This document shows, piece by piece, positions 1 through 64,000 of a stretch of DNA of 64,000 nucleotides. This stretch comes from Bacteriovoracia bacterium (lineage in GTDB: Bacteria; Bdellovibrionota; UBA1018; JBFWNL01). The stretch lies in contig JBFWNL010000008.1 of the NCBI GenBank assembly GCA_050251055.1, positions 1 through 64,000 of the forward strand, written 5' to 3'. A program made the translations under genes and the position numbers. The stretch's first letter is position 1, and each line of letters begins with the position of its first letter. The notes under the pieces are model-generated. The model saw only the letters and a program-made list of their open reading frames with translations, was not told the origin of the DNA and did no database searches.

Positions 1-57
1 CCGGCTGCGATACACCCGGCCTACAAAATAACTCATTGAATTCTAAGGAGTCCGCTC

Positions 58-291
58 ATGGCGAGAATTACGGTTGAGGACTGCCTCCGCAACGTCGGCA
101 ATATGTACGACTTGTTTTTGGTGGCAACTACGCGAGTCAGACAGCTTTACAAAGGTGCCGAACCCACCGTGAAGAGCAAGAACCGCGTGATCGTGACGGC
201 GCTGCGAGAAATCGCCGCCGGAAAAGTAAACACGCCGCGGGCGCGCGCCACCGAAGAAGGCGGCACGACTTCGGGCACCATGCCTAACTAG
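58..291 (+). CDS. rpoZ: DNA-directed RNA polymerase subunit omega
   Basis: [10 protein letters not shown]...[14 protein letters not shown]...TALREIAAG signature; AAGGAG RBS upstream. Confidence 0.95.
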
Positions 292-329
292 TGGCGCCCA
301 ATTCATTCTACTTACGGAGCAATTAAAAG

Positions 330-554
330 ATGAGCCATTCCGTTATCTTCGAACTCGAACATAACCGTCAGCGTTTGAACTATTACCAACAGCAAAAGAC
401 CAAGCCCCAGGCTTCGTCGAAGGCTTTGGATAAGTGGATCGATATCTATTCGGAGCGCGTGAAGAAACTCGAGCGTCAAGCCACCAAGCTTAAGCTCGAG
501 CTCCCGATCGCGTCGGCCGGCCGCTCGCCGGGCGCACACGCATCCCTTTCCTAA
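330..554 (+). CDS. small hypothetical coiled-coil protein
   Basis: 74 aa ORF directly after rpoZ with GGAG upstream and helical composition; 3' end overlaps the lon 3' end. Confidence 0.6.
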   Translation: MSHSVIFELEHNRQRLNYYQQQKTKPQASSKALDKWIDIYSERVKKLERQATKLKLELPIASAGRSPGAHASLS

Positions 555-3204
555 GGACTTTTTTAGCCGCGTCGGCTTTCTTCAGCCCTCGCGGCTTTTT
601 TTCGTCCAGCGCTAGCTTAAATACCGATTCGACGTGATCCACGAAGTGAATGCGCATGCCTTCGAGCGCGTACTTCGGAACTTCCTCGAGATCTTTCCGG
701 TTTAGTCGCGGCAGGATCACCTCGGTGATGCCAGCGCGCTTGGCCGCCAAGAGCTTTTCCTTAATGCCGCCCACCGGCAACACCTTGCCCGTGAGCGAAA
801 GCTCGCCCGTCATGGCGAGCTTCTGCCGGCTCATGCGTCCGGTTAGCAACGAATACAGCGCCGTGGCCATCGAGATTCCCGCCGAAGGCCCGTCCTTCGG
901 AATGGCGCCAGCGGGAATGTGCACGTGCACGTCACGCTCCTTGAAAAACTCGGGCTTCACCGCCTGCTCTTGCGCGTACTTCTTCTTCACGTAAGTCCAG
1001 GCGATGTTCGCGCTTTCGGTCATCACCTCGCCCATCTTACCGGTGAGCTTGAAGCCGCCGGTCCCAATCAGATCGGTGGCTTCGATGAAGAGAATGTCGC
1101 CACCGGCGGCCGTCCAAGCCAATCCCACGACTACGCCGGGCGAAATAATCCGCTCCGCGAGCTCGTTGAAAAAGCGCGGTGGACCGATCCAGTTTCGTAA
1201 ATTCTCGGGCGTGATTGAAATAGCTTTAGGTTTCGACTTGATCCGCGCGGCGCGCTTCTTCTCACGCACGATATCGGCGGCCGCCTTACGCGCGATCTTC
1301 TCGACCAGCATCTGCAAACTACGCAAGCCGGGTTCGCGAGCGTAGTCCTTCATCATGATCGTCAACGCCGCGGTATGGAGCTTCAGCAGATTCTCGGGAA
1401 TACCTGTCTCTTGGAGGATCTTCGGAATGACGTACCGATTGGCGATCAGCTCCTTTTCTTCGAGGGTGTAGCCCGCGATCTCGATCACCTCCATACGGTC
1501 GAGCAGCGGCGCCGGAATGGAAGCGGTCGTATTGGCGGTCGCGATGAAAAGCACGTCGGAAAGATCGAAAGGGATATCGAGATAATGGTCAAGAAACGAC
1601 GCGTTTTGCTCGGGATCCAAAACCTCGAGCAACGCGCTCGCGGGATCGCCCTGGAAGCTCGCGCCTAGCTTATCGATTTCATCGAGCATGATCACAGGAT
1701 TCTTGCTGCCCGCGCGCTTCATGGCGTTGACGATCTTCCCGGGCATCGCGCCGATATAAGTACGGCGATGCCCTTTGATCTCGGCCTCGTCGCGCATGCC
1801 TCCCAAAGAAAAACGGTAAAACTGGCGGCCCAGGGTACGAGCGATGGACTTACCCATCGAAGTCTTGCCGACGCCCGGAGGGCCTACCAGGCAAATAATG
1901 GAACCTTTTTTCTTGGTGGCTTCCGCGATTTCCGCGGCCGGCGCCGGCGGGGCGGTCTCGCTGGGTGGGCTGACCCCGTTACCCGTCAGAGGGCGCGCAC
2001 TCTTGGCGGCGAGCTTCGCGGGTTTTTCCTTCGCGGTGTTTACCTGGCGGGCGGCCTCCGCCTCCTGGCGTAAGTTACGCACGGCCAGGAACTCAACGAT
2101 ACGGGCCTTCACCTTTTCCAGACCATAGTGATCTTCGTCCAAGATCTTCTCGGCGCGGTCAAGATCCAGCTGATCTTCCGTGTACACGCCCCACGGAAGC
2201 GCGCAGATCGTCTCGAGATAGGTGCGCGAAACATTGTACTCGGGGGACTGCTCGGACAGGGTTTCAAATTTCGCCAACTCTTCGAGCGCGATCTTCTTCA
2301 CCGCTTCGGGCATCTTCGCGGCGTCGATCCGCTCGCGAAAAGTACGCGAGGACTTATCCTTTCCGTCCTCCTCCATACCCAGTTCTTTTTTTATAACTTT
2401 GAGCTGCTCCTTCAGGAAAAAATCCCGCTGCATGGAATTGATCTTGCCGTTGACGTCTTCCTGAATTTTCTTTTGCAGCTCGGCCACGTCTTGTTCCCGC
2501 CGCAGGTGCAGGAGCAGCTTCTCGAAACGTTCTTTCACCGGAATAGTTTGCAGGTAGTCTTGGGCATCCTCGCGCGACAGCGTCAGGGCAAACGCGACTA
2601 AATCCGCGACCGTGGCCGGCCCGGGCGCATTAAGCATGGCAAACTTCATCTCGTCCGTGAAAAACGGATTTACCTCCGACAACCGCTTCACATGACTAAT
2701 GACGGTTCGGGTAAGCGCGTCGAGTTCGAGCGACTTTTCGGCGATATCGTCCAGGTACTCCGCCTCGACCACGATATGGGGACGATCCGATAGCACCTTC
2801 TTCGCGCGAAACCGCTTTACGCCGTGTAACAGCAAATTAACTGAACCATCGGGCATCTTTAGGCGTTTGAGGACCTTAACCACGACGCCCACGTCGTACA
2901 GGTTTTCCGAGCGGGTCGTGTTTTTCACCTCGCCATCGCGGGTCAGTATCAGCCCGATGAAACGCTGGCGGTTAATCGCTTCCTCGACGGTTTCAATGAA
3001 GCGCGGCCGTACCACAATCAGCGGCGCCATCAACGTCGGATAAATCACCGTGGAGTTAATGGGCAAGACGAAGAGATTCGGCGGCAACACCTGATCGGGG
3101 AGGACCAGGCTGCTATTGGCGTCTTTGGGCTCGGGGGACTCGGGAGACTCGGGAGACTCGGAAGACCCGCGGATGTTTTCAGTTTTGGTGTCAGTTTCGG
3201 CCAA
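490..3204 (-). CDS. lon: ATP-dependent Lon protease
   Basis: LON N-domain, Walker A GPPGVGKT, RRTYIGAMPG, catalytic PKDGPSAG and GGIKEK motifs; TTG start. Confidence 0.97.
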   Translation of the reverse strand: MAETDTKTENIRGSSESPESPESPEPKDANSSLVLPDQVLPPNLFVLPINSTVIYPTLMAPLIVVRPRFIETVEEAINRQRFIGLILTRDGEVKNTTRSENLYDVGVVVKVLKRLKMPDGSVNLLLHGVKRFRAKKVLSDRPHIVVEAEYLDDIAEKSLELDALTRTVISHVKRLSEVNPFFTDEMKFAMLNAPGPATVADLVAFALTLSREDAQDYLQTIPVKERFEKLLLHLRREQDVAELQKKIQEDVNGKINSMQRDFFLKEQLKVIKKELGMEEDGKDKSSRTFRERIDAAKMPEAVKKIALEELAKFETLSEQSPEYNVSRTYLETICALPWGVYTEDQLDLDRAEKILDEDHYGLEKVKARIVEFLAVRNLRQEAEAARQVNTAKEKPAKLAAKSARPLTGNGVSPPSETAPPAPAAEIAEATKKKGSIICLVGPPGVGKTSMGKSIARTLGRQFYRFSLGGMRDEAEIKGHRRTYIGAMPGKIVNAMKRAGSKNPVIMLDEIDKLGASFQGDPASALLEVLDPEQNASFLDHYLDIPFDLSDVLFIATANTTASIPAPLLDRMEVIEIAGYTLEEKELIANRYVIPKILQETGIPENLLKLHTAALTIMMKDYAREPGLRSLQMLVEKIARKAAADIVREKKRAARIKSKPKAISITPENLRNWIGPPRFFNELAERIISPGVVVGLAWTAAGGDILFIEATDLIGTGGFKLTGKMGEVMTESANIAWTYVKKKYAQEQAVKPEFFKERDVHVHIPAGAIPKDGPSAGISMATALYSLLTGRMSRQKLAMTGELSLTGKVLPVGGIKEKLLAAKRAGITEVILPRLNRKDLEEVPKYALEGMRIHFVDHVESVFKLALDEKKPRGLKKADAAKKVLRKGMRVRPASGRPTRSGARA

Positions 3205-3228
3205 AGGGGAGTTTCCTCTCAGCCTTCA

Positions 3229-3256
3229 ATATGGGCCGCATATCCCGTTTGGCAAG
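3229..3256 (-). promoter_or_regulatory. putative sigma32 (RpoH)-type promoter of lon
   Basis: Minus strand reads CTTGCC-N15-CCCATAT, close to the CTTGAA-N13-17-CCCCATNT consensus, upstream of a heat-shock gene. Confidence 0.45.
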
Positions 3257-3319
3257 GAATGGCCTGAAATTAATAAGCCGCCGAAATAATTGATGATTCG
3301 CTAGCTTTACCTACGGTTA

Positions 3320-3880
3320 CTAGGTATTGGGGGCCGAGAGAATGGCCAGCTTAATCTTTTCGAGCATCTCGTTGGGCCGCGACGTGTCCACCTGCTCGGC
3401 GCCCGCCCAGCCTGTCGCCTGCCCGTTCTTATCGAGCAGCTCGATTTCCTCGGAGGTTTCCACAACCACGTCGGTACCCCCTAACACGCGAGCGGCCCTG
3501 ATCTCGTACTTGATCCGGGTCTGCAGGTACTTCTTCTTCGGCAGGTTGTTCACCTTGAACTCGACGTATTTATCGCGGGATTCGCTGTAGATCCAATCCG
3601 TCGAGAGCCGGCGCTCGGCGAGCTTCTTCATCTCGACTGCGTTCACTTCCTCGGGATCGCGGTCGACCACCTTATATTTTGACAACGCCCGCTCAATTCC
3701 GGCCCAAACCTCGGGGAAGTCGTTTTCAAACGTCCAGCGCTCGCGCAGCTTCGCGTACTTCTGGCTCTGCACCTTCATCGCACTCGAACAAGCGGTACCC
3801 ACCACCCCCAAGGACAACCCAAGGCTCAGCAAACTCAGCTGACAAGCCAACACTACCGAACGGCGCGCAATCACGTGCAT
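3320..3880 (-). CDS. hypothetical lipoprotein
   Basis: Hydrophobic leader with VGTAC lipobox; 186 aa. Confidence 0.75.
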   Translation of the reverse strand: MHVIARRSVVLACQLSLLSLGLSLGVVGTACSSAMKVQSQKYAKLRERWTFENDFPEVWAGIERALSKYKVVDRDPEEVNAVEMKKLAERRLSTDWIYSESRDKYVEFKVNNLPKKKYLQTRIKYEIRAARVLGGTDVVVETSEEIELLDKNGQATGWAGAEQVDTSRPNEMLEKIKLAILSAPNT

Positions 3881-3908
3881 AAATAGGGTTCCTTTAATCT
3901 TACCGGTT

Positions 3909-4466
3909 TTACTTCTTCTTCAGGTCGAGGATGACGCGGACGGGATTGGAAAGCTCGAACACTTCCACGGGCTGGCTCCCTTTCATGTTCATCACGAAGG
4001 TCCAGCGGTCTTTTTCCACGATAGGGAGGAGCTCGAGCTTTTCGACGAGCGAGCTCTTGCGGAAGTTCTTCACGACTTTTCGGGGACTGAAAGCCAGTTT
4101 GGGTTTACCAAAGAGGGTCACGACCAAACGCTTCATGTCCGGGGTGACCGAAACGGAATAATAAGGAGCGCGATTGATCGCTGCCGGCTCTCCGCTGCGG
4201 TTGCCCTCGAGATCCAGGACGATGCGCTCGTAATCGGGATTAGCGGCGTGGCGGATATCGAGCACGATCACGTCATCGATGGCGCGATCGCCTCCCACAA
4301 TGGTGCCGTCCTTAATATAAGTATTGGTTTTGTTCGCCTCCGCCAAATGGACGCGATCCATCTTGAGCTGGGGTATGGAGGCGTCGGCCAGACCGGGCGC
4401 CACCAAGGACATCACCGAGGGAACGAGTAAAGCAAGGGTCGCGAACTTCACGTTTCTGGAGGTCAT
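3909..4466 (-). CDS. secreted protein, AMIN-like domain
   Basis: Signal peptide from MTSRNVKFATLALL; DIRHA...YERIVLDL and VFELSNPVRVILDL resemble AMIN domains; start revised from 4541. Confidence 0.65.
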   Translation of the reverse strand: MTSRNVKFATLALLVPSVMSLVAPGLADASIPQLKMDRVHLAEANKTNTYIKDGTIVGGDRAIDDVIVLDIRHAANPDYERIVLDLEGNRSGEPAAINRAPYYSVSVTPDMKRLVVTLFGKPKLAFSPRKVVKNFRKSSLVEKLELLPIVEKDRWTFVMNMKGSQPVEVFELSNPVRVILDLKKK

Positions 4467-4509
4467 GTATTTAAAGTTAGCGGGGTAAGGGCGCCAAATC
4501 AAACCGAAA

Positions 4510-6297
4510 CTAAGGTGTAAGTGGTCGACGGCGGGGCGCACGCAAATAGCGCCAGCTGGCGGCCATGGCGAAAAACGGGAAAAGCGCGCTCAGCGCCAAG
4601 AATATGCCGGTTCCCGCGTCAGGCGGTCCGCTACCGCCGTCCACGCGACGGATCATCCCACATCCACCTTCATCCCGCTGTCGTGGATCGCCGTCTGGGC
4701 TCGTGTAAGGCGGGAAGTTCTCGTCCATTCGGCATTTCGCATGCACGGGCGTGCCCGCCGACCCGGTGGTGGGCGAAACATTCAGCTGGAACGCCAGTAC
4801 CAGGAAAGGTACCGAATCCACCGCGAGACTGCCGGCCGGATAGTAGGTCGAGGCGGGATTGGACAGGCGGCGCGCATGCAAGTAGTAGTCGCCCGTGGGC
4901 AGGTTAACCGCCGAGGTAATCGCATCGAAGTTCTGGTATCCCGATTCGCTCGAATAAGTAGGGTTCACCGACTGGGAGGACACCACCAGGCCCGCGGAGT
5001 CGAGGATCTCGAGATTTGCCCGCACGGACGAGTAGAGCGAGTAAGAAAGCCCCCGTACGGTGACCGATCCTGAAAATCCGCTCAGCCGGTAGTAAAGGTC
5101 GTTGCCGCCGTTGAAGCGATCGGCGATGGCAAAGCGCTCGGAGGCGGAACCGGAGGAAACTTCGGAGGCACTCCCCTGGGTGGTTCCGCCGACCGTCGAG
5201 GGAATCACCGCGCCGCCCGAAGTCCCGCATTGGAGCGTGAGCGTACCGGCGCCGATGTTCTGTCCCCAGCTCACGGAAACCGGAGCGAGCTCTTGCCCTC
5301 CCGAAAACAAGAAGCGCCTACCAAACCTGGCGCCACCACAGATACTGTGGTTGACCGAGGCGTAGTAAGGCGGCAGGGTCGAAGCGCCGGAATAGAATGG
5401 CTCCGCCATGAGGTGATAGGTGCCCGGCTCCAAGCCGGAGATCGTGTAATTCCCGGCGGGATCGGTCAGCGACGACGCGAGCGCGACGCCGCGATCATTA
5501 GAAATAGCCACGACCTGCACGCCGAAAATTCCCGTCCCGTTCTCGCGCACGATACGACCGTTGATGGAACCCATCGCCGGCGTGGCGGCGTTGCCGTAAA
5601 GCCGGCGCACGCCCGCCATATCGTCACAGCTCAGGTGCGCCTGGTCCGGCGCCTCCATGTAGAGCATCGTGGATTGCAGTCCCCCACTGTGGGAAAGACC
5701 ATAAGCGTGCCCCAACTCGTGAGTCAGCACGTTTTCGAGATAAACCTGCGACCCTACGCCGCCCGAAACGCGGCCCGAGCCCGGACCTGAAGTGTCGCCC
5801 GTGCCGGCGGTGAACGTGTAATGCAAGTCGTTCAGCACGACGTCGGCCTCGAGGATTTCCGCGGTGTCGGGGTTGTACCACACCTGGGTGAGGCCGATGA
5901 TGTTCGTGTTCACCAACTGCTGGCCGCCCTGCAAGGCGGAAGCGAAATAAACCGAAGACACGTTGTTATAGTTGCTGTTTGGGACGTAGATATCGGCGTC
6001 GTTGCCTTGCCAGTAATCGAACTGAATGACGCCGCCGGTGGCGGCTTGCCAGCGCCGCAGCCCCCGCACGACGGCCTGGAAAAAATAATCGGGGGACAAA
6101 CCCACTCGATTGGCGGGATTGCCCGCCAGGTTCAGCTTCGGCACTCCCCAATGTACGGGTTGACCGGAGCCAGCGGCGGTAATGGTGTAAGCGTGAGTGG
6201 ACGAAGTGAAGACCGAGGCGACCAGACCGAAGACCACGGCCAGCGGCGAAGCCGGCGGCAGCTTCAGCTTCATCCTTGAAGCGAAGTAAAATCTCAT
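4510..6297 (-). CDS. matrixin (M10/M12-like) zinc metalloprotease with carboxypeptidase-regulatory-like domain and C-terminal anchor
   Basis: HELGHAYGLSH zinc motif and Met-turn STMLY; TDPAGNYTISGLEPGTY; C-terminal GGCG, TM helix and basic tail. Confidence 0.85.
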   Translation of the reverse strand: MRFYFASRMKLKLPPASPLAVVFGLVASVFTSSTHAYTITAAGSGQPVHWGVPKLNLAGNPANRVGLSPDYFFQAVVRGLRRWQAATGGVIQFDYWQGNDADIYVPNSNYNNVSSVYFASALQGGQQLVNTNIIGLTQVWYNPDTAEILEADVVLNDLHYTFTAGTGDTSGPGSGRVSGGVGSQVYLENVLTHELGHAYGLSHSGGLQSTMLYMEAPDQAHLSCDDMAGVRRLYGNAATPAMGSINGRIVRENGTGIFGVQVVAISNDRGVALASSLTDPAGNYTISGLEPGTYHLMAEPFYSGASTLPPYYASVNHSICGGARFGRRFLFSGGQELAPVSVSWGQNIGAGTLTLQCGTSGGAVIPSTVGGTTQGSASEVSSGSASERFAIADRFNGGNDLYYRLSGFSGSVTVRGLSYSLYSSVRANLEILDSAGLVVSSQSVNPTYSSESGYQNFDAITSAVNLPTGDYYLHARRLSNPASTYYPAGSLAVDSVPFLVLAFQLNVSPTTGSAGTPVHAKCRMDENFPPYTSPDGDPRQRDEGGCGMIRRVDGGSGPPDAGTGIFLALSALFPFFAMAASWRYLRAPRRRPLTP

Positions 6298-6345
6298 CCG
6301 CGTTGGGACTCCTCTCAGGCATCCATGCCGGTCCCAATAGAAATT

Positions 6346-7185
6346 CTATTTCTTTTTACGACGCAAATACAAGCTGAAGAAAATACCCGCCAAAAAACCG
6401 GCGACGATCCAAAGCACACGGCCGCTCCAGTCGCTTCCCCGCTTCGCTTTCGTCACGAAAACGGTTTCCTTCTCCGTGGGTTTCGCTCCGGCGGGCCGAG
6501 GAGGGCTAAGCGTTTGCAACGGACTGACTTTCGGCGCGGGCGTGGCCGCCGGCACAGCGACTGGGGTGGCCTGGTCCTGGACTAATTGGCGCAACTTTTC
6601 GATCGTCCAAATCCCCTGGTCCTGTCGATCGGATGAGTGATCTTCGTGGATCTCGCCGGGCTTTTCGGCCGTCAATATACCGACGGGCCCCAGCCCGGGT
6701 CCCGTGAGTCTCGGGACTCCGTCCGCCCCCTCTTCCAGGTCGTACTTCCCGAGGGCCATCGACCACACATCGTGCGAGCCGTCCGGATTTTCCTCTTCCA
6801 TGAAGACCACGACGGACTGCCCACGCAGGAACTGCGCGGCGCCCGGCACCTGCATTCCCACCTTCTCCACTTCGCCGCCCAAATCGCGCACGACCACGGA
6901 ATTTCCCGTGAGCTTCCCCTTCACGACTTCGTCGATCGCGATTTCAGTGTAAGTAAAAATCCGTCGCACGCCGTCCCGCCCGGATGCCCAACGTCCGTGC
7001 TGAGTACCCACTACTCCGCGCACGATGATGGAAGCGCTTTCCACCGACTTCGGAAACGGCGGCACGCTGAAGGTCGTCGCCCCGGCGAGGGGGAGAAAAC
7101 CAACGAGAAATATCATCAATAAATACGATATCTTACCGCTACCGCGAGAGTGGCTCACCTCCCTAGGATACCCTTGAACTTCCAA
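6346..7185 (-). CDS. exported, C-terminally anchored hypothetical protein (matrixin partner)
   Basis: Signal peptide, ASIIVRGVV...IFTYTEI...GGEV...VPGAAQF domain, Pro-rich linker, TM helix + RRKKK; start uncertain. Confidence 0.7.
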   Translation of the reverse strand: MEVQGYPREVSHSRGSGKISYLLMIFLVGFLPLAGATTFSVPPFPKSVESASIIVRGVVGTQHGRWASGRDGVRRIFTYTEIAIDEVVKGKLTGNSVVVRDLGGEVEKVGMQVPGAAQFLRGQSVVVFMEEENPDGSHDVWSMALGKYDLEEGADGVPRLTGPGLGPVGILTAEKPGEIHEDHSSDRQDQGIWTIEKLRQLVQDQATPVAVPAATPAPKVSPLQTLSPPRPAGAKPTEKETVFVTKAKRGSDWSGRVLWIVAGFLAGIFFSLYLRRKKK

Positions 7186-7223
7186 AGTGGGAATGTTATC
7201 CCTCGGGACCTACACGATAAGGT

Positions 7224-7299
7224 GGGTCGTTAGCTCAGTTGGTAGAGCAGGTGACTCTTAATCACCGGGTCGGAGGTTCGAGCCCTCCACGACCCACCA
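7224..7299 (+). tRNA. tRNA-Lys(CTT)
   Basis: GGGTCGT/ACGACCC acceptor stem, GGTGA-CTCTTAA-TCACC anticodon arm, GGTTCGA T-loop, encoded CCA. Confidence 0.97.
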
Positions 7300-7417
7300 G
7301 TTTTCAGACATCGCACAACAGTATCCCGCTCAGCATTTTCCTCTAAAAAGGCACGGCACCGGAGGGGGACGCGCTTGCGGGCCGCGAGGGAGCCCGGGCT
7401 GCAGCCGAGCCCTCAAT

Positions 7418-8911
7418 CTATGAGCCAAAGATAGGGAGGGGCGCTAGGGCGTGATAGCTGCGGCACCACTCCACGAAAGCGTCGCACTCGAGCGCCTGGG
7501 CTAGACTGGCGGTTACCTGGAGTGGGTTGGCCGCCTGAGGGCGAGGCGGCCCGTAAGGAGTACTAGGGTCCCAGCCCAGCAGCGCCACTTCCCGGGAAGC
7601 GCCGTTCGACCGCAACGTCAGATCCCCGCAATTGCCACCGAGCACGTCGGGACCGATGAGGGTGCCCGCCGCGAGCGAACCGTCGGCGAAGCTGCCGTTG
7701 TTATGAGCGGCCCGACGTACGAAGCGATGAATATAAGTCCCGTCCGCCAACGACTCGCCACTCCCTCCGAGGCGAGGAATCCGCTGGGCGCGAGCATGGA
7801 AGATGCGCTGAGCCTCGGCGTACTCACGCTGCAGAACGTACAATGAATCGCCATAATTGGTGATGGAAATCTCCCGATGCCAATCCGTCGATGAGGTGGA
7901 GACCGAAACGAAGCCGGCCAGTCCGTTGGCGAGAAACAACTCACTCAGCCAAAAAAACAGGCGCGGGTTGTGTCCCTGGATGGCGACGGCGGTGGCGATT
8001 CCGTACTCGTCGTAGCCGCTCACGCCGTCGACCGACAAATCCCGTAGCGCTCCCCGTAACGACTCCTGGGTCAATCCGAAATACGCCTGTCCAATTCGGC
8101 TTAGCACCTCGGACAGGTCGCGGACGGCGTTCGTGGCCACGGCGTACTTCTGATTCAGATCTTCCCAGGCGGAAACGACGGCGCTCGCCTCCGTAGCGGA
8201 AAACGAGGTAGTGGCGGGCATGGGTTCGACGAAAAGACGGGCCTGGTTGAGCGTCTCCTCGGCGTTTCCTGGTACCAGGCGAAGCCGAGGGACGTCATAG
8301 GTGGCGGGTGAACCGGCGGGCGCGTAGAGCGAGCTTGCCAGGGCGCCGCCGGCCAGTAACTCGACCGCGGGGCTAAAGGCGAATCGACCGGAATGCCGAT
8401 GCTGATAGCAATTCGCGAGGGCGGGAAATTTACGGTTGGTATTCCATCGCTCGTCGGTTTGCGGCGCATGACCGGTCATGCTCTCCGCCCCTTGAAAAAC
8501 GGCGGTCCGGGCGAGGAGGTCCTCGGGCCAGCTCGCGCACGGGGACGCCAAACGCAGGACACGATTCCCGTAACTACGAATGACCGGCGTACCCGGCACC
8601 AGCCCGGGCGCGAGATCGTAATGGGAGGCGAAATACGGATCGCCTTCGAAGGTGCCGATGGGAGTTCCAAAAAAATCGGAAGGGTTCAATGCGTATCCGG
8701 GGACGGCCAGCGAGGCCGCGGATGGGAGATTTCCGAGATCCGCCGCGATGGAAATGCAAAGCGGAGGAAGCGCGTCGTCCGCGCCCGCGCGCTTGATCAA
8801 TCGATCGAAAAAGTAAGGCCGCAGCCAGGGACTGAGCCCCGCGCCCAACGCAAGAAGGCTGGCGCGGGAAACGAAATCGCGGCGAGTGTACTTTTTTTCG
8901 GGCTTTCTCAT
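7418..8911 (-). CDS. Tat-exported hypothetical protein (DUF1501/DUF1552-like, tentative)
   Basis: TRRDFV twin-arginine leader; DWH motif; last gene of a co-oriented triplet with a haem-c lipoprotein. Confidence 0.65.
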   Translation of the reverse strand: MRKPEKKYTRRDFVSRASLLALGAGLSPWLRPYFFDRLIKRAGADDALPPLCISIAADLGNLPSAASLAVPGYALNPSDFFGTPIGTFEGDPYFASHYDLAPGLVPGTPVIRSYGNRVLRLASPCASWPEDLLARTAVFQGAESMTGHAPQTDERWNTNRKFPALANCYQHRHSGRFAFSPAVELLAGGALASSLYAPAGSPATYDVPRLRLVPGNAEETLNQARLFVEPMPATTSFSATEASAVVSAWEDLNQKYAVATNAVRDLSEVLSRIGQAYFGLTQESLRGALRDLSVDGVSGYDEYGIATAVAIQGHNPRLFFWLSELFLANGLAGFVSVSTSSTDWHREISITNYGDSLYVLQREYAEAQRIFHARAQRIPRLGGSGESLADGTYIHRFVRRAAHNNGSFADGSLAAGTLIGPDVLGGNCGDLTLRSNGASREVALLGWDPSTPYGPPRPQAANPLQVTASLAQALECDAFVEWCRSYHALAPLPIFGS

Positions 8912-8931
8912 GGCTTTCCTCGCAAATTAAA

Positions 8932-9510
8932 TCAGTGAACGGTCATCGCTTCCAGACTGCCGAGCACGAACATGCAAGCCGTCACGCGCTTTTGCGTGGC
9001 GGCCTGCAGACGGGCTTCCAGCGCTTCCGTCTCCTCTTCCGTCGGATAGCGCGAAATCGCGGTGAGAAACAAATGGCGGGCGTCCACCCGCGCGGGGTCG
9101 GCATCGGGAAACAGTATCCGCGGATTTCCCGGTCCAGTCGCGATCTCCAGGCAGAAATCGCGGATCAATGCGCTGAGCAGCTTGGTGTGGGCGATCGTGA
9201 AGCCGCGGTCTTCGTTCACCTCGGCGGCGTAGTTGGAGCCTCCGTATAGGAACTGGGTCGGCCGACCGGCCGCGATCCGGTTGGCCACTCCGTCGGAGCC
9301 GGATCGGCCCCCCAGGGAGATCAGATGATTCGCGAAAGCGGAGGGATGAATGCGGGTGACGTTCGGCGCGAGCGAGAGATCATCCGTCCGCGGAGAAAGC
9401 GCAGGACCGTGCGCCGGGAAGGATCCCCGCACCTGCGCGCCTTCGTTTTTTTTCAATCCTGAACACCCGCTAATGCAGAAGAACAGGACCACGAGCCACC
9501 AGCGTTTCAT
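8932..9510 (-). CDS. hypothetical lipoprotein
   Basis: ISGC lipobox; LFLTAISRYPTEEE motif resembles DUF1553/DUF1595-type helices; ATGA overlap with the upstream gene. Confidence 0.7.
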   Translation of the reverse strand: MKRWWLVVLFFCISGCSGLKKNEGAQVRGSFPAHGPALSPRTDDLSLAPNVTRIHPSAFANHLISLGGRSGSDGVANRIAAGRPTQFLYGGSNYAAEVNEDRGFTIAHTKLLSALIRDFCLEIATGPGNPRILFPDADPARVDARHLFLTAISRYPTEEETEALEARLQAATQKRVTACMFVLGSLEAMTVH

Positions 9511-11024
9511 GGGTCCAACCTCCGCCTGGGCTGCTCGAGAAATGCGTCGCTTCGCAAGAACTCGAGCAGGAACGGCCGTACTTTACGGTCTTTTTCGGAA
9601 AACTTTCGCGTCTGATGCGCCAGGACGGCTTCGGGAACGGCATCAAACAAACCCCGATTCCATGCGTAGTTCAGGAAATGCTTGGCGCTGGCGCGATCGA
9701 ACCGCTCGGGCGTCTTCTCCATGATCGCGAGCCCCAAGTCGCGGAGATAGCGCACGGGGGTGCCATAGTACTCGAAGCGGTTCTCCAGATTCACCGCTTG
9801 CAGGTCCGTCAAACGTTTCATGTTCGGATCGAGAGCGAAGGGAAAGGTGTATTGCCGACCGTCCGAGTAATACTCCCAGAACGGCCTCACGTAGAGATTC
9901 ATTTGCTGGTGGCAGCTCACGCAGTTGGGCTCGTCCGGGCTTTGCGGGTGGAAGTGGGTCGGCTGTTTGGCGGGATTAAAGTTCGGTCCGCGCGGAATGA
10001 ATTGCGCGGCCAACGGCCGGGGCTCGCCATCAAATGGGAAGGACGAATCCAGCAAGTTTTCGAAAACGAAGCGCAGTTGACGAAAGTGATAGGCGCTTTG
10101 ATACCGCTTGAGAATGTACTGGTTGGTGAGCACGCCGCTCATCGGCCGAACATCGCCAGGCGCCACCGCGCTCGTGGCGCGCGACTGGCACTCCGCGATG
10201 AGCTCGCGACGCACATAGGTGCGGTTGTCTTCCGCCAGCCCGATGCAGTAGTTCGCCGTAATGAGGTCCGAATACGCGAGGTCGTTGACCACTACATAAG
10301 ATCCTAGCCAGGCGCCCCCGTTGGCAATGCGGTCGAAAACGGCGTCGCCTACGCCCAACAGATTTTGGTGGAGCCGCAGCATGGGCATTTTCAGGCACGT
10401 CGGCGTCAGATAGCTTTCCACGGCCCCCTCGTAGGCACGGCGCGCGGAGGCCGCGTCCGGGGCCTCGAGAATGGCCACTACGTGCTCCGTCGCGGGAGCC
10501 CGATCACAGAAATTGAAAGCCACGCCACGGAGCTTTCTCGCCAGATCGTCGTGGGTCAGCTCGGCGGGGGAATTCGACAAAGGGATCGACTCATCCGCGC
10601 TCGGGCAGCGTTCCGGATTCGCGCTCCAGGCTCGGATCGCCTGAAGCTCCGGAGAATTCGCGTCTAACCCGCAGCAGCGTCCATCGCCGTGAGCGGGATC
10701 CGCCGCGTTTTGCGCGATCTGGTCGGCTCGGCTCCGTGCAACCCCGTAAGCGGCTTCCACGGACGCATCGGCAAACGCCGGCAGAAGCGCGCCCGATCCG
10801 TGGCAGGTACTACACCGGGGAACGAGCGTGTTTTGCCAGATCGTTCGAAAGCCCGCTTCGCCGCAGGTGGCGGCGGGGGACGACTGGGCGGATGGACGGC
10901 GAGCCTCAAAGCGCAAGGCGGGCTCGTCCTTCGGAAAGACGCAGGCGCTTAAGACTAAAAGCGCGGTCACCGCCAGTGATGAAATCGAGGCCCCCCAAGA
11001 CATCGCCTTTTTCTCCCTATGCAT
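9507..11024 (-). CDS. c-type cytochrome lipoprotein (two CxxCH)
   Basis: VLSAC lipobox; CSTCH and CVSCH; SGVLT...R motif resembling DUF1588/DUF1549 families. Confidence 0.75.
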   Translation of the reverse strand: MHREKKAMSWGASISSLAVTALLVLSACVFPKDEPALRFEARRPSAQSSPAATCGEAGFRTIWQNTLVPRCSTCHGSGALLPAFADASVEAAYGVARSRADQIAQNAADPAHGDGRCCGLDANSPELQAIRAWSANPERCPSADESIPLSNSPAELTHDDLARKLRGVAFNFCDRAPATEHVVAILEAPDAASARRAYEGAVESYLTPTCLKMPMLRLHQNLLGVGDAVFDRIANGGAWLGSYVVVNDLAYSDLITANYCIGLAEDNRTYVRRELIAECQSRATSAVAPGDVRPMSGVLTNQYILKRYQSAYHFRQLRFVFENLLDSSFPFDGEPRPLAAQFIPRGPNFNPAKQPTHFHPQSPDEPNCVSCHQQMNLYVRPFWEYYSDGRQYTFPFALDPNMKRLTDLQAVNLENRFEYYGTPVRYLRDLGLAIMEKTPERFDRASAKHFLNYAWNRGLFDAVPEAVLAHQTRKFSEKDRKVRPFLLEFLRSDAFLEQPRRRLDP

Positions 11025-11094
11025 ACCAGTTTATATTGTTGATCAAAACAAACAACTATTGTACGGCGACCGACACTCCCCTGAGAGAAATGGC

Positions 11095-11111
11095 GTATTC
11101 AGTTTGAATAC
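11095..11111. promoter_or_regulatory. palindromic operator-like box A (GTATTC-N5-GAATAC)
   Basis: GTATTCAGTTTGAATAC, intergenic, about 70 bp upstream of the 11024 start. Confidence 0.7.
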
Positions 11112-11133
11112 AGGCCCATCGTTTATTCGAATT

Positions 11134-11904
11134 TCACAGAGTAATCGCGTCACTAAACTCGGGCGGACGTGCTCCCCCGCTCGATCCTGGCGGGGGCGGC
11201 GGACCGGCCATCGAGGGGCAAGGCGGTGGATCGTCGGGCACCGTACCGGATTCAAAGCTAGGGAGACCCCGACAAGCGGGCTGGCCGTTAACAATTCCCA
11301 GGAGATAACATCCCGCTGGGCATCCGTTCGGGAGCAGGTCTTGGGCCACGGCGGTCAGGGCTTGGCAAAGGGCTCCCCCTTGCGCGTCGAATCCCACGAG
11401 AACTTTTCCGGCCGGACAAGCCGCTGCGAGAGCGGGATCGATCAAGCATTGCGCGACGGTTTGGGTGCCCGTGTTTCGGGCCGGAATCGTCCAGGCGGGT
11501 TCGCGAATCCCACCCGCGGTTCTCACGCGAAGCTTTAACCGCAATACGCTGAATTCACCGCTCGACCAGATCTCCTCCAAGTTCACCGCGGTGATGTTGA
11601 GTCCGTTTCTTACCGCACCGGCGGTCAGGTTGAAGTCCGAGCCCAGCGGCAAACTCAAGGGAGCGGAGCCCGATCCGCCTCCGGAAGCATAGCTTTGATT
11701 CGCCACGAGCCCGTTGCAAAGCTGGGGATCGCTAACCGCATGGGACACGAGGCTCTTGAATTGGATAAACTCCAATTGATCCCGGTTGATTTTGGTTTGC
11801 CGGAAATAAGCGGAGTAACCGCCGATGGCGGCCAGAAGTACGATCGCGAGCAACCCAAGTCCGCTTAGGTTTTCTATCAATGTGAAGCCTCGGTTATTTC
11901 CCAT
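11134..11904 (-). CDS. type IV pilin-like protein (prepilin leader)
   Basis: NNRG|FTLIE class III signal peptide; CPAG-containing Cys-rich C-terminal repeats. Confidence 0.85.
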   Translation of the reverse strand: MGNNRGFTLIENLSGLGLLAIVLLAAIGGYSAYFRQTKINRDQLEFIQFKSLVSHAVSDPQLCNGLVANQSYASGGGSGSAPLSLPLGSDFNLTAGAVRNGLNITAVNLEEIWSSGEFSVLRLKLRVRTAGGIREPAWTIPARNTGTQTVAQCLIDPALAAACPAGKVLVGFDAQGGALCQALTAVAQDLLPNGCPAGCYLLGIVNGQPACRGLPSFESGTVPDDPPPCPSMAGPPPPPGSSGGARPPEFSDAITL

Positions 11905-13660
11905 AGGGATTCACCTTCCAAACGTCGTTTCCCCGCACCGGGTCTTGGTCCCCCCCGAAGATGTAGGCGTTGTAACCCACGGTACCGAACCCAAACGCGC
12001 TCCGCGGTACCGGGGGAATATTAGGATGGGCCAAATCGGGGCCGGGGTCTTGGTCCCGTCGCTTGAGCTGATACCCCGGCGAAGGCTTATCGGGGGAAAG
12101 CTCGTACACCCAGAGATCGCCTCGACGCACGACCGGGTCGGTGACGGGCGCCGGCTGCGGGAGCGCACCTTCGTGCTGATAGCTCGCCCCCCCGAAGATG
12201 AACAACTTGGTGCCGATCGAGACCATGCGCAAACTCGTGCGGGGGGCGGGCACGGTGACGCCAGGTGTGCCGCTGCCGTCGTGGATCCGCGTGAAGGAAT
12301 ATTTACCCGGGCCATCGGCGGTTTCGAACGACCACAGGTCGTTGAGATAAGCCCCATTTTTTCCGCCAAAAATATAAAGCCGGCTCCCGTTTGCGGCGAG
12401 ACCGTGAAAGCTGCGGCCGGCGGGAAAATCGACGCCGGGTAACCCACCCGCGCTTCCATTATCCTGATCCTTTATGCGGGCAAACGCACCGGTCGCGACG
12501 TCGTAACTCCAAACGTCGTTTCCGTACGTGGTGGCTCCCCCCTCCCGGATCGAACCTCCGAAAATATACAACCGGCTCCCGATTGCCTGCAGAACCGTGT
12601 CGGACCGAAGGCCCGGACCGAAACCGGAACCATGGGCGTAGAGACGGGTCCACTTCACCGTCAACGTATCAAACTTCCAAAGATCGCCGAACCACGCCTG
12701 CGGAGAAGGACGGTAGCCGCCGTAGACGTATAGGTCAGTACCAATGGCGGCGACCCCGGCGGCGGACCTGCCCTCGGGAAAGTGAACTCCCGGGGTTCCG
12801 CCGCCGGAGCCGCCGTTCTCTCCGATCAGCTGTTGATAGGCATGGGTAACCACGTCGAATGACCAGACGTCGTTGCGACGAACCTGCGCGCTATCGGCGC
12901 CGCCGAATAAAATAAGCCGGTTGCCGATGCTAGGCAGGTAAGCCGCTTGCCGGGCGCGTGGAAACGCGATGTCGACCGGTCCGGTCGCGGTGGTTTCATA
13001 AATATTTTCGTACAGCGGACCAACGTTGAGCGGCCGGCAGTTCTCGGGCGAAGCCGGGGCGGCGACGAGATAGTGTCCGGCGGGACAGCTGCCCACGGAG
13101 CCAATCAGCGACTCATCGACGGGCGCACAGGTCCACTGGCCGTGGACGGTGCCACTCAAGGCAAAGCCCCCCGGGCAGTCCAGGTTCGGAACCGAGCTCG
13201 GCTCGGCTCCGATGCAGCGGGAAATTTTCTGGGTATCGGGGGAAATCTCCAAAAAAGCATTCACACCCAGACCGTGCGTGAAGGGAATCTCGGGTTCGAT
13301 CTTCACCTCGAACCGGTGGTTTCCCACCGCTCCCCGGTTGTGGACCTTCATCCGGGTCAGGTCGGGGCCGAACCAGCTTTCGGGAATCGAATAAGACTGG
13401 ACGGGTTGATGGACGTCGAAGCGCTGATCCCGGAGGATTCGCGTACAAGTGCCCGCGTTTCCGAAGCCCGCGAGCAACCGTTGCATCCCCTGCTGACTGG
13501 CCATCTTTTTTTCCACGGTCACGCGCTGGCGCTGGGATAGCGTCAGAAAATCTCCCAGGACGTAGATACTCGTGACGCCAACCAGGGCGGCTACCATCAT
13601 TTCCAAAGTCGAAAATCCACTTCGATCCCTACTCAGATCGGCGCCGGAAAGTCTTCGCAT
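11894..13660 (-). CDS. pilin-like protein with C-terminal Kelch beta-propeller
   Basis: RSG|FSTLE leader; CPGG/CPAG repeats; about six Kelch repeats (YIFGG...NDVW); start revised from 13804. Confidence 0.85.
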   Translation of the reverse strand: MRRLSGADLSRDRSGFSTLEMMVAALVGVTSIYVLGDFLTLSQRQRVTVEKKMASQQGMQRLLAGFGNAGTCTRILRDQRFDVHQPVQSYSIPESWFGPDLTRMKVHNRGAVGNHRFEVKIEPEIPFTHGLGVNAFLEISPDTQKISRCIGAEPSSVPNLDCPGGFALSGTVHGQWTCAPVDESLIGSVGSCPAGHYLVAAPASPENCRPLNVGPLYENIYETTATGPVDIAFPRARQAAYLPSIGNRLILFGGADSAQVRRNDVWSFDVVTHAYQQLIGENGGSGGGTPGVHFPEGRSAAGVAAIGTDLYVYGGYRPSPQAWFGDLWKFDTLTVKWTRLYAHGSGFGPGLRSDTVLQAIGSRLYIFGGSIREGGATTYGNDVWSYDVATGAFARIKDQDNGSAGGLPGVDFPAGRSFHGLAANGSRLYIFGGKNGAYLNDLWSFETADGPGKYSFTRIHDGSGTPGVTVPAPRTSLRMVSIGTKLFIFGGASYQHEGALPQPAPVTDPVVRRGDLWVYELSPDKPSPGYQLKRRDQDPGPDLAHPNIPPVPRSAFGFGTVGYNAYIFGGDQDPVRGNDVWKVNPYGK

Positions 13661-14301
13661 ACCGGTTCTCCCTCTGACGTAAAGCCACGAACGAACTGAC
13701 GAGCCGTGCATACTCGGGTGAGGCCCGCCAGTTGGCTGGTTTCGATCGGCCGGCAAATCCCCTGTCCGGCCTGAATTCCCGCCAATATTTGGCCGGCGGG
13801 GCACTGAAAGTTAGTAAGATTCCCATTCGAGGCCGCCCGACACGAAAGCAGCTCGGTCCCCGTCGGCAACGTGTTGATGGTGGCGGTCAGCTTCACCTCG
13901 GACTTCGCCGAGGAGACTCCCTGTCCCTGCAGGGCTAGGATCAACGTGCCGAGCGCGGTGGCGTTTCCCGCGCCGGGAACCACGGAATCGATCCGGAAAG
14001 TGGCGGCTACCGGGGCTGGAATGAGCGCGACGTTGGGTTGAATCGCCTGCGGTACGCCGACATCCGTCGCGTCCCAGTGCACATTTTCGAGAAGTTTTTT
14101 ACAGAATTCCGGGGTAGCCAGCAGGGCGCCCGCTTGATCCGTGGAATCGCGAAGCAGGTCCCGCAAGAAAATCGCCTGGCTCAGATGCGCCGAGTTGAGC
14201 AAGCCCGCCAACGAGCTTTCGAAGAGGATGATGGTCAACGCCATGGTCGCCAGCAAAGCGACGACCGAAAACCCTTGTTTGGAGCTTAAACTTACGTGCA
14301 T
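13633..14301 (-). CDS. pilin-like protein
   Basis: KQG|FSVVA leader + hydrophobic helix; CPAGQILAG repeat; start 14301 or 14334. Confidence 0.75.
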   Translation of the reverse strand: MHVSLSSKQGFSVVALLATMALTIILFESSLAGLLNSAHLSQAIFLRDLLRDSTDQAGALLATPEFCKKLLENVHWDATDVGVPQAIQPNVALIPAPVAATFRIDSVVPGAGNATALGTLILALQGQGVSSAKSEVKLTATINTLPTGTELLSCRAASNGNLTNFQCPAGQILAGIQAGQGICRPIETSQLAGLTRVCTARQFVRGFTSEGEPVCEDFPAPI

Positions 14302-14355
14302 CGAAATGGACCCCACTTGACGGTAGGATCGCATGCGTAGGCGTCGAAAAATCAG

Positions 14356-14411
14356 GGGTCAAATGGGACACCCCCGGTAAAACGGCGGGTTTTCGTAACC
14401 GGATTGAATAC
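14356..14411. promoter_or_regulatory. composite box B-N23-box A element upstream of pilin triplet 1
   Basis: GGGTC-AAATGG-GACAC (14356-14371), 23 bp, GTAACC-GGATT-GAATAC (14395-14411). Confidence 0.65.
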
Positions 14412-14414
14412 GGC

Positions 14415-15122
14415 TTAACGTCCTGGCCGCAGGATCGCCCTGAGATCGATGCCGTTGGAAGCGAAGAAGAGGTTCAGGAATTGGAACAGATCATCGATGG
14501 TAATCTGCTCGTCGTAGTTGAAGTCGGCGCTCGTCTCCTGCGCAAACCAGTGGTTGAGAAACACGAAGAGCGTGTCCACGGTGATGCGTCCCGTGCGGTT
14601 GACATCCCCGATGAAGACATCGAAGGGGATCTCAACTAATCCTTCGACGGGTCGCCCGCGTTCGTCACGGAGGCTGTCCAAAAATAGCGCGTACTTGCCG
14701 GCTTCCGTCAAGGGAGGGTCAAAAGTCAGGGTAGCGTTCATACCGGAGGGGTCGACATCCACCTCCGTGCGTACGCCACTAAGATCAATCTCACCGTTCG
14801 CGCCGTTTCCCACGACGGAAATCTCCGCCTGATCGGCATCCCCCTGGCGGATGGGGCGACTGAAGTACACGCGCACGGCCTCCACGCCCCGGGGCCGAAT
14901 TTCCTCGAAAATCTGGTCCGCCGGCGTCGTACGATCGGCGATCACGCGCGCATCGAGGTTGCCGTTGGATCGAGTTTTAAGCGACTCCGCCAGAATGACT
15001 TCCGAATCGCCCGGCAGCCGCGGATCGGAACCCAGCCGATAGGCCTCGTTCTGCAACGACATCCCACAGGCCGAAAATAAAATGAAAAAAGAAAATGCCC
15101 CCAATGCGCGAACGTACACCAT
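14415..15122 (-). CDS. lipoprotein with Ig-like domain and C-terminal dockerin/EF-hand-like pair
   Basis: LFSAC lipobox; GDVNRTGRITVD...ADFNYDEQITIDDLFQFLNLF; start revised from 15236. Confidence 0.7.
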   Translation of the reverse strand: MVYVRALGAFSFFILFSACGMSLQNEAYRLGSDPRLPGDSEVILAESLKTRSNGNLDARVIADRTTPADQIFEEIRPRGVEAVRVYFSRPIRQGDADQAEISVVGNGANGEIDLSGVRTEVDVDPSGMNATLTFDPPLTEAGKYALFLDSLRDERGRPVEGLVEIPFDVFIGDVNRTGRITVDTLFVFLNHWFAQETSADFNYDEQITIDDLFQFLNLFFASNGIDLRAILRPGR

Positions 15123-15338
15123 GCCCCGATACCCCCAAACGGGAGCGGACGAATTCCAACGTGAATAGGAATAAGAAAAAACCCCGAATACGCCCCCGAA
15201 TAGAACCAGTTTATTGAAGCGGTGCGTTAAAGTCAAAACATTGAGTTAAGTTAATGTAATTACTGATTAAATATTTTAGACAAGACCCGGCTCGGCGCTT
15301 CCCAAGCGCGAGATCTGCCGTTATGCAAAGAGATTACG

Positions 15339-17006
15339 ATGGTGGCTTGGTTGACCAAGCGGTGGGCGGATTTATCCATCGCCAAGAAACTCTATTTTGC
15401 GGTCGGAATCATGGCGGCTTTGATCGCCGCGGAGCTGATCACGCTGCGCTTTTCCATGCATACACTTACGGCGGTGCGCGCGTTCGTGGGGGGCGAAGGC
15501 CTTTGGTCCAAGGCCCAGAAAGACGCGCTCTACAGTCTGCAACGATACGTCAGCACACGTGACGAGGCGGACTATCAGGAGTTCCATTCCCAGCTACGTA
15601 TTCCCGAAGGCGATCACATCGCTCGACTCGCGCTCGAAAAACCAACTCCGGATCTCGCCGAAGCACGGCGCGGATTTTTGCAGGGGCAGGTGCATGGCGA
15701 TGACATCACTCCGATGATCGACCTGCTCCGGCGTTTTTATTGGGTTCACTACATCGACCATGCGGTGAAGCTCTGGGGACAGGGTGACGACCTTCTAACC
15801 GAGCTGCGCGCTTCCGCCGTGGCTTACCACGCCACGGTCTCCGGCGCGTCTCCCGATCCCGCGGAGACCCGCCGGCTACTGGACCAAATCCAATCCCTTA
15901 ACCGTCGGCTTACCCAGGTCGAGACCGATTTCTCCAACACGCTCGCCGCCGGCTCGCGCTGGCTCGAGCGCATCCTGATGACGCTCCTGTTTTTCGCCGT
16001 ATTGATTGTGGAGAGCATCGGAATCACGATTACCTACCTCACAAGCCGCAGTCTGGCCCGTGGACTGGCGGAGCTCAACGACGCCGCCCAGCGGATTGGC
16101 CGGGGCGACTTCGGGTTCCGCGTGGCCACGCGCTCCCGAGATGAATTAGGGCGGATGGGGCGGGCGATCAACGAAATGGGCGCGCAGCTGCAGGCTTCCT
16201 ACACGGAGCTAGAAATGCGCGTGGAGGAGCGGACCGCGGAGTTGAAAGGGATGGCGGAAGAAAACGCCCGTCTCTACGCCGAAGCAAAGTCAGCGCTACA
16301 GAGCCGCGATGAGTTCTTATCCATTGCTTCGCACGAACTAAAGACCCCGCTCACCGCGCTTTCGCTACAGCTGCAAATGATGAAGAATAACTTGAACGCG
16401 CTACCCACCGAAGGCACCAACGCCGCGAGGGCGTTCGCCGAAGATCCTAAGCTACAGAAACACCTGACCGGAGCATTGAGCCAAGTACGAAACCTAAGCG
16501 ATCTGATCGAAGAGCTAATGGACCTTACACGACTCCGGCTGGGTAAGTTCAATTTACGGCCGGAACTTTGTGATGTCGCGAAGATCGCCCGGGAAGTCGT
16601 GGAGCACTTTCGCGAAGCGGCCGCCAAGAAAGGCAGCACGCTCGCCCTGCAAGCTCCCGCGCCCGTGCTGGGGAATTACGACCCCACCCGCATCCTGCAG
16701 ATTTTGAACAATCTCGTTTCAAACGCCATTAAGTACGGCCGGGGAAATCCGATTTGCCTGCGCGTGGAACGCGCCGCGGACGGCACCGCCCGGCTATCGG
16801 TATCGGATCACGGCGTGGGAATCACGCCGGAAGAGCAAGCACGAATTTTCGAACGTTTCGAACGGGGGCGATCCGGAGAGGGCGTGAGCGGCTTGGGATT
16901 GGGCCTGTACATCACTCGCCAGATCGTCGAGGCCCACGGCGGAACGATTGAAGTACAAAGCCGACCGGGCGACGGCTCCACTTTTACGGTGTCCCTGTCG
17001 GCTTAG
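15339..17006 (+). CDS. HAMP-domain sensor histidine kinase
   Basis: Two TM helices, HAMP, H-box ASHELKTPL, N-box NLVSNAIKY, DHGVGI, GLGLGL. Confidence 0.95.
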   Translation: MVAWLTKRWADLSIAKKLYFAVGIMAALIAAELITLRFSMHTLTAVRAFVGGEGLWSKAQKDALYSLQRYVSTRDEADYQEFHSQLRIPEGDHIARLALEKPTPDLAEARRGFLQGQVHGDDITPMIDLLRRFYWVHYIDHAVKLWGQGDDLLTELRASAVAYHATVSGASPDPAETRRLLDQIQSLNRRLTQVETDFSNTLAAGSRWLERILMTLLFFAVLIVESIGITITYLTSRSLARGLAELNDAAQRIGRGDFGFRVATRSRDELGRMGRAINEMGAQLQASYTELEMRVEERTAELKGMAEENARLYAEAKSALQSRDEFLSIASHELKTPLTALSLQLQMMKNNLNALPTEGTNAARAFAEDPKLQKHLTGALSQVRNLSDLIEELMDLTRLRLGKFNLRPELCDVAKIAREVVEHFREAAAKKGSTLALQAPAPVLGNYDPTRILQILNNLVSNAIKYGRGNPICLRVERAADGTARLSVSDHGVGITPEEQARIFERFERGRSGEGVSGLGLGLYITRQIVEAHGGTIEVQSRPGDGSTFTVSLSA

Positions 17007-17031
17007 AGCTTCTGCCGATGCGGAACTTTCT

Positions 17032-17048
17032 GTATTCTCGCCGAATAC
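17032..17048. promoter_or_regulatory. palindromic operator-like box A
   Basis: GTATTCTCGCCGAATAC, intergenic, about 80 bp upstream of the small ORF at 17129. Confidence 0.65.
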
Positions 17049-17128
17049 TCATTTCACAACCCGCGTCGGGCGTGGGACGGAAATAAATTACGCGTCACAA
17101 CATTTCATCATAGAATAGAGATTCCCAC

Positions 17129-17284
17129 ATGAGTTTTACGATCGACGAAAACAACCGTCCGAACCAGGTAGGTTTTGGAGAAATGGAAGAAGCCAAGTCG
17201 GGCAGCGTGTACATGGAGGTTTGGACGAAGTCCGACGCCGCCAACACATGGAACACCCATTCGGGACTTGGAACGAAACAGTGA
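17129..17284 (+). CDS. small hypothetical peptide (51 aa)
   Basis: Read by eye: MSFTIDENNRPNQVGFGEMEEAKSGSVYMEVWTKSDAANTWNTHSGLGTKQ; ends 13 bp before the next gene; below the ORF-track cutoff. Confidence 0.4.
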   Translation: MSFTIDENNRPNQVGFGEMEEAKSGSVYMEVWTKSDAANTWNTHSGLGTKQ

Positions 17285-17297
17285 GAGGGAATAATAC

Positions 17298-17543
17298 ATG
17301 ATAAAGTGGATACATCGGCTGGGTGTGAAAATCGTAATGACTGCAGTGCTAACGACTTCGGCTTTTGCCTCGCCAACCGTGCACCCCTTGGATTGGGATT
17401 GCCACTATAGCCAAACGAAGCCGCAAGGCACACTAGGCATCTCCTACTGCGTCGCTAAATGCGGATACTGGCAGAATGGGGTGTTTCACGAAGTGTACGA
17501 GTCGATTTCAATCGATTCGTTTTGTGGTGACCTTCTGATTTAA
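17298..17543 (+). CDS. small secreted Cys-containing protein
   Basis: GAGGGA RBS, signal peptide ending AFA, four Cys. Confidence 0.7.
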   Translation: MIKWIHRLGVKIVMTAVLTTSAFASPTVHPLDWDCHYSQTKPQGTLGISYCVAKCGYWQNGVFHEVYESISIDSFCGDLLI

Positions 17544-17574
17544 CTGTGAGCTGGCACCTCGCCTGCGCGGCATC

Positions 17575-17943
17575 TCACCAAGCGCGCCAGCCCATTCCGC
17601 CGTGTGGCGCCGGGGCTACATACGGATGCGTCCCACCGCCGAAATAATAAGGGGAGTAGAATCCACCCGCCGTGGCCATCGAGGGATAATAAGTGAGCTG
17701 CCCAAGCATCGGCGGCATCGAGTAAGGCAGGAACGGGGTGCCATAAAACGGGCTGAAAGCCGCGCCGTAGCCTCGCGACGTCATGAACATCTGGCAGCGC
17801 GGAGTATTCATGGATAGGGTCCCGCAGCCGGAACCGCCCAAGCCGGCCGCGAAGCCGGGTTCCATCGATACGCCGCCCGAACCCACGATCGCCACCAAAA
17901 TTCCCAAGATAAAACTCTTCACTTTAGGTGCTTTCACTTTCAC
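17575..17943 (-). CDS. secreted Gly/Tyr/Pro-rich small protein
   Basis: AAGGAGA RBS before the GTG at 17943; hydrophobic leader; low-complexity G/Y/P/M body. Confidence 0.55.
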   Translation of the reverse strand: MKVKAPKVKSFILGILVAIVGSGGVSMEPGFAAGLGGSGCGTLSMNTPRCQMFMTSRGYGAAFSPFYGTPFLPYSMPPMLGQLTYYPSMATAGGFYSPYYFGGGTHPYVAPAPHGGMGWRAW

Positions 17944-18035
17944 TCTCCTTGCTCGCTCGCGCTCTCGATTGAGGAACATCGCAAGGGGTGTGCCGGAAGG
18001 AACTACGACCACGTCTCACACAGGTACCGGAAAGA

Positions 18036-18145
18036 CCGCGTATTCATCCGGAATACACGTCGAAGCCAGAAAAAATACCGTCCCTATTTTTTTCGCCTGC
18101 CCAAGACTTCAACAGCGCGTGCTTCCGCGTATTCATCCGGAATAC
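18036..18145. repeat. 21-bp direct repeat pair, each carrying box A
   Basis: CCGCGTATTCATCCGGAATAC at 18036-18056 and 18125-18145. Confidence 0.9.
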
Positions 18146-18152
18146 GAATCAG

Positions 18153-19991
18153 CTACTCACTCAGCTCCGACCAACGCGCGTAAAGGCGCTCCACTTCGCC
18201 TTGAGCCGCCGCCAAGTCCGCCATGACTCGATTGAGTCGGACGGAATCCGTGGCAACCTGCGAATCCGCGCACTCGGCCGTAAGCGCGGCCACCTTCGCC
18301 TCGGCTTGCCCGATCGCGGCCTCCATGCCGTCGAGCTCGCGCTGCTCCTTGAAGCTCAGTTTTTTCTTTTTCGCGCCCCCCGGTTGCGCGGACGGGACGT
18401 TTGCGGCCGTCCGCGACTCGGGGCCAGCGAGCCGCGCCGCCTGTCCATCGTGCCAAGCTTCCCATTGCCGCAATCCCTCGAAGGGCACGATGCACTTCGC
18501 GCCCTGCTCGTTCACGCCAAAGGCGAGAATTTGCTTGGCAACTTGATCGAGGAAATACCGATCATGGGTAACCAAGATCACGGCGCCGTTATACTCCTGC
18601 AGGACGTCTTGCAGGACATCCAACGTAGCCATATCCAGATCGTTGGTTGGCTCATCGAGAATCAATAGATTGGCCTCCGTGAGCATCAGCCTCGCGAGCA
18701 GTAGCCGGCTTTGCTCGCCTCCCGATAGCTTGCCCACGGCCATCTCCGCTTGCCCGGCCGTGAAGAGGAACCGATCGAGGTAACTGCGGACGTGAACACG
18801 AGTACCCCGGTAATCGACATGATCGCCATTGGGGCAGATCGTCTTCAGTACCGACGTCTGTGGGTCGAGACTTTCGCGATTCTGCTCGAAGTAAGAGACC
18901 GTCAACTGGTCCGAACGCGCGATGGTCCCTCCATCGGAATTTTCGGATCCAATGAGCATGCGAATGAGCGTCGACTTCCCACATCCATTGGGGCCGAGGA
19001 GGCCCACGCGGCTTTGGGGCGTGATCAAGAGGTCGATCTTCGGGACAATCACGCGGCCCCCATAGCTCTTGGCGATGCCTTGAGCATCGACCAGTTTCTT
19101 GGGATTGCGTTCCGCGCTTTGGAAATTCAGCCGCACCGACTGGGTCTGGTTCCGGTAGGCGAGCTCGTCAACCTCGTCCGAGAGCGTGCCATGCCGCTGG
19201 ATGCGGGCCTGCTGCTTCGTGGTCCGCGCCTTCGCGCCCTGGCGTAACCACTCGGTTTCCCGTCGCAGCGTATTGCGGAGCCGGGTCTCCGTGCTCTGCT
19301 GGGAGGCCAGCAGCTGCTCCTTCGTCTCCAAATACTGGGCGTAGCCCCCGGGCACGCTCAAGATGCCGCCGGGATTGCGGCGATCGAGCTCCAGAATCCG
19401 ATTGGAGATGCGCTGGAGGAACGCGCGATCGTGGGTGATCGTGAGGGTCGCGAAGCGCGCATTGGCCAACAGGTCTTCCAGCCAAAGAATACTTTCCACG
19501 TCCAGATGGTTGGTAGGCTCATCGAGCAGGAGCAGATCGGGCTGGCGCAATAGCTCACGCGCGAGCGCCACGCGCTTTTTCCAGCCTCCGGACAGCTTGG
19601 CAATGGGAGTTTCCGGGCTCACCCCGGCGGTTTCACCGGAAAGTGAAAGCTTGGCCATCACCTCCTGGGCCCGGGAGATATGCTCCCAGTCGTACGGATC
19701 GGCGCCTTCGTCGACGATGCCTTCCATAACCGATGTCTGTACCGTCGCGTCGGATTGGAACTGAGGTACCTGCTCCAGATAACCCACGCGCAGCCCTCTT
19801 TGGGTGGAGAGCGTCCCTTCATCCGGCGAAGTGCGGCCAGCCAAGATCTTCAGGAGCGTGCTCTTGCCCGCGCCGTTCGGGCCGATCAAGCCCACGCGCT
19901 CGCCCGTTTCGATGGAAAAGCTCAAGCCGTCGAACAAGGGCCGCGCCGAAAATGACTTCGTGATTTGGTGGGCATTAACCAGGATTGGCAC
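18153..19991 (-). CDS. uup: ABC-F family ATP-binding protein Uup
   Basis: Two ABC domains (GPNGAGKST, GPNGCGKST), EWLRQGAKARTTK linker, KKKLSFKEQREL C-terminal domain. Confidence 0.92.
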   Translation of the reverse strand: MPILVNAHQITKSFSARPLFDGLSFSIETGERVGLIGPNGAGKSTLLKILAGRTSPDEGTLSTQRGLRVGYLEQVPQFQSDATVQTSVMEGIVDEGADPYDWEHISRAQEVMAKLSLSGETAGVSPETPIAKLSGGWKKRVALARELLRQPDLLLLDEPTNHLDVESILWLEDLLANARFATLTITHDRAFLQRISNRILELDRRNPGGILSVPGGYAQYLETKEQLLASQQSTETRLRNTLRRETEWLRQGAKARTTKQQARIQRHGTLSDEVDELAYRNQTQSVRLNFQSAERNPKKLVDAQGIAKSYGGRVIVPKIDLLITPQSRVGLLGPNGCGKSTLIRMLIGSENSDGGTIARSDQLTVSYFEQNRESLDPQTSVLKTICPNGDHVDYRGTRVHVRSYLDRFLFTAGQAEMAVGKLSGGEQSRLLLARLMLTEANLLILDEPTNDLDMATLDVLQDVLQEYNGAVILVTHDRYFLDQVAKQILAFGVNEQGAKCIVPFEGLRQWEAWHDGQAARLAGPESRTAANVPSAQPGGAKKKKLSFKEQRELDGMEAAIGQAEAKVAALTAECADSQVATDSVRLNRVMADLAAAQGEVERLYARWSELSE

Positions 19992-20075
19992 TCGGGCTGA
20001 CCTTACAACGATTTTAGACAGGCGTCGAAAATATATTTAGCCCCAAAGGCGCGGATCCAGGCATATGCTAGGAGC

Positions 20076-20249
20076 ATGGAAACCGATGTCGATTGCCCTT
20101 TTTGCGGGGAGTCCTTCTCCGTCGTGGTGGACACCTCCGAAGATCACCAAAGTTACATCGAGGACTGCTATGTCTGCTGCCGCCCCATTCAATTCACCGT
20201 GATCTGCGAGGGGGGTGAGCTCGTTTCCATCGAGGCCGCGCGCGAGTGA
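20076..20249 (+). CDS. CPXCG-motif cysteine-rich protein
   Basis: Read by eye: METDVDCPFCGESF...YIEDCYVCCRPI; AGGAG RBS; 57 aa, absent from the ORF track. Confidence 0.88.
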   Translation: METDVDCPFCGESFSVVVDTSEDHQSYIEDCYVCCRPIQFTVICEGGELVSIEAARE

Positions 20250-20274
20250 AGCTACCGCGACCCACGAGACGAGT

Positions 20275-21150
20275 CTATTCACTGGTCTTTTTCGTGACGG
20301 GGAAAAACTGGAAATTGATTTGATACACCCGTTCGGCCTTCGCGTCCTGCGAACAAAAAGCCAGGAGGTCCTTGCGAAACTGCTGGATCAGGACTTTGGC
20401 TTTCGCCGCCGTTTCCTCGGAGATCGAGCAAGTGATCGACGAAACGTCGCGTAGCTCGCGCGGAATGACGTCGAACGACTCGGCCGCCAGGCGCATGGTG
20501 CTGCGATGGAACTCGGCCACCTGTTCGGACTTCACCTCGTCGCCGGTGGTGATGTTTTCGTCGATCTGCACGAGTTTTCCCTGATCATTCCGCTGGAGGA
20601 GGCCCATTTCGAGCAGGCGCTCAATCCCGCGAATGGCCTCGCTGGGCAATATCCGCGGGATCATGTGCTGAGCGATCCAGATCGGGTCCTCGCGGAATCC
20701 CGGATGCGTGACCATCTCGCGCAGGGGGATATAATACCAGGCCGTGTAATAGTTCAGCTGCTGCTCGGAGAGGGCCCGCACGCGGCGCTTGAGGCGGATC
20801 TTCCGCACCTTCTCCCGAATCTGGTCCCTGACCCCGTCGTTCTCCGTCTGCGACATCAAAACGAGATCGGAAAAAAAATCGGCTTGGATGCGGGTCATGC
20901 GCAGCGCCCGCAAAAACTGCTGTAAGCTCGCCTCGGTGAGATTGCGCTTCCCCTCGATCACCAGCTTCAGGAAGTTGGGCGACTTCAGGCCCGCGCGACG
21001 GGCAAAATTGCGGAAGGAGAAACCCGCCTCTACTTCCTTGCGATGAACGTAGAAATCGGCCAGGAATGCCCGGTAGTCGTCGTATTCAAATACGTTGGGA
21101 GCCGTTTTAGCGTTGGACAATACCCCATCCTTTATGTCGGCCGGACTCAC
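20275..21150 (-). CDS. TIGR02147 (DUF4423) family putative DNA-binding regulator
   Basis: FEYDDYRAFL...FSFRNFARRAGLKSPNFLKLVIEGKRNL (HTH-like), YYTAWYYIPLRE, RDVSSIT, VYQINFQFFP. Confidence 0.9.
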   Translation of the reverse strand: MSPADIKDGVLSNAKTAPNVFEYDDYRAFLADFYVHRKEVEAGFSFRNFARRAGLKSPNFLKLVIEGKRNLTEASLQQFLRALRMTRIQADFFSDLVLMSQTENDGVRDQIREKVRKIRLKRRVRALSEQQLNYYTAWYYIPLREMVTHPGFREDPIWIAQHMIPRILPSEAIRGIERLLEMGLLQRNDQGKLVQIDENITTGDEVKSEQVAEFHRSTMRLAAESFDVIPRELRDVSSITCSISEETAAKAKVLIQQFRKDLLAFCSQDAKAERVYQINFQFFPVTKKTSE

Positions 21151-21258
21151 TCACCCTCCGGTTTATACCAGATTCCAGGGGCATGGGGGCTGGGCTTAGG
21201 AAGGTGAGTGAGTCGACCCGTAAAAACAGCCTAACACCCCAGTATTTGCCCCGGGGAT

Positions 21259-21314
21259 GTGTCCGTCCAGACACATCCGCCAAATCGCATCCTATTCGTA
21301 TTCAACTCGAATAC
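21259..21314. promoter_or_regulatory. composite box B-N23-box A element in the divergent TIGR02147/lipoprotein promoter region
   Basis: GTGTC-CGTCCA-GACAC (21259-21274; extends to GGATGTGTC/GACACATCC), 23 bp, GTATTC-AACTC-GAATAC (21298-21314). Confidence 0.75.
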
Positions 21315-21397
21315 GTGTTCTCCCCAAACCCCTTGAGTCCACCTAGATAAAAACCGACTAATAACATATAATATTAAGAGAGCGAGGGGGCCAATTC

Positions 21398-21988
21398 ATG
21401 CGTATCTCTTCATTTTCTAAAAGAAAGCTGATCTGCGCCAGTCTTTTATTGGCTTTGGCCGCGGCGGGCTTTTCGTGCAGCCCGCGCATCAACTCGGACA
21501 GCCAGCGCATCGGCACCGAAACCGGAAACCCCATCTTGCTCTCTCCTGAACAGCGGGCGAGCCAAATCGGCCAGATTCTAATTCAGGCCTGCCAGCTGCT
21601 GCAGTACGCGTTTGAAAACGAAACCGACGGCGGGGCGCTTTACGCGAGCTGCATCAACGGCAACCGCGACCTCGTAGGATATGCCCCTCGGTTAGGTCTC
21701 ACGGGATTTCAGGAACTCACGCTCGTGGAACTCATCGACAGAGAACTGCGGGGAGAGATTTTCCCCATTAAGGACAATCCCGCCCTCTGCCGCGAGGACA
21801 TCGCTAACATTCCTTGGAACGCGCCCGAATTGAGCTCCCTTTGCGATCCGGCGACCCAGGACTGTCCGGGCGCCCAAAAAGTACTCAGCATCAACGTCCG
21901 CCACTGCTCGCGCTCCATGGGCGGCGGAGATAAGCCCCAACCGCCCAACCCCCACGACGAGTCTGCCGCCGTCATCGGCATCGATTAA
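21398..21988 (+). CDS. hypothetical Cys-rich lipoprotein
   Basis: GFSC lipobox followed by a GTETGNP motif; divergent from TIGR02147. Confidence 0.75.
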   Translation: MRISSFSKRKLICASLLLALAAAGFSCSPRINSDSQRIGTETGNPILLSPEQRASQIGQILIQACQLLQYAFENETDGGALYASCINGNRDLVGYAPRLGLTGFQELTLVELIDRELRGEIFPIKDNPALCREDIANIPWNAPELSSLCDPATQDCPGAQKVLSINVRHCSRSMGGGDKPQPPNPHDESAAVIGID

Positions 21989-23103
21989 TGAAGCAAACTG
22001 GGCCTTGCGTCACGCTCTGTCTTGCGCTCGCGCTGTCCGCCGCAGGGGGAGGTTGCACGGCCAAGTTTTCCCGGGCGGTCAAACGGCACGGCTATCTTTA
22101 CTACGGCTCGAGTTTTCCCCAGGGGATCCTAGGCCACTTCCGCGTGGATTTAGATGCAGGCACGCTGAGCGAGGACACCAACGACATTCCCCTCCTCTAC
22201 CAAGGCGCGGGCGTGCAGATCTCCCCCGGTATTTCCCCGCCTTTTTTTCCCACCAACGGTCTGGTTTGGCTGCCCAGCTCGCTTACCCAAAGTATCCTGG
22301 TCGCGCGCATCAACGCGGCCACGGGGGGACTCATCTACGCGGACCAAGGCTTCGCGGATGCGGCCGTCACTGCCCTGGCCGTGGATCCCAGCCATCGCTT
22401 CATGGTGGGTTTCAACACCGTCAGCACGCCGGTGAAGGCATTCAGCTTGGACGAAGCGGGTACTCCCGTCTTAATCAATTCTCAGTCGCTGGGCGGGAGT
22501 TTTCCCGTACGAGCCGCCTTTAGCTCCACGGGCAACTTCCTCTTTGTGGCGACCAATTCCTCGGGTATCGTCACGCTTCCGTTCAACACAAGCACGGGAA
22601 GCCTTTCCGCATTTACGTCCACCAGCCCTCTAGGAGGAGGAACGGCGATAAAAATCGAGGCACATCCCAGAGAACAGATTCTCATCGGCGCCTTCAACAC
22701 CTCGCTGACCATCCAGTCCATGGCGATCAACGGCTCCACCGGCGCTCTCACGGGTGTGCAGTCGGAAAGCATCTCCGCGAATATTTCGGACTTCACCCTT
22801 CACCCCACCCTCGACAGTTTTTATGTCTTAAAGCAATCCTCTCCGGGAGAAATTCGCGCTTACTCCATAAACACCGCTACCGGCGCCTTTACGTATGCGT
22901 CGACGCAGGTGCTGAGTCAGGTGGATGTTTACCGATCGATGGAAATTAGCCGTGACGGGCGATTCCTGTATGCCGCCACGGATTCCGCCGTAGAAGTCTT
23001 TTCCGTTTCCGAAGATGGACTGGAACTTTCCGCCGTACAGACGCTTTCCGCTTCGGGGCGGAAAGATTTTCTCACCTTCGCGGCGGTATTGCAGGAACTA
23101 TAA
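21988..23103 (+). CDS. lactonase-like beta-propeller lipoprotein
   Basis: AVDPSHRF, FSSTGNFLFVA, ISRDGRFLYAA blades; INxxTGAL repeats; TAATG coupling. Confidence 0.8.
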   Translation: MKQTGPCVTLCLALALSAAGGGCTAKFSRAVKRHGYLYYGSSFPQGILGHFRVDLDAGTLSEDTNDIPLLYQGAGVQISPGISPPFFPTNGLVWLPSSLTQSILVARINAATGGLIYADQGFADAAVTALAVDPSHRFMVGFNTVSTPVKAFSLDEAGTPVLINSQSLGGSFPVRAAFSSTGNFLFVATNSSGIVTLPFNTSTGSLSAFTSTSPLGGGTAIKIEAHPREQILIGAFNTSLTIQSMAINGSTGALTGVQSESISANISDFTLHPTLDSFYVLKQSSPGEIRAYSINTATGAFTYASTQVLSQVDVYRSMEISRDGRFLYAATDSAVEVFSVSEDGLELSAVQTLSASGRKDFLTFAAVLQEL

Positions 23104-23120
23104 GTCGATTCTACGGCATT

Positions 23121-23381
23121 TCAGATAAATCCAAATACGTTATAAAGACAGATTAGGAGCTGGTGCCTTAGATATTCCTCATACTCATCGGGATCCCAGC
23201 CGCTCAAGACGTGAGCTGAACCATAGGCATAGGTTGAAAAACAACCCATCATTCTTTCATGCTGCGTCTTATCCGATGGCGGTTGGTCACCATCCCGCTG
23301 TCGCCGTTCCGCAGAAGAAGACAACGGCAAGGCGAGAAAAATGCAGGCCACCAAAAATACATTTTTAGATTTTCTAGTCAT
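23121..23381 (-). CDS. small secreted hypothetical protein
   Basis: Signal peptide ending SSSA; AT-richer than neighbours; start uncertain (23381-23417). Confidence 0.55.
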   Translation of the reverse strand: MTRKSKNVFLVACIFLALPLSSSAERRQRDGDQPPSDKTQHERMMGCFSTYAYGSAHVLSGWDPDEYEEYLRHQLLICLYNVFGFI

Positions 23382-23435
23382 AGTTTTATCCATCTTTTGT
23401 TTTTTTATCGCTCGCATCCACTACATGGATCCTCG

Positions 23436-24761
23436 TTAGCGGAGATACTCCATCTCCACGGAAAGCTGGATGGCATCCCGATGCTGGCAGTCGCTGCTGT
23501 CGTCGTCGCCCGTGATCGCTAACATCAGGTCGACGCGGTTCCGGCTTCGAATGCGACTGCCCAAAGCCTGTCCGACGGGAACCGCTTCCGGATTCTCCAG
23601 GTTTAGAGAAAATGGCCCCACCCGCTCCGTGCGTGGAATCTCGCACCGGTAAGGCAGGATACAGTTCGTTACGGGGTCCGGCGCCTTCGCCTGCGATTCT
23701 CCCCCCCGAATCGTTTCCCAGGAGTAATCCCGTAATCCGTCGGCACCTTGGGGAAAAATGGAGACCGGCATCTTCAAACTGCTCGTCATCAGAACCGCGT
23801 TGTTTAGGGTGAGGATCAGGTGATCGTCGTATTTGAATTGAGTAGCCGTGCCGTAGATCCGCTTCACCCGGCACACCGTCCCCGCGGGCAATGGGCTTTG
23901 AATGAGCTGTTCGTGGCGCGCTTGGGTATGTCCTGAGCGTCGTCCCAGATTTCCGCCTTGGTTCCAATCGCAGTGAAGACTCCCGCGGGTTTCCGGCAAG
24001 GTCATCGTGACCGTCCTGACCTCGAAGGGCCCCGTATCGCATCGAGGCGGGGCAGGCGGCACGACCGGAGGCGGTGTGGTGGGCGGCCCCGTCGGACGAG
24101 CGACGGGATTTCTAAGATCCGAATAGGAAGCGGCGCAAACGGGTCGATTATCCACCACCCCGACCATCACCTCTCCCGCGACCGGGCACGTCGCTCCCGC
24201 CACCGAGATCGGTCCACAGACCGGCACGCCTCCGACTCCCAGGGAAATGACCGACTCGCCAGCCGGGCAGAGCGCTTCCGACCTTCCCATGAAGGAGCCG
24301 CAGCTCAATACCCGATCCAGGCCCGGCCGTTCCAGTTGCACGATGAATTGAAAACTTTCTGGACGAAGCGAATTGCCCCCCACTTCTCCGGACTGGGCCC
24401 GTTCAATGCTTAAATCTAGCCGGACCTGATAGATGTCTTCGCTAAAACGGTAAACCGGGGTCAGACCCAGGGATCGGATGAGAATTCGATCTTGTACAGA
24501 CCCTTCCGAATAAACCGCGCCATCCCTACTGGCGAAAGAAATCGGAGAAGTCCCGTTCGCATTGAAGGGCTGCCCTGCGAGCGCGCTACTGCATCGCTCC
24601 TTATTGACCAGGTGATACATCATATTATTGATGAGTTCGGAGCGATCGTCCGTGGTCACCATTCCTTGCTCGGCGCGCTTGGAGAGGACCACCGCGCTGC
24701 CGATACCACCGGCCACGACCGCGGCTGCCGCGATAGCCGCCATGGTTTCAGCTAGATTCAT
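23436..24761 (-). CDS. pilin-like Cys-rich protein
   Basis: MNLAE + hydrophobic helix (Glu5), CPAG repeats, Pro-rich linker, distinct C-terminal domain. Confidence 0.75.
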   Translation of the reverse strand: MNLAETMAAIAAAAVVAGGIGSAVVLSKRAEQGMVTTDDRSELINNMMYHLVNKERCSSALAGQPFNANGTSPISFASRDGAVYSEGSVQDRILIRSLGLTPVYRFSEDIYQVRLDLSIERAQSGEVGGNSLRPESFQFIVQLERPGLDRVLSCGSFMGRSEALCPAGESVISLGVGGVPVCGPISVAGATCPVAGEVMVGVVDNRPVCAASYSDLRNPVARPTGPPTTPPPVVPPAPPRCDTGPFEVRTVTMTLPETRGSLHCDWNQGGNLGRRSGHTQARHEQLIQSPLPAGTVCRVKRIYGTATQFKYDDHLILTLNNAVLMTSSLKMPVSIFPQGADGLRDYSWETIRGGESQAKAPDPVTNCILPYRCEIPRTERVGPFSLNLENPEAVPVGQALGSRIRSRNRVDLMLAITGDDDSSDCQHRDAIQLSVEMEYLR

Positions 24762-26190
24762 AACGCTTCCCCTGGTGAGTCGGTTCGACCTTCATCCCGT
24801 TCGGCACGTAGCAGTCGTGCTGGGGATCGCTCGAAACCGAATTACAAAATGAAATCTTCACCGAAAGCTCGGTCGCCGGCTGATTCAACGCCTTCGGGAA
24901 TCCGCCGCAGGACACGTCGCCGTTGAGATGGATGAGTTGATCATCCTTTGCCAAGCGGTAAGCGAACACCCATTCCGCGCCGGGGCGCGTGCCCGCCGGA
25001 AACTCCTCGCCGGTTCGGAGGCCCAACGGACGCAGAGGCAAGCTCCCTGGCGCGTAGGCATGGGCAAAACCGAAGTAAGGGCTTCCTCGGTAGTCCGAGT
25101 AAGGCGAATCTAAGTTTCTAGGGTTAATCGTACTTTCGAAGAGCTTTTCCCAGGTGTTTCCCGGTGGCAAATATCCGCCATGGGGAGAATAGGCGTTGGT
25201 GAGGTTAATCCGAAGATGCGACGCCCCTCCCAGTACCCATTCCAGCGCCGACGCATCGTTTGACTCCTGTCGGAAGGATTGGGATACAATCCGGGTTACC
25301 GCGATCACGCTGCGGGAAGGCACCGCGAAGACATCGGTAAACGACTCCTGCGGTGAGCTGCCCAGTTCTTTCTCCGTCCCATTGCCGGAAACGATCGGCA
25401 CTCCGTTTTTCCATCGACAGGAGATCTCCCGACGGTAAGTGAAGGCGGACGCGGCGGCCACCGGAAGGGGGGCGCAGACCGCCGCGCCATTCTCGAAGCC
25501 AATGAGTCCATTTCCCTGACCACAGGAAAACGGAGGAATGTTAGTCCCGATCCGGCCATCGCATACGGGGCGCCCTTGCGAGTCGATTCCCGTAAATACT
25601 CCCGTTTCGCACGCGATCGGGGCTTGGATTTGACTCGCCGGGGTCCGGGTATCCAGGCATTGCCCGACGGTAAACTGAGTACCGTCCAGGATCCCTTGTA
25701 GTTGCACCGGCGTATCCGACAAAGTTTTCCTTTGCCCTTGGGATTTCACCCAGAGCTGCAGTCTCCCCCGCAGAGCCACCGGCACACTGTCATCGGCCGA
25801 AAGGGGCAGGGTACTCGCGGCGGTCGCGACCGTGGCTTCCACGGACATCCCGTCAAACTGAACATCCCCCCACAAGGGCGTACCGACGCGCCAGCGCACG
25901 CCGTTCGGGAAGAGAACCGTCTCTTGCCGAGCGCGGTAGATCGTGGCACCGACCGAAGACGACGACGCGCGCAGACTCAGATTTTTCACGAACTGCGAAC
26001 AGGTAGCGCTGTTTTCCAAGAGGTACCCGTAGCGGACCTCTCCTTCCATGGCCTGCGAGCGCGTGCGGGCGGCGGCCGCCTGCTTCGCGCCCCATCCGCT
26101 CCACTGCAAAGTCGGCAATAGCACCGCCAGCACCATCAGGCCGCCCAATAGGACGGAAACCAACGACTCCCCACGGTTGCTCAAATTCAT
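24748..26190 (-). CDS. pilin-like Cys-rich protein
   Basis: GGAGG RBS; MNLSNRG|ESLVSVLL leader; C..G..GIDSQGRPVC repeats; start revised from 26304. Confidence 0.75.
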   Translation of the reverse strand: MNLSNRGESLVSVLLGGLMVLAVLLPTLQWSGWGAKQAAAARTRSQAMEGEVRYGYLLENSATCSQFVKNLSLRASSSSVGATIYRARQETVLFPNGVRWRVGTPLWGDVQFDGMSVEATVATAASTLPLSADDSVPVALRGRLQLWVKSQGQRKTLSDTPVQLQGILDGTQFTVGQCLDTRTPASQIQAPIACETGVFTGIDSQGRPVCDGRIGTNIPPFSCGQGNGLIGFENGAAVCAPLPVAAASAFTYRREISCRWKNGVPIVSGNGTEKELGSSPQESFTDVFAVPSRSVIAVTRIVSQSFRQESNDASALEWVLGGASHLRINLTNAYSPHGGYLPPGNTWEKLFESTINPRNLDSPYSDYRGSPYFGFAHAYAPGSLPLRPLGLRTGEEFPAGTRPGAEWVFAYRLAKDDQLIHLNGDVSCGGFPKALNQPATELSVKISFCNSVSSDPQHDCYVPNGMKVEPTHQGKRYESS

Positions 26191-27542
26191 GGGCCTCCTC
26201 CGCAGGTGGTATGGAGCATGCGTTTTTCCATCATGGTGAGCTGATACTTCCCGGTTTCCCGGCCCAAGGACGACGCCGGTGCGTGCTCGATGGCATTCAC
26301 CCATTCTGCCCTGGTCTCAAAGGCATCAACTATCCGAATGGCTCCCGATGAAAGCCTTTCGTAGGCGCGCAGGATTCTGCGATTTTCCGAGGCCGATTCA
26401 TTCGGCCGCCAATCATTCAAAAGATCGAGGAGCCGGTTGTCTGATTTTTGATCCAAGACCGTCCAACTTCCGTCTGGCAAAGAGAATCCACCGGGAAAGG
26501 TGGTGATTTGCCGTCTTTGTTCCAACACTTTATTCCCCCAAGGGTACCCAATGCGCATGCAAGCCCGTCTTCCCTGAGAATCGGTCAGATTTCGGTTACT
26601 GGTCGCCGTCCAGATCGAACCCACCCAAAAATCACAGTGAGAACTGTAATCGCTTTGATTCAGCTGGTAGAGGCTACCCCCGGGTATCGCCTCCCAGATC
26701 TTATCTCGGCCGCCGCCGACTTGGATTTCCCTCTCCACTAGGACCGCCAGATGAACGACTTCCACCTCTCCACAAGCCGAGGGAGAGTATCCCTCCGGAT
26801 ATTCTCCCTCGACCGGACTAGTCGTCGCGGGAGCCACGCAACGAAAAGTGGAGTTAGCGCCGGGCGTGGAAACGGCGAACTGCCCGGCGGGGCAGCGCAA
26901 AGGCACGGTGGAGTTCGGAATGGTAGGAGGCCGACACAAGATCCTCCCCTCATCATTATATCCAACGCTGACCAATCCCGCTTCGCAGGTTTGCCCGAAG
27001 GGGGTGACCTGCCCGTCGCTCAGGGAGCATTTGGCGATACGGGTGCCGTCGGGCGTCGCCTCGAGGCGAATCGGAAACTCATAGTTCTGCTGCTTCACGC
27101 CCATGAGGTTTGCCATCCAGGAGCGGTCCGCCGGAACGCGTATCTTCCAATCCGGGGATCCTCCCGCCGGGGCGACTAAGAGTGGACGACCCACGCGGGC
27201 CTGAAGTTCGGGAATCAGCTGGGGTTGGGACGTGTTGAGGACCACGATGCGGCCCGCCCAGGGGATCGAAAAGCTCAAAGGAGCGTTAGGTGCCGTGCCC
27301 GCTGGCAGTCGCTGTCCGCCAATCAGGGAGGCGCAGCTCTGCGGATCGATCAGCTGAAGACGAATCGCGTCCTTCATCTGCTCGTCCGCCCAGGCCATTT
27401 TCACGCGAAATTCACGCTTCCGCATGAGCAAAAAGGTATCCGACTTCATAAAGAGCCCGGCGCTCACCACGCTAATCGCGGCCAAGGCGGCTAGCACCGT
27501 GGATCCGTGAATTTCGCCGTGTATACGGAACCCTCTGTCCAC
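26187..27542 (-). CDS. pilin-like Cys-rich protein
   Basis: IHG|STVLAALAA leader; CEAG/CPAG repeats; ATGA coupling to the next gene. Confidence 0.7.
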   Translation of the reverse strand: MDRGFRIHGEIHGSTVLAALAAISVVSAGLFMKSDTFLLMRKREFRVKMAWADEQMKDAIRLQLIDPQSCASLIGGQRLPAGTAPNAPLSFSIPWAGRIVVLNTSQPQLIPELQARVGRPLLVAPAGGSPDWKIRVPADRSWMANLMGVKQQNYEFPIRLEATPDGTRIAKCSLSDGQVTPFGQTCEAGLVSVGYNDEGRILCRPPTIPNSTVPLRCPAGQFAVSTPGANSTFRCVAPATTSPVEGEYPEGYSPSACGEVEVVHLAVLVEREIQVGGGRDKIWEAIPGGSLYQLNQSDYSSHCDFWVGSIWTATSNRNLTDSQGRRACMRIGYPWGNKVLEQRRQITTFPGGFSLPDGSWTVLDQKSDNRLLDLLNDWRPNESASENRRILRAYERLSSGAIRIVDAFETRAEWVNAIEHAPASSLGRETGKYQLTMMEKRMLHTTCGGGP

Positions 27543-27594
27543 CGTAAATCCCCCTCTCTATCCAGGGTAGTGGAGAAGGGAGGAGCCCAAGGAT

Positions 27595-27650
27595 GTGTCA
27601 ACGCCGACACGCCGGGGTCCCCGGGCGAAAAGCGTATCCGGCGGGAATAC
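27595..27650. promoter_or_regulatory. composite box B-N23-box A element upstream of pilin triplet 2
   Basis: GTGTC-AACGCC-GACAC (27595-27610), 23 bp, GTATCC-GGCGG-GAATAC (27634-27650). Confidence 0.72.
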
Positions 27651-27719
27651 ACCGGGCCGATCCCCGATCGGCAGCAAAAACGGTGTCCATTCCATTACCT
27701 ATCTGCTAGTCCTGCCTCC

Positions 27720-29552
27720 ATGCGGCCCGAACCCGTCACGCCCTACGGCGTTCCCATCCTTGTGCGCAGACGCGTGAAGAACAGCTTGGTTTACCTCATC
27801 TTAATCACGCTGATCATGGCGGTTTCGATGGGCTTGTATCAGGGCGGTTTGCGGCTGGCGGAGCTAAAGGCCGAGCAAATCACGCTCAGTGAATTGCCCG
27901 GCGCGCTGCTACTTTCTTTCCTACGCATGCTCGCGTCTTACGGGCTCTGCTTAATCCTGGCCTTCGCCACGGGCTTGCTCGCGGCGACAAACCGCACGGC
28001 TGAGCGGGTGATCATCCCGCTACTCGACATTTTGCAATCGGTGCCAGTCGTGGGGTTTTTCCCCGCCGTCATCGCCGTCTTCATTGGATTCACCCAAGGT
28101 CATCGCCTCGGCGTGGAACTTGCGGCGATCTTCCTTATTCTGACCAGCCAAGCTTGGAATATCGCTTTCGCGGTTTACGAATCGGTGAAATCCATCCCGC
28201 AGGACAATCTAGACGCCGTTCGCAGCTTTGGCGTGAGCGGGCCGCACCGCTTCTGGCTGCTCTATGCGCCGGCTTGCGTGCCCCGCCTGATTTATAACAG
28301 CATTCTCTCGTGGTCGAACGGATGGTTCTTTCTCGTCGCCTGCGAAATCATCGCGGTGGGTTCTCTGAAATACCACTTACCGGGGATCGGTAGCTTTCTC
28401 GCGATGGCGGCCGAAAACGACCAAGTCGGGCTCATTCTTTGGGGACTCGCCGCGCTCACGGCGCTTATCTTAACGCTCGACTTCCTAGTGTGGCGTCCAC
28501 TGTCTTACTGGGCCGATCGCTTCAAGCAGGACTATTCCGCCTCGGGCGCCGACACGGGCCTTTCTCGCTCCACCGCCTTCACGCGCAAACTCGTGAGCCA
28601 AGTGCGGCCGTTGAAGCAGCCGTTGAAAAAACTCCTGCGCGCGCTTTTTTTCCCGCTCACTTGGATCGTTTCGCAGATCGTAGCGCCTTTGCTTTGGGAT
28701 TTACCCCGGGCCGTCGGACGCATCGCCCTGGCCGACCTTTCCCGCCGCTTTCCCGCGCCGGCGACCGCCTCGGAGCTCCCCGCGACGGCAGGACGGCGAA
28801 AGCTCGCGCGGGAAATCGCGTTTTGGGGATTGCTCGTGCTGGCGGGATTCTGGGCGGGAATGTCCATCGTGCAGTGGCTGCAGCCGCCCTACCCTCCGCT
28901 GATCTTCGATATTCCGTACGCGATCCTGGCCTCGACCGGACGTCTTTTGATCGCCGTGGCGCTGTCCATGCTCTGGGTGCTGCCGGTCGTGCTCTTCACC
29001 TGGAATCGCCCGCGGCTGCGCCAGTGGCTCACCACGATTTCGCAAGTGGGTGCGAGCCTGCCCGCGATTGCGCTCTTCCCTTTGATCGTCCTTTTTGCCG
29101 TACGCAAACTCGGCGGAGGCATGGAAGTGGCGAGCATCATTTTATTGTTAAGCGGGATGCAGTGGTACATCCTCTTCAATGGGTTAAGCGGCGCCGCGAT
29201 TATCCCGGGCGACATCGCCGACGCCGCGCGATCCTTAGGCCTCACCCGTTGGCAAACCTGGCGCCGGCTCGTGCTCCCGGCGATCCGCCCCGCGCTCGTC
29301 ACCGGCACCATCACCGCCTGGGGCGGAGGGTGGAACGCGCTCGTGGTTTCAGAATACCTCACGTTTAAAAATGAAGTGCTCCAGGTCAAAGGCCTGGGCG
29401 CACTTCTGAATTATTCCGTCTATCAACTGGGAGACGCCCGCTCGATCACGATTTGCATCGGCGCCATGGTGGGCTGGATTATCCTGATCAACACATTTTT
29501 CTGGCAGCCCGTTTACCGCCGGGCTATTGAACGCTTTAGGTTCGAGGCATAA
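27720..29552 (+). CDS. NitT/TauT-type ABC transporter permease (duplicated TM domain)
   Basis: IPLLDILQSVPVVGF, SQAWNI, GGGWNALVVSEY motifs; start revised from 27507. Confidence 0.9.
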   Translation: MRPEPVTPYGVPILVRRRVKNSLVYLILITLIMAVSMGLYQGGLRLAELKAEQITLSELPGALLLSFLRMLASYGLCLILAFATGLLAATNRTAERVIIPLLDILQSVPVVGFFPAVIAVFIGFTQGHRLGVELAAIFLILTSQAWNIAFAVYESVKSIPQDNLDAVRSFGVSGPHRFWLLYAPACVPRLIYNSILSWSNGWFFLVACEIIAVGSLKYHLPGIGSFLAMAAENDQVGLILWGLAALTALILTLDFLVWRPLSYWADRFKQDYSASGADTGLSRSTAFTRKLVSQVRPLKQPLKKLLRALFFPLTWIVSQIVAPLLWDLPRAVGRIALADLSRRFPAPATASELPATAGRRKLAREIAFWGLLVLAGFWAGMSIVQWLQPPYPPLIFDIPYAILASTGRLLIAVALSMLWVLPVVLFTWNRPRLRQWLTTISQVGASLPAIALFPLIVLFAVRKLGGGMEVASIILLLSGMQWYILFNGLSGAAIIPGDIADAARSLGLTRWQTWRRLVLPAIRPALVTGTITAWGGGWNALVVSEYLTFKNEVLQVKGLGALLNYSVYQLGDARSITICIGAMVGWIILINTFFWQPVYRRAIERFRFEA

Positions 29553-29554
29553 CG

Positions 29555-30319
29555 ATGAGCGCGCGCGGGAAACCCATCTTCGAGTTAAAAGAGATCGGCA
29601 TGCACTTCACGCTTCCCCAGGGGGAAGTGAAGGTGCTCGAAAATCTCTCTTTCACCGCGCACGAGGGCGAGTTCATTGCGGTCGTCGGCCCCAGCGGCGC
29701 CGGAAAGAGCACCCTGCTTCGCCTGCTGAATGGCTTAGTGCAGCCCAAGCAGGGACAGATCCTCTTTAACGGTAAAACTCAGTCGGGCATTAATTCGGAC
29801 ACGGCGATGGTTTTCCAAAACTTCGCGCTATTACCGTGGCTTACCGTCGCGCAAAACGTGGAGCTCGGCCTAGAAGCGCGTCAAATGGAGCCTGCATTGC
29901 GCCGCAAAAAAGCCTCTTTTTATATCGATAAAGTGGGGTTGGATGGGTATGAAGAGGCCTATCCACGGGAACTTTCCGGCGGGATGAAGCAGCGCGTGGG
30001 CTTGGCTCGCGCGTTAGCGGTCGAACCGTCGGTGCTTTTAATGGATGAGCCGTTCTCGTCCCTGGATGTGCTGACCTCGATCGCGCTGCGCGACGAGCTG
30101 GTCGACATCTGGGGTGACCACGACATCCCGGTAAACACGGTCATCATGGTGACCCATATTATCGAGGAAGCCATCGAGCTGGCGGACCGAATTTTGGTTC
30201 TGTCGCGCCGGCCGGGGCATATCGTGGGGGACATCCGAGTGGAACTGCCAAGACCTCGCGACAAGCGGGAGAAGGCATTCAGTGAGTACGTGGATCAAGT
30301 TTTCTCGCTGTTAGCGTGA
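29555..30319 (+). CDS. NitT/TauT ABC ATP-binding protein
   Basis: GPSGAGKST, YPRELSGGMKQR, LMDEPFSSLD. Confidence 0.95.
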   Translation: MSARGKPIFELKEIGMHFTLPQGEVKVLENLSFTAHEGEFIAVVGPSGAGKSTLLRLLNGLVQPKQGQILFNGKTQSGINSDTAMVFQNFALLPWLTVAQNVELGLEARQMEPALRRKKASFYIDKVGLDGYEEAYPRELSGGMKQRVGLARALAVEPSVLLMDEPFSSLDVLTSIALRDELVDIWGDHDIPVNTVIMVTHIIEEAIELADRILVLSRRPGHIVGDIRVELPRPRDKREKAFSEYVDQVFSLLA

Positions 30320-30322
30320 AAG

Positions 30323-30847
30323 GTGGATATGAATCAGTCTGGCGATAAGCCTGGCGGGACCAGCCAATTAGTAATTCCCGAAGTAGAAATCGGGAAAGTC
30401 TTGGGTCTGATCGAAGTTTTAAAAATGAAGGATGGGCGAGCGGATATCTACAAGCTCGCCACCGAGCTCTCGATGGAGTTCGGCGACACCCTGGCCGTGG
30501 TTCGCGGCGCCGAGCTCCTGAAGCTCGTACACACGCCGGGCGGCGACGTCGTGCTCGAACCGCTGGGCGAAAAAGTCACCAAAGCGCGCATCAACCAGAA
30601 GAAAATCATCATTTCCGAGCAAATGCTGAAGCTCGATGTGTTCCAGCGCATTCGCGATTTCCTGAGGGAAAAAGAAGGGCACGAAGCCGCGCGCGAGGAA
30701 GTGCTCGAAAAACTGGCCGAGCTGCTTCCCAACGAGAACGCCGAAAACACGTTTGCCAACGTGGTGAACTGGGGTCGCTGGGCCGAGCTCTTCGGCTACA
30801 ACGACGATAGTCAGAGTTTTTATCTCGATACGGGCGAAGCCAGCTAG
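30323..30847 (+). CDS. AAA-associated domain protein (stand-alone NitT/TauT C-terminal domain)
   Basis: GRADIYKLA...GDVVL...VNWGRWAELFGY. Confidence 0.85.
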   Translation: MDMNQSGDKPGGTSQLVIPEVEIGKVLGLIEVLKMKDGRADIYKLATELSMEFGDTLAVVRGAELLKLVHTPGGDVVLEPLGEKVTKARINQKKIIISEQMLKLDVFQRIRDFLREKEGHEAAREEVLEKLAELLPNENAENTFANVVNWGRWAELFGYNDDSQSFYLDTGEAS

Positions 30848-31893
30848 TCGGAGCGCGGGTCGATGTGCGTTGCCCGCACAGGGTCGAAGATTCCGAGTTC
30901 GGTCCCTCCGCCCCTGATTACGGACGCCCCCTGCATGAGTCCGGCGACCGCGGTAAAAAAAGTATTTGGTCCACCGAGCGCACTTGCCGTTGGCCAGAGA
31001 TAATCGCCCTCGGCTCGCTGTTTCTTTCTCAATTCTGAATGAATGACTACTCGCGACGAGTAAATATCTCCGCCTTTAGTTAAAAAATAGCGCCCGAGGT
31101 CTTGAACAAAATCTTCCCCTTTTGTACCAAGCCCCGTGAAACACGAGTTTAGTTTGATCTGACCACCGGCTGCCAAGGGAAAGCTTCCTCGGCGATCGAG
31201 GCGCTTCCGTATCTCCTCGCTCAACTTTATGTCGCCTCGACGCAAGTCGCCCGGAAGCCCATGGCTGACTACCTGCAAACCAAAGACTTCGCCTTCAACT
31301 TTTTCGACCGCTTGAAGCTTGGTCAAAAGATCCTCGAAGCTTGTCGCTTCTACGTAATGAGTTCGGGGTAGATGTTGATACTTATTTTCAAATTCCCACT
31401 TCGCCACGGTGGCGAGGTCCTCGGTAGGGGCCATGAAATTCACGAACACATAGGGACGTTTCCCGATCTGCTGCATAAAATCATTGGTTTCCCGATCAAA
31501 CTCCACCTGATCGATGCTCAATTGACCGTTGATATAATTTAAAACCACGGCCCCGGCAATCACACCCCCCTTTTTTTGGACGAGCCGAAAAGGCACTTTC
31601 CATACGGATAGGACACCTTCCTGGTTGATCGCCTTTCCCACTTCGCTCACTACCCTGACAGGGCCCATCACGGGCAAAAAGATCAGATCAATTGCTCCCC
31701 GGTCTCGCAAAGTCATCGATCGGATCATCTGACTTCCGCTAAACCTCAGCTGCCGCAGAATCGCCGCGCGCACGGATTCGGTTTCAGCCCGGGCGGTGGC
31801 TTCATCCACTACCCGCAGCCAACACGAGCGATCGGCGTGGACCTCCGACGAAACGGCGATACCAAAGCAAATCAGGAAGGTGATAAACCTCAT
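30844..31893 (-). CDS. secreted protein with DUF4347-like His/Cys domain
   Basis: Signal peptide; VSHGLPG and LNSCFTG motifs. Confidence 0.6.
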   Translation of the reverse strand: MRFITFLICFGIAVSSEVHADRSCWLRVVDEATARAETESVRAAILRQLRFSGSQMIRSMTLRDRGAIDLIFLPVMGPVRVVSEVGKAINQEGVLSVWKVPFRLVQKKGGVIAGAVVLNYINGQLSIDQVEFDRETNDFMQQIGKRPYVFVNFMAPTEDLATVAKWEFENKYQHLPRTHYVEATSFEDLLTKLQAVEKVEGEVFGLQVVSHGLPGDLRRGDIKLSEEIRKRLDRRGSFPLAAGGQIKLNSCFTGLGTKGEDFVQDLGRYFLTKGGDIYSSRVVIHSELRKKQRAEGDYLWPTASALGGPNTFFTAVAGLMQGASVIRGGGTELGIFDPVRATHIDPRSD

Positions 31894-32079
31894 CCCTAGC
31901 CGGATCGGAAAAAAAAGACCCCCGCATGAAGTCGAGAAATTATTATTTGTATAGATGGCCCACTTTTCGCAGCCCCTATTTAATCAACTGTCAGCGCTTT
32001 GACGAATAAACGACTCAACGATTCCGGTTTTGCCGCCGAAGAGTCATTGGGTCAAATCGTAAAAGAGAGTGAGGCTCAC

Positions 32080-34587
32080 TTGGAACTATTTCAGGCGTTC
32101 TACCAAAATTACTTCTTCGAAAGCATCGCGGCGACCGCGGCGATAGCGGCGGCGTTCGGATACTTCGGGGCGCCGATCTGGATGTGGGCCCTGCTCGGGG
32201 AAGCGACGCTGTATGGCGCGGGCGCCTCGCAAACTACGCAGGTCGGCTGGTGCGCGGTGGGCGCGTTACTCACGCTACGGCCAATCCGGCGCTACGTACT
32301 GAGCCTCCCGGTGCTGAAGGCCATGCAAGGCTTTGGCCTGGTACCCAAGATCTCGGACACGGAAAAAGCCGCGCTCGACGCCGGCGCCGTCTGGGTGGAA
32401 GCGGATTGCTTCTCCGGTAAGCCAAACTTCAAAAAAATGATGAACGAGGCGTACCCAAAGCTTACCGCCGAGGAACAAGCCTACATAGACGGCCCCATCG
32501 AAGAGCTCTGCAAGATGGTGAACGACTGGAAAATTTATCAAAATAAAGAGATCCCGAAAGAAATCTGGTCTTATATGCGGAAGATCCGCATCTTCGGCAT
32601 GATCGTCCCCAAGAAATACGGCGGATTGGAATTCTCGGCGTTGGCTCACAGCGAAGTGATCATGAAGCTCGCCAGCCGTTCGATCCCCGTCACCATCACC
32701 GCGATGGTGCCGAACTCACTCGGCCCCGCCGAACTACTCAATCACTTCGGAACCGAAGAACAAAAAAACCACTACCTTCCCAAGCTTGCCACGGGCGAAT
32801 TCCTGCCCTGCTTCGCATTGACCGAACAACGCGCCGGCTCGGACGCGGGATCGCTCGAATCCAATGGCGAGCTCTTCAAGAAAAACGGCGAACTCTGGAT
32901 TCGTCTGAACTGGAACAAGCGCTGGATCACGCTCGCGGGCGTTTCCAACGTGATTGGCCTTGCCTTTGAACTTCGCGACCCTGAGAAGCTCGTGGGCCAA
33001 GACCTCATCATCGGCATCACCTGTGCGCTCATTCCTTCCACCACGCCCGGCGTGGTACTGGGGCGCCGGCATGATCCGCTGGGTGTGCCTTTTTACAACT
33101 GTCCGACGCAAGGCCAGAACGTGGAGGTTCCCGCCAGTTTCATCATCGGCGGCATGGCGAACGCCGGTAAAGGGTGGACGATGCTCATGGAAAGCTTGGG
33201 CGCGGGCCGGGGCGTATCCCTCCCGTCGCAAGCCGTCGGGGGCTCGAAGGTCGTCGCGCGCGTCACTAGCGCCCATACCTCGATTCGCCGCCAGTTTGGT
33301 ATTCCGCTTTGCAAGCTCGAAGGCTTGGAAGAGCCGCTCGCCCGCATCGGCGCCAACACTTATATGTTGGATGCCATGCGCCGCTACACGGTGGGCGCGC
33401 TCGATAAGGGCATCAAGCCTTCCGTCGTAACCGCGATCGCGAAATTCGCCGGTACCGAAATGGGCCGGCGCGTGGTGAATGACGGGATGGACATCATGGC
33501 CGGAGCGGGTATTTCCCGGGGCCCCCGCAACGTCATCGCCAACATCTATCAGGCGACTCCCATCGGCATTACCGTCGAAGGCGCCAACATCCTTACCCGC
33601 ACGATGATCATCTTCGGCCAAGGGTTGTTCCGTGCGCATCCGTGGGCGTACAAAGAAGTCAGCGCCATCGAAAAGGGCGATCTCAAGGCCTTTGATTACG
33701 CATTCTTCAGCCACATCGGCCACGTCGTGAACAACGTGTTCCGCGCGGTCGTGCTGAGCGTAACCCGCGGTTATTTCGTCATGACCCCGTTCAACGGCAG
33801 CCTGCGCCGTTACGCCCAGAAGTTTCATTGGGCCTCGGCGACGTTCGCCGTGCTCGCGGATATCGCGATGGGGACCTTGGGCGGCGAGCTCAAGAAGAAG
33901 GAAAAACTCACTGGTCGATTCGCCGACGTACTCTCCTGCTTCTACATGAGCGTGGCCGTCATGCGCCGTTTCGAAGCCGAAGGACGCAAGAAGGAAGACC
34001 TGCCGTTCGTGCAGTTCGCCCTCACCCAGTGCCTGAACGAAGTGCAACAAGCCTTGGACGGAATCTTCGCCAATATTCGCGTCCCTGGCGCGAGCTTCGT
34101 TTTCAACAAGCTTATTCGCACCTGGTTCCGCTTCAACGCGATCGCCGCTCCGGTCACCGACAAGCAAGGACATAAGGCCGCCGTCGCGCTCCTAAAAGAA
34201 GGCGGGGCCCGCGACCGTCTCTGCGAGGGCATCTTCTATCCGAAGGATGAAAACGAAGCGCTCGGCCGCCTGGAAAAAGCCTTTCACACCGTCAAGCGGG
34301 CCGAAGAAGTCGAACGCCGCATCTTGCAAGCCGTGGGCAAACGCCTCCTGCCGAAGAAGCGTATTTTCAAGTTGGTGGAGTTAGCCCACGAAAAAGGCAT
34401 CATCAACACCGCCGAGATGGATCTGCTGAACGAGTCGGCCATGGCTCGCTGGAAGGCCTGCCAGGTGGATGACTTCTCGGAAGAAGCCTACCACGGCGTG
34501 GAAGGCTCGGATAACAAGCAATTCCGCGGAGAGTATGTCGGCCCGGCCGGCGCCCCGCAGTACTATAAGCCGAAGAAAACCGCCTAG
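32080..34587 (+). CDS. fadE: acyl-CoA dehydrogenase FadE
   Basis: MVPNSLGPAELL, CFALTE..AGSDA, ITVEGANILTR, C-terminal QVDDF; probable TTG start after GAGG (ORF open from 31999). Confidence 0.95.
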   Translation: MELFQAFYQNYFFESIAATAAIAAAFGYFGAPIWMWALLGEATLYGAGASQTTQVGWCAVGALLTLRPIRRYVLSLPVLKAMQGFGLVPKISDTEKAALDAGAVWVEADCFSGKPNFKKMMNEAYPKLTAEEQAYIDGPIEELCKMVNDWKIYQNKEIPKEIWSYMRKIRIFGMIVPKKYGGLEFSALAHSEVIMKLASRSIPVTITAMVPNSLGPAELLNHFGTEEQKNHYLPKLATGEFLPCFALTEQRAGSDAGSLESNGELFKKNGELWIRLNWNKRWITLAGVSNVIGLAFELRDPEKLVGQDLIIGITCALIPSTTPGVVLGRRHDPLGVPFYNCPTQGQNVEVPASFIIGGMANAGKGWTMLMESLGAGRGVSLPSQAVGGSKVVARVTSAHTSIRRQFGIPLCKLEGLEEPLARIGANTYMLDAMRRYTVGALDKGIKPSVVTAIAKFAGTEMGRRVVNDGMDIMAGAGISRGPRNVIANIYQATPIGITVEGANILTRTMIIFGQGLFRAHPWAYKEVSAIEKGDLKAFDYAFFSHIGHVVNNVFRAVVLSVTRGYFVMTPFNGSLRRYAQKFHWASATFAVLADIAMGTLGGELKKKEKLTGRFADVLSCFYMSVAVMRRFEAEGRKKEDLPFVQFALTQCLNEVQQALDGIFANIRVPGASFVFNKLIRTWFRFNAIAAPVTDKQGHKAAVALLKEGGARDRLCEGIFYPKDENEALGRLEKAFHTVKRAEEVERRILQAVGKRLLPKKRIFKLVELAHEKGIINTAEMDLLNESAMARWKACQVDDFSEEAYHGVEGSDNKQFRGEYVGPAGAPQYYKPKKTA

Positions 34588-35387
34588 AACTGCCGGCGAT
34601 CCCGCGAAGCGAGCACCTCGCCCGTGTCGGCGCTAATGATCACTTGGCGCCCGTCGACGAACACTTGGTAGGCAATCTGGCCGAGATTGGATTGGGCCCA
34701 GAGGATTTTCTGTGGTTCGCTCACGCGAACCGCGGAGGCCCCCCCGATAGAGTTCAAGGCCGCGCGCCGAGCTTCGGCGGAGGCAAGCCTGGCCTGATTG
34801 GTCACCTGGAATCCGGGGATGTATGTGGAGTACAATCCTTTTAACTCTCCATCCGCGCCTAGATCAACGGTAACGTTTCCGAAGGGCTCGAGCGCCAACC
34901 CTTGGTAGATCTGCTTGAAAAAGACGCTCGCGGAATCGACGCGCACCCGAGCCGTAGGTTGCCCGAGCGGCGACTCGTCGCTCACCCCCATCAAAGACCG
35001 GGCGTCATCCAGAATTTCCCGCGCGCGTCGGATCGCGGCTTGAGGGTCGCGGACGTCATATGCCCTAGATCCTGCCACACCCGTCGCGCGTACGGAAACC
35101 AACCTTCCATCGGAGGTGAAACTCCCCTTCAGCGAGGCACCAAATCGATCACGAAAACGTTTCCATTCGGCTGGACTTGCGGGAGAAGCCTCGAGCGCGC
35201 TCGACACGGCGGACGGCGCGATAGCATCCCGCACGGCGCTTGGCTTCCCGTCGGTCGAACCCGGTAATGGGGACGACATCTGCGCGAAACTGCGAGGGGT
35301 CTCCTGATCCGACTGGGCGATAAAAAAACTAATAGCGAACACCGTCCCGATCCCTGCCAGACCCGCCACCACCCACTTTGTCTTCAA
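34584..35387 (-). CDS. stand-alone FTP/PepSY-like propeptide protein
   Basis: N-terminal anchor; VFFKQIYQGL (FTP-like); LASAEARRAAL...VIISADTGEVL (PepSY-like). Confidence 0.7.
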   Translation of the reverse strand: MKTKWVVAGLAGIGTVFAISFFIAQSDQETPRSFAQMSSPLPGSTDGKPSAVRDAIAPSAVSSALEASPASPAEWKRFRDRFGASLKGSFTSDGRLVSVRATGVAGSRAYDVRDPQAAIRRAREILDDARSLMGVSDESPLGQPTARVRVDSASVFFKQIYQGLALEPFGNVTVDLGADGELKGLYSTYIPGFQVTNQARLASAEARRAALNSIGGASAVRVSEPQKILWAQSNLGQIAYQVFVDGRQVIISADTGEVLASRDRRQF

Positions 35388-37256
35388 TCAGTTCACCTTC
35401 GTGGTAAAGACCAACGTTTGCTCGGGCCCGTTCGTGGGCACGATCTTCACTTCAAAATCCACATCTTCGTTGGCGGTCACGGCGTCGTTCACCGAAACCC
35501 ACACCGCCGTACGCGGAGAATCAGAATAGTAAGGGTTGGTCTTGAAATAAGAGTTTCCCACCCCAACGTGGGCATTGGCGTTTGCCGAACTCAATGCGCT
35601 GACGATTCCAGTACCGTTGGCTTTCAAGTATTGAATCTGAGCCTGGCTCGATGATTGCGCGCCTACGTTGAATCGTCCATCCAACACGGTCACTTTCGGG
35701 TTCAACGACTTCACCGTGATCTGCAATCCCCCCGCGGTGATGGCGCTCGTATTTTTAATATCGAACCAGATGGCGGCATACTCGCTCTTACTGAGCCTTC
35801 CGTTATTCGAAGCGGAGACGCCTTGCGGAATGACGCCGGAGGACTGGCCCAACATACGGGCCCAGATCCGTAGCCGCGTGGGCCCGTCTTCAATCTTCAT
35901 CCCTGCGGTAACCCCATTCCCATCGCCGACCGCCGCCCAGCCATTCGGCAAGGGCGTTCCTCCGATCAATCCGCGGGCCATCAGGGCTTCCGATACCGCC
36001 GTCTGCGCGGGCGCGGTAAAGCCCATAGCCGAGGCGCGATTCACCAGCGCTTGGGCCAAACCCCGCATCGTCACGGGTGAGAGATTCACCGCACTGGGTT
36101 TCGGCAGGTCGGGGATCGTGCTCATGACCAACTCTAAGCTCAGCTTACGCGCGGCTTCCTCGCCGACTTGGGCGCGCAACCGATCAAAGACATCCCACAA
36201 TGCGCCTTGCATGACGGTGGCCACATTGTGTATTTCTTCCTGGCCCGTGTTGGAAAGATGCGCTTCCTTTAGATAGTGCGGGCCTCGATAGTTATTCGGA
36301 TATGGCCAACCCAAGCCATCCGGGTAATTGAAGCTGACGTGATTTTGGTCGGCGGAAAATCCCGCCGCTCCCAAATCGTAGCTCGCGCAATTGGGATAGG
36401 ACGGATCATACGCCGGGCAAAGGTTCGCTCCGCGCACGCCAGAATACCCGGGCACGAAAGTTCCGAGCGCCCATCGGCTGAAAACCCGTTCATCCAGCCC
36501 AGGTGCCACGAGTGGCGCGAGATACGTCATCGCGCCGAAGTCGGAGATCGCCTCATTGATGGCGCCCGCCTCGTCGTAAAAGAAGTTATTGAAGTAAAAT
36601 GTCGGCGAGTAGGCGTGCGCCGTGGTGGCGTGCTGCAATTCGTGGATCACCACGTTGGCGTCGTCCGCATAGGAAGCGCCGATCGTCTGCACGGAATCCC
36701 CCAGGCAAACGTAGTCCAGACTGGTGCCCGAGGCTGTGGTTTCGCGAGAGTAAAAAGCGTTGTCGTCATCCATGCAATGCGCGATGATGCGGACCGGGTC
36801 CACGGGCGCCAGCAATCCCAGCGTGTCCAGCAACGCCCGATACCCGTCGCCATAGTAATAAGTCATGGCTTGCTGAAACCCGCCATTCACGTGGGAAAAA
36901 CGGAAATCATTCCTATCGCTATAAACCCCAAAACCTTCGTCGCATCCGTCGTTCGTCCGAATATCGACGTAAGCCCCTTCGAGCACGCCGTGGCCGCCGA
37001 GGTTTTGCAAGCTCGCGGGTTTACGATATTCGTCCAGACTGTAGGCGGCCGGAGAGATGCTGGTGTCGCCGGTTTGCGTGATGGGATCGGGCGCGAACAC
37101 CATCGCTTGCCCTTCGGAGCCGCTGATCGCCTCCGCGGAGGGCTGCACGCAGCGGTTCGTGAGACTGTCGGATTTCTTCGCGCAGCCACTCGCGATCAAC
37201 ACGACCGCGCAAGCAAAGAAAACGGATCGGGATATCTTTCGAACGGGAGCCCCCAT
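35388..37256 (-). CDS. M4/M36-like zinc metallopeptidase lipoprotein
   Basis: ASGC lipobox; DNAFY, HELQH, GAINEAISD, EIH...GALWD motifs. Confidence 0.85.
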   Translation of the reverse strand: MGAPVRKISRSVFFACAVVLIASGCAKKSDSLTNRCVQPSAEAISGSEGQAMVFAPDPITQTGDTSISPAAYSLDEYRKPASLQNLGGHGVLEGAYVDIRTNDGCDEGFGVYSDRNDFRFSHVNGGFQQAMTYYYGDGYRALLDTLGLLAPVDPVRIIAHCMDDDNAFYSRETTASGTSLDYVCLGDSVQTIGASYADDANVVIHELQHATTAHAYSPTFYFNNFFYDEAGAINEAISDFGAMTYLAPLVAPGLDERVFSRWALGTFVPGYSGVRGANLCPAYDPSYPNCASYDLGAAGFSADQNHVSFNYPDGLGWPYPNNYRGPHYLKEAHLSNTGQEEIHNVATVMQGALWDVFDRLRAQVGEEAARKLSLELVMSTIPDLPKPSAVNLSPVTMRGLAQALVNRASAMGFTAPAQTAVSEALMARGLIGGTPLPNGWAAVGDGNGVTAGMKIEDGPTRLRIWARMLGQSSGVIPQGVSASNNGRLSKSEYAAIWFDIKNTSAITAGGLQITVKSLNPKVTVLDGRFNVGAQSSSQAQIQYLKANGTGIVSALSSANANAHVGVGNSYFKTNPYYSDSPRTAVWVSVNDAVTANEDVDFEVKIVPTNGPEQTLVFTTKVN

Positions 37257-37344
37257 GCTCCCAAAATTCTAACTCGAAGCGCGGCCCCTGAAACTCGGCA
37301 AGTATTGCCGACCGCCGACGCATGCGTCGACAATTTGACGAATC

Positions 37345-38571
37345 CTAGTGTACGACGTCGAGACGCTCGCAATACTTTCGGAGCGCGGCGATTACCTTCT
37401 CCGAGTGCTCCCGCCCACGTGTCTCGAGCGTCAAAGCCACCTCGGTTTCGTCGATTTTGGTATAGGGCTCGTTGCGGTCATGGATCGCCTGCAAGATGCT
37501 CGCCCCCTGCTCGGCGATGATCTGGGTCACGCGGTTCAACGATCCGGGACGATCCGAGATGCCGATATTAAGTCGCACGCGCCTTCCCGTGCGGGTCAGG
37601 CCCCGGTCGATAATACGAGAAAGCAGGTTCACGTCGATATTGCCGCCACTCACCACGAGCACGACTTTTTTCCCGCGAATCTTCTTCTCGAGCTTACGAG
37701 CGACCGCGAGGGGTACCGCGCCGGAACCTTCCACGACGATCTTGGCCTTTTCAATCAGCATGAGCACGGCTTCGGCGATCTCTTCGTCGTCGGCGGTGAA
37801 GACCTGATCGATCACGTCCTCGAGCACGCCGCGCATCACGGGACTCGCACCCTTCACGGCGATCCCGTCGGCGAAGGTGGAGATCTGATCATACTTCACG
37901 GGTCGATGGGTCTTGAGCGACTGAACCAGGGCGGGCGCGCCGCTGGACTGGCAGCCGATGATTTTCACCCGCGGAGAAAGCGCTTTTAGCGCCGTCGCCA
38001 CCCCCGCCATCATGCCTCCGCCACCCATCGAGCCGATCACGACGTCGACGTCGGGCAATTGATCGAGGATTTCGAGCCCCACCGTGCCCTGCCCAGCGAT
38101 GATCGCGGTGTCTTCGTAGGCATGCACGAAGATCCTTCCCGATTTGCGCTGAATTTCCTTGGCCGCGGCGAACGCTTCTTCAAAACTATTGCCCTCGAGC
38201 CGAATCTCGGCGCCTAGCGCCTGCGTGTTCTGCACCTTCATGATCGAGGCCGTCTTCGGCATGACGATCAGGGCATTGACGCCGAAGTGCCGGGCCGCCC
38301 ACGCCACGCCTTGGGCGTGATTACCGGCGCTGGAAGCGACCACGCCGGCCTTGCGCTCGGCCTTGCTCATCATCGAGAGTCGATTCAAAGCGCCGCGAAT
38401 CTTGAACGAACCGATAGGCTGCGCGGTCTCGAGCTTCAAATAGATCTCGGCGCGGAAAAGCTCGGAGAGCCAGGGGTTATAAATCAACGGGGTCGGCTTC
38501 AGGATGTCCCGCAACAGCGAACGCGCGGACTGAATATCCCCTAGGCTAACCCGAAATGACTTTGCGGACAT
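37345..38571 (-). CDS. ilvA: threonine ammonia-lyase with C-terminal ACT domain
   Basis: GSFKIRGA PLP lysine, SAGNHAQG, SGGNID; start revised from 38622. Confidence 0.93.
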   Translation of the reverse strand: MSAKSFRVSLGDIQSARSLLRDILKPTPLIYNPWLSELFRAEIYLKLETAQPIGSFKIRGALNRLSMMSKAERKAGVVASSAGNHAQGVAWAARHFGVNALIVMPKTASIMKVQNTQALGAEIRLEGNSFEEAFAAAKEIQRKSGRIFVHAYEDTAIIAGQGTVGLEILDQLPDVDVVIGSMGGGGMMAGVATALKALSPRVKIIGCQSSGAPALVQSLKTHRPVKYDQISTFADGIAVKGASPVMRGVLEDVIDQVFTADDEEIAEAVLMLIEKAKIVVEGSGAVPLAVARKLEKKIRGKKVVLVVSGGNIDVNLLSRIIDRGLTRTGRRVRLNIGISDRPGSLNRVTQIIAEQGASILQAIHDRNEPYTKIDETEVALTLETRGREHSEKVIAALRKYCERLDVVH

Positions 38572-40016
38572 TATATGGCTCCTTCGGAAACGGGAATACT
38601 CCGGACCTCGGGATCCGCCCATTCAAACAATTCGGAAACACGTCCTTCTCCCTTGGGTCCCGGCTTGATCCAGGCAAAACACTTACGTCCCATGGGTTGG
38701 GTGCATTCCACATCCTTGTAGGCGGGCGACCAGGTACCGGTGTTGATAAGCTCGATATTCTTGATCAATACGTGCATTTCGTAATGCGTGTGGCCGTGGA
38801 TCACTCGCTGCACCTGGGCAATACGGGAGCTGATCGGCACCCTCCCCATCATCACCTTCTGCACCTTCGTCACGCCGGACTCGATCGATCGCGCGTAAAA
38901 GATAAAAATCGGAAAAAGCAGCAGAAACGGCACCAAGAACCACCAAAAAGAAACCCGGGCGAACAAGTTAATGAATGAAAAAAACTGGAAACTCGCCAGG
39001 AAGATAATAGCCAGAAAAAACGCGCGATCGAGCCAGAGCTCGCGCAAGATACGCAGCGGGTTGAAGATGGCGGGGTGCACGTGCAGCGCGTTCAACGTGC
39101 GCACGATTTTGGGTTCCGTATTCGCGCGCTCGGCGATTTCTTCCACGCGGGCTTCGACCGTCAGGGGATCGCGCAACGCCGGCAGCAGGCCTTCGCGCAC
39201 CGAGATCACGAGCGTCGCGCACGCGCTCCAAAACCAATCCCAAGGCAGGAGCGGCTGGGTGCGCATGACGTAAGTGTAAAAAAACACCGCGTACTCCCAG
39301 AGCGATGACTTGATGTAACTTGAATCCACGTGCGGATTCATTAGGCCCATGCCGTTGAGCATGAGCTTGCCCGCCAGATTCCCGAACGGCAGACGCACCA
39401 CCACGGTGCGACCGATGCGAATGAGGGGATGGATGGGATTCGAGCACAAGCAATACGAATCGTATTGATTGCCGTGCTCGATCAGCGTGTCGCCGTTGCT
39501 AATGTAAAACCACTCGCAGAAACGCACGTTTTTCCGCAGCGGCTTAGGCAACTTCAGCATATCCAACACCTTCTGCTGGGCCGCCGGCCAATGCAATTCC
39601 ATGTCGTGATTGCCGATCACGAAGACGACGCGGTTCCCACGCTGGATGAACTCGCTGATGGCCTCCGTCCAGATGTAATGGTCGGTAAGGATCACACCAA
39701 TCTTGTAGACCGACTTCGCTTCCTGCGATTTCAACCCGCGCCGGCGCTCGAGCCAGTTCACCCGGAACGGGGGATGGTCGGGAATCGACATCACGGAATC
39801 AAAGTCAAAAATATCGCCGTTGAGCACGAGCTCGATCTGGCCCTCGATGCTGCCGCTCAAATGCTCGAGCAGGCGCTTGAACGTGCGGTCCGTGAAAAAC
39901 TTCGGGCGCTTGTAGCGTTTCCAAAGCGAATTTCCGGGATGCGGAGGTTCCGCGTCCGCCAGATGCATGTCGCTCAGGACGATGGTGTGCGCGGCTTGTT
40001 TAAATTCGTTCTTCAT
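38571..40016 (-). CDS. membrane-associated metallophosphoesterase
   Basis: SDMH, GDIFD, GNHD, HG, HGHTH motifs; TM helices near the C-terminus. Confidence 0.88.
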   Translation of the reverse strand: MKNEFKQAAHTIVLSDMHLADAEPPHPGNSLWKRYKRPKFFTDRTFKRLLEHLSGSIEGQIELVLNGDIFDFDSVMSIPDHPPFRVNWLERRRGLKSQEAKSVYKIGVILTDHYIWTEAISEFIQRGNRVVFVIGNHDMELHWPAAQQKVLDMLKLPKPLRKNVRFCEWFYISNGDTLIEHGNQYDSYCLCSNPIHPLIRIGRTVVVRLPFGNLAGKLMLNGMGLMNPHVDSSYIKSSLWEYAVFFYTYVMRTQPLLPWDWFWSACATLVISVREGLLPALRDPLTVEARVEEIAERANTEPKIVRTLNALHVHPAIFNPLRILRELWLDRAFFLAIIFLASFQFFSFINLFARVSFWWFLVPFLLLFPIFIFYARSIESGVTKVQKVMMGRVPISSRIAQVQRVIHGHTHYEMHVLIKNIELINTGTWSPAYKDVECTQPMGRKCFAWIKPGPKGEGRVSELFEWADPEVRSIPVSEGAI

Positions 40017-40066
40017 GAATGAGTGGTCGGTGCGCGCGCTCGAAGTTAGGAAGTCGGCCTAAACGC

Positions 40067-40441
40067 CTACTTCTTCCCGAACGAAAGCACGTAATAGACT
40101 AACCCCCAACGATCCTCTTCCGCAATCGTAGGAAATCCGACCATCGCGGTGTTCTGGCCCTTAACCTTCAACCCTTCGGTGATGGTCTTGAAAATCTGCT
40201 CGGGCTTGGAACCCGCCTTGAAACCCTTGCGGTCGGCGTAATTTCTGGGCGGCGGATTCAAATATTGTCCCGCGGGCCCCTTGCCGTCGCCCTTGTCGCC
40301 ATGACAAGTCACGCAGTAAGTCGCGTAGGCGGCCTTTCCTTTTGCCACGAGTTCGGGAGTTTCCTTGGGCACACTGGGGGATGCTTTTGGCGCAGCTTCC
40401 GCGGACAGGGCCAACGCGAAAATCCAGGCGGTAAAAATCAT
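40067..40441 (-). CDS. cytochrome c (class I)
   Basis: Signal peptide; CVTCHG; PPRNY; distal Met (TAMVGF). Confidence 0.92.
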   Translation of the reverse strand: MIFTAWIFALALSAEAAPKASPSVPKETPELVAKGKAAYATYCVTCHGDKGDGKGPAGQYLNPPPRNYADRKGFKAGSKPEQIFKTITEGLKVKGQNTAMVGFPTIAEEDRWGLVYYVLSFGKK

Positions 40442-40460
40442 AACGGCTCCTTGAAAAGAA

Positions 40461-40537
40461 TGGCGACCCCGGCAGGACTCGAACCTGCGGCCTAGTGCTT
40501 AGAAGGCACTTGCTCTATCCAGCTGAGCTACGGGGTC
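40461..40537 (-). tRNA. tRNA-Arg(TCT)
   Basis: Minus strand GACCCCGTAGCTCAG...AGTGC-CTTCTAA-GCACT...GGTTCGAGTCC...CGGGGTCGCCA. Confidence 0.96.
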
Positions 40538-40611
40538 AGATTTAAATCAATTTACACCATGTTTCCATGATCTTAGGCAAGCCCCAATGGGCGTGTTACA
40601 CTGGAGAAGGC

Positions 40612-40839
40612 ATGGCCATGTACGAATACTACTGCGACGGCTGCAAACTGAAGTTCGAGCAGATCACCAGCTCGACCGATCCCGATCAGGGTAAGTGTCC
40701 GAAATGCCAAAAGAAAAACACCAAGAAATTAATCTCTAAATTCGCGGTCGCCGGACAAGGAGACCTGCGCGAGAGCATCATCCACGGATGCCACGACGTG
40801 GACGTTCCCCATTCGCACTCCGATCACGAATCCGACTAA
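40612..40839 (+). CDS. FmdB family zinc-ribbon protein
   Basis: YEYYCDGC...FE...CPKC...KLIS; His-rich tail. Confidence 0.9.
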   Translation: MAMYEYYCDGCKLKFEQITSSTDPDQGKCPKCQKKNTKKLISKFAVAGQGDLRESIIHGCHDVDVPHSHSDHESD

Positions 40840-40869
40840 GCGCAAATCACGCTCTGAAGCTAAGGGGTG

Positions 40870-42111
40870 CTAAGGATTCGACGCTTGCACCTTCCCGGTG
40901 CCCGTTGAGTTTTCGATCTTACCTTGGAAATTCACGCCCACCAGCGGACCCGCCTCCTTCAACTTCTGGGCGGTAACACTTCCAGAAGCCGTCGAGTTGC
41001 GAATCACTCCCGGAGCCGCCAGGTGCCCCACGAGCCCCCCCACTCGGCTACCGCCCACCACATTCCCATCCGCGGACGAATTTTCCACCACGGCCGGGTT
41101 CTGCGAAGGAGCCTCGGGATCCATCGTATCCGTTCCACAATAGCCCACCAAACCGCCCACCTGGGAAGTGCCCGTGACCTGCGCGGAGGCGCGGCCCTGG
41201 ACGATCAGGCTAGTTCGCTCCCGCCCGCCCGAAGAAATCAGCGCTCCCACCAGCCCACCGACTCGGCGATTCCCTCGCACGGTACCTTCGGCTTTCGACG
41301 AGTAAATCGCTCCCCCTTCGAGATGCCCGACCAGGCCGCCCGCCTCGGTTAGGCGATTCGCTCTTTCGGGCACGTGCACCTTCGCTTGCGAAGACGAGTC
41401 GGAAATCACTCCTCCGAGGTTGCGGCCCACCAAACCTCCCACGGCGACATTGCCGATGATGCGGCTATTTTTCCCATTCACCGCGCAGCGGGTGATCTTG
41501 CCTAGATTAAACGCCGCGATTCCGCCGACAGGACGGCGATTATCGGCGGCGACGAAAAGATCGGTGAAAATCACATCTTTAATTTCGGCGTACTCCTCGA
41601 GCCGGATGATAAAGCCTGCGCCGTCGGTTTCGGGGTTCACCACGCGGATTTTCGAGATGGCAAAGCCCGCGCCGTCGAACGTACCCAGGAAGGAATCAAT
41701 GGGCTTGAAATCCCCTTTCAGTTCGAGGCTCGTCGCCAGGCGAAAGGAAAGCTCGGAGTGGCGAGCGACGTTCGCCAGCTGGGCCTGGCTGCAGATGAGA
41801 TAGGGATCCTGGGGAGTGCCATTACCGCCGCCAAAGGGCGCCTGGGTGGAATCACAAACGGGGCCGGGCTCGCCCGGCTCGGCGGGCGGAGAGTCTGAAT
41901 CCTCCGGTGGAAGCGGCGGCAACGGGGAAGGCGCTTCCGGTTCCTGGGATCCCGTGGGAGTCGCCGCGGAATCCTGCTTGGATGATCCGCGACCCGCCGG
42001 TGGAAGCGGCTCACGCTTGGAATACCCACAAGCCCCGATCGAAACAAAGGCCAAATTCGCAAGGATACCCAAGAGCACCCAAGCCCGCGCGTTCTGTAAT
42101 TGCTTTTTCAT
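40870..42111 (-). CDS. GLUG-repeat lipoprotein
   Basis: IGAC lipobox, GGNGTPQDPYLI, repeated VGGLVG; start revised from 42171. Confidence 0.85.
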   Translation of the reverse strand: MKKQLQNARAWVLLGILANLAFVSIGACGYSKREPLPPAGRGSSKQDSAATPTGSQEPEAPSPLPPLPPEDSDSPPAEPGEPGPVCDSTQAPFGGGNGTPQDPYLICSQAQLANVARHSELSFRLATSLELKGDFKPIDSFLGTFDGAGFAISKIRVVNPETDGAGFIIRLEEYAEIKDVIFTDLFVAADNRRPVGGIAAFNLGKITRCAVNGKNSRIIGNVAVGGLVGRNLGGVISDSSSQAKVHVPERANRLTEAGGLVGHLEGGAIYSSKAEGTVRGNRRVGGLVGALISSGGRERTSLIVQGRASAQVTGTSQVGGLVGYCGTDTMDPEAPSQNPAVVENSSADGNVVGGSRVGGLVGHLAAPGVIRNSTASGSVTAQKLKEAGPLVGVNFQGKIENSTGTGKVQASNP

Positions 42112-42255
42112 GCTTCCTATCCGCCCTCGATAAGTCTGGCGCACCGTATAATACAGATAAATAGGTGTCAACGCTCACGCAGGCGCTGGAATCTCGGGGG
42201 AAAATCGTATACGGAAACGAAAGCCTTGAAGTAAGATTCCGGTAAGTTTCCCGTC

Positions 42256-42339
42256 GCTCGCGTGGTGGAATGGCAGACACGCTGGTCTTAGGAACCAGTG
42301 CCGCAAGGCGTGGGGGTTCGAGTCCCTCCGCGAGCACCA
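42256..42339 (+). tRNA. tRNA-Leu(TAG)
   Basis: GCTCGCG/CGCGAGC acceptor stem, CTGGT-CTTAGGA-ACCAG anticodon arm, long variable arm, CCA. Confidence 0.96.
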
Positions 42340-42478
42340 ACCTTAGTTTTGTTTTCAAAAAAAATACTCCGCTCATGGGGGGACGCCCATCCACGGGCTC
42401 GACCCTTCTTTCCCTTCCTGGACCGGGCCCCCCCATGAGCGGAGTATTTTTTTTGAAAACAAAACTAAGATTGGTGCT
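42333..42478. repeat. tRNA-adjacent fold-back element A (50-bp arms, 46-nt loop)
   Basis: 42333-42382 is the reverse complement of 42429-42478 with one mismatch; the loop core is shared with element B. Confidence 0.92.
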
Positions 42479-42656
42479 GGCTATAATAATGAAACGCGTA
42501 ACGTTTCGTGCCTTGCGGAGGGACTCGAACGGCGGAAGGCGGGTCCCGTTTCTCGACACCTTCCCATGAACTCAGAGTCAATTTCCGACGTCAAACTTCT
42601 GACGATCGATGCTTATCCGAATTGCAGTCACAACCGATAAGCTTTACAGGTCCACC

Positions 42657-43349
42657 ATGTATCACATCTTAGTTGTCGAAGACGGAGCCGACACACGGCT
42701 CCTCCTAAAGAAAGCGCTGAGCGGTATCGCCGCCGAGCTGCACTTCGCCGAAACCTTGGAAGCCGCGCGCGCGGAGCTCACACAGATACGCCCGCATCTG
42801 ATTATCTTGGACATCGAGCTACCCGATGGCGATGGCCTGCAATTCTGCAGCGAACTGCAGGCGCAGGGAGATTTTACCGACGTCGCCTACCTATTTCTTA
42901 CGGGACAAAAGTCCACGCCCCAGAAGGTGGCCGCATTCGCCATGGGCGCCGAGGACTTCATCGAAAAACCCTTCAATCCCGTGGAGCTCAAGGCACGCGT
43001 CGAAGCCCGTCTGCGCAAGCTCGCACAACGTCTGCGTGAGGAGCAAGTGCTCGTTCGCGGCGATCTTACCTTAAACGCCACTTCTCACCGCGCGTTTCTC
43101 AAGGGACCTAAAGGGGAAGAATCCATCGCGCTTACCCCGCGTGAATTCCGCCTGCTGTTTTACCTGGCCCGGCACGAAGACCACGTACTTACCCGTGATC
43201 AGATTTTAAGCGCCGTCTGGGGCGATGCCGCTCAGGTCTTCGACCGTACGGTCGATACCTACATTTCCAATCTGCGCCGAAAACTAAAAACGGCCTCGAG
43301 TTACCTCGAGGCCGTTCCTGGTACAGGATATCGATTCACCACTACCTAG
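42657..43349 (+). CDS. OmpR-family response regulator
   Basis: ILVVED, LDIELPDGDG, KPF, LTPREF, DRTVDTYISNLRRKL, GTGYRF. Confidence 0.95.
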   Translation: MYHILVVEDGADTRLLLKKALSGIAAELHFAETLEAARAELTQIRPHLIILDIELPDGDGLQFCSELQAQGDFTDVAYLFLTGQKSTPQKVAAFAMGAEDFIEKPFNPVELKARVEARLRKLAQRLREEQVLVRGDLTLNATSHRAFLKGPKGEESIALTPREFRLLFYLARHEDHVLTRDQILSAVWGDAAQVFDRTVDTYISNLRRKLKTASSYLEAVPGTGYRFTTT

Positions 43350-43360
43350 GCAGCATTAGG

Positions 43361-44329
43361 TTAGAAGCGAATCGTGTCGGTCCGTCCGGCCATGCCGTCC
43401 GTTTTGTCTACAACCGTGTAAGTGAGCTGTCGATTCAAGGCGTCCCAGTGCATCTTGCAATACACTACATTGCCCACTTCCGAGATCAGGTTAAACTCGC
43501 TGATATCAACGTTCCAAACCTGGAAGCCCGTGGCGCCGATACCTTGGTCCGCGCTACCGTTCTTCTGGTGGCGGAAGGTCAGCCAGCCGCCGGTCTTTTC
43601 ACCACTCGGGAAGAAAAGGTAGTCGTGGTGACAGGCGCTATAGGCCTTGGCGGGAATCATTTCGCCTACAGCGCCCATGATGAACTTAGCGTTGATGCCG
43701 TTCGTTCCATTCGCACCGTTCACGCCGTTACAAACTACATTCACCGACGACTTCGCGTCGCCGTTAATAATGCTGTAAACCACCCCACCGGCCGGACATT
43801 GCGCCGCGGTTGCCGCCGACATCTTGATCTGCGCACTTTGGCCGTTGACGCCATCCTTGCCATCGCGGCCGTCTTGACCGGCGATGCCGTTGCAGATCAC
43901 CGCCTTCGAAGTGAGGGCTTCGTCCTTGTCTTGCACGCCATCGTTGTTTTTATCGATGAAGGTATAAACCAAGGTTCCGCCGGCCGGGCAGGCGGCCGCG
44001 GGCGCCGCCTGCACCAAAACGCCCGCGCCATAGCCCTGCGCGCCGTCTTTACCGGTTTGCCCGTTGACGCCGTTGCAGATATGCCGGTAGCTGATCACGG
44101 TCTCCGAGTTCTCCCACTTTTGATTCTTATTCGCGTCCAGGAACTGCACGATGGAAACCCCGCCGTTCACGCAGGCCGTCTCACTGGCATCCATCACGTC
44201 CGTCGCCACAGGAACGACTTCGTTCACGATCGCCGGGGTCGCGGTTCCGTCCCGCAGGCTTTCGACGCCGTTGCACCCGGAAACCGCGACCACTCCTCCC
44301 ACAATCATCACCACCGCTAAGTTCCTCAC
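43361..44329 (-). CDS. lipoprotein with CPAGG/CNG repeats and short collagen-like segments
   Basis: VSGC lipobox; three C-x-x-GG...CNG repeats separated by G-x-x triplets. Confidence 0.75.
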   Translation of the reverse strand: MRNLAVVMIVGGVVAVSGCNGVESLRDGTATPAIVNEVVPVATDVMDASETACVNGGVSIVQFLDANKNQKWENSETVISYRHICNGVNGQTGKDGAQGYGAGVLVQAAPAAACPAGGTLVYTFIDKNNDGVQDKDEALTSKAVICNGIAGQDGRDGKDGVNGQSAQIKMSAATAAQCPAGGVVYSIINGDAKSSVNVVCNGVNGANGTNGINAKFIMGAVGEMIPAKAYSACHHDYLFFPSGEKTGGWLTFRHQKNGSADQGIGATGFQVWNVDISEFNLISEVGNVVYCKMHWDALNRQLTYTVVDKTDGMAGRTDTIRF

Positions 44330-44428
44330 AAAAACCTCCTGTACCTGGCTCTAGTTTCTCAACCCACCATGAACTGGCTGTGGAAAGGGTGTTTAAGAAT
44401 CTTAATGACTTAAATTTATGTTTTTATT

Positions 44429-44953
44429 ATGGTTTTACACGTGAACCAAGCTCGCTTTGATAAGTCGAAAATCGTGGCCAAGATCGTAAGCCAGCTCGAG
44501 GAAGAGGCCCGCGCCTTGGAAGCTTCGGCGCTCGCCGCCCACGCCGCCGCCACCCACGAGGAGAGCAAGTCGGAAGACAAGCACGACACCCGGGGGCTCG
44601 AGGCCTCCTACCTGGCCGGCGCGCAAGGTAACCGCGTGCTAGAGCTACGAAGATTGATCGCCGCCTACCGCACTTTTTCACCGGCGCCGTTTGACGTTCA
44701 CGCACCCTTGGCGCCTGGAGCACTGGTCGAACTCGACGGCCAAGGTCGAAAGACCTATGTGCTGTTAGTGGAACACGGGGGAGGCATACGTATAGAGTAC
44801 GATGCGGAAGGACGCCCAATCCTGGTCCAAACCCTCTCGATTCAATCTCCCCTGGGAGAAGCGGTGTTCAGCTCCCGATTGGGCGAAGACATTTCTCTCG
44901 AGGGTGACGGAAAGTCCCCTACCCGGGAGTATTCAATTACCGGCGTCTGGTAG
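44429..44953 (+). CDS. GreA/GreB-like protein
   Basis: ATHEESKSEDKHDTRGLEASYLA...SPLG. Confidence 0.85.
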   Translation: MVLHVNQARFDKSKIVAKIVSQLEEEARALEASALAAHAAATHEESKSEDKHDTRGLEASYLAGAQGNRVLELRRLIAAYRTFSPAPFDVHAPLAPGALVELDGQGRKTYVLLVEHGGGIRIEYDAEGRPILVQTLSIQSPLGEAVFSSRLGEDISLEGDGKSPTREYSITGVW

Positions 44954-44959
44954 AGCGCG

Positions 44960-45073
44960 CTAGGTACAACCGCGCGCCAGATACACGATGAACAGCACGG
45001 ATGCCGGTACGCCGAGCAACCACGCAAAGATGTATCCGATGGCGCCTTGTTCGTTCAGTTTATACAGCTTCAT
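44960..45073 (-). CDS. small single-pass membrane protein (37 aa)
   Basis: MKLYKLNEQGAIGYIFAWLLGVPASVLFIVYLARGCT; AAGGAAG RBS and TAATG coupling. Confidence 0.65.
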   Translation of the reverse strand: MKLYKLNEQGAIGYIFAWLLGVPASVLFIVYLARGCT

Positions 45074-45687
45074 TACCGCTTCCTTCCCGATAGGTGATGA
45101 TGCGGATGCGACTCCTTGCGTAGCCACGGGGCGAATACCAATGCCGCCAGCAGCAAGGGTGCCCCGAAGATCAACGTCCAGGTCGTGATAAATCCGACTA
45201 TATCCGCCGACGTGACCTGGGCCGATCCGGGTGGCCACGCCAACCGCGTCGCCGCGAGCTGGTAGACCAAACCTACCGCCGAGCCATACACGACGTGGCC
45301 TCCCAGGTGCGCCACCGCCACCGAAAGCCCCGCTTTCTGGAACTTAGGCAGCGGATGGTGTTCTGCCACGGCGATGATCAAGAGCAGAGCCACCACCATG
45401 CCGTGGACCACACCCATCATCGTCCCCATCATCCAGATCGCAGAGTAGGTAGCCGGCAAGGGCGCCGCGCGAAGAATCGCGTAATAAATGACGGAAAAGA
45501 AAATACCGCCTAAATAGAGGATAAAAAGCCCGATGCCGTAGGAGTTTTGAAGCTTGCGCGTCCAAAGACTGCCCAATGCCCGCACCATATCAGTCGGCGT
45601 CTTCGTTAGCTTGGATACCAAAACCATGAAGGCCATCATCAACGTGGTACCGAGCAGGCCGGCGAAAACGATTAGTATGATTTCCAT
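45073..45687 (-). CDS. multi-pass membrane protein
   Basis: Several TM helices; AGLLGTTLM and GHVVYG motifs. Confidence 0.75.
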   Translation of the reverse strand: MEIILIVFAGLLGTTLMMAFMVLVSKLTKTPTDMVRALGSLWTRKLQNSYGIGLFILYLGGIFFSVIYYAILRAAPLPATYSAIWMMGTMMGVVHGMVVALLLIIAVAEHHPLPKFQKAGLSVAVAHLGGHVVYGSAVGLVYQLAATRLAWPPGSAQVTSADIVGFITTWTLIFGAPLLLAALVFAPWLRKESHPHHHLSGRKR

Positions 45688-45815
45688 AGATTTCTCCCAT
45701 CATTATCCACGGCAATTAAGTGCAAGCTCCGAACCAAGTGGGAGAAGTGCGCGAACCGACGGTGGCGCCGTAGTCGCGGGCGTTTTTGTCATGACGAACG
45801 GGAAATATTGGCGAA

Positions 45816-48053
45816 TTACGCTGCAGACGAGGGTTCGGAGTCGCCGGAAGGCTTACCGCCGTCCGAATCACGGGGCGGGGGCGAAGACTGCAACTCGTTT
45901 ACCTTACGACGTAGCTTCACCACTTCTAGCTCGGACTGAGAGAGCGATCCTTGTAGCCGCTCCACTTCGCGCTTCTTGTCGACGGCGATGCGCATGGCCG
46001 CGTCGAGCTTGTTGCTCAGGTCCTTCGACTTGCCGACGTTCTGCGCGTTCTTCTTCTCCGCCTCCGTCAGCTTCTCCATCAGGTAGGAGTTGCGTTTCTT
46101 CGATTGCTCGATTTTCTTCTCGGTCTGCGTAACCTGATCTTGAAGCATGGCGTACTGCTCATGGGTAGGCCCCTGGTTACGCGCATCCCCGGCCGATTCC
46201 TTCAGTTCTTCGATTTTGGATTTCAGGTTCTTGTTCTCTTCCATGGCCGCGGTCAACTGCTGCTTGGTGAAGTTAAATTTCTTTTGGAAGTGTGCCTCGG
46301 TACCGGCGCCCTGGGCGGAGCTCTTCGCCCGCTCAAGGCTCATGGTGGTCTGCGTGAGCTGATCCTTGGCGCGCATCAAGGCGTTCGTCTTTTGCTTAAT
46401 TAACTCGTCACGGCGACGCAGCTCTTCCTGCAACGAACGCTCGCGATTTTTGAATTCGAGCTCTTTCTGGCGCACGGACAAGCTGACTTTTTTGGCCATC
46501 TCCTTGAGCTGCGAGCGTTCCGCCACCACGTCGGCCACCAAGCCGTCGACCCACTTCTTGGCCTTAGGACTTTGCAATTCGCGCTTTAAGTCCTCGACTT
46601 CTTTCTGGGCTGCCGTGAGTTTGCGGCTGACTTCTCCCTGATCCAGCTCGGTCATGAGATGCTTGGCCAGCAGTTTGGGATCGCTATCCGGGCTGACGGG
46701 AGTTTCCGGCGCTTCCGCCACTGGCGGGAGGGTCGCTTCGGCCGCGGCCGTAAGCTCGGCCACTTCCGGGGAAGTCGCGGCTCCGTCGTCCGTGGTCGCA
46801 ACCACCGTCGGCCCTGAAGTCGCCACCGCTTCGGTGGGCTCTTCTTTTCGCTTCTTAAATGGCCAAAGTTTTTTTAGGAATCCGCCTTCCGGTTTTCCTT
46901 CTGGCGCCGAGGGAGCCACGCGGGTCTCGGCCGAAGCCAGCTCTTCCTCAAGCGTAGCAATGCGTTGATTGAGGGCCATGATCTGATTGCGATAAAGTTG
47001 GGCCTGGGCTTCGGTCGAACCGCCAGCCGTAGCCTCTTCCCCTTGACCGCTGATTACGCGTTTTTCCTGGTTGGCTCCGAGGTCCTGCGCATCTCCCTTG
47101 ACCACGGTTTTGAAATCGTCGTCGGCCTCCGGGGGAGCCCCCTTTACGGTAACAGACGCCTCGCCTTCGACCGAGGCGGCACCCTTTACGACCGTCTTGG
47201 CTTGGCCGCGGGAATCCAACGCATCGGCCAGGGCCGTATCCTCATCCAACAATACCTTTTCGAATGGCGCGATCGCGGTGGCCACTTGTTCCGGGGTAGG
47301 ATCGCCGCCCTTCACGATCGTCTTTTCAGCGGCCTCCTGCGCCGGGCTCTTCGCCTTCACCAGGAGCTCGGAGAGCGGGGTTTCCTTCTTAGTGAATTTC
47401 ATCGGATCTTCTTTGAGCAGGTCCGCGTAGTTCAAATCCCCCAGCTCTTCGTACACGCCCGCCTGCGGCGTCGTTTCAGGGTCTTGGTGGAAGATCTGGA
47501 CATACACCCGTTCATCATCGGTTGCCTTGCGTCCTTCCGGCCAGTGCGGCACGGCGAGCAGGCTGACGAACTCCAGGCGCTTGAGACCTGGCTGGAAACG
47601 CACGACGAAGCGATCGGAGATATTTTTGAGATCCATCATCAGCGCTTCAAACGAGGATGCGGGCTTACCGGATTTGATCCGCTTTTCCAACGTCGCCGCG
47701 TCCAGCTTGATGGAGTCCGGCACGGTGAACGAGAGCCCAATGGCGAGTTTTTCGGAATCGATCCCACACTCGACGACCAAGGGTTCGTTAAGTTTCTTTC
47801 CGGAGTTCAGCTCGCTCTTTCCGTCGGCCACCTGCGGACGATAGCACTCGTAAACGATGTACATGAGGATCGATCGCAGGGCGAGCTCATCCACGCCCGC
47901 CTCGATCAGGCGCGCCGCCAACAAGTCGGATACTTTTCCGACCTGCTTGGGTGAATACAGGCTTTCGTAAAAGATGTGGCAACCCGTCTCCAGCAAGCCA
48001 GCGACGCCGAAGCTCTTCAGGGACCGTGGAGGGGTTTTGCCGAACTTATACAT
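45816..48053 (-). CDS. long coiled-coil hypothetical protein
   Basis: 745 aa; repeated TVVKG segments; heptad-rich C-terminal half. Confidence 0.8.
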   Translation of the reverse strand: MYKFGKTPPRSLKSFGVAGLLETGCHIFYESLYSPKQVGKVSDLLAARLIEAGVDELALRSILMYIVYECYRPQVADGKSELNSGKKLNEPLVVECGIDSEKLAIGLSFTVPDSIKLDAATLEKRIKSGKPASSFEALMMDLKNISDRFVVRFQPGLKRLEFVSLLAVPHWPEGRKATDDERVYVQIFHQDPETTPQAGVYEELGDLNYADLLKEDPMKFTKKETPLSELLVKAKSPAQEAAEKTIVKGGDPTPEQVATAIAPFEKVLLDEDTALADALDSRGQAKTVVKGAASVEGEASVTVKGAPPEADDDFKTVVKGDAQDLGANQEKRVISGQGEEATAGGSTEAQAQLYRNQIMALNQRIATLEEELASAETRVAPSAPEGKPEGGFLKKLWPFKKRKEEPTEAVATSGPTVVATTDDGAATSPEVAELTAAAEATLPPVAEAPETPVSPDSDPKLLAKHLMTELDQGEVSRKLTAAQKEVEDLKRELQSPKAKKWVDGLVADVVAERSQLKEMAKKVSLSVRQKELEFKNRERSLQEELRRRDELIKQKTNALMRAKDQLTQTTMSLERAKSSAQGAGTEAHFQKKFNFTKQQLTAAMEENKNLKSKIEELKESAGDARNQGPTHEQYAMLQDQVTQTEKKIEQSKKRNSYLMEKLTEAEKKNAQNVGKSKDLSNKLDAAMRIAVDKKREVERLQGSLSQSELEVVKLRRKVNELQSSPPPRDSDGGKPSGDSEPSSAA

Positions 48054-48867
48054 CGACGAAGCCTTTCTCGCCGAAGATCGACGGGGCTTCGAAGGCGGGG
48101 TCTAAGAGCTGCTCGCCCACGCGCTTGAACTTGTTTTCTAATTTTTGGCCGATACGGGTTGAAAAGCGGGTCAAGGCCGCGCTGGAGATAGATTCCGTCG
48201 GGGCATCCAACGGAATAGCCTCGTTCACGAGCTCGATGAGCTCTTCGACTTCGCCCCGCACGACGTTCGCCAGGCCTTTCGCCGTTTCACGGAACACGCG
48301 ACGGCGGAGGTCATTCAAGAAATCCTGATCGCAATACCCCACGTGCAAAGCCAGAAAGACAGCGAGGCTCGAGCGAAAGATTCCCGCTTCGAAACGGCGT
48401 ACGCTGTTTTCCCGGGCCATCATCATCTGTTCGCGCGCTATCGGGTCGCAAAGCTCGTCGACGAAAAAGGAGAGGAAAAATGGCTCGATCGCGAGATCTT
48501 TCGACCAGAGCGGGCCCGTGAGCTTCAGCATCGTGTCCGAAAGCTCGAACGGTGCCGGCGGCAGTGGAACCTGCGGGTAACTCACCTTGCCGCTCACGTA
48601 CGTGTGGTCGCCCTTGGGCTGCGGGATCCAACCGAGTACGGCGCGCGCCCGCGTGGCCGCCTCGCGAAACGGCGCGATCGTGTCGACAAAATCCGTCACG
48701 TAGAAGCTTTCGTAAATTTGGAGACGCTCCAATTCTTCGGGCAAAAAGAAATCGAGCGGACCCTTGATCGAGATGAATTTCTGATTGAGGCGGAGATAAA
48801 CGTAAACGGGGGACGGGACGAGGGCGTAGGGCTTCATGTCCCGAATGGGTAGACGACGCAACTGCAT
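48046..48867 (-). CDS. hypothetical protein
   Basis: 273 aa; overlaps the next gene by 8 bp; no intact catalytic motif seen. Confidence 0.75.
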   Translation of the reverse strand: MQLRRLPIRDMKPYALVPSPVYVYLRLNQKFISIKGPLDFFLPEELERLQIYESFYVTDFVDTIAPFREAATRARAVLGWIPQPKGDHTYVSGKVSYPQVPLPPAPFELSDTMLKLTGPLWSKDLAIEPFFLSFFVDELCDPIAREQMMMARENSVRRFEAGIFRSSLAVFLALHVGYCDQDFLNDLRRRVFRETAKGLANVVRGEVEELIELVNEAIPLDAPTESISSAALTRFSTRIGQKLENKFKRVGEQLLDPAFEAPSIFGEKGFVDV

Positions 48868-49108
48868 CGCGGCTTCATTTGGAAGCTTCCTACGGGAAAA
48901 CTGCGTAGAGTTCCCCTCCTTTCCTTACTCCACTATTCGGCTAATTCTCTAGGGAAGTTAAAGACTTGAGAAAGAAGCGACGGAAAATCGCGGGCGCGGC
49001 GGGCGGTCTTCGTCAACGAAACGACGCTACACGGAATTAGCTGGGAATTTCGCTCCCAGATTCAAGAAAGCTTCAAGCAAGCCGTCAAAACATCGACACG
49101 AATCGGTG

Positions 49109-50082
49109 TCACGCTTCGGCGTAGTGACAAGAGACGACGTGCGGAACGTCACCCACCTGACGCAGCTCGGGCCGGTCCACCCGGCAGTTATCACGCGCGA
49201 TCGGGCAGCGCGGGTTGAAATGGCATCCGCTCGGCGGCTGAATCGGAGACGGTACATCCCCGCGCAGGATGATCCGCTCGCGTTTGCGGTCGGGATCCGG
49301 CACCGGGATCGCCGAGAGCAGCGCCTTCGTATAGGGGTGCTTCGGATTCGCATACAGCTCGTCTGCGTCGGCGAGCTCGACGATCTTGCCAAGGTACATC
49401 ACGGCGACCCGGGTGGAGATGTGCTCCACCACCTTCAGGTCGTGCGCGATGAAAAGATAGGTCAAGCCCAGATCCTTCTGCAGATCCTGCATCAGGTTGA
49501 TGATTTGGGCCTGAATCGAGACATCCAAAGCCGAGACGGGCTCGTCGCAGACGATGAACTCCGGTTCGACGGCGAGTGCGCGCGCGATGCTGATGCGTTG
49601 GCGCTGCCCCCCCGAGAACTCGTGCGGATACCGGGTCAAGGCCTCACGGCGCAAGCCGCAAAGATCCAGCAGCTCGAGCACGCGTTTCTTGCGGTCGGAG
49701 CGAGTCGCGCACAGTCCGTGAATATCAAGCGGTTCGCCGATGATTTCCTGTACGGTCATGCGCGGATTCAACGACGCGTAAGGATCCTGGAAAATGATCT
49801 GCATGTGGCGCCGAAGCTTGCGCAGCTCGCCCACGCCCAAGCGCGTGACGTCCTGGCCCTTGAAGGTGACGGTTCCAGCGGTGGGCTCGATCAACCGCAG
49901 GATGCAACGACCGAGCGTGGACTTTCCGCAGCCGCTTTCCCCCACCAGACCCAGGGTCTCGCCTTTTTTTATCTCAAAGCTCACGTCGCTCACCGCCTGC
50001 ACGGCCGCGACTTCGCGAGAAAGTATGCCCCCCTTAATGGGAAAGCGCTTCACGAGATTCCGTACGGACAGCAGGACTTCGC

Positions 50083-50086
<4 letters not shown>
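49109..50086 (-). CDS. oppF: oligopeptide ABC transporter ATP-binding protein
   Basis: [30 protein letters not shown]; start MSEVLL. Confidence 0.93.
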
Positions 50087-51165
<1,079 letters not shown>

Positions 51166-51178
51166 CTCTGCTGGTATC

Positions 51179-52075
51179 CTACTTGAGTTTGGGGTCCAAC
51201 GCATCCCGTAACGCGTCCCCGAAAATATTGAAAGCGAGCACCAGAAAGAACATGGCGATCGTCGCCCCCGAAAGTTGCCACCACACGCCCTGCGCCAGCT
51301 CCTGGCGGGCGTCGTCGATCATCACGCCCCAGCTAGGCTGCCCCTGCACGCCCAGCCCCAGGTAGGACAAGATCACTTCCGATTTGATCGCTGACTGGAA
51401 CAGCAACGAGAAATAAATGATGATCTGGTGCGAGACGTTAGGCAGAATATGCTTAAAAATGCGGGAACGGTGGCTGGCGCCCAGGCTGGTCGCGGCCATC
51501 ACGTATTCGCGGTGCTTATGCTTGATTACCTCGCCGCGAATCACGCGCGCGAGTCCCACCCAAGACGTAATACCCAACGACACGTAGATGGCGAACATAC
51601 CTTTGCCCAAGGCAAAGGCCGTAGCCACGATCAGCATGATGCCTGGGATGGAGGCGAGCGTCGTATAAAACCAAACCACCAGATCGTCGATCCAGCCCCC
51701 GAAGTAACCCCCGATCGCGCCTAAAGTGACGCCAATGGGAATACTGATCAGGCAGGTGACTAAACCCACGCTCATCGCCACGCGCGCGCCGTGGATGACC
51801 TTCAGTAGGACGCTGCGGCCAAAGATATCGGTGCCCATCCAATGCAGGTAACTTTCGCCCGAGGGGGGGGCGTACCCCTTCATGATCGCCTGATCCCACT
51901 GGGCGCCGACAATTCCGAACTTGGCTAAAATCGCGATGACCGCATAAATGACAATGATCGCGAAACAAAGCATCGCGAACTTATCCCTCCGCAGCCGAAG
52001 GCTAGCATCCTTCCAAAGGCTACGGCCTTTCGGCGCGGCTACATTCGTAGTGACGGTAGCGGTCGCGGCCGTCAT
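51179..52075 (-). CDS. oppC: oligopeptide ABC transporter permease
   Basis: [27 protein letters not shown]. Confidence 0.93.
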
Positions 52076-53007
52076 TTGAGGCTCACCCGCGGATCCACGA
52101 CCGAATAAAGCATATCCGTGGCGATGTTACCGATGATGTTTAAAAGCGAGTAAATCGTGGTCATGGCCTTTAACACCGCGAAGTCGCTATTGTGCACGGC
52201 CTCGACCGTGATGCTCCCCAGTCCGGGGATACCGAAGTAATTCTCCAAAAGAAGCGTGCCCAGGATCAGGAACGGAATCTCGATCACGGTGAATGTGATG
52301 ATCGGGATCATGCTGTTTTTCAGCACGTGCTTAAAGAATACCACGCGATCGGACACGCCCTTGGCACGCGCGGTCCGCACATAATCCTGGCTCGTTTCGT
52401 CCAGAATCGCCGTTCGAAAAAAGCGCACGTCGACACCAATGCCGATCATGACGTAAATAATCACCGGCAACGCGATGAACTGCAGGAAATCCGGAAAGTG
52501 CGGCTCATACCCCGAGATCGGAAACCAGCCTAGCTTGAAGGCGAAGTAATATTGTCCGAACAAAATGAACGCGAGCGACGAAATACTCATTCCCGCCACG
52601 CAAAGCACGATCCCCACCTTATCGATCCAACGGCCCCGGTAATACGAAACCAAAAGCGCGATGCTGATCGCGATCAGGATGTTAATCAAGAACGCCGGCA
52701 CCGTCAGGCTTAACGAAGGGCCGATGCCGTTCCAAATCATGGTGCTGATTTCCTCCCGGCTGCGATAACTGCGGCCGTAGTCGAAAGTCACGATCTGCTT
52801 ACAGTAATGCAGGAACTGCATGTACTTCGGCTGGTCAAAGCCCAACTCGTGGCGTAGCTCGGCGACCTTCTCGACCGTCGCGTATTTGCCGAGCATCGTA
52901 TAGACCGGATCACCGCCCACCAGGTGAAAGAGCGTAAAAACGATCAAAGCGACGCCGAACACGATAGGGATCGTGTAAAGCAGACGTCGAAGCAAGTAGA
53001 CGAGCAT
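52072..53007 (-). CDS. oppB: oligopeptide ABC transporter permease
   Basis: YLLRRL, DYVRTARAKG, YSVVDPRV. Confidence 0.93.
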   Translation of the reverse strand: MLVYLLRRLLYTIPIVFGVALIVFTLFHLVGGDPVYTMLGKYATVEKVAELRHELGFDQPKYMQFLHYCKQIVTFDYGRSYRSREEISTMIWNGIGPSLSLTVPAFLINILIAISIALLVSYYRGRWIDKVGIVLCVAGMSISSLAFILFGQYYFAFKLGWFPISGYEPHFPDFLQFIALPVIIYVMIGIGVDVRFFRTAILDETSQDYVRTARAKGVSDRVVFFKHVLKNSMIPIITFTVIEIPFLILGTLLLENYFGIPGLGSITVEAVHNSDFAVLKAMTTIYSLLNIIGNIATDMLYSVVDPRVSLK

Positions 53008-53027
53008 CGCGCGGAGTCCCGGTTAAG

Positions 53028-54818
53028 TTAGGTGCCTTGGGCCTTCTTACGCGCTTCCGCGTCGACCCGCAGGTACTTCACCGCCGTGTGATCGAACTGG
53101 TGCATCTTGTAATTCTTCAACCATCCGTAGTGCAAAGCGTACGTCCGACGGTGGGCGCCGAAAATCCAAGGGCAGTCCTCCACCAGGATCGCGACCATCT
53201 TCTTGTAGATGGCCGTGCGCTCGGGCGTATCCGCCAGCAGCAAAGCCTGGTCGTAAAGCTTGTCGTACTCGGGATTCGAGTAATTCGAATCGTTCGGGCC
53301 GGGCGACATGTTCTTGCTATAAAAAAGCTGCAGGAAGTTCTCGGCGTCTGGATAGTCGGCGCTCCAAGCGAAGCCGTACATCTGGCCCTTGCGGTTCTTG
53401 ATCGCTTCGTTGAACTCTGGCCAGCTCATCGAGTTCACTTTGAGCTTCACGCCGATTTCGGCGAAGGCCTTCTGGGTGTATTCGGTGAATTGGCGCGCCG
53501 TCGTGCTGGAGGTCGTGTTGTACTCAATCGGCGGCAACCCCTTGCCTTCGGGGTAGCCGGCCTTAGCCAAGGTTTCCTTCGCCTTCGTCAGGTTGAATTG
53601 GCGGTACGGGTTCTTGAACTTTTCGTCGTAACCCGACAGGCCCGGCGGGATCGGCCCCTGGGCGGGGATCGCGCGGCCGTTATAAAAAATCTCGATCAAC
53701 GGCTCGATATTGAGCGCGTAGCTCAAAGCTTGGCGCAGGAGCTTGTTCTTACCGAAGAGCGGGTCGGTCATATTGAAGCTTTCGTGAGTGACTTCCAGAT
53801 CCACGTTTACCTGCAGCTTCATTCCCTTCGCCTTCAGCTCGTCCGTCAGATCCTTCGACGGGGTAATGGCCTGTGCGAAGCTGTCCTTGGGGATGCCGGA
53901 AACATCGACTTTACCGGCGAGGAAGTTCAGCCACATCGGCTGGCTTTCCACGTAGACGGTGGCCACGATCTTGTCGACGAACGGCAGGCGCTTGCCGGCA
54001 TCATCCAGCAATCCCGCTTCCTTGTCGCCTGGCGCGCCTTCCGTGGGATAGGTGTTCACGCGGTACGTGGGGTTACGCTCCCAAACGAGCTTCGCGCCCA
54101 GATTCGACTGATTGCGAACCAAGCGGAACGGTCCGGTGCCCACCGGGTTGCGGATAAAATCGGCTCCGTACATCTCGACGGCTTCGCGCGGGACGACCAT
54201 CGAGAACGGCATCGCGAGGTAATAAAGAAACTGGGTCGAGCGATTCTTCAGCTGAATCTGAAGCGTATAATTGTCGATCGCCTTCAAGCCTTCGATCGGC
54301 TTGTCGTAATCCGCCTTGCCCGCGGCCTTCGCGGCATCCGCCCATTCGTTCAAACCGACGATGCGGCCATCGAAAATCCACCAGCCTTCGGAGAGCTCCT
54401 TGGGGTCGGCAAGGCGCTTGAAGCTATATACGAAGTCATGCGCAGTGAGCTCGCGTCCCTTACCCTGCGTCGCCTTGAAGCAGGGATCGTCTTGGAAGAG
54501 CACCCCCTTACGGATCTTGAAGGTGATCGTCTTACCGTCCTTGCTAATCGTCGGTATCGCTTCGGCGAGGCTCGGCGACAGCTTATAGGGACGAATGAGA
54601 TAATGAAAGTCGAGCAGGCTTTCGTACGCGTACCCCACCTGACGGCCGGCGTACAGATCGCTCGCGTGGGCGGGATCCAGGCCCTTGATCTTTTCAATGA
54701 TCGCGACATTCAGGGTGTTCTCCCCCGCGTTGCCGGCACCGTCTCCCTTTTTTTGACAGCCGGTAGCCACGGCGAACGCCAGAAATGCGGTCATCAGAAT
54801 AGTAAAATTGCGAGTCAT
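53028..54818 (-). CDS. oppA: peptide ABC transporter substrate-binding lipoprotein
   Basis: ATGC lipobox; SBP family 5 motifs (PSLAE, TAHDFVYS, PVGTGPF, WSADYPD). Confidence 0.9.
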   Translation of the reverse strand: MTRNFTILMTAFLAFAVATGCQKKGDGAGNAGENTLNVAIIEKIKGLDPAHASDLYAGRQVGYAYESLLDFHYLIRPYKLSPSLAEAIPTISKDGKTITFKIRKGVLFQDDPCFKATQGKGRELTAHDFVYSFKRLADPKELSEGWWIFDGRIVGLNEWADAAKAAGKADYDKPIEGLKAIDNYTLQIQLKNRSTQFLYYLAMPFSMVVPREAVEMYGADFIRNPVGTGPFRLVRNQSNLGAKLVWERNPTYRVNTYPTEGAPGDKEAGLLDDAGKRLPFVDKIVATVYVESQPMWLNFLAGKVDVSGIPKDSFAQAITPSKDLTDELKAKGMKLQVNVDLEVTHESFNMTDPLFGKNKLLRQALSYALNIEPLIEIFYNGRAIPAQGPIPPGLSGYDEKFKNPYRQFNLTKAKETLAKAGYPEGKGLPPIEYNTTSSTTARQFTEYTQKAFAEIGVKLKVNSMSWPEFNEAIKNRKGQMYGFAWSADYPDAENFLQLFYSKNMSPGPNDSNYSNPEYDKLYDQALLLADTPERTAIYKKMVAILVEDCPWIFGAHRRTYALHYGWLKNYKMHQFDHTAVKYLRVDAEARKKAQGT

Positions 54819-54960
54819 GTTGGCCCCCGAAAAGTTGCCCCGTAAATTAAAATGAACCCGGCGATAGTAACCTGGAAGATAAAGAGAAACAAGGAACTGA
54901 TGCATAGCGCCACAGAATATGACGCTTAGCTAAACCGATTCTTTCGCCGATCGAATCGCC

Positions 54961-55641
54961 TCAGGGCTGATGCGTGCGACTCCGCCACCGCGTCTTCACC
55001 TGGCCGAGCTCCGAGATCGCCTCCCACTGTAACGGGCTGCGCGTTTCCGGTTCCGGATTGAAAAACTCGAACTTCACCGCACGCCCGGTCGCGGTGTCTA
55101 CCCACTCGAGCCGCTCCGGCCAAGCCTTACCAGCGTACTCCCGAAACCGGTAAACGAAACGCTCTCCTTCATATTCAGCGACGAGGCCATCCGCTCCGTC
55201 CGCTTCAAGCTTAGTCTTCGCGCCCGCGGGAGGGCATGGAACCCTGCCAATAAAAAGGTCGGTCGCCCAACGCAAAGGGATCCCCCCCCAGTGATCCTGG
55301 CCCCTGCGCGAGCGTTCTGGCTCCTTAGGGACGTTGAGCTCGAACACGTTCCCACGTACCCGGATATGCGCTTCCGTCCCTCCCAATAGGTTCGTCACTT
55401 CCATATCTAGCTGACCCGGCACCACGGCCTTGGCGGAAGCCGGAAATTTACCCGAGGCCTCCGGCGAACTGGCCTGAATCCAAAGCTGTCCCGAGGCACT
55501 TTTCAGCTGGCGACCCGGCTCGCAGGCACGCTCAAAAAGCAGCTGGGCGTTACCTTGTTCTTTCAGGGGAGTGTGGGCGCAGCCCGAGAGGAGAAGCAAC
55601 CCGCAAGCAAACCCAGAGGAAGCGGTGAAAACACGGCGCAT
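54961..55641 (-). CDS. LolB-like/hypothetical lipoprotein
   Basis: LSGC lipobox; follows a TPR gene as lolB does in Proteobacteria; GIPL..W motif. Confidence 0.6.
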   Translation of the reverse strand: MRRVFTASSGFACGLLLLSGCAHTPLKEQGNAQLLFERACEPGRQLKSASGQLWIQASSPEASGKFPASAKAVVPGQLDMEVTNLLGGTEAHIRVRGNVFELNVPKEPERSRRGQDHWGGIPLRWATDLFIGRVPCPPAGAKTKLEADGADGLVAEYEGERFVYRFREYAGKAWPERLEWVDTATGRAVKFEFFNPEPETRSPLQWEAISELGQVKTRWRSRTHQP

Positions 55642-55705
55642 CCGCTCTCTTTCTCACGCGAATTCCCGGATGGCTAGCCGAGATTCCTCTCGGCGACAGT
55701 ACCTA

Positions 55706-57595
55706 TTAGTTGGCGGACGACGGCGCGGGGGCCGTTGGTACCACAACCGGAGTCTCCGTCACCGCAGTCTTACCCTGGGCCGGGGCGCGACCCGTACCAC
55801 GGGGATCGAAGCCGTTGGCGCGCGCGATCTCCATCTTCACGGTGTCGATTTTGCCTTCGAGCTTGGCTTTCAACTCTTGGTCCGTCGTCATGCTGGCGGC
55901 GGTGCGGTACTGCTCGAGCCCCTTTTCGCGCAGATTCGCCTTCACGTAGGCGTCGCCTAGGTGATCCATGATCGTGGGTTCCTCGGGTTTGAGCTTCACG
56001 GCGCGCTCGAGCTCGACGATGGATTCCGTCACGCGTCCTTGCACGAATAAGTGCCAGCCCCAGCTGTCGACGATGTAGCCATTGTCGGGCTTCAACGCCA
56101 AAGCTTTCTTCAACAGCTTTTCCGCGTCGTTCATACGCCGGCCCTGTAGCGTCCACGTATAGCCGATGTAGTTGAGCGCGTCGGCGTTATCCGGGTTCTG
56201 GGTCAGGATCGTCTCCATATGGTAGAGGCTCTTCTCGATCTTGCCTTGGCGATCGTACAGGCTGCCCAGGTAATAGCGCATCTTTTCGTGCGTGGGGAAT
56301 TTGTCCACACCGTCTTCGAGTACTTTCACCGCCGCTTCCAGCCGGTTTTCTTCTTCCTCGATACTCGCGATAAAAATGTGAAACGAGGCGATCTTCGGCG
56401 CTTTCTTGAGCGCGTCCTCGACGTAGCTGCGTGCATCGGAAACCTGATTGGCCTGCTTCATCAAGAAGGCCACGTGCAGGGTGGATTCTTCGTACAAAGT
56501 GGAAGCCGGCGGAATCTGTTTGAGTTCGGCGATGGCCTCCGAGAACTGCTTGCGCTCTTCGTAGATGCTACCCAGATAATAGTGAATGCGCTCGGAGTCG
56601 GGGTGCTTGGCGAGCACGGCCTTGAACGTGGCGATCGCCTTGTCGAATTGCTTAAGCTCCATCTGGACCAAACCCAGCTTCACCGAAGCGTTCAAGTTGT
56701 CGGGATCTCCCGCCTTCACGGCCTCCAGATACGGCACCGCTTCTTTGTACTTTTCTTCCTTTAGGAAGATCGTAGCGAGGCGATTCGCCGCACTGAGATC
56801 CTGCGCATCATCGTAGAGGTCCCGGTAAACCTTCATCGCCGCCGCGTTCATTTGTTTGGACTCATACAGCAAGCCCAACGCGAGCGCGGCTTGCGAAAAA
56901 CCTTCCCGCAATTCGAGTGCCTTCTTAAAGGAAACCACGGCGGGCTTGAAATGATCCTGATGCTGCTCCGCAAGGCCGTTGTAGTACCAAACGGTGGCGG
57001 AATTCGGGTTGATCTTGAGGAATGCCTGGACCGCCTTGGAGGCTTCCTGAACGCGATCGTCCTCCATCAGCACCGAAGCCTTGTAGATCACCGCCTCCTC
57101 ATGCTTCGGATCGTCCTTCAAAATGCGGTTATATTCCGCGAGTGCCAGATCATTTTGGCGCGCCGACGAATAAAGTCCCGCGAGCATCAGCCGCGCGTCA
57201 GTATATTTTGGATCGAGCTTCAACGCATTCTGACAAGACTCCATTGCGGGCGAAAGTAAGCCTTTTTTCACGTATTCTGCTGCAAGTCTTGCGTGCAGAA
57301 GCGCCGAGCCGGGATCGAACAGGATCGCCAATTTGTACTCTTCGATGGCGCGGTCGGTATTGCCTTCCTGGGAATATGCTTGGGCAAGGCCGAAGTGATG
57401 CTCGGCGTTGGTCGTCGTGTTACGCCAAGCCTGCTCGGTGTTTTTTCTCGCCTGAGCCATAACATCTCCCTCTTTTTGAGTGGGAGCAGGCTCCGGTGTG
57501 TTCGGTGTCGGCTGAATTGGTTTACTCGCACACGCAGCGGCAAGTATTGCAATCCCTGCAATATGAAGAATCGTAGCTTGAGATGCTTTAACCAT
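55706..57595 (-). CDS. tetratricopeptide repeat lipoprotein
   Basis: LAAC lipobox; many TPRs; ALNYIGY, YIVDSWGW, DHLGDAY. Confidence 0.9.
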   Translation of the reverse strand: MVKASQATILHIAGIAILAAACASKPIQPTPNTPEPAPTQKEGDVMAQARKNTEQAWRNTTTNAEHHFGLAQAYSQEGNTDRAIEEYKLAILFDPGSALLHARLAAEYVKKGLLSPAMESCQNALKLDPKYTDARLMLAGLYSSARQNDLALAEYNRILKDDPKHEEAVIYKASVLMEDDRVQEASKAVQAFLKINPNSATVWYYNGLAEQHQDHFKPAVVSFKKALELREGFSQAALALGLLYESKQMNAAAMKVYRDLYDDAQDLSAANRLATIFLKEEKYKEAVPYLEAVKAGDPDNLNASVKLGLVQMELKQFDKAIATFKAVLAKHPDSERIHYYLGSIYEERKQFSEAIAELKQIPPASTLYEESTLHVAFLMKQANQVSDARSYVEDALKKAPKIASFHIFIASIEEEENRLEAAVKVLEDGVDKFPTHEKMRYYLGSLYDRQGKIEKSLYHMETILTQNPDNADALNYIGYTWTLQGRRMNDAEKLLKKALALKPDNGYIVDSWGWHLFVQGRVTESIVELERAVKLKPEEPTIMDHLGDAYVKANLREKGLEQYRTAASMTTDQELKAKLEGKIDTVKMEIARANGFDPRGTGRAPAQGKTAVTETPVVVPTAPAPSSAN

Positions 57596-58113
57596 CTGGA
57601 ATCACTTCCTTCCAAACGACGCATCGACTTTCTCTAGAAAAAACTAAAATCGGTCTCAAAACTGGCATGAAAAAATAATGCGGGGTGTAGAATTCTTGAC
57701 TTGCAACTAAAAAAATCACCAAAATCGGCTCTAGGACTTGATTTTCAGTCGATTTAAGAACATCAATTTATTCAATGCGTTATGTCTGTTTTTTAGGCGA
57801 AAAAAAGTTTGTCGCGGCAGGCTTGACTTTGGTGCAGCGAGTTGCTACCTAGCTATGTGAGCCGTTATGACACGTAGTGGCATACGCTGGTGGCGCGAGG
57901 CTTATGAGAGAGATGAGCGTCACATAACAACAGCGGCTGCTATGTAGGTCTAGGTTTACTAAGACTATGTGGGGGGGAATCCCACGGGCTGGTAGGCATA
58001 GTTTGGCTGAGGAGAGAGAGACAAATGAGACATCTGGGTGGCTGCTGCAAAAGTCTGTTCCCTTCTATCCGAATGAACGCTTATCGGTGTTTAACTCAGA
58101 ACTAGGGGGAACT

Positions 58114-58464
58114 ATGAAAGAACTAAAAATCATTAAGAGATACCAGAACCGTAAGCTGTACGACACGCATGAGTCCAGCTACGTGACCCTGGACGAAATC
58201 GCGAAGATGATCAAGAACGGCGAAGATCTCCGCGTTATCGATAACAAGACCAAGAACGACATCACCGCCTCGACGCTGACGCAGCTCTTGTACGAAAGCG
58301 AAAAGAAGGCCAAGACGCAGCCTTCGGTTGATCTCCTCAAGGAAATCATCCGCAGCGGCGACGGCTCGTTCTCGGGCTTCATTCAGACGCGCATGAGCTC
58401 TGAAATCGCCCGTTTTGATTCGAACACCGTGGGCGCCTCCGCCGCTCCCACGATGAATCAATAA
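58114..58464 (+). CDS. PhaR-like polyhydroxyalkanoate regulator DNA-binding domain protein
   Basis: IIKRYQNRKLYDT..SSYVTL...DIT..TLTQ; AGGGGG RBS. Confidence 0.9.
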   Translation: MKELKIIKRYQNRKLYDTHESSYVTLDEIAKMIKNGEDLRVIDNKTKNDITASTLTQLLYESEKKAKTQPSVDLLKEIIRSGDGSFSGFIQTRMSSEIARFDSNTVGASAAPTMNQ

Positions 58465-58581
58465 CGATTCGCGAATCCTGGAAAACTTCGAAAAAATCGC
58501 GCTTTTTTGACGATCTCGGGAGGGACCGTCAACGATTTGCCACGTTGTTTTTATCCTGAATGTGTTTACACTTATGGAAGC

Positions 58582-59304
58582 ATGAGTAAGAAACAAAACA
58601 TTCAGTTCCGGGGTAACAAGTTAAATCAAATCTTCGGAGCCGCCATGAGCTGCTTGCTTCTCGCAAGCCTAGTTCTGGCGGCTTCGCCGTTTTCGGCCCA
58701 AGCTTCAAGCTGGGCGCAGAAACCGGCTTGGGCGACGGGGAGCCCCTCCAGCGGCTCGAGCACGGCTCGACGGGCGCTTTCCCGCGAGGAGAACCTCGAT
58801 ATCTCCCCTTACTCTCCAGGCAGTCATAACCTGGCGCTCGACCTGGGACAGGTCTTCCTCATGGGCGATCTGGGGAACAAGTATAACGACAATATCGGCT
58901 TCCAGGCCCACTATACGTACGGCGTGAGCGATATGTTCGGCTTCGACACGAGCCTGGGCTATTCCAGTCACCGCGAGGGCGATCTGAGCATGACGAGCTT
59001 GCTCGCCGGCCTGCGCACGAACCTGAGCTGGTTTGACCGCATCATCCCCTACGTTGTCTTTGGTCTGGGTTTTTACCGCCCCAGCGAACGCATCGCTGGC
59101 ACGAGCTCCTCGGTTTCGGCGTTCCTGTTCGGCCTGCACCTGGGCCCCGGCGTGGACCTGCAGCTCACCAAGAACCTATTTTTCGGCACCGCCCTCACCT
59201 TCCACGACATCTTCGGAACGACAACGACCGATTCCAAGGGCGTGGCGCATGAGCTAGGCGGCACGTATACGTCCTTTCTGCTCCATGCGGGCGTGACGTT
59301 CTAA
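58582..59304 (+). CDS. outer-membrane beta-barrel protein
   Basis: Signal peptide; alternating strands; C-terminal Phe (AGVTF). Confidence 0.85.
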   Translation: MSKKQNIQFRGNKLNQIFGAAMSCLLLASLVLAASPFSAQASSWAQKPAWATGSPSSGSSTARRALSREENLDISPYSPGSHNLALDLGQVFLMGDLGNKYNDNIGFQAHYTYGVSDMFGFDTSLGYSSHREGDLSMTSLLAGLRTNLSWFDRIIPYVVFGLGFYRPSERIAGTSSSVSAFLFGLHLGPGVDLQLTKNLFFGTALTFHDIFGTTTTDSKGVAHELGGTYTSFLLHAGVTF

Positions 59305-59320
59305 CCTCGTTTTTGAGCTT

Positions 59321-59369
59321 AAAATACAAAACGCCGCTAGCGTGCAAGCCCTAGCGGCGTTTGTGTTTT
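59321..59369. terminator. bidirectional intrinsic terminator
   Basis: AAACGCCGCTAG-N10-CTAGCGGCGTTT with A/T tails between convergent genes. Confidence 0.8.
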
Positions 59370-60361
59370 TACGAACGGATGCGCTCCAACAGCGCTTGTA
59401 GCTGCGCCTGCTTCACTTCGTAGTCTTTGGAACAGAAGTCACAGCGCACCATCGCTTTGCCGAGAGTATTAATGATGGAGGAGAGCTCCGCCGGACCGAT
59501 GAGCATCAAAGCCCGCTCGACTCGCTCCTGGGAGCACTGGCACTCGAAGCGCAGCGGGCGGTCTTCTAAGAGCGTGAACGAATGGTTCTCAAAGATCTTC
59601 GAGAGAACCTTCACCGGATCTGAATTTTTTCCCAGCTCCTTCGCAAGCGAAGGAAAATGTTCCATCTTCGATTGAAGGGCCGAAACTTCCTGGGGCGAGG
59701 CATTCGGAAGCACCTGTACGATAAAGCCTGCCGCCGTCTTCACCTTCTTCTTTTCCACGTCCACCACAATGCCCACGGCGGATGGGATCTGCTCGCTCTG
59801 CAGCCAATAATAAGTGAGATCCTTGGCCAGATGCCCGGTCACGAGCGGCACCGTACCGATATAAGGCTGTTCCCTCTCGAGGCTCTTCGTGCGTAAAACC
59901 GAAAGCGATCCCTCGCCCCATGGGCCGCGGGACGGCCCGGCGGTGCTCTCGGGATCTTCACGCTCGATGACATAACCGCGCACGATCCCTTCGGGATAGG
60001 CGTCGACGAGTACCTGACGATAATGCCCAGAGCCCTGGATGTTGAGGTTGATCTTTTCGCCTTCCTTGCAGTTACTGGCGATGAAGAGCGCGCCCAGCAC
60101 GGCTTCACCTAAACCCTTGGCGGCAATCCCCTCCAGGCCGTGCATATCGACGATTTCCTGCACGAGGTCTTTGGCGTGAATGGCGACCCCGCGAAAATTA
60201 CCTTCGGTGGAAATGCACTTTACCCAGTGGGCTTCGCGGGACTTTGCGGCCGACTTCCGTGGCGCTGATTTCTGCTGGGTCTTGGGCTTCGCGGGTTTCT
60301 TACCGCCGGCTTTCTTCTTGGCCGGCGTCTTTGCTTTTCGTTGCGCGGGTTTCTTCGCCAT
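59369..60361 (-). CDS. hslO: Hsp33 redox-regulated chaperone
   Basis: YWLQSEQIPSA, AAGFIVQVLP, CQC...CDFC zinc site. Confidence 0.93.
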   Translation of the reverse strand: MAKKPAQRKAKTPAKKKAGGKKPAKPKTQQKSAPRKSAAKSREAHWVKCISTEGNFRGVAIHAKDLVQEIVDMHGLEGIAAKGLGEAVLGALFIASNCKEGEKINLNIQGSGHYRQVLVDAYPEGIVRGYVIEREDPESTAGPSRGPWGEGSLSVLRTKSLEREQPYIGTVPLVTGHLAKDLTYYWLQSEQIPSAVGIVVDVEKKKVKTAAGFIVQVLPNASPQEVSALQSKMEHFPSLAKELGKNSDPVKVLSKIFENHSFTLLEDRPLRFECQCSQERVERALMLIGPAELSSIINTLGKAMVRCDFCSKDYEVKQAQLQALLERIRS

Positions 60362-60446
60362 GGATTGACTTGGACCTTCTCTCTAAGTGAACGGTTTTGC
60401 AAACATTCGATGCAGTATCTTTTCGATCAACTAAGGCAGGGGGTTT

Positions 60447-60494
60447 AAAAAAAACAAAAACCCCGGAAGGCTCGCGCCGACCGGGGTTTTGTTT
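60447..60494 (-). terminator. intrinsic terminator downstream of groEL
   Basis: AAACAAAAACCCCGG...CCGGGGTTTTGTTT stem with a U-tail on the minus strand. Confidence 0.7.
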
Positions 60495-60638
60495 CTCTAC
60501 AGCTAGGTAGAGGCAGGAAAACATTGCAGAGCCGCTAGGAAGTTTAGCTAGGGCGTGAAACGCCACGCCCTTCGCTACGCATCCTGCTCCGCGACCCTAC
60601 ATTTAGTAGGGTCGGGTAAAAACGGCTCCTGCCGTTTT

Positions 60639-62303
<1,665 letters not shown>

Positions 62304-62322
62304 TTACTGATTGGAAAATTTT

Positions 62323-62619
62323 TTACTTCTTGGAGGAAATCACGCCCAAGATGTCGTCTTCACGCATCATGAGGAATTCTTCGCCTTCGATCTTGATCTC
62401 GGTACCGGAGTACTTGCCGAACAAGATGCGGTCGCCTTTTTTCACGTCGAGCGGACGGACTTTGCCGTCTTCGGTGACGCGGCCTTGGCCCACGGCGATG
62501 ATTTCGCCTTGCGCCGGCTTTTCCTTAGCGGTGTCCGGGATGATGATCCCGCCCTTGGACTTCTCTTCTTCGCCAAAGCGGCGTACCAGTACGCGATCGT
62601 GTAAAGGTCTCACTTCCAT
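62323..62619 (-). CDS. groES: co-chaperonin GroES
   Basis: [21 protein letters not shown]; AAGGAGGAG RBS. Confidence 0.99.
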
Positions 62620-62774
62620 CTCTCCTCCTTATGACTTGCTCCTGAGCAAATCGGTTATTCTATGCAGCTTGGGGGCGCAAGGCCCGGCCGAACTACGCCT
62701 GTGCTTAAATTGAGGCGCTAAACTAACGGCGAGAGTTCGAAAAATCCACCACGTTTAGCGCTTTTCATGAAGAA

Positions 62775-62801
62775 AAATGGGCCGTTATTGAACCCTGTCA
62801 A
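62775..62801 (-). promoter_or_regulatory. putative sigma32-type promoter of groESL
   Basis: Minus strand TTGACA-N14-CCCATTT; parallels the lon upstream element. Confidence 0.4.
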
Positions 62802-63001
62802 ACGCAAGCCCATAATAAATTTGCTAATCTATTTTTATTAATGATTTCAATTGTTTATATAAAATTCAGGAACTAGGGCGGCCTTCCGGGTGAATGTTGA
62901 TTTTGCGCACGAGAGCCAGTTGACTTAAGGCGTTAGCCCGTTTAAACCCGGCAGCTCAACAAGACATCGATTCAACAGCTCTGTTTTTGGGAGAGGGGTT
63001 C

Positions 63002-63529
63002 ATGAAGATGCAGTTTATCGGGGGAAAGGCCGCCATCGGCCTGTTGTCGTTCACCATGGGGATACTGGGGTTTGGCGCCACACAAGCGTGGGCGGGTAAT
63101 GCGGAAGTGTATTCCGCGTACGATAGCGCGCCGGAAGGCGATCTGGTCGCAACCCCTGAAAAACCCGTCATGATGGAAGTGACGTCCGAGGAAGCCGTGG
63201 TGGAAGCGGAACGCGCCGCCGCGAAGAATCAAACTCCCGAACAGGGCTTGCAAGTATTGAAGCACCGCTTGGCCCAGCTGGAGCGTGAAAACCGCACTCT
63301 GCGCAAACAGCTTCAACGGAAGGAAATCGCCAGCACCGGACTCGACGCCGTGGATCTCGCCCAGAAAAAAGGGACGTATGAGCCAGTCGCGTCAGACCAG
63401 ACGCAACGAGTTTTGGCGCGCCTCGATACGGTGAAGCAAATCGTGATGAAGCACGGTCGCGCGTACGATTACCGCGTGCTCTCCGAGCAGGAGCTGAGCC
63501 AGATCCAAGCGCGGCTGAAGGCGAATTAA
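63002..63529 (+). CDS. secreted coiled-coil hypothetical protein
   Basis: GAGGGG RBS, signal peptide ending AWA, leucine-zipper segment, HGRAYDYR motif. Confidence 0.75.
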   Translation: MKMQFIGGKAAIGLLSFTMGILGFGATQAWAGNAEVYSAYDSAPEGDLVATPEKPVMMEVTSEEAVVEAERAAAKNQTPEQGLQVLKHRLAQLERENRTLRKQLQRKEIASTGLDAVDLAQKKGTYEPVASDQTQRVLARLDTVKQIVMKHGRAYDYRVLSEQELSQIQARLKAN

Positions 63530-63609
63530 GCTAGCGGTTCACGAGCTTAACGGTTGTAATTTTCGGTGAGATCGCGTACCGATTAGTTCTCTTTCGACAT
63601 TCACACGGC

Positions 63610-63685
63610 GGGTAGGTAGCTCAGTCGGTAGAGCAGCGCCCTGAAAAGGCGCGTGTCGGCGGTTCAATTCCGTCCCTACCCACCA
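63610..63685 (+). tRNA. tRNA-Phe(GAA)
   Basis: GGGTAGG/CCTACCC acceptor stem, GCGCC-CTGAAAA-GGCGC anticodon arm, CCA. Confidence 0.96.
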
Positions 63686-63881
63686 CTCTGTTTTTCCGAT
63701 CAATAAATTCTCCACTTTTCATTCAATCATAAAAAAAGTCAGCACCGGTAGGGGACGCCCATCCATGGGCTTGACCCTTTTTTCCCTTCCTGGGCCGGGA
63801 CACCCCTACCGGTGCTGACTTTTTTTATGATTGAATGAAAAGCTGAGAGATGGCGGCCGGGAAAACGGAGTGGTGGGTAGG
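63675..63881. repeat. tRNA-adjacent fold-back element B (40-bp perfect inner arms plus outer arms pairing the tRNA 3' end)
   Basis: 63715-63754 is the exact reverse complement of 63803-63842; 63675-63697 pairs with 63859-63881. Confidence 0.92.
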
Positions 63882-64000
63882 TATATAAATGCCGTAGGGC
63901 AGGAGCCCGAGATCTTGGCCTAGAGGGCCGAAGCGCATTCCGTCCCTAAAATTGTGCAGGTAAACTAACCGAATAGCCCAGCTGTTCACAGAGGCCGACT

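Follow-up and report, generated by a model that had tools for sequence, protein, structure and literature searches.

The palindrome GTATTC-N5-GAATAC, which recurs between genes in part of the 64,000-nucleotide stretch of Bacteriovoracia DNA analysed here (the window), is probably (at roughly 0.75) the operator of the TIGR02147/DUF4423 protein encoded at 20275–21150 (minus strand, 291 aa), which would use it for autoregulation and, through spread of the site, for control of a local regulon. An initial annotation had put forward this reading, and it is supported by helix-linked dyads in other genomes, by a predicted dimer and by a recognition helix that is locally unique. If true, it would supply a first testable role for the TIGR02147 family, whose function is to our knowledge uncharacterised: the switching of pilus-like and surface-protein gene clusters in a bacterium of a predatory lineage.

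Seven intergenic sites

An exact scan of the window returned perfect palindromes at 11095, 17032, 18040, 18129 and 21298, whereas exact matches numbered zero in each of 100 dinucleotide-preserving shuffles (100/100). Allowing up to two mismatches gave 10 matches against a shuffle mean of 1.26, among them the variants at 14395 (GTAACC..GAATAC, two mismatches) and 27634 (GTATCC..GAATAC, one mismatch), so that all seven annotated positions were recovered. Three matches in A/T runs (38755, 42351 and 42444) were set aside as chance. The five perfect copies span 10 kb, all seven sites span 17 kb, and the perfect copies are the only ones among the 3,765,037 bases of the genome. The earlier statement that no copy lies outside 11–28 kb thus holds genome-wide for perfect copies, although chance matches with one or two mismatches do exist elsewhere. 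One-mismatch palindromes number 10 genome-wide, roughly chance level, and 8 of them are coding on a crude gene map; 27634 was counted among these because of an over-long open reading frame, a miscall. On our own gene map of the window all seven sites, and hence all perfect copies, are intergenic, as had been claimed. With start codons re-read by eye, the distance to the nearest plausible downstream start is 60–102 bp, close to the 70–97 bp first given but covering a wider range.

The perfect palindrome at 11095–11111 (GTATTCAGTTTGAATAC) lies 23 bp beyond the stop of 11134–11904 and 70 bp upstream of ATG 11024, the start of a gene (9507–11024, minus strand) for a lipoprotein that contains two CxxCH motifs and matches PSD2 weakly. 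The gene labels of the initial annotation were mostly right; its 'haem-c triplet' applies to this first gene, but the other two are without CxxCH. The two-mismatch variant at 14395–14411 (GTAACCGGATTGAATAC) precedes pseudopilin-like operon 1 (11134–14334, minus strand), which comprises 13633–14334, a Kelch-repeat protein (11894–13804) and an N_methyl protein (11134–11904). Site 17032–17048 (GTATTCTCGCCGAATAC) is 80 bp upstream of ATG 17129, followed on the plus strand by two small open reading frames of 51 and 72–81 aa (17129–17284 and 17298–17543; together 17129–17543). Sites 18040–18056 (GTATTCATCCGGAATAC) and 18129–18145 both precede a small secreted-protein gene (17575–17943, minus strand), the former by ~96–102 bp; the latter stands 8 bp beyond the stop of an ABC-F gene (18153–19991). 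These two sites have 21 identical bases in common, spacer included, and one of them is therefore a local duplication, as had been noted for 18129. Spacers differ among the other sites.

The perfect palindrome at 21298–21314 (GTATTCAACTCGAATAC) lies between two divergent genes, the TIGR02147 gene (147 bp to GTG 21150) and a lipoprotein gene (83 bp to ATG 21398; 21398–21988, plus strand) whose product carries an N-terminal C...GTETGNP motif. Homologues of this lipoprotein gene come directly after the TIGR02147 gene in other genomes. A gene for a lactonase-type beta-propeller lipoprotein (21988–23103, plus strand) starts where the lipoprotein gene stops, and the two therefore probably form one operon. 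The one-mismatch variant at 27634–27650 (GTATCCGGCGGGAATAC) lies between pseudopilin-like operon 2 (23436–27542, minus strand) and an ABC transporter operon encoding a fused permease, an ATPase and an AAA_assoc_C protein (27720–30847, plus strand), 69 bp from ATG 27720 of the latter. The three genes of operon 2 (26187–27542, 24748–26304 and 23436–24761) returned no match in a Pfam search; hydrophobic prepilin-like N-termini bear out the description of both operons as pilin triplets.

The proposed regulator is predicted to dimerise through its C-terminal domain

Assignment of 20275–21150 to the family was confirmed by both models, TIGR02147 (237.2 bits, cut-off 50; model positions 2–272 of 272) and DUF4423 (PF14394; 137.2 bits, cut-off 30). 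The predicted layout is an N-terminal XRE-like helix-turn-helix (residues ~22–107) with SPNFLKLV as helix 3, followed by a long linker helix and, at the C-terminus, a winged-helix-like domain. Pfam helix-turn-helix models gave no match at E ≤ 0.01. Profile searches against the PDB matched residues 28–87 to XRE helix-turn-helix proteins at weak E-values of 0.07–1 (C.BclI 0.07, ClgR 0.22, HigA 0.28), and residues 132–239 to MarR-type proteins (6jbx 9e-4, ZitR 0.008, SlyA 0.014). In an AF2 model for which 21 paralogs were used (pLDDT 85), residues 22–107 resembled HigA, DdrO, P22 c2 and 3pxp (Z 6.5–8.3, rmsd 2.6–3.2 over 66–80 residues) and residues 108–285 resembled ArsR, SmtB and MarR (Z 7–8.3); these Z-scores are middling, and values below 8 can reflect a common arrangement. 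Foldseek gave the N-terminal domain probabilities of 0.90–0.99 and a TM-score to target of 0.53–0.60.

A homodimer was predicted with a score of 0.68, compared with 0.00 for the best control; 20 of 30 solved same-chain pairs reached the mark, as did 1 of 23 solved single chains. At least 95% of contacts agreed between runs, and partner pLDDT was at least 78. The predicted interface involves residues 138–290 only and leaves the helix-turn-helix domains free, so the protein is predicted to dimerise through the C-terminal winged-helix-like domain. In the model of this domain a helix (169–181) is followed by strands at 185–187 and 193–195. The helix matching the MarR recognition helix is acidic, alanine-rich and conserved across paralogs, and is therefore unlikely to set specificity.

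The dyad tracks helix 3 in other genomes

For comparison we used the 29 best homologous loci drawn from 400 genomes of the phylum; the best homologue has 44% identity, no close relative being found in this set. An N5 dyad of the half-sites GTATTC, GAATAC or GTATAC closely precedes the gene in 8 of the 11 SPNFLKLV loci but in none of the 18 whose helix differs (Fisher one-sided p=3.8e-5), and a reversed control pattern had no matches. When spacings of 0–12 were scanned, only N5 (10 matches) and N4 (4 matches) were populated, and all four N4 matches belong to loci whose helix is a variant (SPNFFKLV, SPNFIKLV or SPNFLQLV). Of the remaining SPNFLKLV loci, L082 has a perfect palindrome outside the locus, just upstream of the preceding operon gene, and the DNA examined for L085 and L091 contained no dyad. 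In all three SPNFLKLV loci from metagenomes a dyad precedes the gene or operon by 53–59 bp; shuffles with at least one match numbered 9 of 2000 (L032), 1 of 2000 (L035) and 20 of 2000 (L036). Because the dyad tracks the SPNFLKLV helix in other genomes, the association proposed for relatives was found, and the palindrome is most likely the operator of 20275–21150.

In seven of the eight loci 52–55 bp separate the dyad from the start codon, and in the remaining one (L076) 69 bp; L077 has a further dyad at 124 bp. The half-sites are conserved among loci whose spacers and flanking sequences vary, and the upstream position is fixed in unrelated genomes, as expected of an autoregulatory operator. 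The distal half-site is inverted in five loci and direct in three, with one GTATTC..GTATAC besides. These two orientations count against a rigid symmetric dimer, which would not tolerate them.

Other paralogs and other regulators as binders

The genome encodes 33 TIGR02147 paralogs, and what ties the sites to the local copy is therefore its unique helix together with its proximity. One alternative is that the sites are bound by other paralogs of GTATTC type, alone or with the local protein, whose gene would then be merely one target. Four have an SPN[FY][FL]K recognition helix (C2:398417, C5:147626, C5:54826 and C2:466252), and direct N4 or N5 repeats of GTATTC occur at or near three of them. 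More broadly, GTATTC is present within 300 bp upstream of 5 of 6 paralogs with an SPN[FY][FL][KR]-type helix and of none of the 6 remaining subfamily-1 paralogs. Since the half-site is common to these direct-repeat arrangements, cross-talk is possible. However, exact SPNFLKLV, the helix linked to N5 dyads elsewhere, occurs only in 20275–21150 among the 33 paralogs, the inverted N5 form is absent from the rest of the genome, and the other paralogs adjoin their own, differently arranged repeats. We therefore consider it unlikely that the others, alone or alongside the local protein, are the binders.

A regulator outside the family, with the TIGR02147 genes adjacent only as co-regulated targets, is a distinctly unlikely explanation. 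Two candidates are at hand: a partner of the histidine kinase at 15339–17006, which sits within the site cluster, and the factor behind a second palindrome, GTGTC-N6-GACAC. This second palindrome recurs across the genome, and three copies form composites with a site at a distance of exactly 23 bp: 14356–14371 (GGGTCAAATGGGACAC) is paired with 14395 and precedes ATG 14301 by 54 bp, 21259–21274 (GTGTCCGTCCAGACAC) is paired with 21298 and lies nearer the TIGR02147 gene, and 27595–27610 (GTGTCAACGCCGACAC) is paired with 27634 and precedes GTG 27542 by 52 bp. All three composites are oriented toward minus-strand genes, and that the variant sites 14395 and 27634 have exactly the geometry of the perfect site 21298 speaks for the main reading. 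In keeping with an unrelated binder are the coupling of the two palindromes and genome G114, which has seven dispersed perfect palindromes, none near a TIGR02147 gene. A further point against the main reading is that in two other genomes (loci L071 and L072) a perfect palindrome lies near TIGR02147 paralogs with quite different helices. An unrelated binder, however, would not predict that the occurrence of a dyad and the choice between N5 and N4 follow the adjacent helix 3 across 29 loci. The 11–28 kb interval contains no response regulator, the nearest, of OmpR type, being at 42657–43349.

Hairpins and repeat remnants

A role as an RNA or DNA hairpin (terminator, attenuator or processing site) appears highly improbable. 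Four copies do lie 4–26 bp beyond a stop codon, and the perfect ones have folding energies of −4.8 to −11.5 kcal/mol (z-scores −1.9 to −4.0). Yet none of the seven sites is among 18 terminator-like calls, the stems being A/T-rich, of 6–7 pairs and without a T-run, and two copies sit between divergent genes. At 14395 and 27634 no compensating change accompanies the mismatches, and neither site folds as a hairpin; orthologous loci carry direct repeats, which cannot pair, at the same place. Rfam 15 gave no match at E ≤ 1 on either strand of 10500–28500. With the varied spacers, these observations uphold the original preference for a protein site over an RNA hairpin. That the copies lack a function and were left behind by a small mobile or repeated element, or by local duplication, is scarcely credible: the 18040/18129 pair fits, but the other five copies are alike only in their half-sites and preceding C, no REP- or MITE-type element emerges from the flanks (which differ outside that pair) or from perfect copies beyond the 17-kb stretch (none genome-wide), and the same half-sites recur at a fixed start-codon distance in genomes of other families.

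A model for operator recognition and regulon formation

We propose that, on dimerisation of the DUF4423 region, two N-terminal XRE-type helix-turn-helix domains become available, and that each would read one GTATTC half-site through helix 3. The full operator would be the 17-bp (C)GTATTC-N5-GAATAC. Elsewhere in the phylum one dyad before the protein's own, apparently leaderless, gene or operon would serve autoregulation. In the present genome copies of the dyad would have spread to six more promoters in a 17-kb stretch, allowing one local regulator to co-control several units: its own divergent region with the lipoprotein gene, the two pseudopilin-like operons, the di-haem lipoprotein, the two small-protein loci and the ABC transporter. 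Going by sequence identity and position alone, the six extra sites may constitute a regulon of 20275–21150. The binding, stoichiometry, sign of regulation and operon boundaries given for this system are those we infer.

In orthologous promoters an A/T-rich −10-like hexamer starts ~40 nt after the dyad. Site 21298 keeps this spacing toward the lipoprotein gene, where CCGACTAAT starts 39 nt downstream of the palindrome. Taking transcription starts from these hexamers, the dyad centre in orthologues would lie ~61 bp upstream of the likely start. This places the dyad upstream and clear of the −35/−10 region, and activation is therefore somewhat more likely than repression, with a dual role taking the small remainder.

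Several known regulators resemble parts of this system. The restriction-modification controller (C) proteins regulate their own expression and bind palindromic boxes immediately before their promoter, and the XRE-family dimers C.Esp1396I, C.AhdI and C.BclI rank with the best matches to the N-terminal domain in both sequence and fold. In contrast to C proteins, which have ~80 aa and dimerise via the helix-turn-helix, the 291-aa protein is modelled with a long linker helix and a winged-helix-like dimerisation domain at the C-terminus; the half-site also differs, there are seven sites, and no restriction-modification context was seen. MarR/ArsR-SmtB regulators (FabT 6jbx, ZitR, SlyA, CzrA) match the DUF4423 region (profile E=9e-4 to 0.03, Z 7–8.3), and in them this domain is the dimer interface, as predicted here. 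Unlike them, 20275–21150 has a predicted extra N-terminal XRE domain, and its recognition-helix counterpart is acidic and alanine-rich.

Two further likenesses are analogies. In AraC-type regulators the DNA-binding domains are flexibly tethered, and direct or inverted half-sites are tolerated. TIGR02147 orthologues, with direct and inverted half-sites at the same spacing, may behave similarly in mechanism, although the folds are unrelated. CRP/FNR-type dimers perform class I activation from sites centred near −61.5; the protein family and half-site differ, but the position is comparable to the dyad centre ~61 bp before the start suggested by the −10-like hexamers.

Distribution of the palindrome and its genes

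A pattern search of the window located perfect copies of GTATTC-N5-GAATAC at 11095, 17032, 18040, 18129 and 21298; 100 dinucleotide-preserving shuffles of its sequence yielded none. With up to two mismatches, the search returned 10 matches against a shuffle mean of 1.26. Among these were the variants at 14395 (GTAACC..GAATAC) and 27634 (GTATCC..GAATAC), confirming the five perfect copies and two variants listed in the initial annotation; the palindrome finding is real. The two-mismatch matches in A/T runs at 38755, 42351 and 42444 were regarded as chance. The intergenic interval 42351-42460, upstream of the gene for an OmpR-type response regulator (42657-43349), carries GTTTTCAAAAAAAATAC and a near mirror of it, GTATTTTTTTTGAAAAC, 93 bp apart.

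Across the whole assembly (3,765,037 bases in 21 contigs, 58% G+C), in which the window is C8:1-64000, the same five were the only perfect copies, in line with the claim that none lies outside 11-28 kb. The palindrome is strongly over-represented, and only inside this 17-kb stretch. Eight of the 10 one-mismatch matches fell in coding DNA on a crude gene map, built from hexamer statistics, in which an over-long ORF call swallows 27634 and causes it to be counted as coding; the two-mismatch matches divided into 71 coding and 14 intergenic. The single hexamer showed no intergenic enrichment (184 of 1661 occurrences intergenic, compared with an intergenic fraction of 10.4%). In the window all palindromes are intergenic, as had been proposed, and each is followed at 60-102 bp by a plausible start codon, close to the 70-97 bp first estimated. 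Two of them, 21298 and 27634, are situated between divergent genes. A stretch of 21 identical bases is common to 18040 and 18129, so one of the two is a duplicate. In a second DNA run, representing a nearly identical strain with no listed differences over 10900-27800, one contig ends and another begins at the 21298 palindrome (window 21295-21309; records 14 and 15), probably reflecting an assembly break at the inverted repeat.

The surrounding genes were named from Pfam, NCBIfam and a reading of their N-termini. A lipoprotein with two CxxCH motifs (9507-11024) and three proteins with prepilin-like N-termini (13633-14334, 11894-13804 and 11134-11904, the middle one with Kelch repeats) are encoded on the minus strand, as is a protein with a dockerin-type domain (14415-15236). 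They are followed by a plus-strand histidine kinase gene (15339-17006), directly 3' of which a terminator-like hairpin (17010-17025) stands just ahead of palindrome 17032. Beyond it are two small plus-strand ORFs (17129-17284 and 17298-17543) and minus-strand genes for a small secreted protein (17575-17943), an ABC-F ATPase (18153-19991) and the TIGR02147/DUF4423 protein (20275-21150). A lipoprotein (21398-21988) and a lactonase-type propeller (21988-23103) are encoded on the plus strand, a second pilin-like trio (26187-27542, 24748-26304 and 23436-24761) on the minus strand, and an ABC transporter from 27720 on the plus strand. The idea that 27634 might be a Pho box was dropped, as the transporter is not Pst and the matches to Pst models were weak.

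The palindrome is not an RNA element

If the palindrome worked in RNA, for instance as a terminator, it would do so as a hairpin, and the perfect copies can fold A/T-rich stems of 6-7 bp (-4.8 to -11.5 kcal/mol). However, folding of 14395 and 27634 left their mismatches uncompensated and no hairpin was formed. No T-run or terminator-like call was obtained at any palindrome, and Rfam gave no match. The terminator was rejected on the variants and the missing terminator-like calls, and the initial preference for a dimeric protein site over an RNA hairpin is upheld. Since the flanks of the palindromes are also unrelated, the palindrome is neither an RNA element nor a repeat family.

Predicted architecture of the TIGR02147 protein

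The protein encoded at 20275-21150 scored 237 bits against the TIGR02147 cut-off of 50. By curated cut-offs it is a member of TIGR02147/DUF4423; we assign it to no characterised regulator family. A profile of 21 paralogs from this genome matched MarR-type regulators in the PDB over residues 132-239 (6jbx, E = 9e-4; ZitR, 0.008; SlyA, 0.014) and, more weakly, XRE helix-turn-helix proteins over residues 28-87 (C.BclI, 0.07; ClgR; HigA). The alignment-based AF2 model reached a pLDDT of 85, compared with 36 for a single-sequence model. When its parts were compared with known structures using VIA-align, residues 22-107 resembled HigA, DdrO, P22 c2 and 3pxp (Z 6.5-8.3) and residues 108-285 resembled ArsR, SmtB and MarR proteins (Z 7-8.3). 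Foldseek assigned probabilities of 0.9-0.99 to small helix-turn-helix proteins; the whole two-domain model had no PDB match at E <= 0.001. An XRE helix-turn-helix joined to a winged-helix dimerisation domain is the likely architecture, likely rather than proven because the Z-scores are middling.

Homodimer prediction gave a passing score of 0.68 (best control 0.00). Among proteins of solved structure, 20 of 30 same-chain pairs and one of 23 single chains reached the pass mark. The runs agreed in at least 95% of contacts, with a partner pLDDT of at least 78. The predicted symmetric interface comprises residues 138-290 only, which would leave both N-terminal helix-turn-helix domains free, each carried by a long linker helix (105-134). 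With its N-terminal domain and autoregulatory dyad, the protein would work much as restriction-modification controller proteins and other small XRE regulators do, and its C-terminal domain is similar to MarR/ArsR dimers. In the literature searched, DUF4423 appeared only in a proteome table, TIGR02147 went unmentioned and no binding site was described. The paper with that table places the DUF4423 protein Bd3700 among the proteins rising in the Bdellovibrio growth phase.

Dyads accompany a specific recognition helix in other genomes

The strongest evidence for the palindrome as the putative operator of this protein comes from comparison across genomes. Searching the window's protein against 400 genomes of the phylum yielded 29 homologous loci, taken with ~1.5 kb of flank on each side (L089 had only 48 bp of upstream DNA), in which GTATTC, GAATAC and GTATAC were scored as half-sites of dyads. 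An N5 dyad was present upstream of the gene in 8 of the 11 loci whose recognition helix (helix 3 of the helix-turn-helix) reads SPNFLKLV, as in the window's protein, and five of these were perfect GTATTC-N5-GAATAC. Among the remaining 18 loci, whose helices differ, there was no such dyad (Fisher one-sided p = 3.8e-5). At a ninth SPNFLKLV locus, L082, the upstream gene overlaps the regulator start, and a perfect palindrome is found ~100 bp before that gene, slightly beyond the flank taken. A reversed, non-complemented control pattern had no match in the same 102 kb. When spacings of 0-12 were compared, N5 gave 10 matches, N4 four and a spacing of 1 a single match, the others being empty; all four N4 matches belonged to loci with the helices SPNFFKLV, SPNFIKLV or SPNFLQLV.

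The position of the dyads was also conserved. The gap between dyad and start codon was 52-55 bp in seven of the eight N5 loci (69 bp in L076) and 51-55 bp in two N4 loci; L077 has a second dyad at 124 bp. Three metagenome loci encoding SPNFLKLV proteins with 44% identity (L032, L035 and L036) each have a dyad 53-59 bp before the start of the gene or operon, and 9, 1 and 20 of 2000 shuffles, respectively, contained at least one match. Conservation between genomes is limited to the half-sites, as spacers and flanks vary. GAATAC occupies the proximal position throughout, in most cases with an A after it; the distal half-site may be inverted or direct, depending on the genome. Such mixed orientation fits flexibly tethered helix-turn-helix domains on a C-terminal dimer better than a rigid symmetric dimer. 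AraC tolerates either half-site orientation, a behaviour that the GTATTC dyads may recall. At metagenome locus L039 (helix 3 SPNSLKNV) a related palindrome altered at the fifth base, GTATCT-N5-GGATAC, occurs ~270 bp upstream.

In the orthologous loci (L032, L036 and L076-L085) the regulator gene is followed by one for a small lipoprotein with an N-terminal Cys and a GT(D/G)TGNP motif. The window lipoprotein (21398-21988) shares the TGNP motif; here, however, the lipoprotein gene does not come after the regulator gene but faces it.

Several observations run against the operator assignment. The SPNFLKLV loci L085 and L091 have no dyad in the available flanks, and two genomes have perfect palindromes close to TIGR02147 paralogs whose helices are quite unlike SPNFLKLV (L071 and L072). 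Another genome (G114) has seven dispersed perfect copies on five contigs, none near a paralog. In one family of the phylum, 25 of 34 genomes contain the palindrome and none the control pattern, although SPNYLKLV-type regulator loci from seven of those genomes lacked a dyad. In lineages where the palindrome is enriched away from TIGR02147 genes, the copies may mark dispersed targets. Among 40 order-level relatives, five had one or two perfect palindromes each, none adjoining a TIGR02147 gene; the genome studied here is alone in its family, and its best homologues in the genome and metagenome collections are 44% identical. Taken with these exceptions, the proposal that GTATTC-N5-GAATAC would be the operator of the protein encoded at 20275-21150 is well supported by the independent, helix-linked occurrence of the dyads.

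Related half-sites near paralogs of the same genome

The genome encodes 33 TIGR02147 paralogs above the cut-off, which alignment separated into twelve scoring >230 bits and about twenty scoring lower. Helix 3 has the form SPN[FY][FL][KR] in six of the first twelve; an exact GTATTC is present within 300 bp upstream of five of these six and of none of the remaining six, where about 0.12 per 300 bp is expected by chance. The exact SPNFLKLV helix and the inverted N5 arrangement are both confined, in this genome, to the window. Paralog C2:398417 has three direct N4 repeats within 4 kb (C2:394487, C2:397444 and C2:398258), again adjoining pilin-like genes, and another is at C1:214367. A direct N5 repeat (C5:55767) lies just upstream of paralog C5:54826, and a GTATTC..GTATAC form (C5:148501) just upstream of paralog C5:147626. 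Three more intergenic direct N5 sites are found elsewhere (C2:9457, C3:155049 and C6:112962). Direct GTATTC repeats are nearly always intergenic, several of them at or near other TIGR02147 paralogs or pilin-like or Tad-like genes; C2:9457 lies between convergent genes, a position that a promoter role does not explain. There may be cross-talk between the window's protein and the other GTATTC-type paralogs. No convincing operator emerged for the other paralogs of the first group when nearby intergenic DNA was searched for recurrent 5-mer dyads.

Most of the lower-scoring paralogs have extremely A/T-rich upstream regions. About 20 of them (for example L024-L030) lie behind A/T islands in which G+C falls to 5-20% over 100 bp, compared with 58% for the genome; the genome has 36 such islands, 14 of which are within 600 bp of a TIGR02147 gene. 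In several, GTCAAAT occurs ~130 bp upstream of the gene.

TIGR02147/DUF4423 is a large family without an assigned function, with 33 copies here and up to 32 in relatives. The present assignment of regulator, operator and target class is new for this uncharacterised, highly expanded family, although in kind it is an ordinary transcription-factor regulon. The family would gain a predicted fold-level identity, a specific candidate operator in the form of GTATTC dyads spaced by N5 or N4, a conserved partner gene (the 'TGNP' lipoprotein), a promoter geometry that is also conserved, and a candidate target class of pseudopilin-like and surface-protein operons. The presence and spacing of the dyads apparently depend on single helix 3 residues, providing a natural series for insulation among paralogous regulators. 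These properties are testable with purified protein and short oligonucleotides, with no need to culture the organism.

Promoter geometry

The orthologous promoters have an A/T-rich hexamer resembling a -10 element, often CCGATAAT or CCGATAGA, which starts ~40 nt past the dyad and leaves 6-9 nt to the ATG. From the position of this hexamer we infer leaderless or nearly leaderless transcripts with the dyad centre near -61, typical of upstream activators. GAATAC could itself be taken for a -35 element, but in these promoters the -10-like hexamer, ~40 nt off, is too far away. The distance is kept at 21298, where 39 nt separate the palindrome from CCGACTAAT in the direction of the lipoprotein gene. 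A generic promoter scan instead selected TAGATA-17-TATAAT at 21344-21372, the one sigma-70-like promoter adjoining a site, which would move the dyad centre upstream by one helical turn, to near -73; promoter-like matches in the region did not exceed shuffles (7 compared with a mean of 6.2). As to the sign of regulation, the geometry leans weakly towards activation.

A second palindrome at a fixed distance

A second palindrome, G[T/G]GTC-N6-GACAC, is found at 14356-14371, 21259-21274 and 27595-27610, in each case exactly 23 bp from a GTATTC-type site (14395, 21298 and 27634) on its low-coordinate side. The fixed centre-to-centre distance of 39.5 bp lends independent support to the variant sites 14395 and 27634. 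Each copy in the window lies towards the minus-strand gene, and the distance to the likely starts 14301 and 27542 is 52-54 bp. Genome-wide, the exact form GTGTC-N6-GACAC occurs nine times, and spacings of 2-5 and 7-9 give 0-2 occurrences. With one mismatch there are 40 intergenic and 25 coding matches on the crude map of a genome that is 10% intergenic, or 41 intergenic when 27595, miscalled as coding by that map, is included. Most of these sites precede either secreted, lipoprotein or pilin-like genes or one of four TIGR02147 paralogs.

The 33 paralogs might form a layered network of local regulators beneath a master factor, a scheme that we consider unlikely as a whole, at roughly one chance in four. 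Every paralog would be paired with a separate cassette of pseudopilin-like genes, lipoprotein genes and genes for secreted proteins; a few helix 3 residues together with tether geometry (inverted or direct half-sites, N4 or N5 spacing) would determine specificity; and a master paralog or a global factor above the local regulators would have GTGTC-N6-GACAC as its operator. Were this so, a bacterium of a predatory lineage could choose among alternative surface and pilus sets. A candidate reader of the second palindrome, paralog C14:5675, had no distinct orthologues among the 400 genomes. Upstream of the metagenome homologue L038 (helix 3 TSTFLHRV), three tandem copies of GTGTC-N6-GACA[TC] are found at L038:7700-7900.

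Follow-up and report, generated by a model that had tools for sequence, protein, structure and literature searches.

Why should a long hairpin that begins inside the 3' end of a tRNA gene keep its loop constant and its arms variable? This question is raised by a fold-back downstream of tRNA-Leu(tag) in a stretch of 64,000 nucleotides of contig JBFWNL010000008.1 from a Bacteriovoracia bacterium (hereafter the window). A preliminary description, made from the sequence alone, had reported that the arms start within the tRNA, that the loop (here called the core) recurs in an element behind tRNA-Phe, and that a TATAAT and an antisense copy of the tRNA T-arm region lie beyond the right arm; each of these features was recovered (Table 1). 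The last 10 nt of tRNA-Leu(tag) are the start of the left arm, and a repeat search gave arms of 53 nt each, 96% complementary and 46 nt apart, with an A tract (42355-42362) and a T tract (42449-42456) both inside the paired arms. The Leu core contains mini-hairpin 1 (GCCC-ATCCAC-GGGC), stem 2 (GACCC/GGG.C) and mini-hairpin 3 (CCC-TTCC-TGG), and is identical to the Phe core at 41 of 45 positions (42383-42427 against 63755-63799), all four differences being transitions. The antisense copy, A', matches 42316-42334 over 19 nt at 95% and includes the perfect 16-mer described earlier. The RNA fold of 42256-42560 reaches -172.8 kcal/mol (z = -12.5), and the core was matched in none of 100 shuffled sequences, a control for chance. 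In a sigma-70 promoter and terminator scan of 42150-42750 the sole call was the small hairpin in a minus-strand reading; the TATAAT and the large hairpin were not called. RNA runs contained at most a small fraction of the words sampled from 42200-42700.

Table 1. Features of the three tRNA-linked copies in the window.
Feature	Positions	Strand	Basis
tRNA-Leu(tag)	42256-42339	+	ARAGORN; Rfam tRNA
Leu left arm: tRNA 3' end (..GCGAGCACCA), trailer with A8 tract, terminal G6 run	42330-42382	+	repeat search
Leu apical core, subfamily a	42383-42428	+	core match, alignment
Leu right arm: complement of trailer (T8 tract) and of tRNA end (TGGTGCT)	42429-42481	+	repeat search
TATAAT, -10-like box, 4 nt before small hairpin	42482-42487	+	sequence
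Small hairpin H (GAAACG-CGTAA-CGTTTC), first helix of module	42491-42507	+	sequence, module alignment
A', antisense of tRNA-Leu T-loop, T-stem 3' strand and acceptor 3' strand	42512-42530	+	repeat search
Scaffold start, ~18-20 nt (GGCGGAAGGCGGGTCCCG), then break	42531-42551	+	nhmmer
tRNA-Phe(gaa)	63610-63685	+	ARAGORN
Phe outer left arm (tRNA end and trailer), partner 63858-63881	63675-63698	+	repeat search
Phe inner left arm, partner 63803-63848	63709-63754	+	repeat search
Phe core, subfamily a	63755-63802	+	core match, alignment
Phe right arms, inner then outer, ending in tRNA-end complement	63803-63881	+	repeat search
Phe TATATAA box, degenerate internally deleted module, direct repeat	63884-63948	+	repeat search and sequence reading
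Remnant 3' of tRNA-Lys(ctt)	7300-7409	+	sequence; nhmmer

The Leu fold-back is genuine. A 106-nt contig of run X1 (perhaps the source sample) covers 42353-42458, that is the core and the inner ~30 nt of both arms, with zero differences, and the same architecture recurs at at least 15 other tRNA loci and in dozens of assemblies; therefore the fold-back is not a product of assembly, a concern that the preliminary description had raised.

Genome-wide, the core pattern has 20 matches in 3.77 Mb and none in the backwards control. The core sites comprise 15 tRNA genes, with 13 motif matches lying 35-70 nt 3' of a same-strand tRNA gene and two further sites at tRNA-Val(gac) and tRNA-Leu(gag), and at least 5 non-tRNA hairpins, where the cores have near-perfect arms of their own, 35-70 nt long, and fill gaps between convergent ORFs. 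The orientation of the core is that of the upstream gene at the 15 tRNA sites and at the 5 sites that follow mechanically called ORFs. A complement of the last 7 nt of the gene, continued by at least 10 nt more of arm, follows 16 of the 46 tRNA and tmRNA genes of the genome. The pattern had no match in the JGI metagenome contigs scanned, and a motif sweep with a looser pattern, which returned mostly noise, was excluded. When arms of different copies are compared, G/C runs and A/T tracts are all that is common to them, while several of the long hairpins share an internal loop in which a GAGTTCTCGG-type motif stands opposite an A/T-rich motif in otherwise unrelated arms. In 3 of 11 aligned copies, mini-hairpin 1 of the core has GCGC/GCGC in place of GCCC/GGGC. 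Covariation in stem 2 was seen by eye, and the consensus fold recovered mini-hairpin 1 alone; since stem 2 is shifted by one column between the core subfamilies, its covariation rests on reading the sequences.

The conserved loop and variable arms, which the preliminary description had rightly set apart from MITEs and REP doublets, are best read as structural conservation with a free stem sequence. Like MITEs, REP/REPIN elements and BIMEs, these are multi-copy intergenic hairpin repeats, but they conserve loops and not arms and have no transposon-type target-site duplication; a MITE or REP element with conserved arms was rejected because the arms do not align between copies. Like an intrinsic (bidirectional) terminator, the Leu hairpin lies directly 3' of a gene and has a G+C-rich stem between A and T tracts, but its arms of at least 50 nt continue past these tracts into the tRNA, so that the T8 lies inside an arm, and its loop is 45 nt. 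In relatives, hairpins that start in the tRNA 3' end occur without the core (L028, L035, L038, L041, L043 and L053); their loops are of the GAA, GAGA or GAAA type and 3-8 nt long, and these short-loop hairpins resemble classic intrinsic terminators. The existence of the same hairpin without the core indicates that the core is an optional loop insert and that the arms are not caused by it. On this reading the apical loops, behind tRNA and protein-coding genes alike, house the core as a small, separate insert with a structure of its own.

The hairpin makes up only the left side of a unit of 180-350 bp. The unit starts with the last ~21 nt of the tRNA, comprising A (positions 56-68) and B (the acceptor end with CCA), followed by the trailer, C. 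Then come the optional apical core and two segments, C' and B', which are complementary to the trailer and to the last 6-10 nt of the tRNA respectively, and after these a -10-like box, hairpin H, A', a scaffold of ~105 nt and finally A and B once more as a direct repeat. The preliminary description had not covered the Phe outer arms with the tRNA end that they include, the downstream module, the direct repeats or the spread across the phylum. All three copies in the window are decayed, their modules being truncated or internally deleted. At tRNA-Leu(tag) the nhmmer match (42485-42551) spans model positions 5-75 only, and this locus has no distal direct repeat. At tRNA-Phe the repeat search found a 12-nt direct repeat, ATTCCGTCCCTA, at 63937-63948, equal to 63667-63678 inside the tRNA. 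The Lys remnant consists of a left-arm-like trailer ending in G5 and the first 6 nt of the core, fused directly to helix P1 of the scaffold, of which the 3' half is retained (nhmmer 7347-7408, model positions 48-107).

Searched with nhmmer, the module has 11 matches in the genome. In 68 copies, 92.2% of the cells of its helices are paired (68.5% in shuffles), both sides have changed in 39 of 43 pairs, and the covariation score is 0.587 against 0.168 when shuffled and ~0.06 with partners slid, in an alignment that was fitted to the model and so leans towards structure. These values indicate that the module is a structured element with compensatory base changes, as RNA or as a DNA strand. The helices hold 65 G.U-type against 36 A.C-type cells among 2861, a weak discriminator of RNA from DNA, and a count of G.U against C.A mismatches in the arms was excluded because it came from minimum-free-energy folds and was biased by the folding. 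In 17 of 66 copies the model start is preceded, at a distance of 7-8 nt, by a -10-like box (at least 5 of 6 positions). Among the Rfam 15 covariance models only tRNA reaches its gathering score, leaving the module without a family; at E up to 1 there are 14 more matches, all far below gathering scores, to several miRNA-precursor families (on the hairpins), Plastid-ycf2, TwoAYGGAY, tmRNA_permuted, PsiU2-55 and CLRN1-AS1. A literature search of titles and the openings of abstracts returned nothing on such units. The module is probably a previously uncatalogued structured element of ~140 nt. A covariance-model search of 116 genomes from the order detected it in 22 and in none of the other 94, and a search of 151 genomes sampled across the phylum detected it in 23. 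Named genome records, scanned with an exact pattern, yielded 12 matches, 10 of them in records titled Bdellovibrionales, Bdellovibrionia, Oligoflexia or Bacteriovoracaceae; viral contigs held no match to the module pattern, and a comparison with phage and plasmid records in distant mode gave none either.

The module is tied to tRNA genes. A same-strand tRNA gene lies at most 221 nt upstream of 48 of the 66 fetched copies, and 38 of these 48 have a distal direct repeat of at least 8 nt, whose start is exactly 21 nt before the tRNA end in 29 of the 38 and whose length is exactly 21 nt in 10. The direct repeats extend through the CCA into the trailer. In this genome most of them are only 8-12 nt long and are not followed by the remaining tRNA sequence. 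A' matches the unit's own tRNA at 10 or more of 12 positions in 31 of 42 units, compared with 1.5 when tRNAs are permuted among units. One scaffold family occurs at 20 or more different tRNA species, the occupied tRNAs vary from genome to genome, and the scaffolds cluster by genome, not by tRNA identity.

Several observations bear on the movement of these units and their decay. Behind tRNA-Gly(ccc), one genome (G101) has a unit where its congener (G102) has a 57-nt spacer, which provides the occupied and empty sites called for by the preliminary description; the intergenic flanks are too diverged for base-exact junctions, and neither an excised form nor a precise empty-versus-filled junction was seen in the genomes compared. 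Tandem or partial second units are found in this genome at tRNA-Arg(acg) and tRNA-Gln(ttg), and elsewhere at L037, at L033 and in G101, while in G164 units are interleaved within a tRNA cluster. Partial second units often end at hairpin H or A'. Units can enclose cargo: a 1155-aa ORF with an NPPY motif lies between core and module remnant at tRNA-Asn, and two modules in G031 flank LysR, DUF3892 and DUF4431 genes. Truncation or internal deletion affects many copies. In G031, three near-identical scaffolds have upstream sequences that cannot be aligned, a pattern that gene conversion or scaffold-only transfer fits better than movement of whole units.

A dedicated enzyme was sought beside the units and in the genome. 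Among 242 ORFs at 43 loci, no protein family recurs beside the units except where the same locus was fetched twice or flanking genes are orthologous. The preliminary description had pointed to RAYT/HUH, reverse transcriptase or integrase genes as possible partners. The genome, which is 93.5% complete, has no match to the Y1 (HUH) transposase (PF01797), the reverse transcriptase (PF00078), the IS110 DEDD transposase (PF01548) or TnpB (PF07282); candidate identities as a RAYT/REP system, a retron, an IS110 bridge RNA or a TnpB omega RNA were rejected on these grounds. Recombinases are present (8 tyrosine and 2 serine genes); none adjoins a unit and their number is far below that of the different occupied tRNAs. 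At one locus (L047) an integrase gene lies upstream, and was rejected as the unit's own enzyme since a tRNA 3' fragment lies between them; it looks like part of a separate island stacked at the same tRNA.

The reading that we favour, with belief and doubt about evenly balanced, is that the units are integrative cassettes, miniature and protein-less, whose point of entry into tRNA genes is the T-loop. Such a cassette would enter between positions 55 and 56 and would supply a replacement tRNA 3' end; its long hairpin may terminate or insulate transcription of the tRNA, and it would also carry a separately promoted structured module. The clamp of the module, in which A' pairs with A and is extended by B' with B, would rebuild the duplex of the tRNA 3' end, as a folded attachment site of the kind known from integron attC and CTX-phage attP, or else as a guide. 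The arms would be locus-specific because they are built on each cassette's own tRNA end and trailer and are constrained in their pairing alone, and the loops, core and scaffold, would be under sequence constraint.

The units resemble known systems in part. As in genomic islands and CIMEs that tyrosine recombinases have integrated at tRNA 3' ends, there is an intact tRNA with a distal direct repeat from the T-loop, tandem accretion, possible cargo, and presence or absence among relatives. Unlike those islands, the units measure 180-350 bp without an integrase, one scaffold family serves at least 20 tRNA species, and the units carry antisense copies of the target (A' and B') together with a covarying module. 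Of the marks of a tRNA-targeting element, the distal direct repeat and the occupied and empty sites were thus found, and an own or cognate integrase was not. In integron attC and CTX-phage attP sites, an imperfect hairpin has paired ends that span the recombination junction and rebuild a target-like duplex, and integron cassettes form arrays adjoining one fixed site. The likeness of the units to attC was drawn from fold logic alone, namely the paired ends across the junction; attC has a variable loop, whereas the units have a conserved loop, a target-specific stem and no IntI-like gene adjacent. The bridge and seek RNAs of IS110/IS1111 and the omega RNAs of TnpB/IscB are structured scaffolds flanked by short target-complementary segments, but in the units these segments are 11-19 nt long and pair with each other.

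Among the alternatives, it is unlikely, though it deserves to be taken seriously, that hairpin, core and module form a non-mobile host apparatus that serves the tRNA at its 3' flank. The hairpin would then terminate or insulate tRNA transcription or sequester the 3' end of the precursor, the core would be a putative protein or RNase binding site, and the module would be a tRNA-specific small RNA that acts on the tRNA or its gene through the clamp, in processing, in quality control, as a spare 3' part or in protection of the attachment site. The preliminary description had offered a related possibility, a conserved site in a pre-tRNA trailer able to pair back onto the tRNA, with which the covarying mini-helices of the core and its constant co-orientation with the upstream gene are compatible. 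The strong covariation of the module, the occurrence of units across the phylum, the lack of a linked recombinase and the -10-like box at a fixed distance in some copies also argue for a host function. Such a function is difficult to reconcile with the patchy distribution in the order, with occupied tRNAs that differ among genomes, including one site filled in one congener and empty in the other, and with the many truncated or internally deleted copies, among them all three in the window. Nor would a regulatory RNA predict repeats that run through the CCA into the trailer, tandem units or cargo.

The preliminary description had also suggested that the core drives local inverted copying of its flanks. 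In its extended form, which we consider improbable, the core, and likewise the scaffold, would be the mobile or active part that provokes snap-back or template-switch synthesis, so that flanking DNA is inverted by copying of the quasi-palindrome correction or tandem-inversion-duplication type, and selection on the tRNA would set the copying direction and give a zig-zag of sense, core, antisense, scaffold and sense. Tandem inversion duplications and quasi-palindrome switching yield sense-antisense-sense segments with junctions at hairpin-forming sequences, and the order seen in the units (S, core, S', scaffold, S) is the expected outcome of such switching. Of the inverted repeats in the genome that have arms of at least 25 nt, 39 in all, at least 21 enclose a core-family loop, the non-tRNA cores have their own near-perfect arms, the arms of the long hairpins are nearly free of mismatches, and G.U-type pairs are rare in the module helices, as for templated DNA. 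As a general cause, however, copying driven by the core is not supported, since hairpins that start in a tRNA end occur without it, and unlike the junctions of tandem inversion duplications those of the units consist of conserved, covarying elements that recur from locus to locus and from genome to genome. The conserved internal loop within unrelated arms characterizes a structural family and is no side effect of copying, a conserved box and hairpin H break the antisense copy at a fixed place, and the distal repeat starts at one tRNA position in most cases, which points to a site-specific event.

A more elaborate form of the cassette reading, which we hold to be quite doubtful, would make the units the integrated form of rod-shaped, single-stranded circular cassettes of ~180-350 nt, which would consist either of DNA or of RNA that has a DNA copy. 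In the folded circle A/A', B/B' and C/C' would be paired, core and scaffold would close the rod as a loop at either end, and beside the scaffold the final 21 bp of the tRNA gene would be restored as a duplex. A putative recombinase, a candidate own or host enzyme, would read the structure of the scaffold, while the clamp would pick the tRNA. Finally, a fold-back chimera of short-read assembly can be dismissed as extremely improbable, for although one X2 contig joins opposite strands at 42383/42429 and the contigs break near tRNA-Leu and the arms, the X1 contig crosses the core without differences, the design recurs with the core in tRNA orientation here and in many independent assemblies, and core and module carry compensatory substitutions.

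If the favoured reading, that of miniature cassettes entering tRNA genes, is correct, the conserved loop and unrelated arms that raised our question would be explained without assembly error, and Bdellovibrionota would harbour an uncatalogued, covarying element of ~140 nt, multi-copy and spread through the phylum, that is tied to tRNA 3' ends in the majority of its copies. That one scaffold family is present at so many tRNA species, and is accompanied at each by sense and antisense copies of the local tRNA end, raises the possibility that the choice of target may rest on base-pairing or a folded mimic of the target and not on a tRNA-specific integrase; target choice set by pairing would be a new use of tRNA genes as integration platforms. 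Were the circular-cassette reading true, Bdellovibrionota would have an integron-like cassette platform that can be programmed through base-pairing and has tRNA genes as its docking sites. The order of tRNA, hairpin, module and repeat would also provide a model for annotating unexplained intergenic DNA in this phylum.

The fold-back element that the preliminary description placed after tRNA-Leu (42333-42530) was accurately described, and its tRNA, arms, core, TATAAT and antisense copy were all confirmed. Its arms, recovered by a repeat search of the window, are 53 nt long and 96% complementary. As RNA, the interval 42256-42560 has a predicted fold of -172.8 kcal/mol (z = -12.5), in which the antisense segments pair back up to the T-arm. 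The core, a conserved structured insert in the apical loop of the hairpin, indeed recurs after tRNA-Phe (63755-63799), with four differences from the Leu core, all of them transitions. A contig of sequencing run X1 spans the Leu core and both inner arms; because X1 is possibly the source sample itself, more weight goes to recurrence in numerous independent assemblies, and an assembly artefact is excluded for practical purposes.

Positions of the tRNA-linked features in the window and of the second module type elsewhere in the genome (G000)
Feature	Position	Remark
tRNA-Leu(tag)	42256-42339	
Leu inverted repeat, left arm	42330-42382	starts inside acceptor 3' strand and CCA
Leu core, 45 nt	42383-42427	between arms
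Leu inverted repeat, right arm	42429-42481	
TATAAT after Leu right arm	42482-42487	
Small hairpin after Leu TATAAT	42491-42507	
Leu antisense copy of tRNA T-arm and acceptor region, 19 nt	42512-42530 vs 42316-42334	
Phe element, outer arms	63675-63698 and 63858-63881	tRNA end again included
Phe element, inner arms	63709-63754 and 63803-63848	
Phe direct repeat of T-arm, 12 nt	63937-63948	
Remnant unit after tRNA-Lys(ctt)	7300-7409	
Second module type	G000 C4:265369, C9:105993, C2:198510, C6:190233	downstream of right arms

Across the genome containing the window (3.77 Mb, 21 contigs), the core pattern with at most one mismatch has 20 matches, against 0 for the backwards-read control. Of the motif matches, 13 lie 35-70 nt past a same-strand tRNA gene, and core variants occur at two further tRNAs (Val-gac, Leu-gag). 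Each of these tRNA-linked copies has long arms of its own, beginning in the 3' end of its tRNA; a complement of the last 7 nt, continued by at least 10 nt more of arm, accompanies 16 of the 46 tRNA/tmRNA genes. Within the core, three of 11 aligned copies have the covarying stem GCGC/GCGC in mini-hairpin 1 (GCCC-ATCCAT-GGGC); stem 2, read by eye, covaries around a constant A.A mismatch, and mini-hairpin 3 is GCC-ATCCT-GGC. Cores also occupy long hairpins past mechanically called protein ORFs, at five sites between convergent ORFs, always in the orientation of the upstream gene. Long inverted repeats (arms of at least 25 nt within 260 nt) number 39; the core pattern flags 17, at least four more hold the core or a variant by eye, and several of the long hairpins share an internal loop that is conserved and has a GAGTTCTCGG-type motif on its right-arm strand. 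These observations make the conserved loop between unrelated arms the signature of a structure-constrained family, and not that of a MITE turned upside down. Between one convergent ORF pair lie two opposite-oriented core hairpins (C1:358785 and C1:359201), each core oriented like its own nearer gene. Two further core-bearing hairpins (C2:198300-198400 and C4:191909) begin in tRNA-like 3' ends (..GAGTTCGAATCTCACTCTCTCCGCCA and ..GGTCGGTCCGCCA, respectively), where ARAGORN called no tRNA; these could be tRNA 3' fragments that were displaced, or genes that were missed.

Reading 420 nt past every tRNA gene identified a module to the right of the hairpin, composed, in order, of a -10-like box, hairpin H, GTACCTTA, an antisense copy of tRNA positions ~56-68 that is specific to the locus (A'), a conserved scaffold of ~105 nt and a sense copy (A) of the same positions, which in some units extends through the acceptor strand and CCA (B). 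This genome holds 11 matches, 8 of them near full length, and no Rfam family matches core or module. A covariance model gathered 68 copies from the fetched loci; in these, 92.2% of cells are paired vs 68.5% in shuffles, 39 of 43 pairs have changed on both sides, and the covariation score is 0.587, against 0.168 when shuffled and ~0.06 with partners slid, in an alignment that leans towards structure because it was fitted to the model. As pairing and covariation exceed the shuffled controls, the module is a true structured element, whose folding strand could be RNA or single-stranded DNA. G.U-type pairs are few (65 cells vs 36 of A.C type), and 17 of 66 copies have a TATAAT-like box (at least 5/6) 7-8 nt ahead of where the model starts. 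Hairpins at tRNA-Ser(tga), tRNA-Ser(gga), tRNA-Val(gac) and C2:198k are followed by a second, different conserved module (CGACTTCCTTRGAGAT ... AAATCGAAC), in two tandem copies at the last, and this module likewise has antisense tRNA pieces; tRNA-Lys(ttt) and tRNA-Cys have yet other scaffold types.

Broken copies are common, and all three window copies are among them. The Leu module ends ~18 nt into the scaffold, the Phe module has an internal deletion, and the Lys(ctt) remnant, in which the 3' half of helix P1 of the scaffold comes immediately after the trailer ending GGGGG and the first 6 nt of a core, looks like the product of a deletion between core and scaffold. The truncated Leu module, at 42531-42560, and a truncated module of locus L033 (genome G030), after its second A', both run on as ..GGGT.C..TCTCGACAC, which may be chance or a short alternative module ending. 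About 110 nt past the Leu module, an ORF starting MYHILVVEDGADTRLLLKK.. (from 42658 onward) looks like a response-regulator receiver domain.

The association of the module with tRNA genes is systematic and precise. Among the fetched loci, a same-strand tRNA gene ends at most 221 nt upstream of 48 of the 66 module matches, and more than 20 tRNA species have units. A direct repeat of the tRNA, at least 8 nt long, lies at the module 3' edge in 38 of the 48 tRNA-linked copies. Of these 38 repeats, 29 have their start precisely 21 nt short of the tRNA end, at position 56 in the T-loop; ten repeats are exactly 21 nt, and others, where a further unit follows, continue into trailer sequence and reach up to 68 nt. 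In 31 of 42 units, at least 10/12 positions of A' match the unit's own tRNA; permuting the tRNAs gives 1.5 such units. B', which complements the extreme end of the tRNA, is shorter, typically 6-7 nt, and reaches 8/9 in 8 of 42 units (0.7 in the control).

The core is optional, and the hairpin is independent of it. Spacing between tRNA and module varies in other genomes: a 13-nt spacer at L049; a hairpin of only B and B' (6 bp) at L053; a terminator-like hairpin at L028, L035, L041 and L043, with a stem of B, an A tract and a G+C stem under a GAA/GAGA/GAAA-type loop; and a long hairpin with core-like inserts in its loop at L029, L031, L032, L036 and L047. These inserts have two mini-hairpins in common, with ATCC(A)T or TCCT loops, and the stems show compensatory changes between two genomes of one genus.

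Several observations are signs of unit mobility. At tRNA-Gly(ccc), genome G101 has a unit and same-genus G102 a plain 57-nt spacer. A second unit, in tandem or partial, is present at Arg-acg and Gln-ttg in this genome and also in relatives, and a tRNA cluster of G164 has units interspersed among its genes. The scaffold tree, built on 39 copies (8 dropped by the extraction pattern, partial copies excluded), often has as nearest neighbours one genome's copies at different tRNAs and not same-tRNA copies across genomes. Units can also enclose cargo genes. Past tRNA-Arg(cct), locus L098 (G031:C31:190500-197500) has a pair of near-identical modules separated by 2.7 kb, and an identical 25-nt repeat comes after each. 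Between them are three co-oriented genes, for a LysR-type regulator, DUF3892 and DUF4431. At tRNA-Asn (L023, G000 C4:52900-57400), the stretch from core to degenerate module contains, on the opposite strand, an ORF of 1155 aa that carries an NPPY motif; it is possibly a DNA methyltransferase, and Pfam returned nothing above threshold, only a sub-threshold DUF5098 match. At L101 (G164:C115:8300-10800), from a different order and a small genome, the tRNA genes of the Gly-Tyr-Thr-Trp cluster have units between them, and a partial second unit (box and hairpin H) stops 5 nt before tRNA-Thr, as if that gene's leader.

Of 116 same-order genomes, 22 have the module by covariance model (1-9 copies each), as do 23 of 151 sampled across the phylum, other orders included. 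Scanning named species genomes with the exact pattern yielded 12 matches, 10 of them in MAGs that bear the titles Bdellovibrionales, Bdellovibrionia, Oligoflexia or Bacteriovoracaceae and two under the titles 'bacterium' and 'candidate division WWE3'; the lineage is accordingly taken to be Bdellovibrionota. Viral contigs, phage records and plasmid records yielded no module match.

The search for an enzyme of the units found none: the genome has no RT, IS110-type, TnpB or Y1 gene. It encodes eight tyrosine and two serine recombinases, none adjoining units, and among the neighbours of units at 43 loci no recurrent protein family was seen. The L047 integrase was rejected as the unit's enzyme, a tRNA fragment lying between the two; it looks like part of a stacked island.

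We propose that the units are miniature protein-less integrative cassettes recombining with tRNA genes at the T-loop, which we infer to be the most likely mechanism, with about an even chance of being correct. Two rivals are less likely: a host apparatus that serves tRNA 3' ends and is not mobile, and the initially suggested origin of the arms by fold-back or template switching. Each cassette would supply a replacement tRNA 3' end, its hairpin would end or insulate the tRNA transcript, and it would carry a structured module with a putative promoter of its own. A circular or single-stranded unit could fold into a rod with A/A', B/B' and C/C' (C being the trailer) paired, core and scaffold as end loops and hairpin H as a side branch. 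Such a fold would rebuild the duplex of the tRNA's last 21 bp beside the scaffold, which could allow one scaffold family to use many tRNAs. In this arrangement the unit would resemble the attC sites of integrons or the attP site of CTX phage, which are folded. The cassette reading is strained by the short distal repeats in this genome, by the absence of any excised form and by the near-identical scaffolds in otherwise unalignable G031 units, which suggest that scaffolds alone were transferred or underwent gene conversion. Comparable units were found neither in Rfam nor in those parts of the literature that were searched, and we would class the units as tRNA-targeted integrative elements carrying a new family of structured element. 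If the clamp sets targeting, there is a small but real chance that they would represent something categorically new.

Follow-up and report, generated by a model that had tools for sequence, protein, structure and literature searches.

Near its downstream end the window, i.e. the whole 64,000-nt stretch of DNA analyzed, contains a tRNA-Phe(GAA) gene with an encoded CCA and, directly after it, a fold-back element termed element B (Table 1). A related fold-back, element A, follows tRNA-Leu(TAG). The perfect 40-bp arms described in an earlier sequence-only reading of this DNA (63715-63754/63803-63842) were present, within 46-nt arms of 96%. In the left inner arm an A7 run (63731-63737) precedes a 17-nt stem (63738-63754), which has a terminal GGGG clamp. 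The arms enclose a Y-shaped center of ~48 nt, core 1, which consists of a P2 hairpin GCCCA-TCCA-TGGGC (63757-63770) and a TTCCT loop on a P3/P4 stem-loop. Model R1 of core 1 scored 82.4 bits at C8:63742-63818. The same center lies in element A in the same orientation, in agreement with the earlier claim of a common core.

Table 1. Coordinates of element B and of related features in the window
Feature	Position	Strand	Basis or remark
tRNA-Phe(GAA) gene, encoded CCA	63610..63685	+	ARAGORN; Rfam RF00005 71.2 bits
Left outer arm	63675..63698	+	24-nt inverted repeat, 92%
Left inner arm	63709..63754	+	46-nt inverted repeat, 96%; pairs with 63803-63848
Core 1, Y-shaped center (~48 nt)	63755..63802	+	21-copy alignment; model R1; MFE fold reproduces Y shape
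Right inner arm	63803..63848	+	17-nt stem 63803-63819, then T7 run 63820-63826
Right outer arm, antisense to trailer, CCA, and acceptor 3′ strand	63858..63881	+	Inverted repeat
AT-rich box TATATAAAT	63882..63890	+	Position of TATAAT/TAAT box before hairpin h in intact units
Probable decayed remnant of antisense T-arm and module 2 (~45 nt)	63891..63936	+	By-eye comparison with module 2 alignment
att-type direct repeat of tRNA-Phe T-loop, T-stem 3′ strand, and first acceptor bases	63937..63948	+	12/12
Element A behind tRNA-Leu(TAG)	42330..42545	+	53-nt arms around core 1; no R2 match
Decayed module 2 copy behind tRNA-Lys(CTT)	7342..7435	+	R2 24 bits, E 0.0095, filters off

The left outer arm comprises the last 11 nt of tRNA-Phe (acceptor 3′ strand, discriminator, and CCA) and 13 nt of trailer. 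As the sequence-only reading had proposed, the right outer arm is complementary to the tRNA 3′ end and trailer (24 nt, 92%), and the right arms are inverted copies of local tRNA-trailer sequence that become less perfect outward. The right outer arm corresponds to the start of the "A arm" of a conserved tRNA-linked unit (see below), and both of its mismatches place T opposite G on the + strand. The AT-rich box TATATAAAT follows at once, in the place taken by TATAAT (42485-42490) in element A, as already noted in that reading; hairpin h, which follows this box in intact units, is absent from element B. Farther downstream, GAGCCCG (63903-63909) and GCCGAAGCGC (63927-63936) are identical to words of a second conserved element, module 2. 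Model R2 of module 2, run on the whole window with filters off, scored neither element B nor element A; the sole scorer was the tRNA-Lys(CTT) remnant. Because R2 gives no score here, we infer the module 2 remnant of element B from its position and the two shared words.

The copy of the T-arm and acceptor previously reported near 63937 is an exact 12-nt direct repeat, ATTCCGTCCCTA, present at 63667-63678 and 63937-63948. With C63936 included, it matches 13 of 14 nt from T-loop C56, with one A missing. The att-like character proposed for it is supported by this start, because direct copies following module 2 at other tRNAs and in other genomes also begin at C56. The 64-kb window contains just three inverted repeats of at least 24 nt within 400 nt, all at the two tRNA 3′ ends of elements A and B; the fold-back of element B is thus beyond chance. 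By sequence comparison, element B appears to be a decayed solo unit whose fold-back is intact and whose module 2 is cut to about 45 nt.

For read support, Logan contigs were taken from two DNA runs that belong to a single study and may represent the source sample. They covered 63300-63744, 63715-63781, and 63813-64000 with no differences. These contigs broke only inside the element B palindrome, and 63782-63812 was covered only by contigs of paralogous copies; they thus agree with the assembly but do not independently span the complete fold-back. The two runs contained 92% of the words searched. The listed RNA runs contained small word shares only, and RNA run X18 covered just the tRNA part of the region.

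The inner arms have the features of a bidirectional terminator: a 17-bp stem between the A7 and T7 runs, placed directly after tRNA-Phe. A simple terminator scan flagged only a partial site at element B, the - strand half, and a simple sigma-70 promoter scan of 63400-64000 called no promoter. On its predicted structure, the inner-arm hairpin is bidirectional intrinsic-terminator-like. Like bidirectional intrinsic (rho-independent) terminators, the unit has a GC-rich stem and A- and T-runs directly after the gene, between convergent genes. In contrast to the 3-8 nt loop of such terminators, its loop is the 48-nt three-way junction of core 1, and in both directions its palindrome extends a further 40-60 nt past the T-run and enters the tRNA. 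Folding of the full 281-nt element B transcript opened the acceptor stem (-155.5 kcal/mol), whereas RNA ending at 63828 (T7 run) gave an ordinary cloverleaf followed by a terminator hairpin. Since the T7 run precedes the right outer arm, most tRNA transcripts should end before the antisense acceptor arm. The suggestion that the outer pairing competes with tRNA folding therefore held for read-through RNA but not for RNA ending at the T7 run.

Core 1 forms the tip of an A-run/stem/T-run hairpin, and model R1 detected 23 copies of it in this genome; most copies are flanked by A-runs and T-runs. Fifteen of them stand immediately 3′ of a same-strand ARAGORN tRNA gene (14 genes in all), one lies behind a tRNA-like 3′ end, and seven lie behind protein genes or in other intergenic regions. 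The orientation relative to the tRNA was constant in all tRNA-linked copies. Alignment of 21 genomic copies showed pairing in 91.2% of cells and, among these copies within one genome, a covariation of 0.319 vs. 0.146 in shuffles (0/500). G-U pairs outnumbered A-C pairs on the tRNA-sense strand (14 vs. 6). Only the center is common to the copies; the 10-17 nt beside the clamp and the outer arms are locus-specific. On the antisense strand, GGA occurs in loop 1 in 21/21 copies (sense WTCC) and in loop 2 in 15/21 (sense TCC). Outside this genome (G000), R1 scores were weak and confined to 4 of 40 genomes from the same order (E up to 0.001) and 3 of 150 genomes of a phylum sample (E up to 0.0001). 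A search with the exact degenerate core 1 word, own genome left out, returned 0 matches in genome_contigs and 0 in metagenome_contigs.

Fold-backs of this type are frequent at tRNA genes in this genome. A palindrome whose far arm is antisense to the trailer, CCA, and acceptor 3′ strand follows 17 of the 45 tRNA genes, by a criterion of at least 12 of the 16 nt formed by acceptor 3′ strand, CCA, and 5 nt of trailer within 450 nt downstream. The upstream control of this search gave none above 12. The palindromes reach 6-14 nt into the tRNA, and some that lack core 1 also reach CCA, e.g. those behind Arg-CCT and Arg-TCG. The mismatches at element B had been described as G-U compatible; this is correct for both of them, but 23 fold-backs taken together showed no such trend (24 G-U, 32 A-C, and 60 other mismatches). 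Tandem units were found at Arg-ACG and Asp in this genome and at Leu-TAG in G007. In element A the arms are followed by the TATAAT box, hairpin h (GAAACGCG-TAA-CGTTTC), GTGCCTT, and an antisense T-arm GCGGAGGGACTCGAAC at 42515-42530, after which only the first bases of module 2 remain (GGCGGAAGG). Its sequence suggests that element A is a second decayed unit. At the Lys-CTT locus, CGAGCCCTC is a direct tRNA copy from C56.

Module 2 is a ~96-nt element of two hairpins with covariation. Across 37 copies drawn from 19 genomes, pairing is seen in 95.0% of cells, compared with 28-37% in slid controls, and 23 of 27 pairs have changed on both sides. Of 996 cells, 937 are Watson-Crick, 9 are G-U, and 9 are A-C. 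Within the order, R2 matched 19 of 116 genomes (this genome and 18 others), which represent 18 of 70 genera; in a sample from across the phylum Bdellovibrionota it matched 18 of 151. This genome has eight module 2 loci. A tRNA or tmRNA gene lies on the same strand 61-263 nt upstream in 28 of the 37 copies. In 24 of these 28 linked units an antisense T-arm (at least 10/12 nt) directly precedes module 2; the tRNA 3′ end (at least 19/21 nt) directly follows it in 14, and its first 9 nt only in 8 more. These direct copies start at T-loop C56. The left flank was also considered as part of a tRNA copied in sense orientation and interrupted in its T-loop; this was rejected, because the reverse complement of the 3′ strand fits better in 25/28. 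A 4-nt CGAA target duplication around module 2 was likewise rejected, because CGAA belongs to the inverted repeat.

The order AT box, hairpin h, GTACCTTA, antisense T-arm, module 2, direct copy recurred in five families of the order and in other parts of the phylum, and the module 2 family serves at least a dozen different tRNAs as well as tmRNA. The antisense acceptor arm of element B, being a conserved part of this phylum-wide unit, is evidently no local accident. An intact unit runs from the tRNA 3′ end through a palindromic A-run/stem/T-run hairpin starting at CCA, the antisense CCA and acceptor, the AT-rich box, small hairpin h and GTACCTTA, to the antisense T-stem 3′ strand and T-loop, module 2, and a direct tRNA copy from C56 to CCA. 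Most units are 150-400 nt long and gene-less. Folded as DNA, the Gln-TTG unit (284 nt) forms a single long stem with a bulge and caps (z -11.3). Rfam 15 was searched at a permissive threshold with the region itself and with 11 core and 3 module 2 loci, and returned only tRNA and chance hairpin/microRNA-type matches; core 1 and module 2 are both absent from Rfam.

An integrase beyond the window end, as raised in the sequence-only reading, was not found: there was none between tRNA-Phe and the direct repeat or within 6 kb downstream. None was present near any of the eight module 2 loci of this genome either, all 8 PF00589 matches lying elsewhere. In other genomes, only 4 of about 67 R2 matches lie 195-364 nt downstream of a same-strand integrase gene, one of them also with an HTH_17 Xis-like gene, and in G024 two units flank a ~3-kb block with integrase fragments. 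Cargo after the repeats at some loci includes an AAA_15 ATPase, a restriction enzyme, and a putative toxin-antitoxin pair, the last judged from its sequence. Homologues of the adjoining integrase occurred in 65 of 116 genomes of the order, compared with 19 of 116 for module 2, and the integrase query had no match in three module-2 genomes (G006, G180, and G181); there is thus no specific co-occurrence of integrase and module 2. At 3 of the 4 integrase loci (the three that were readable), a shortened tRNA 3′-like piece (CGAATCC+NCCA) lies between the integrase and the unit, so that the island may simply have landed beside a pre-existing unit. Units also differ between congeners: compared with G181, G180 has a degraded module 2, and in G229 half of the module 2 seen in G230 is deleted, while G182 lacks the unit at the corresponding tRNA-Gln. 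A clean pair of filled and empty sites was not found in genera g114 and g140, where the flanks have diverged too far to define an empty site, or between G020 and its congeners.

We lean, by a small margin over an even chance, toward a composite unit that joins a bidirectional terminator to an att-type module of tRNA-integrating islands and is kept palindromic at the DNA level. With the same slight preference, element B is taken to be a decayed, gene-less "solo" copy of a unit present at tRNA/tmRNA 3′ ends across Bdellovibrionota. The unit would serve as attachment-site module for islands that a tyrosine integrase recombines within the T-loop. Such an element would supply a replacement tRNA 3′ end together with its own bidirectional terminator, which in this genome would bear the extra core 1 at its tip, and the displaced original tRNA 3′ end would be left behind as the direct repeat. 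A regenerated target, a displaced fragment, and a crossover in the T-loop are established for islands and phages, according to PMC4383910 and PMC1762012. At tRNA-Phe, the fold-back would still be the terminator of the tRNA and shield it against the convergent gene, the module 2 side having rotted. We infer the integrase origin of the repeats, transcription termination at the hairpin, and the role of module 2.

Arm complementarity would be kept by copying between the arms at the DNA level, through template switching or gene conversion. The evidence for such upkeep is the mismatch spectrum, in which G-U does not exceed A-C either in the arms or in module 2 (counts above); RNA-level selection does not appear to be what keeps the arms. 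The absence of an integrase near element B or any module 2 locus of this genome, of a specific co-occurrence of integrase and module 2, of a clean empty site, and of an R2 score for the module 2 remnant of element B counts against the attachment-site reading, as does the shortened tRNA 3′-like piece between integrase and unit. This reading also specifies no single-stranded role for module 2 and leaves the matching of the unit to a dozen different tRNAs unaccounted for. Because a double-stranded integrase site needs no compensatory changes, the strong covariation of module 2 points to a role as single-stranded RNA or DNA.

A further reading, at the DNA level, is that the unit arose by integration of a tiny DNA element, self-complementary over nearly its full length, whose folded stem is the attachment site for a tyrosine recombinase; we consider this unlikely, though less so than the alternatives that follow. 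A single-stranded circle would fold into a rod. Its stem would reproduce, as a duplex, the tRNA gene between T-loop and trailer; the tip of the terminator (in this genome core 1) would cap one end and module 2 the other, and hairpin h would bulge out. This stem would recombine with the tRNA T-loop in the manner of CTX-phi attP(+) or integron attC, and tandem genomic units would be concatemers. Tyrosine recombinases act on folded single strands (PMC4246890 and PMC5027507). The inverted half-sites of the unit, ~90 nt apart, could fold into a duplex target from T-loop to CCA, and the bulge in one arm, strictly Watson-Crick pairing, and tandem arrays are further likenesses; in contrast to CTX-phi and attC, the units target the tRNA T-loop, not dif or attI. 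No single-stranded intermediate was seen with the units, nor, on non-systematic inspection, were phage or conjugation genes.

The locus-specific, nearly perfect arms without G-U bias, and the variable depth of 6-14 nt into the tRNA, would also be produced by purely local palindrome growth, in which replication template switching widens the terminator hairpin of a tRNA by copying its 3′ end, with no element or site-specific recombination. Template switching can make and maintain perfect stems and multi-base compensatory changes, according to PMC8794818, and palindromes without core 1 reach CCA at Arg-CCT and Arg-TCG. However, local growth leaves unexplained the shared core with its fixed orientation at 15 tRNA-linked sites, the conserved order from AT box to direct copy, seen in five families of the order and elsewhere in the phylum, and the constant start at C56; random creep gives no direct repeats. 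We regard it as improbable as the sole explanation, while template switching is probably operating as a maintenance process inside the element. An RNA-level device, all forms taken jointly, seems to us just as improbable. Its three forms are (a) regulation of tRNA 3′ processing or stability by the trailer hairpin and antisense acceptor, (b) a small RNA that extends from hairpin h across module 2 as far as the CCA copy and whose 3′ end is tRNA-like (minihelix-like), and (c) binding of CsrA by antisense core 1 through AUGGAU and CAGGAUG hairpin loops. The covarying structures of both modules, the acceptor stem opened in the read-through fold, the conserved TATAAT/TAAT box before hairpin h, and the excess of G-U over A-C in core 1 are all consistent with such a device. 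For form (c), CsrA is encoded in the genome, and one core copy weakly matches the Csr/Rsm-type sRNA family TwoAYGGAY on the antisense strand (28.5 bits, E 0.34); however, this score lies below the gathering score of 43, and there was no match at element B. The T-run precedes the antisense acceptor arm, no sigma-70 promoter was called at element B, and no Rfam family reached threshold, all of which argues against an RNA device. So does the near absence of G-U in module 2 without strand bias, although template switching could yield the same in an RNA gene. The patchy, multi-copy distribution, with copies decayed in congeners and in this genome, is unlike that of a housekeeping RNA.

An assembly artefact is hardly credible. 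The genome is a metagenome bin and the Logan contigs break inside the palindrome, as would be expected of inverted chimeras from metagenome library preparation or assembly. However, such chimeras would not give 23 copies with a covarying core in constant orientation or the same architecture in 18 further genomes assembled from this order, and the contigs continue into unique sequence on both sides. A retroelement primer-binding site was rejected, because the complementarity extends into the trailer; the arm was thus copied from DNA, not from mature tRNA. A ribozyme-bearing retrozyme was also rejected, because no ribozyme family matched.

With the attachment-site reading as the preferred one, the units can be compared with known systems. 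Gene-less derivatives of integrative elements include cis-mobilisable elements and "solo" att remnants. The units resemble these in keeping att-flanking sequence without recombination genes, and those of G024 flank a degraded island; their phylum-wide structural conservation, however, is unusual for a mere remnant. REP/REPIN sequences (RAYT transposases) and MITEs are multi-copy intergenic hairpin repeats, often at gene ends. The units differ from them in having a conserved center and local arms, which is the reverse arrangement, and no target-site duplication was seen. A search of this genome (G000, 93.5% complete) for PF01797 (Y1 transposase) gave 0 matches. As in tRNA/tmRNA-integrated islands and prophages (PMC4383910 and PMC1762012), an intact gene is followed by a direct 3′ copy from the T-loop, and units may be stacked in tandem. 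Integrase/Xis genes and defence or toxin-antitoxin-like cargo near some units are a further likeness to such islands; in contrast, the units are mostly gene-less, with inverted and direct tRNA 3′ copies around a covarying 96-nt module. Template-switch (quasi-palindrome) mutations share with the units the perfect locus-specific arms, the lack of G-U excess, and multi-base compensatory differences between congeners (G180 vs. G181), according to PMC8794818; they would account for maintenance but not for the conserved centers, the orientation, the C56 boundary, or the direct repeats. A full-text literature search, covering few subscription journals, found no description of the unit architecture.

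Islands with genes for defence, virulence, and metabolism land mainly in tRNA genes, and the junctions of such islands are usually dismissed as scar. The "scar" described here holds two conserved covarying modules, one of which, module 2, sits between inverted and direct copies of the tRNA 3′ end. If the unit is an attachment module, it would represent a new way to build att sites and to supply a replacement terminator, and models R1 and R2 would provide a sequence signature by which the junctions of islands could be located in Bdellovibrionota. If the unit is instead a folded-DNA or RNA device, it would represent a new class of element.

A near-palindrome of ~207 bp was found directly 3′ of tRNA-Phe(GAA), and its left outer arm takes in the final 11 nt of the gene. 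A sequence-only reading had proposed this fold-back (element B), and both its arms and the repeat of T-arm/acceptor 12-mer ATTCCGTCCCTA of tRNA-Phe (second copy at 63937-63948) were confirmed. The right outer arm complements the tRNA-Phe 3′ end and trailer, and the earlier suggestion of copying from the local tRNA trailer holds; TATATAAAT comes after the right arm. Inverted repeats of at least 24 nt within 400 nt occurred only three times in the whole window, all at the 3′ ends of tRNA-Phe and tRNA-Leu(TAG). Element B and the fold-back behind tRNA-Leu(TAG) (element A) have a ~48-nt centre in common, in the same orientation, and differ in their arms. Logan contigs from two DNA runs of one study, possibly the source sample, covered the element B region in three pieces with no differences, and broke inside the palindrome only.

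Features of tRNA-Phe(GAA), element B and its centre (core 1), with window positions
Feature	Position	Description
tRNA-Phe(GAA)	63610-63685	
Element B inner arms	63709-63754 / 63803-63848	46 nt, 96% complementary; central 40 bp perfect
Element B outer arms	63675-63698 / 63858-63881	24 nt, 92% complementary
Core 1 stem		Locus-specific, long, GGGGG/CCCCC clamp at end
Core 1 hairpin		GCSCA-UCCA-UGSGC
Core 1 second stem		Inner hairpin, loop nUCSU

The shared centre, core 1, folds as a three-way junction. Pairing was kept in 91.2% of cells among 21 genomic copies, which are paralogues (slid controls, 34-55%), and covariation was 0.319 vs 0.146 in shuffles (0/500); because the copies are paralogous, this covariation reflects few independent events. 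Model R1, built on core 1, detected 23 copies in the source genome G000 (3.77 Mb, 21 contigs, 93.5% complete; the window is on contig C8), assigned to Bdellovibrionota by a GroEL-like ORF and the sole member of its family within the genome collection. Fifteen were just 3′ of 14 tRNA genes, all on the tRNA's strand, one followed a tRNA-like 3′ end without an ARAGORN call, and seven followed protein genes or lay elsewhere between genes. Core 1 fold-backs at G000:C2:198386-198463 and G000:C4:191859-191915 follow the tRNA-like ends GAGTTCGAATCTCACTCTCTCCGCCA and GGTTCGTCCGTTGTTCCGGTCGGTCCGCCA, at which ARAGORN called no tRNA gene; pseudo-tRNAs, displaced fragments or an unusual tRNA could account for them. 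Most core 1 copies lie between an A-run and a T-run. The order in element B is A7, 17-bp stem, core 1, stem, T7, and its inner part therefore resembles a bidirectional intrinsic terminator whose loop is structured and oversized. Outside G000, R1 scores were weak and confined to few genomes (5/41 relatives and 4/151 phylum genomes, both counts including G000), and the exact core 1 word was absent in two public collections. Diverged equivalents were present behind tRNA-Phe and tRNA-Tyr of another genome, G025. The terminator hairpin of a larger unit carries core 1 as an additional cap, abundant in G000 and diverged in G025 and G013.

The larger unit was evident behind several tRNAs as a conserved series. 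Past the right arm come a TATAAT-like box, hairpin h (small and covarying, GAAACGCG-loop-CGTTTC), GTACCTTA and the antisense T-arm, in which the tRNA's T-stem 3′ strand and T-loop are copied in inverted orientation. Next is a conserved ~96-nt module 2, which folds as two hairpin domains, and last a direct tRNA copy from T-loop C56 onward. Model R2, built on module 2, found eight copies in G000, matches in 19/116 genomes of the order (18/70 genera, 5 families, 1-8 copies per genome) and matches in 18/151 genomes of a phylum-wide sample. A strict module 2 word hit 12 stretches in the species collection, of which 10 were labelled Bdellovibrionales, Bdellovibrionia, Oligoflexia or Bacteriovoracaceae, one 'bacterium' and one 'WWE3'. 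In an alignment of 37 copies, whose fitting to the model flatters structure, 95.0% of cells were paired (slid controls, 28-37%) and 23 of 27 pairs had changes on both sides. The context between tRNA and module 2 is very regular: a same-strand tRNA or tmRNA lies 61-263 nt upstream of 28/37 copies, and the antisense T-arm immediately precedes 24 of these 28. At least 19/21 nt of the tRNA 3′ end immediately follow module 2 in 14/28, and the first 9 nt in eight more; the left flank matches the 3′ strand better in reverse complement than in sense orientation in 25/28.

An antisense copy of the acceptor 3′ strand, CCA and 5 nt of trailer was found within 450 nt downstream of 17/45 G000 tRNA genes (at least 12/16 nt matched; at least 14/16 for nine of the 17), and the same test upstream gave none above 12/16. 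The tRNA-linked palindromes of G000 have a span of 31-217 nt and take in 6-14 nt of the tRNA. In simple units of other genomes, an ordinary-looking A-run/GC-stem/T-run hairpin begins at the tRNA's CCA, and its far side terminates in TGG with a few bases complementary to the acceptor; therefore, the antisense acceptor arm at element B is a conserved component of the unit. Behind tRNA-Leu(CAG) of G020, a diverged ~150-nt module occupies the module 2 position, with an antisense T-arm on one side and, on the other, a direct copy that is complete from C56 to CCA. R2 did not match it, which means that R2 misses part of the family. Three congeners with a tRNA-Phe - tRNA-Leu pair (genus g11; L145, L148, L149) have a conserved ~200-nt stretch after tRNA-Leu(CAG), apparently non-coding and structured-looking.

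Element B has the fold-back and AT box of this unit; hairpin h is missing, and only ~45 nt now separate the box from the direct repeat. GAGCCCG and the 10-mer GCCGAAGCGC, both words of module 2, persist in this stretch; because R2 gave it no score, it is called a putative module 2 remnant from its position and these words. The direct repeat begins at C56 (13/14 nt), in agreement with the att-like scar suggested earlier. Element A retains the box and hairpin h, an antisense T-arm that is exact over 16 nt, and the first module 2 bases; the remainder is gone. Downstream of element B are a convergent 275-aa gene and then housekeeping-looking ORFs, one of which reads like trigger factor; an integrase, envisaged past the window end, was not seen within 6 kb of it. 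Upstream of a 180-aa ORF and tRNA-Phe, GTTCGAAAAATCCACCA (62733-62750) is a shortened tRNA-3′-end-like piece of the CGAATCC+NCCA type; G013 and G024 have such pieces beside integrases. This ORF, tRNA-Phe and element B lie in a 1.24-kb segment bracketed by a 24-nt direct repeat (79%; 62704-62727 / 63946-63969), which may mark an old insertion boundary.

Signs that this DNA is selfish or recombinational are tandem units, decayed copies, insertion, integrase neighbours and cargo-like genes. Tandem units were found at tRNA-Arg(ACG) and tRNA-Asp in G000 and tRNA-Leu(TAG) in G007. Behind tRNA-Arg(ACG) (G000:C8:133968-134540), the ~290-nt unit (tRNA 3′ end from C56, fold-back with a different 70-nt centre replacing core 1, hairpin h, antisense T-arm, module 2) is tandemly duplicated, with identical copies. 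The trailer past the direct repeat copies at least 21/24 nt of the tRNA trailer in 3/15 loci. Module 2 is degraded in G180 vs G181 and half-deleted in G229 vs G230, and G182 has no unit at the same tRNA-Gln. The G025 unit sits between tRNA-Tyr and tRNA-Gly of a Thr-Tyr-Gly-Thr-tuf cluster, where G000 has a 63-nt spacer. An integrase gene lies on the same strand 195-364 nt upstream of four R2 matches, one of which also has an HTH_17 Xis-like gene, and in G024 a ~3-kb block with integrase fragments separates two units. Cargo-like genes after the repeat encode an AAA_15 ATPase (G000 tRNA-His) and, in other genomes, a DpnII-type restriction enzyme, small secreted proteins and an apparent toxin-antitoxin pair.

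In another family of the phylum, three R2 matches 270-375 nt apart (G089:C115:9217-9953) form a tandem unit array. Two unrelated units, at tRNA-Asp of G000:C3 (L170) and tRNA-Tyr of G025 (L174:1686-2015; ~109 aa, six cysteines), each have a small ORF with a signal-peptide-like start just past the direct copy of the tRNA; these ORFs look like minimal cargo. A reverse-transcriptase gene (RVT_1, E 2e-23; G006:C8, L198, 543-1391 minus strand of locus) is divergent from a module 2 unit ~110 nt away, upstream of it, with no tRNA within 1.5 kb.

Other observations speak against a simple integrase origin. None of the eight G000 module 2 loci has an integrase, and the integrase family, found in 65/116 genomes, is common without tracking module 2. 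At 3/4 integrase-adjoining loci a CGAATCC+NCCA piece lies between integrase and unit; the integrase island may therefore have landed beside a pre-existing unit.

Whether the palindrome acts as RNA was assessed from folds and mismatches. The predicted fold of the full read-through RNA opened the acceptor stem (-155.5 kcal/mol, z -13.3), and that of RNA ending at the T-run kept the cloverleaf; the proposed competition with tRNA folding is thus possible for read-through RNA only. The antisense strand of core 1 has AUGGAU and CAGGAUG loops (e.g. window 63757-63795, minus strand), which resemble CsrA sites; the genome has a CsrA gene (G000:C14:55710-55868), and one antisense copy gave a sub-threshold TwoAYGGAY Rfam match (28.5 bits vs gathering score 43). 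Possible CsrA binding is a lead only. Fold-back arm mismatches over 1141 pairs were 24 G-U, 32 A-C and 60 other, with no strand bias; module 2 pairs were Watson-Crick in 937/996 cells, with 9 G-U and 9 A-C, and core 1 leaned slightly to the tRNA-sense strand (G-U 14 vs A-C 6). These statistics give no backing to the competition. Passages of PMC8794818 describe template switching as creating or keeping perfect stems without G-U intermediates, RNA genes included, so the counts favour DNA-level copying as the maintenance process and are compatible with an RNA role. An RNA device is an unlikely explanation of element B, and pure palindrome creep seems equally improbable.

When cut at C56, the 284-nt Gln-TTG unit folded as DNA into one long stem (z -11.3), with the tRNA 3′ end and trailer paired with their own antisense copies, hairpin h as a bulge, core 1 as one cap and module 2 as a structured tail, which in a circular form would seal the opposite end. 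This fold is the basis for a reading in which the unit would be a self-complementary single strand and its stem the attachment site. The folded CTX-phi attP(+) has two inverted half-sites with a ~90-nt structured loop between; the unit also has putative inverted half-sites around a ~90-nt structured loop. Parts of PMC4246890 describe Xer recombinases acting on CTX-phi attP(+) in its folded, single-stranded form, and part of PMC5027507 gives integron attC as the other known folded example. By this analogy the unit could be a folded single-strand recombination site, a tentative idea that we rate as rather doubtful. The best-supported explanation, which we hold to be somewhat probable, is that element B derives from integrative elements, as a solo and now decayed copy of their attachment/terminator unit for tRNA genes, and that its palindrome arms have been homogenised at the DNA level.
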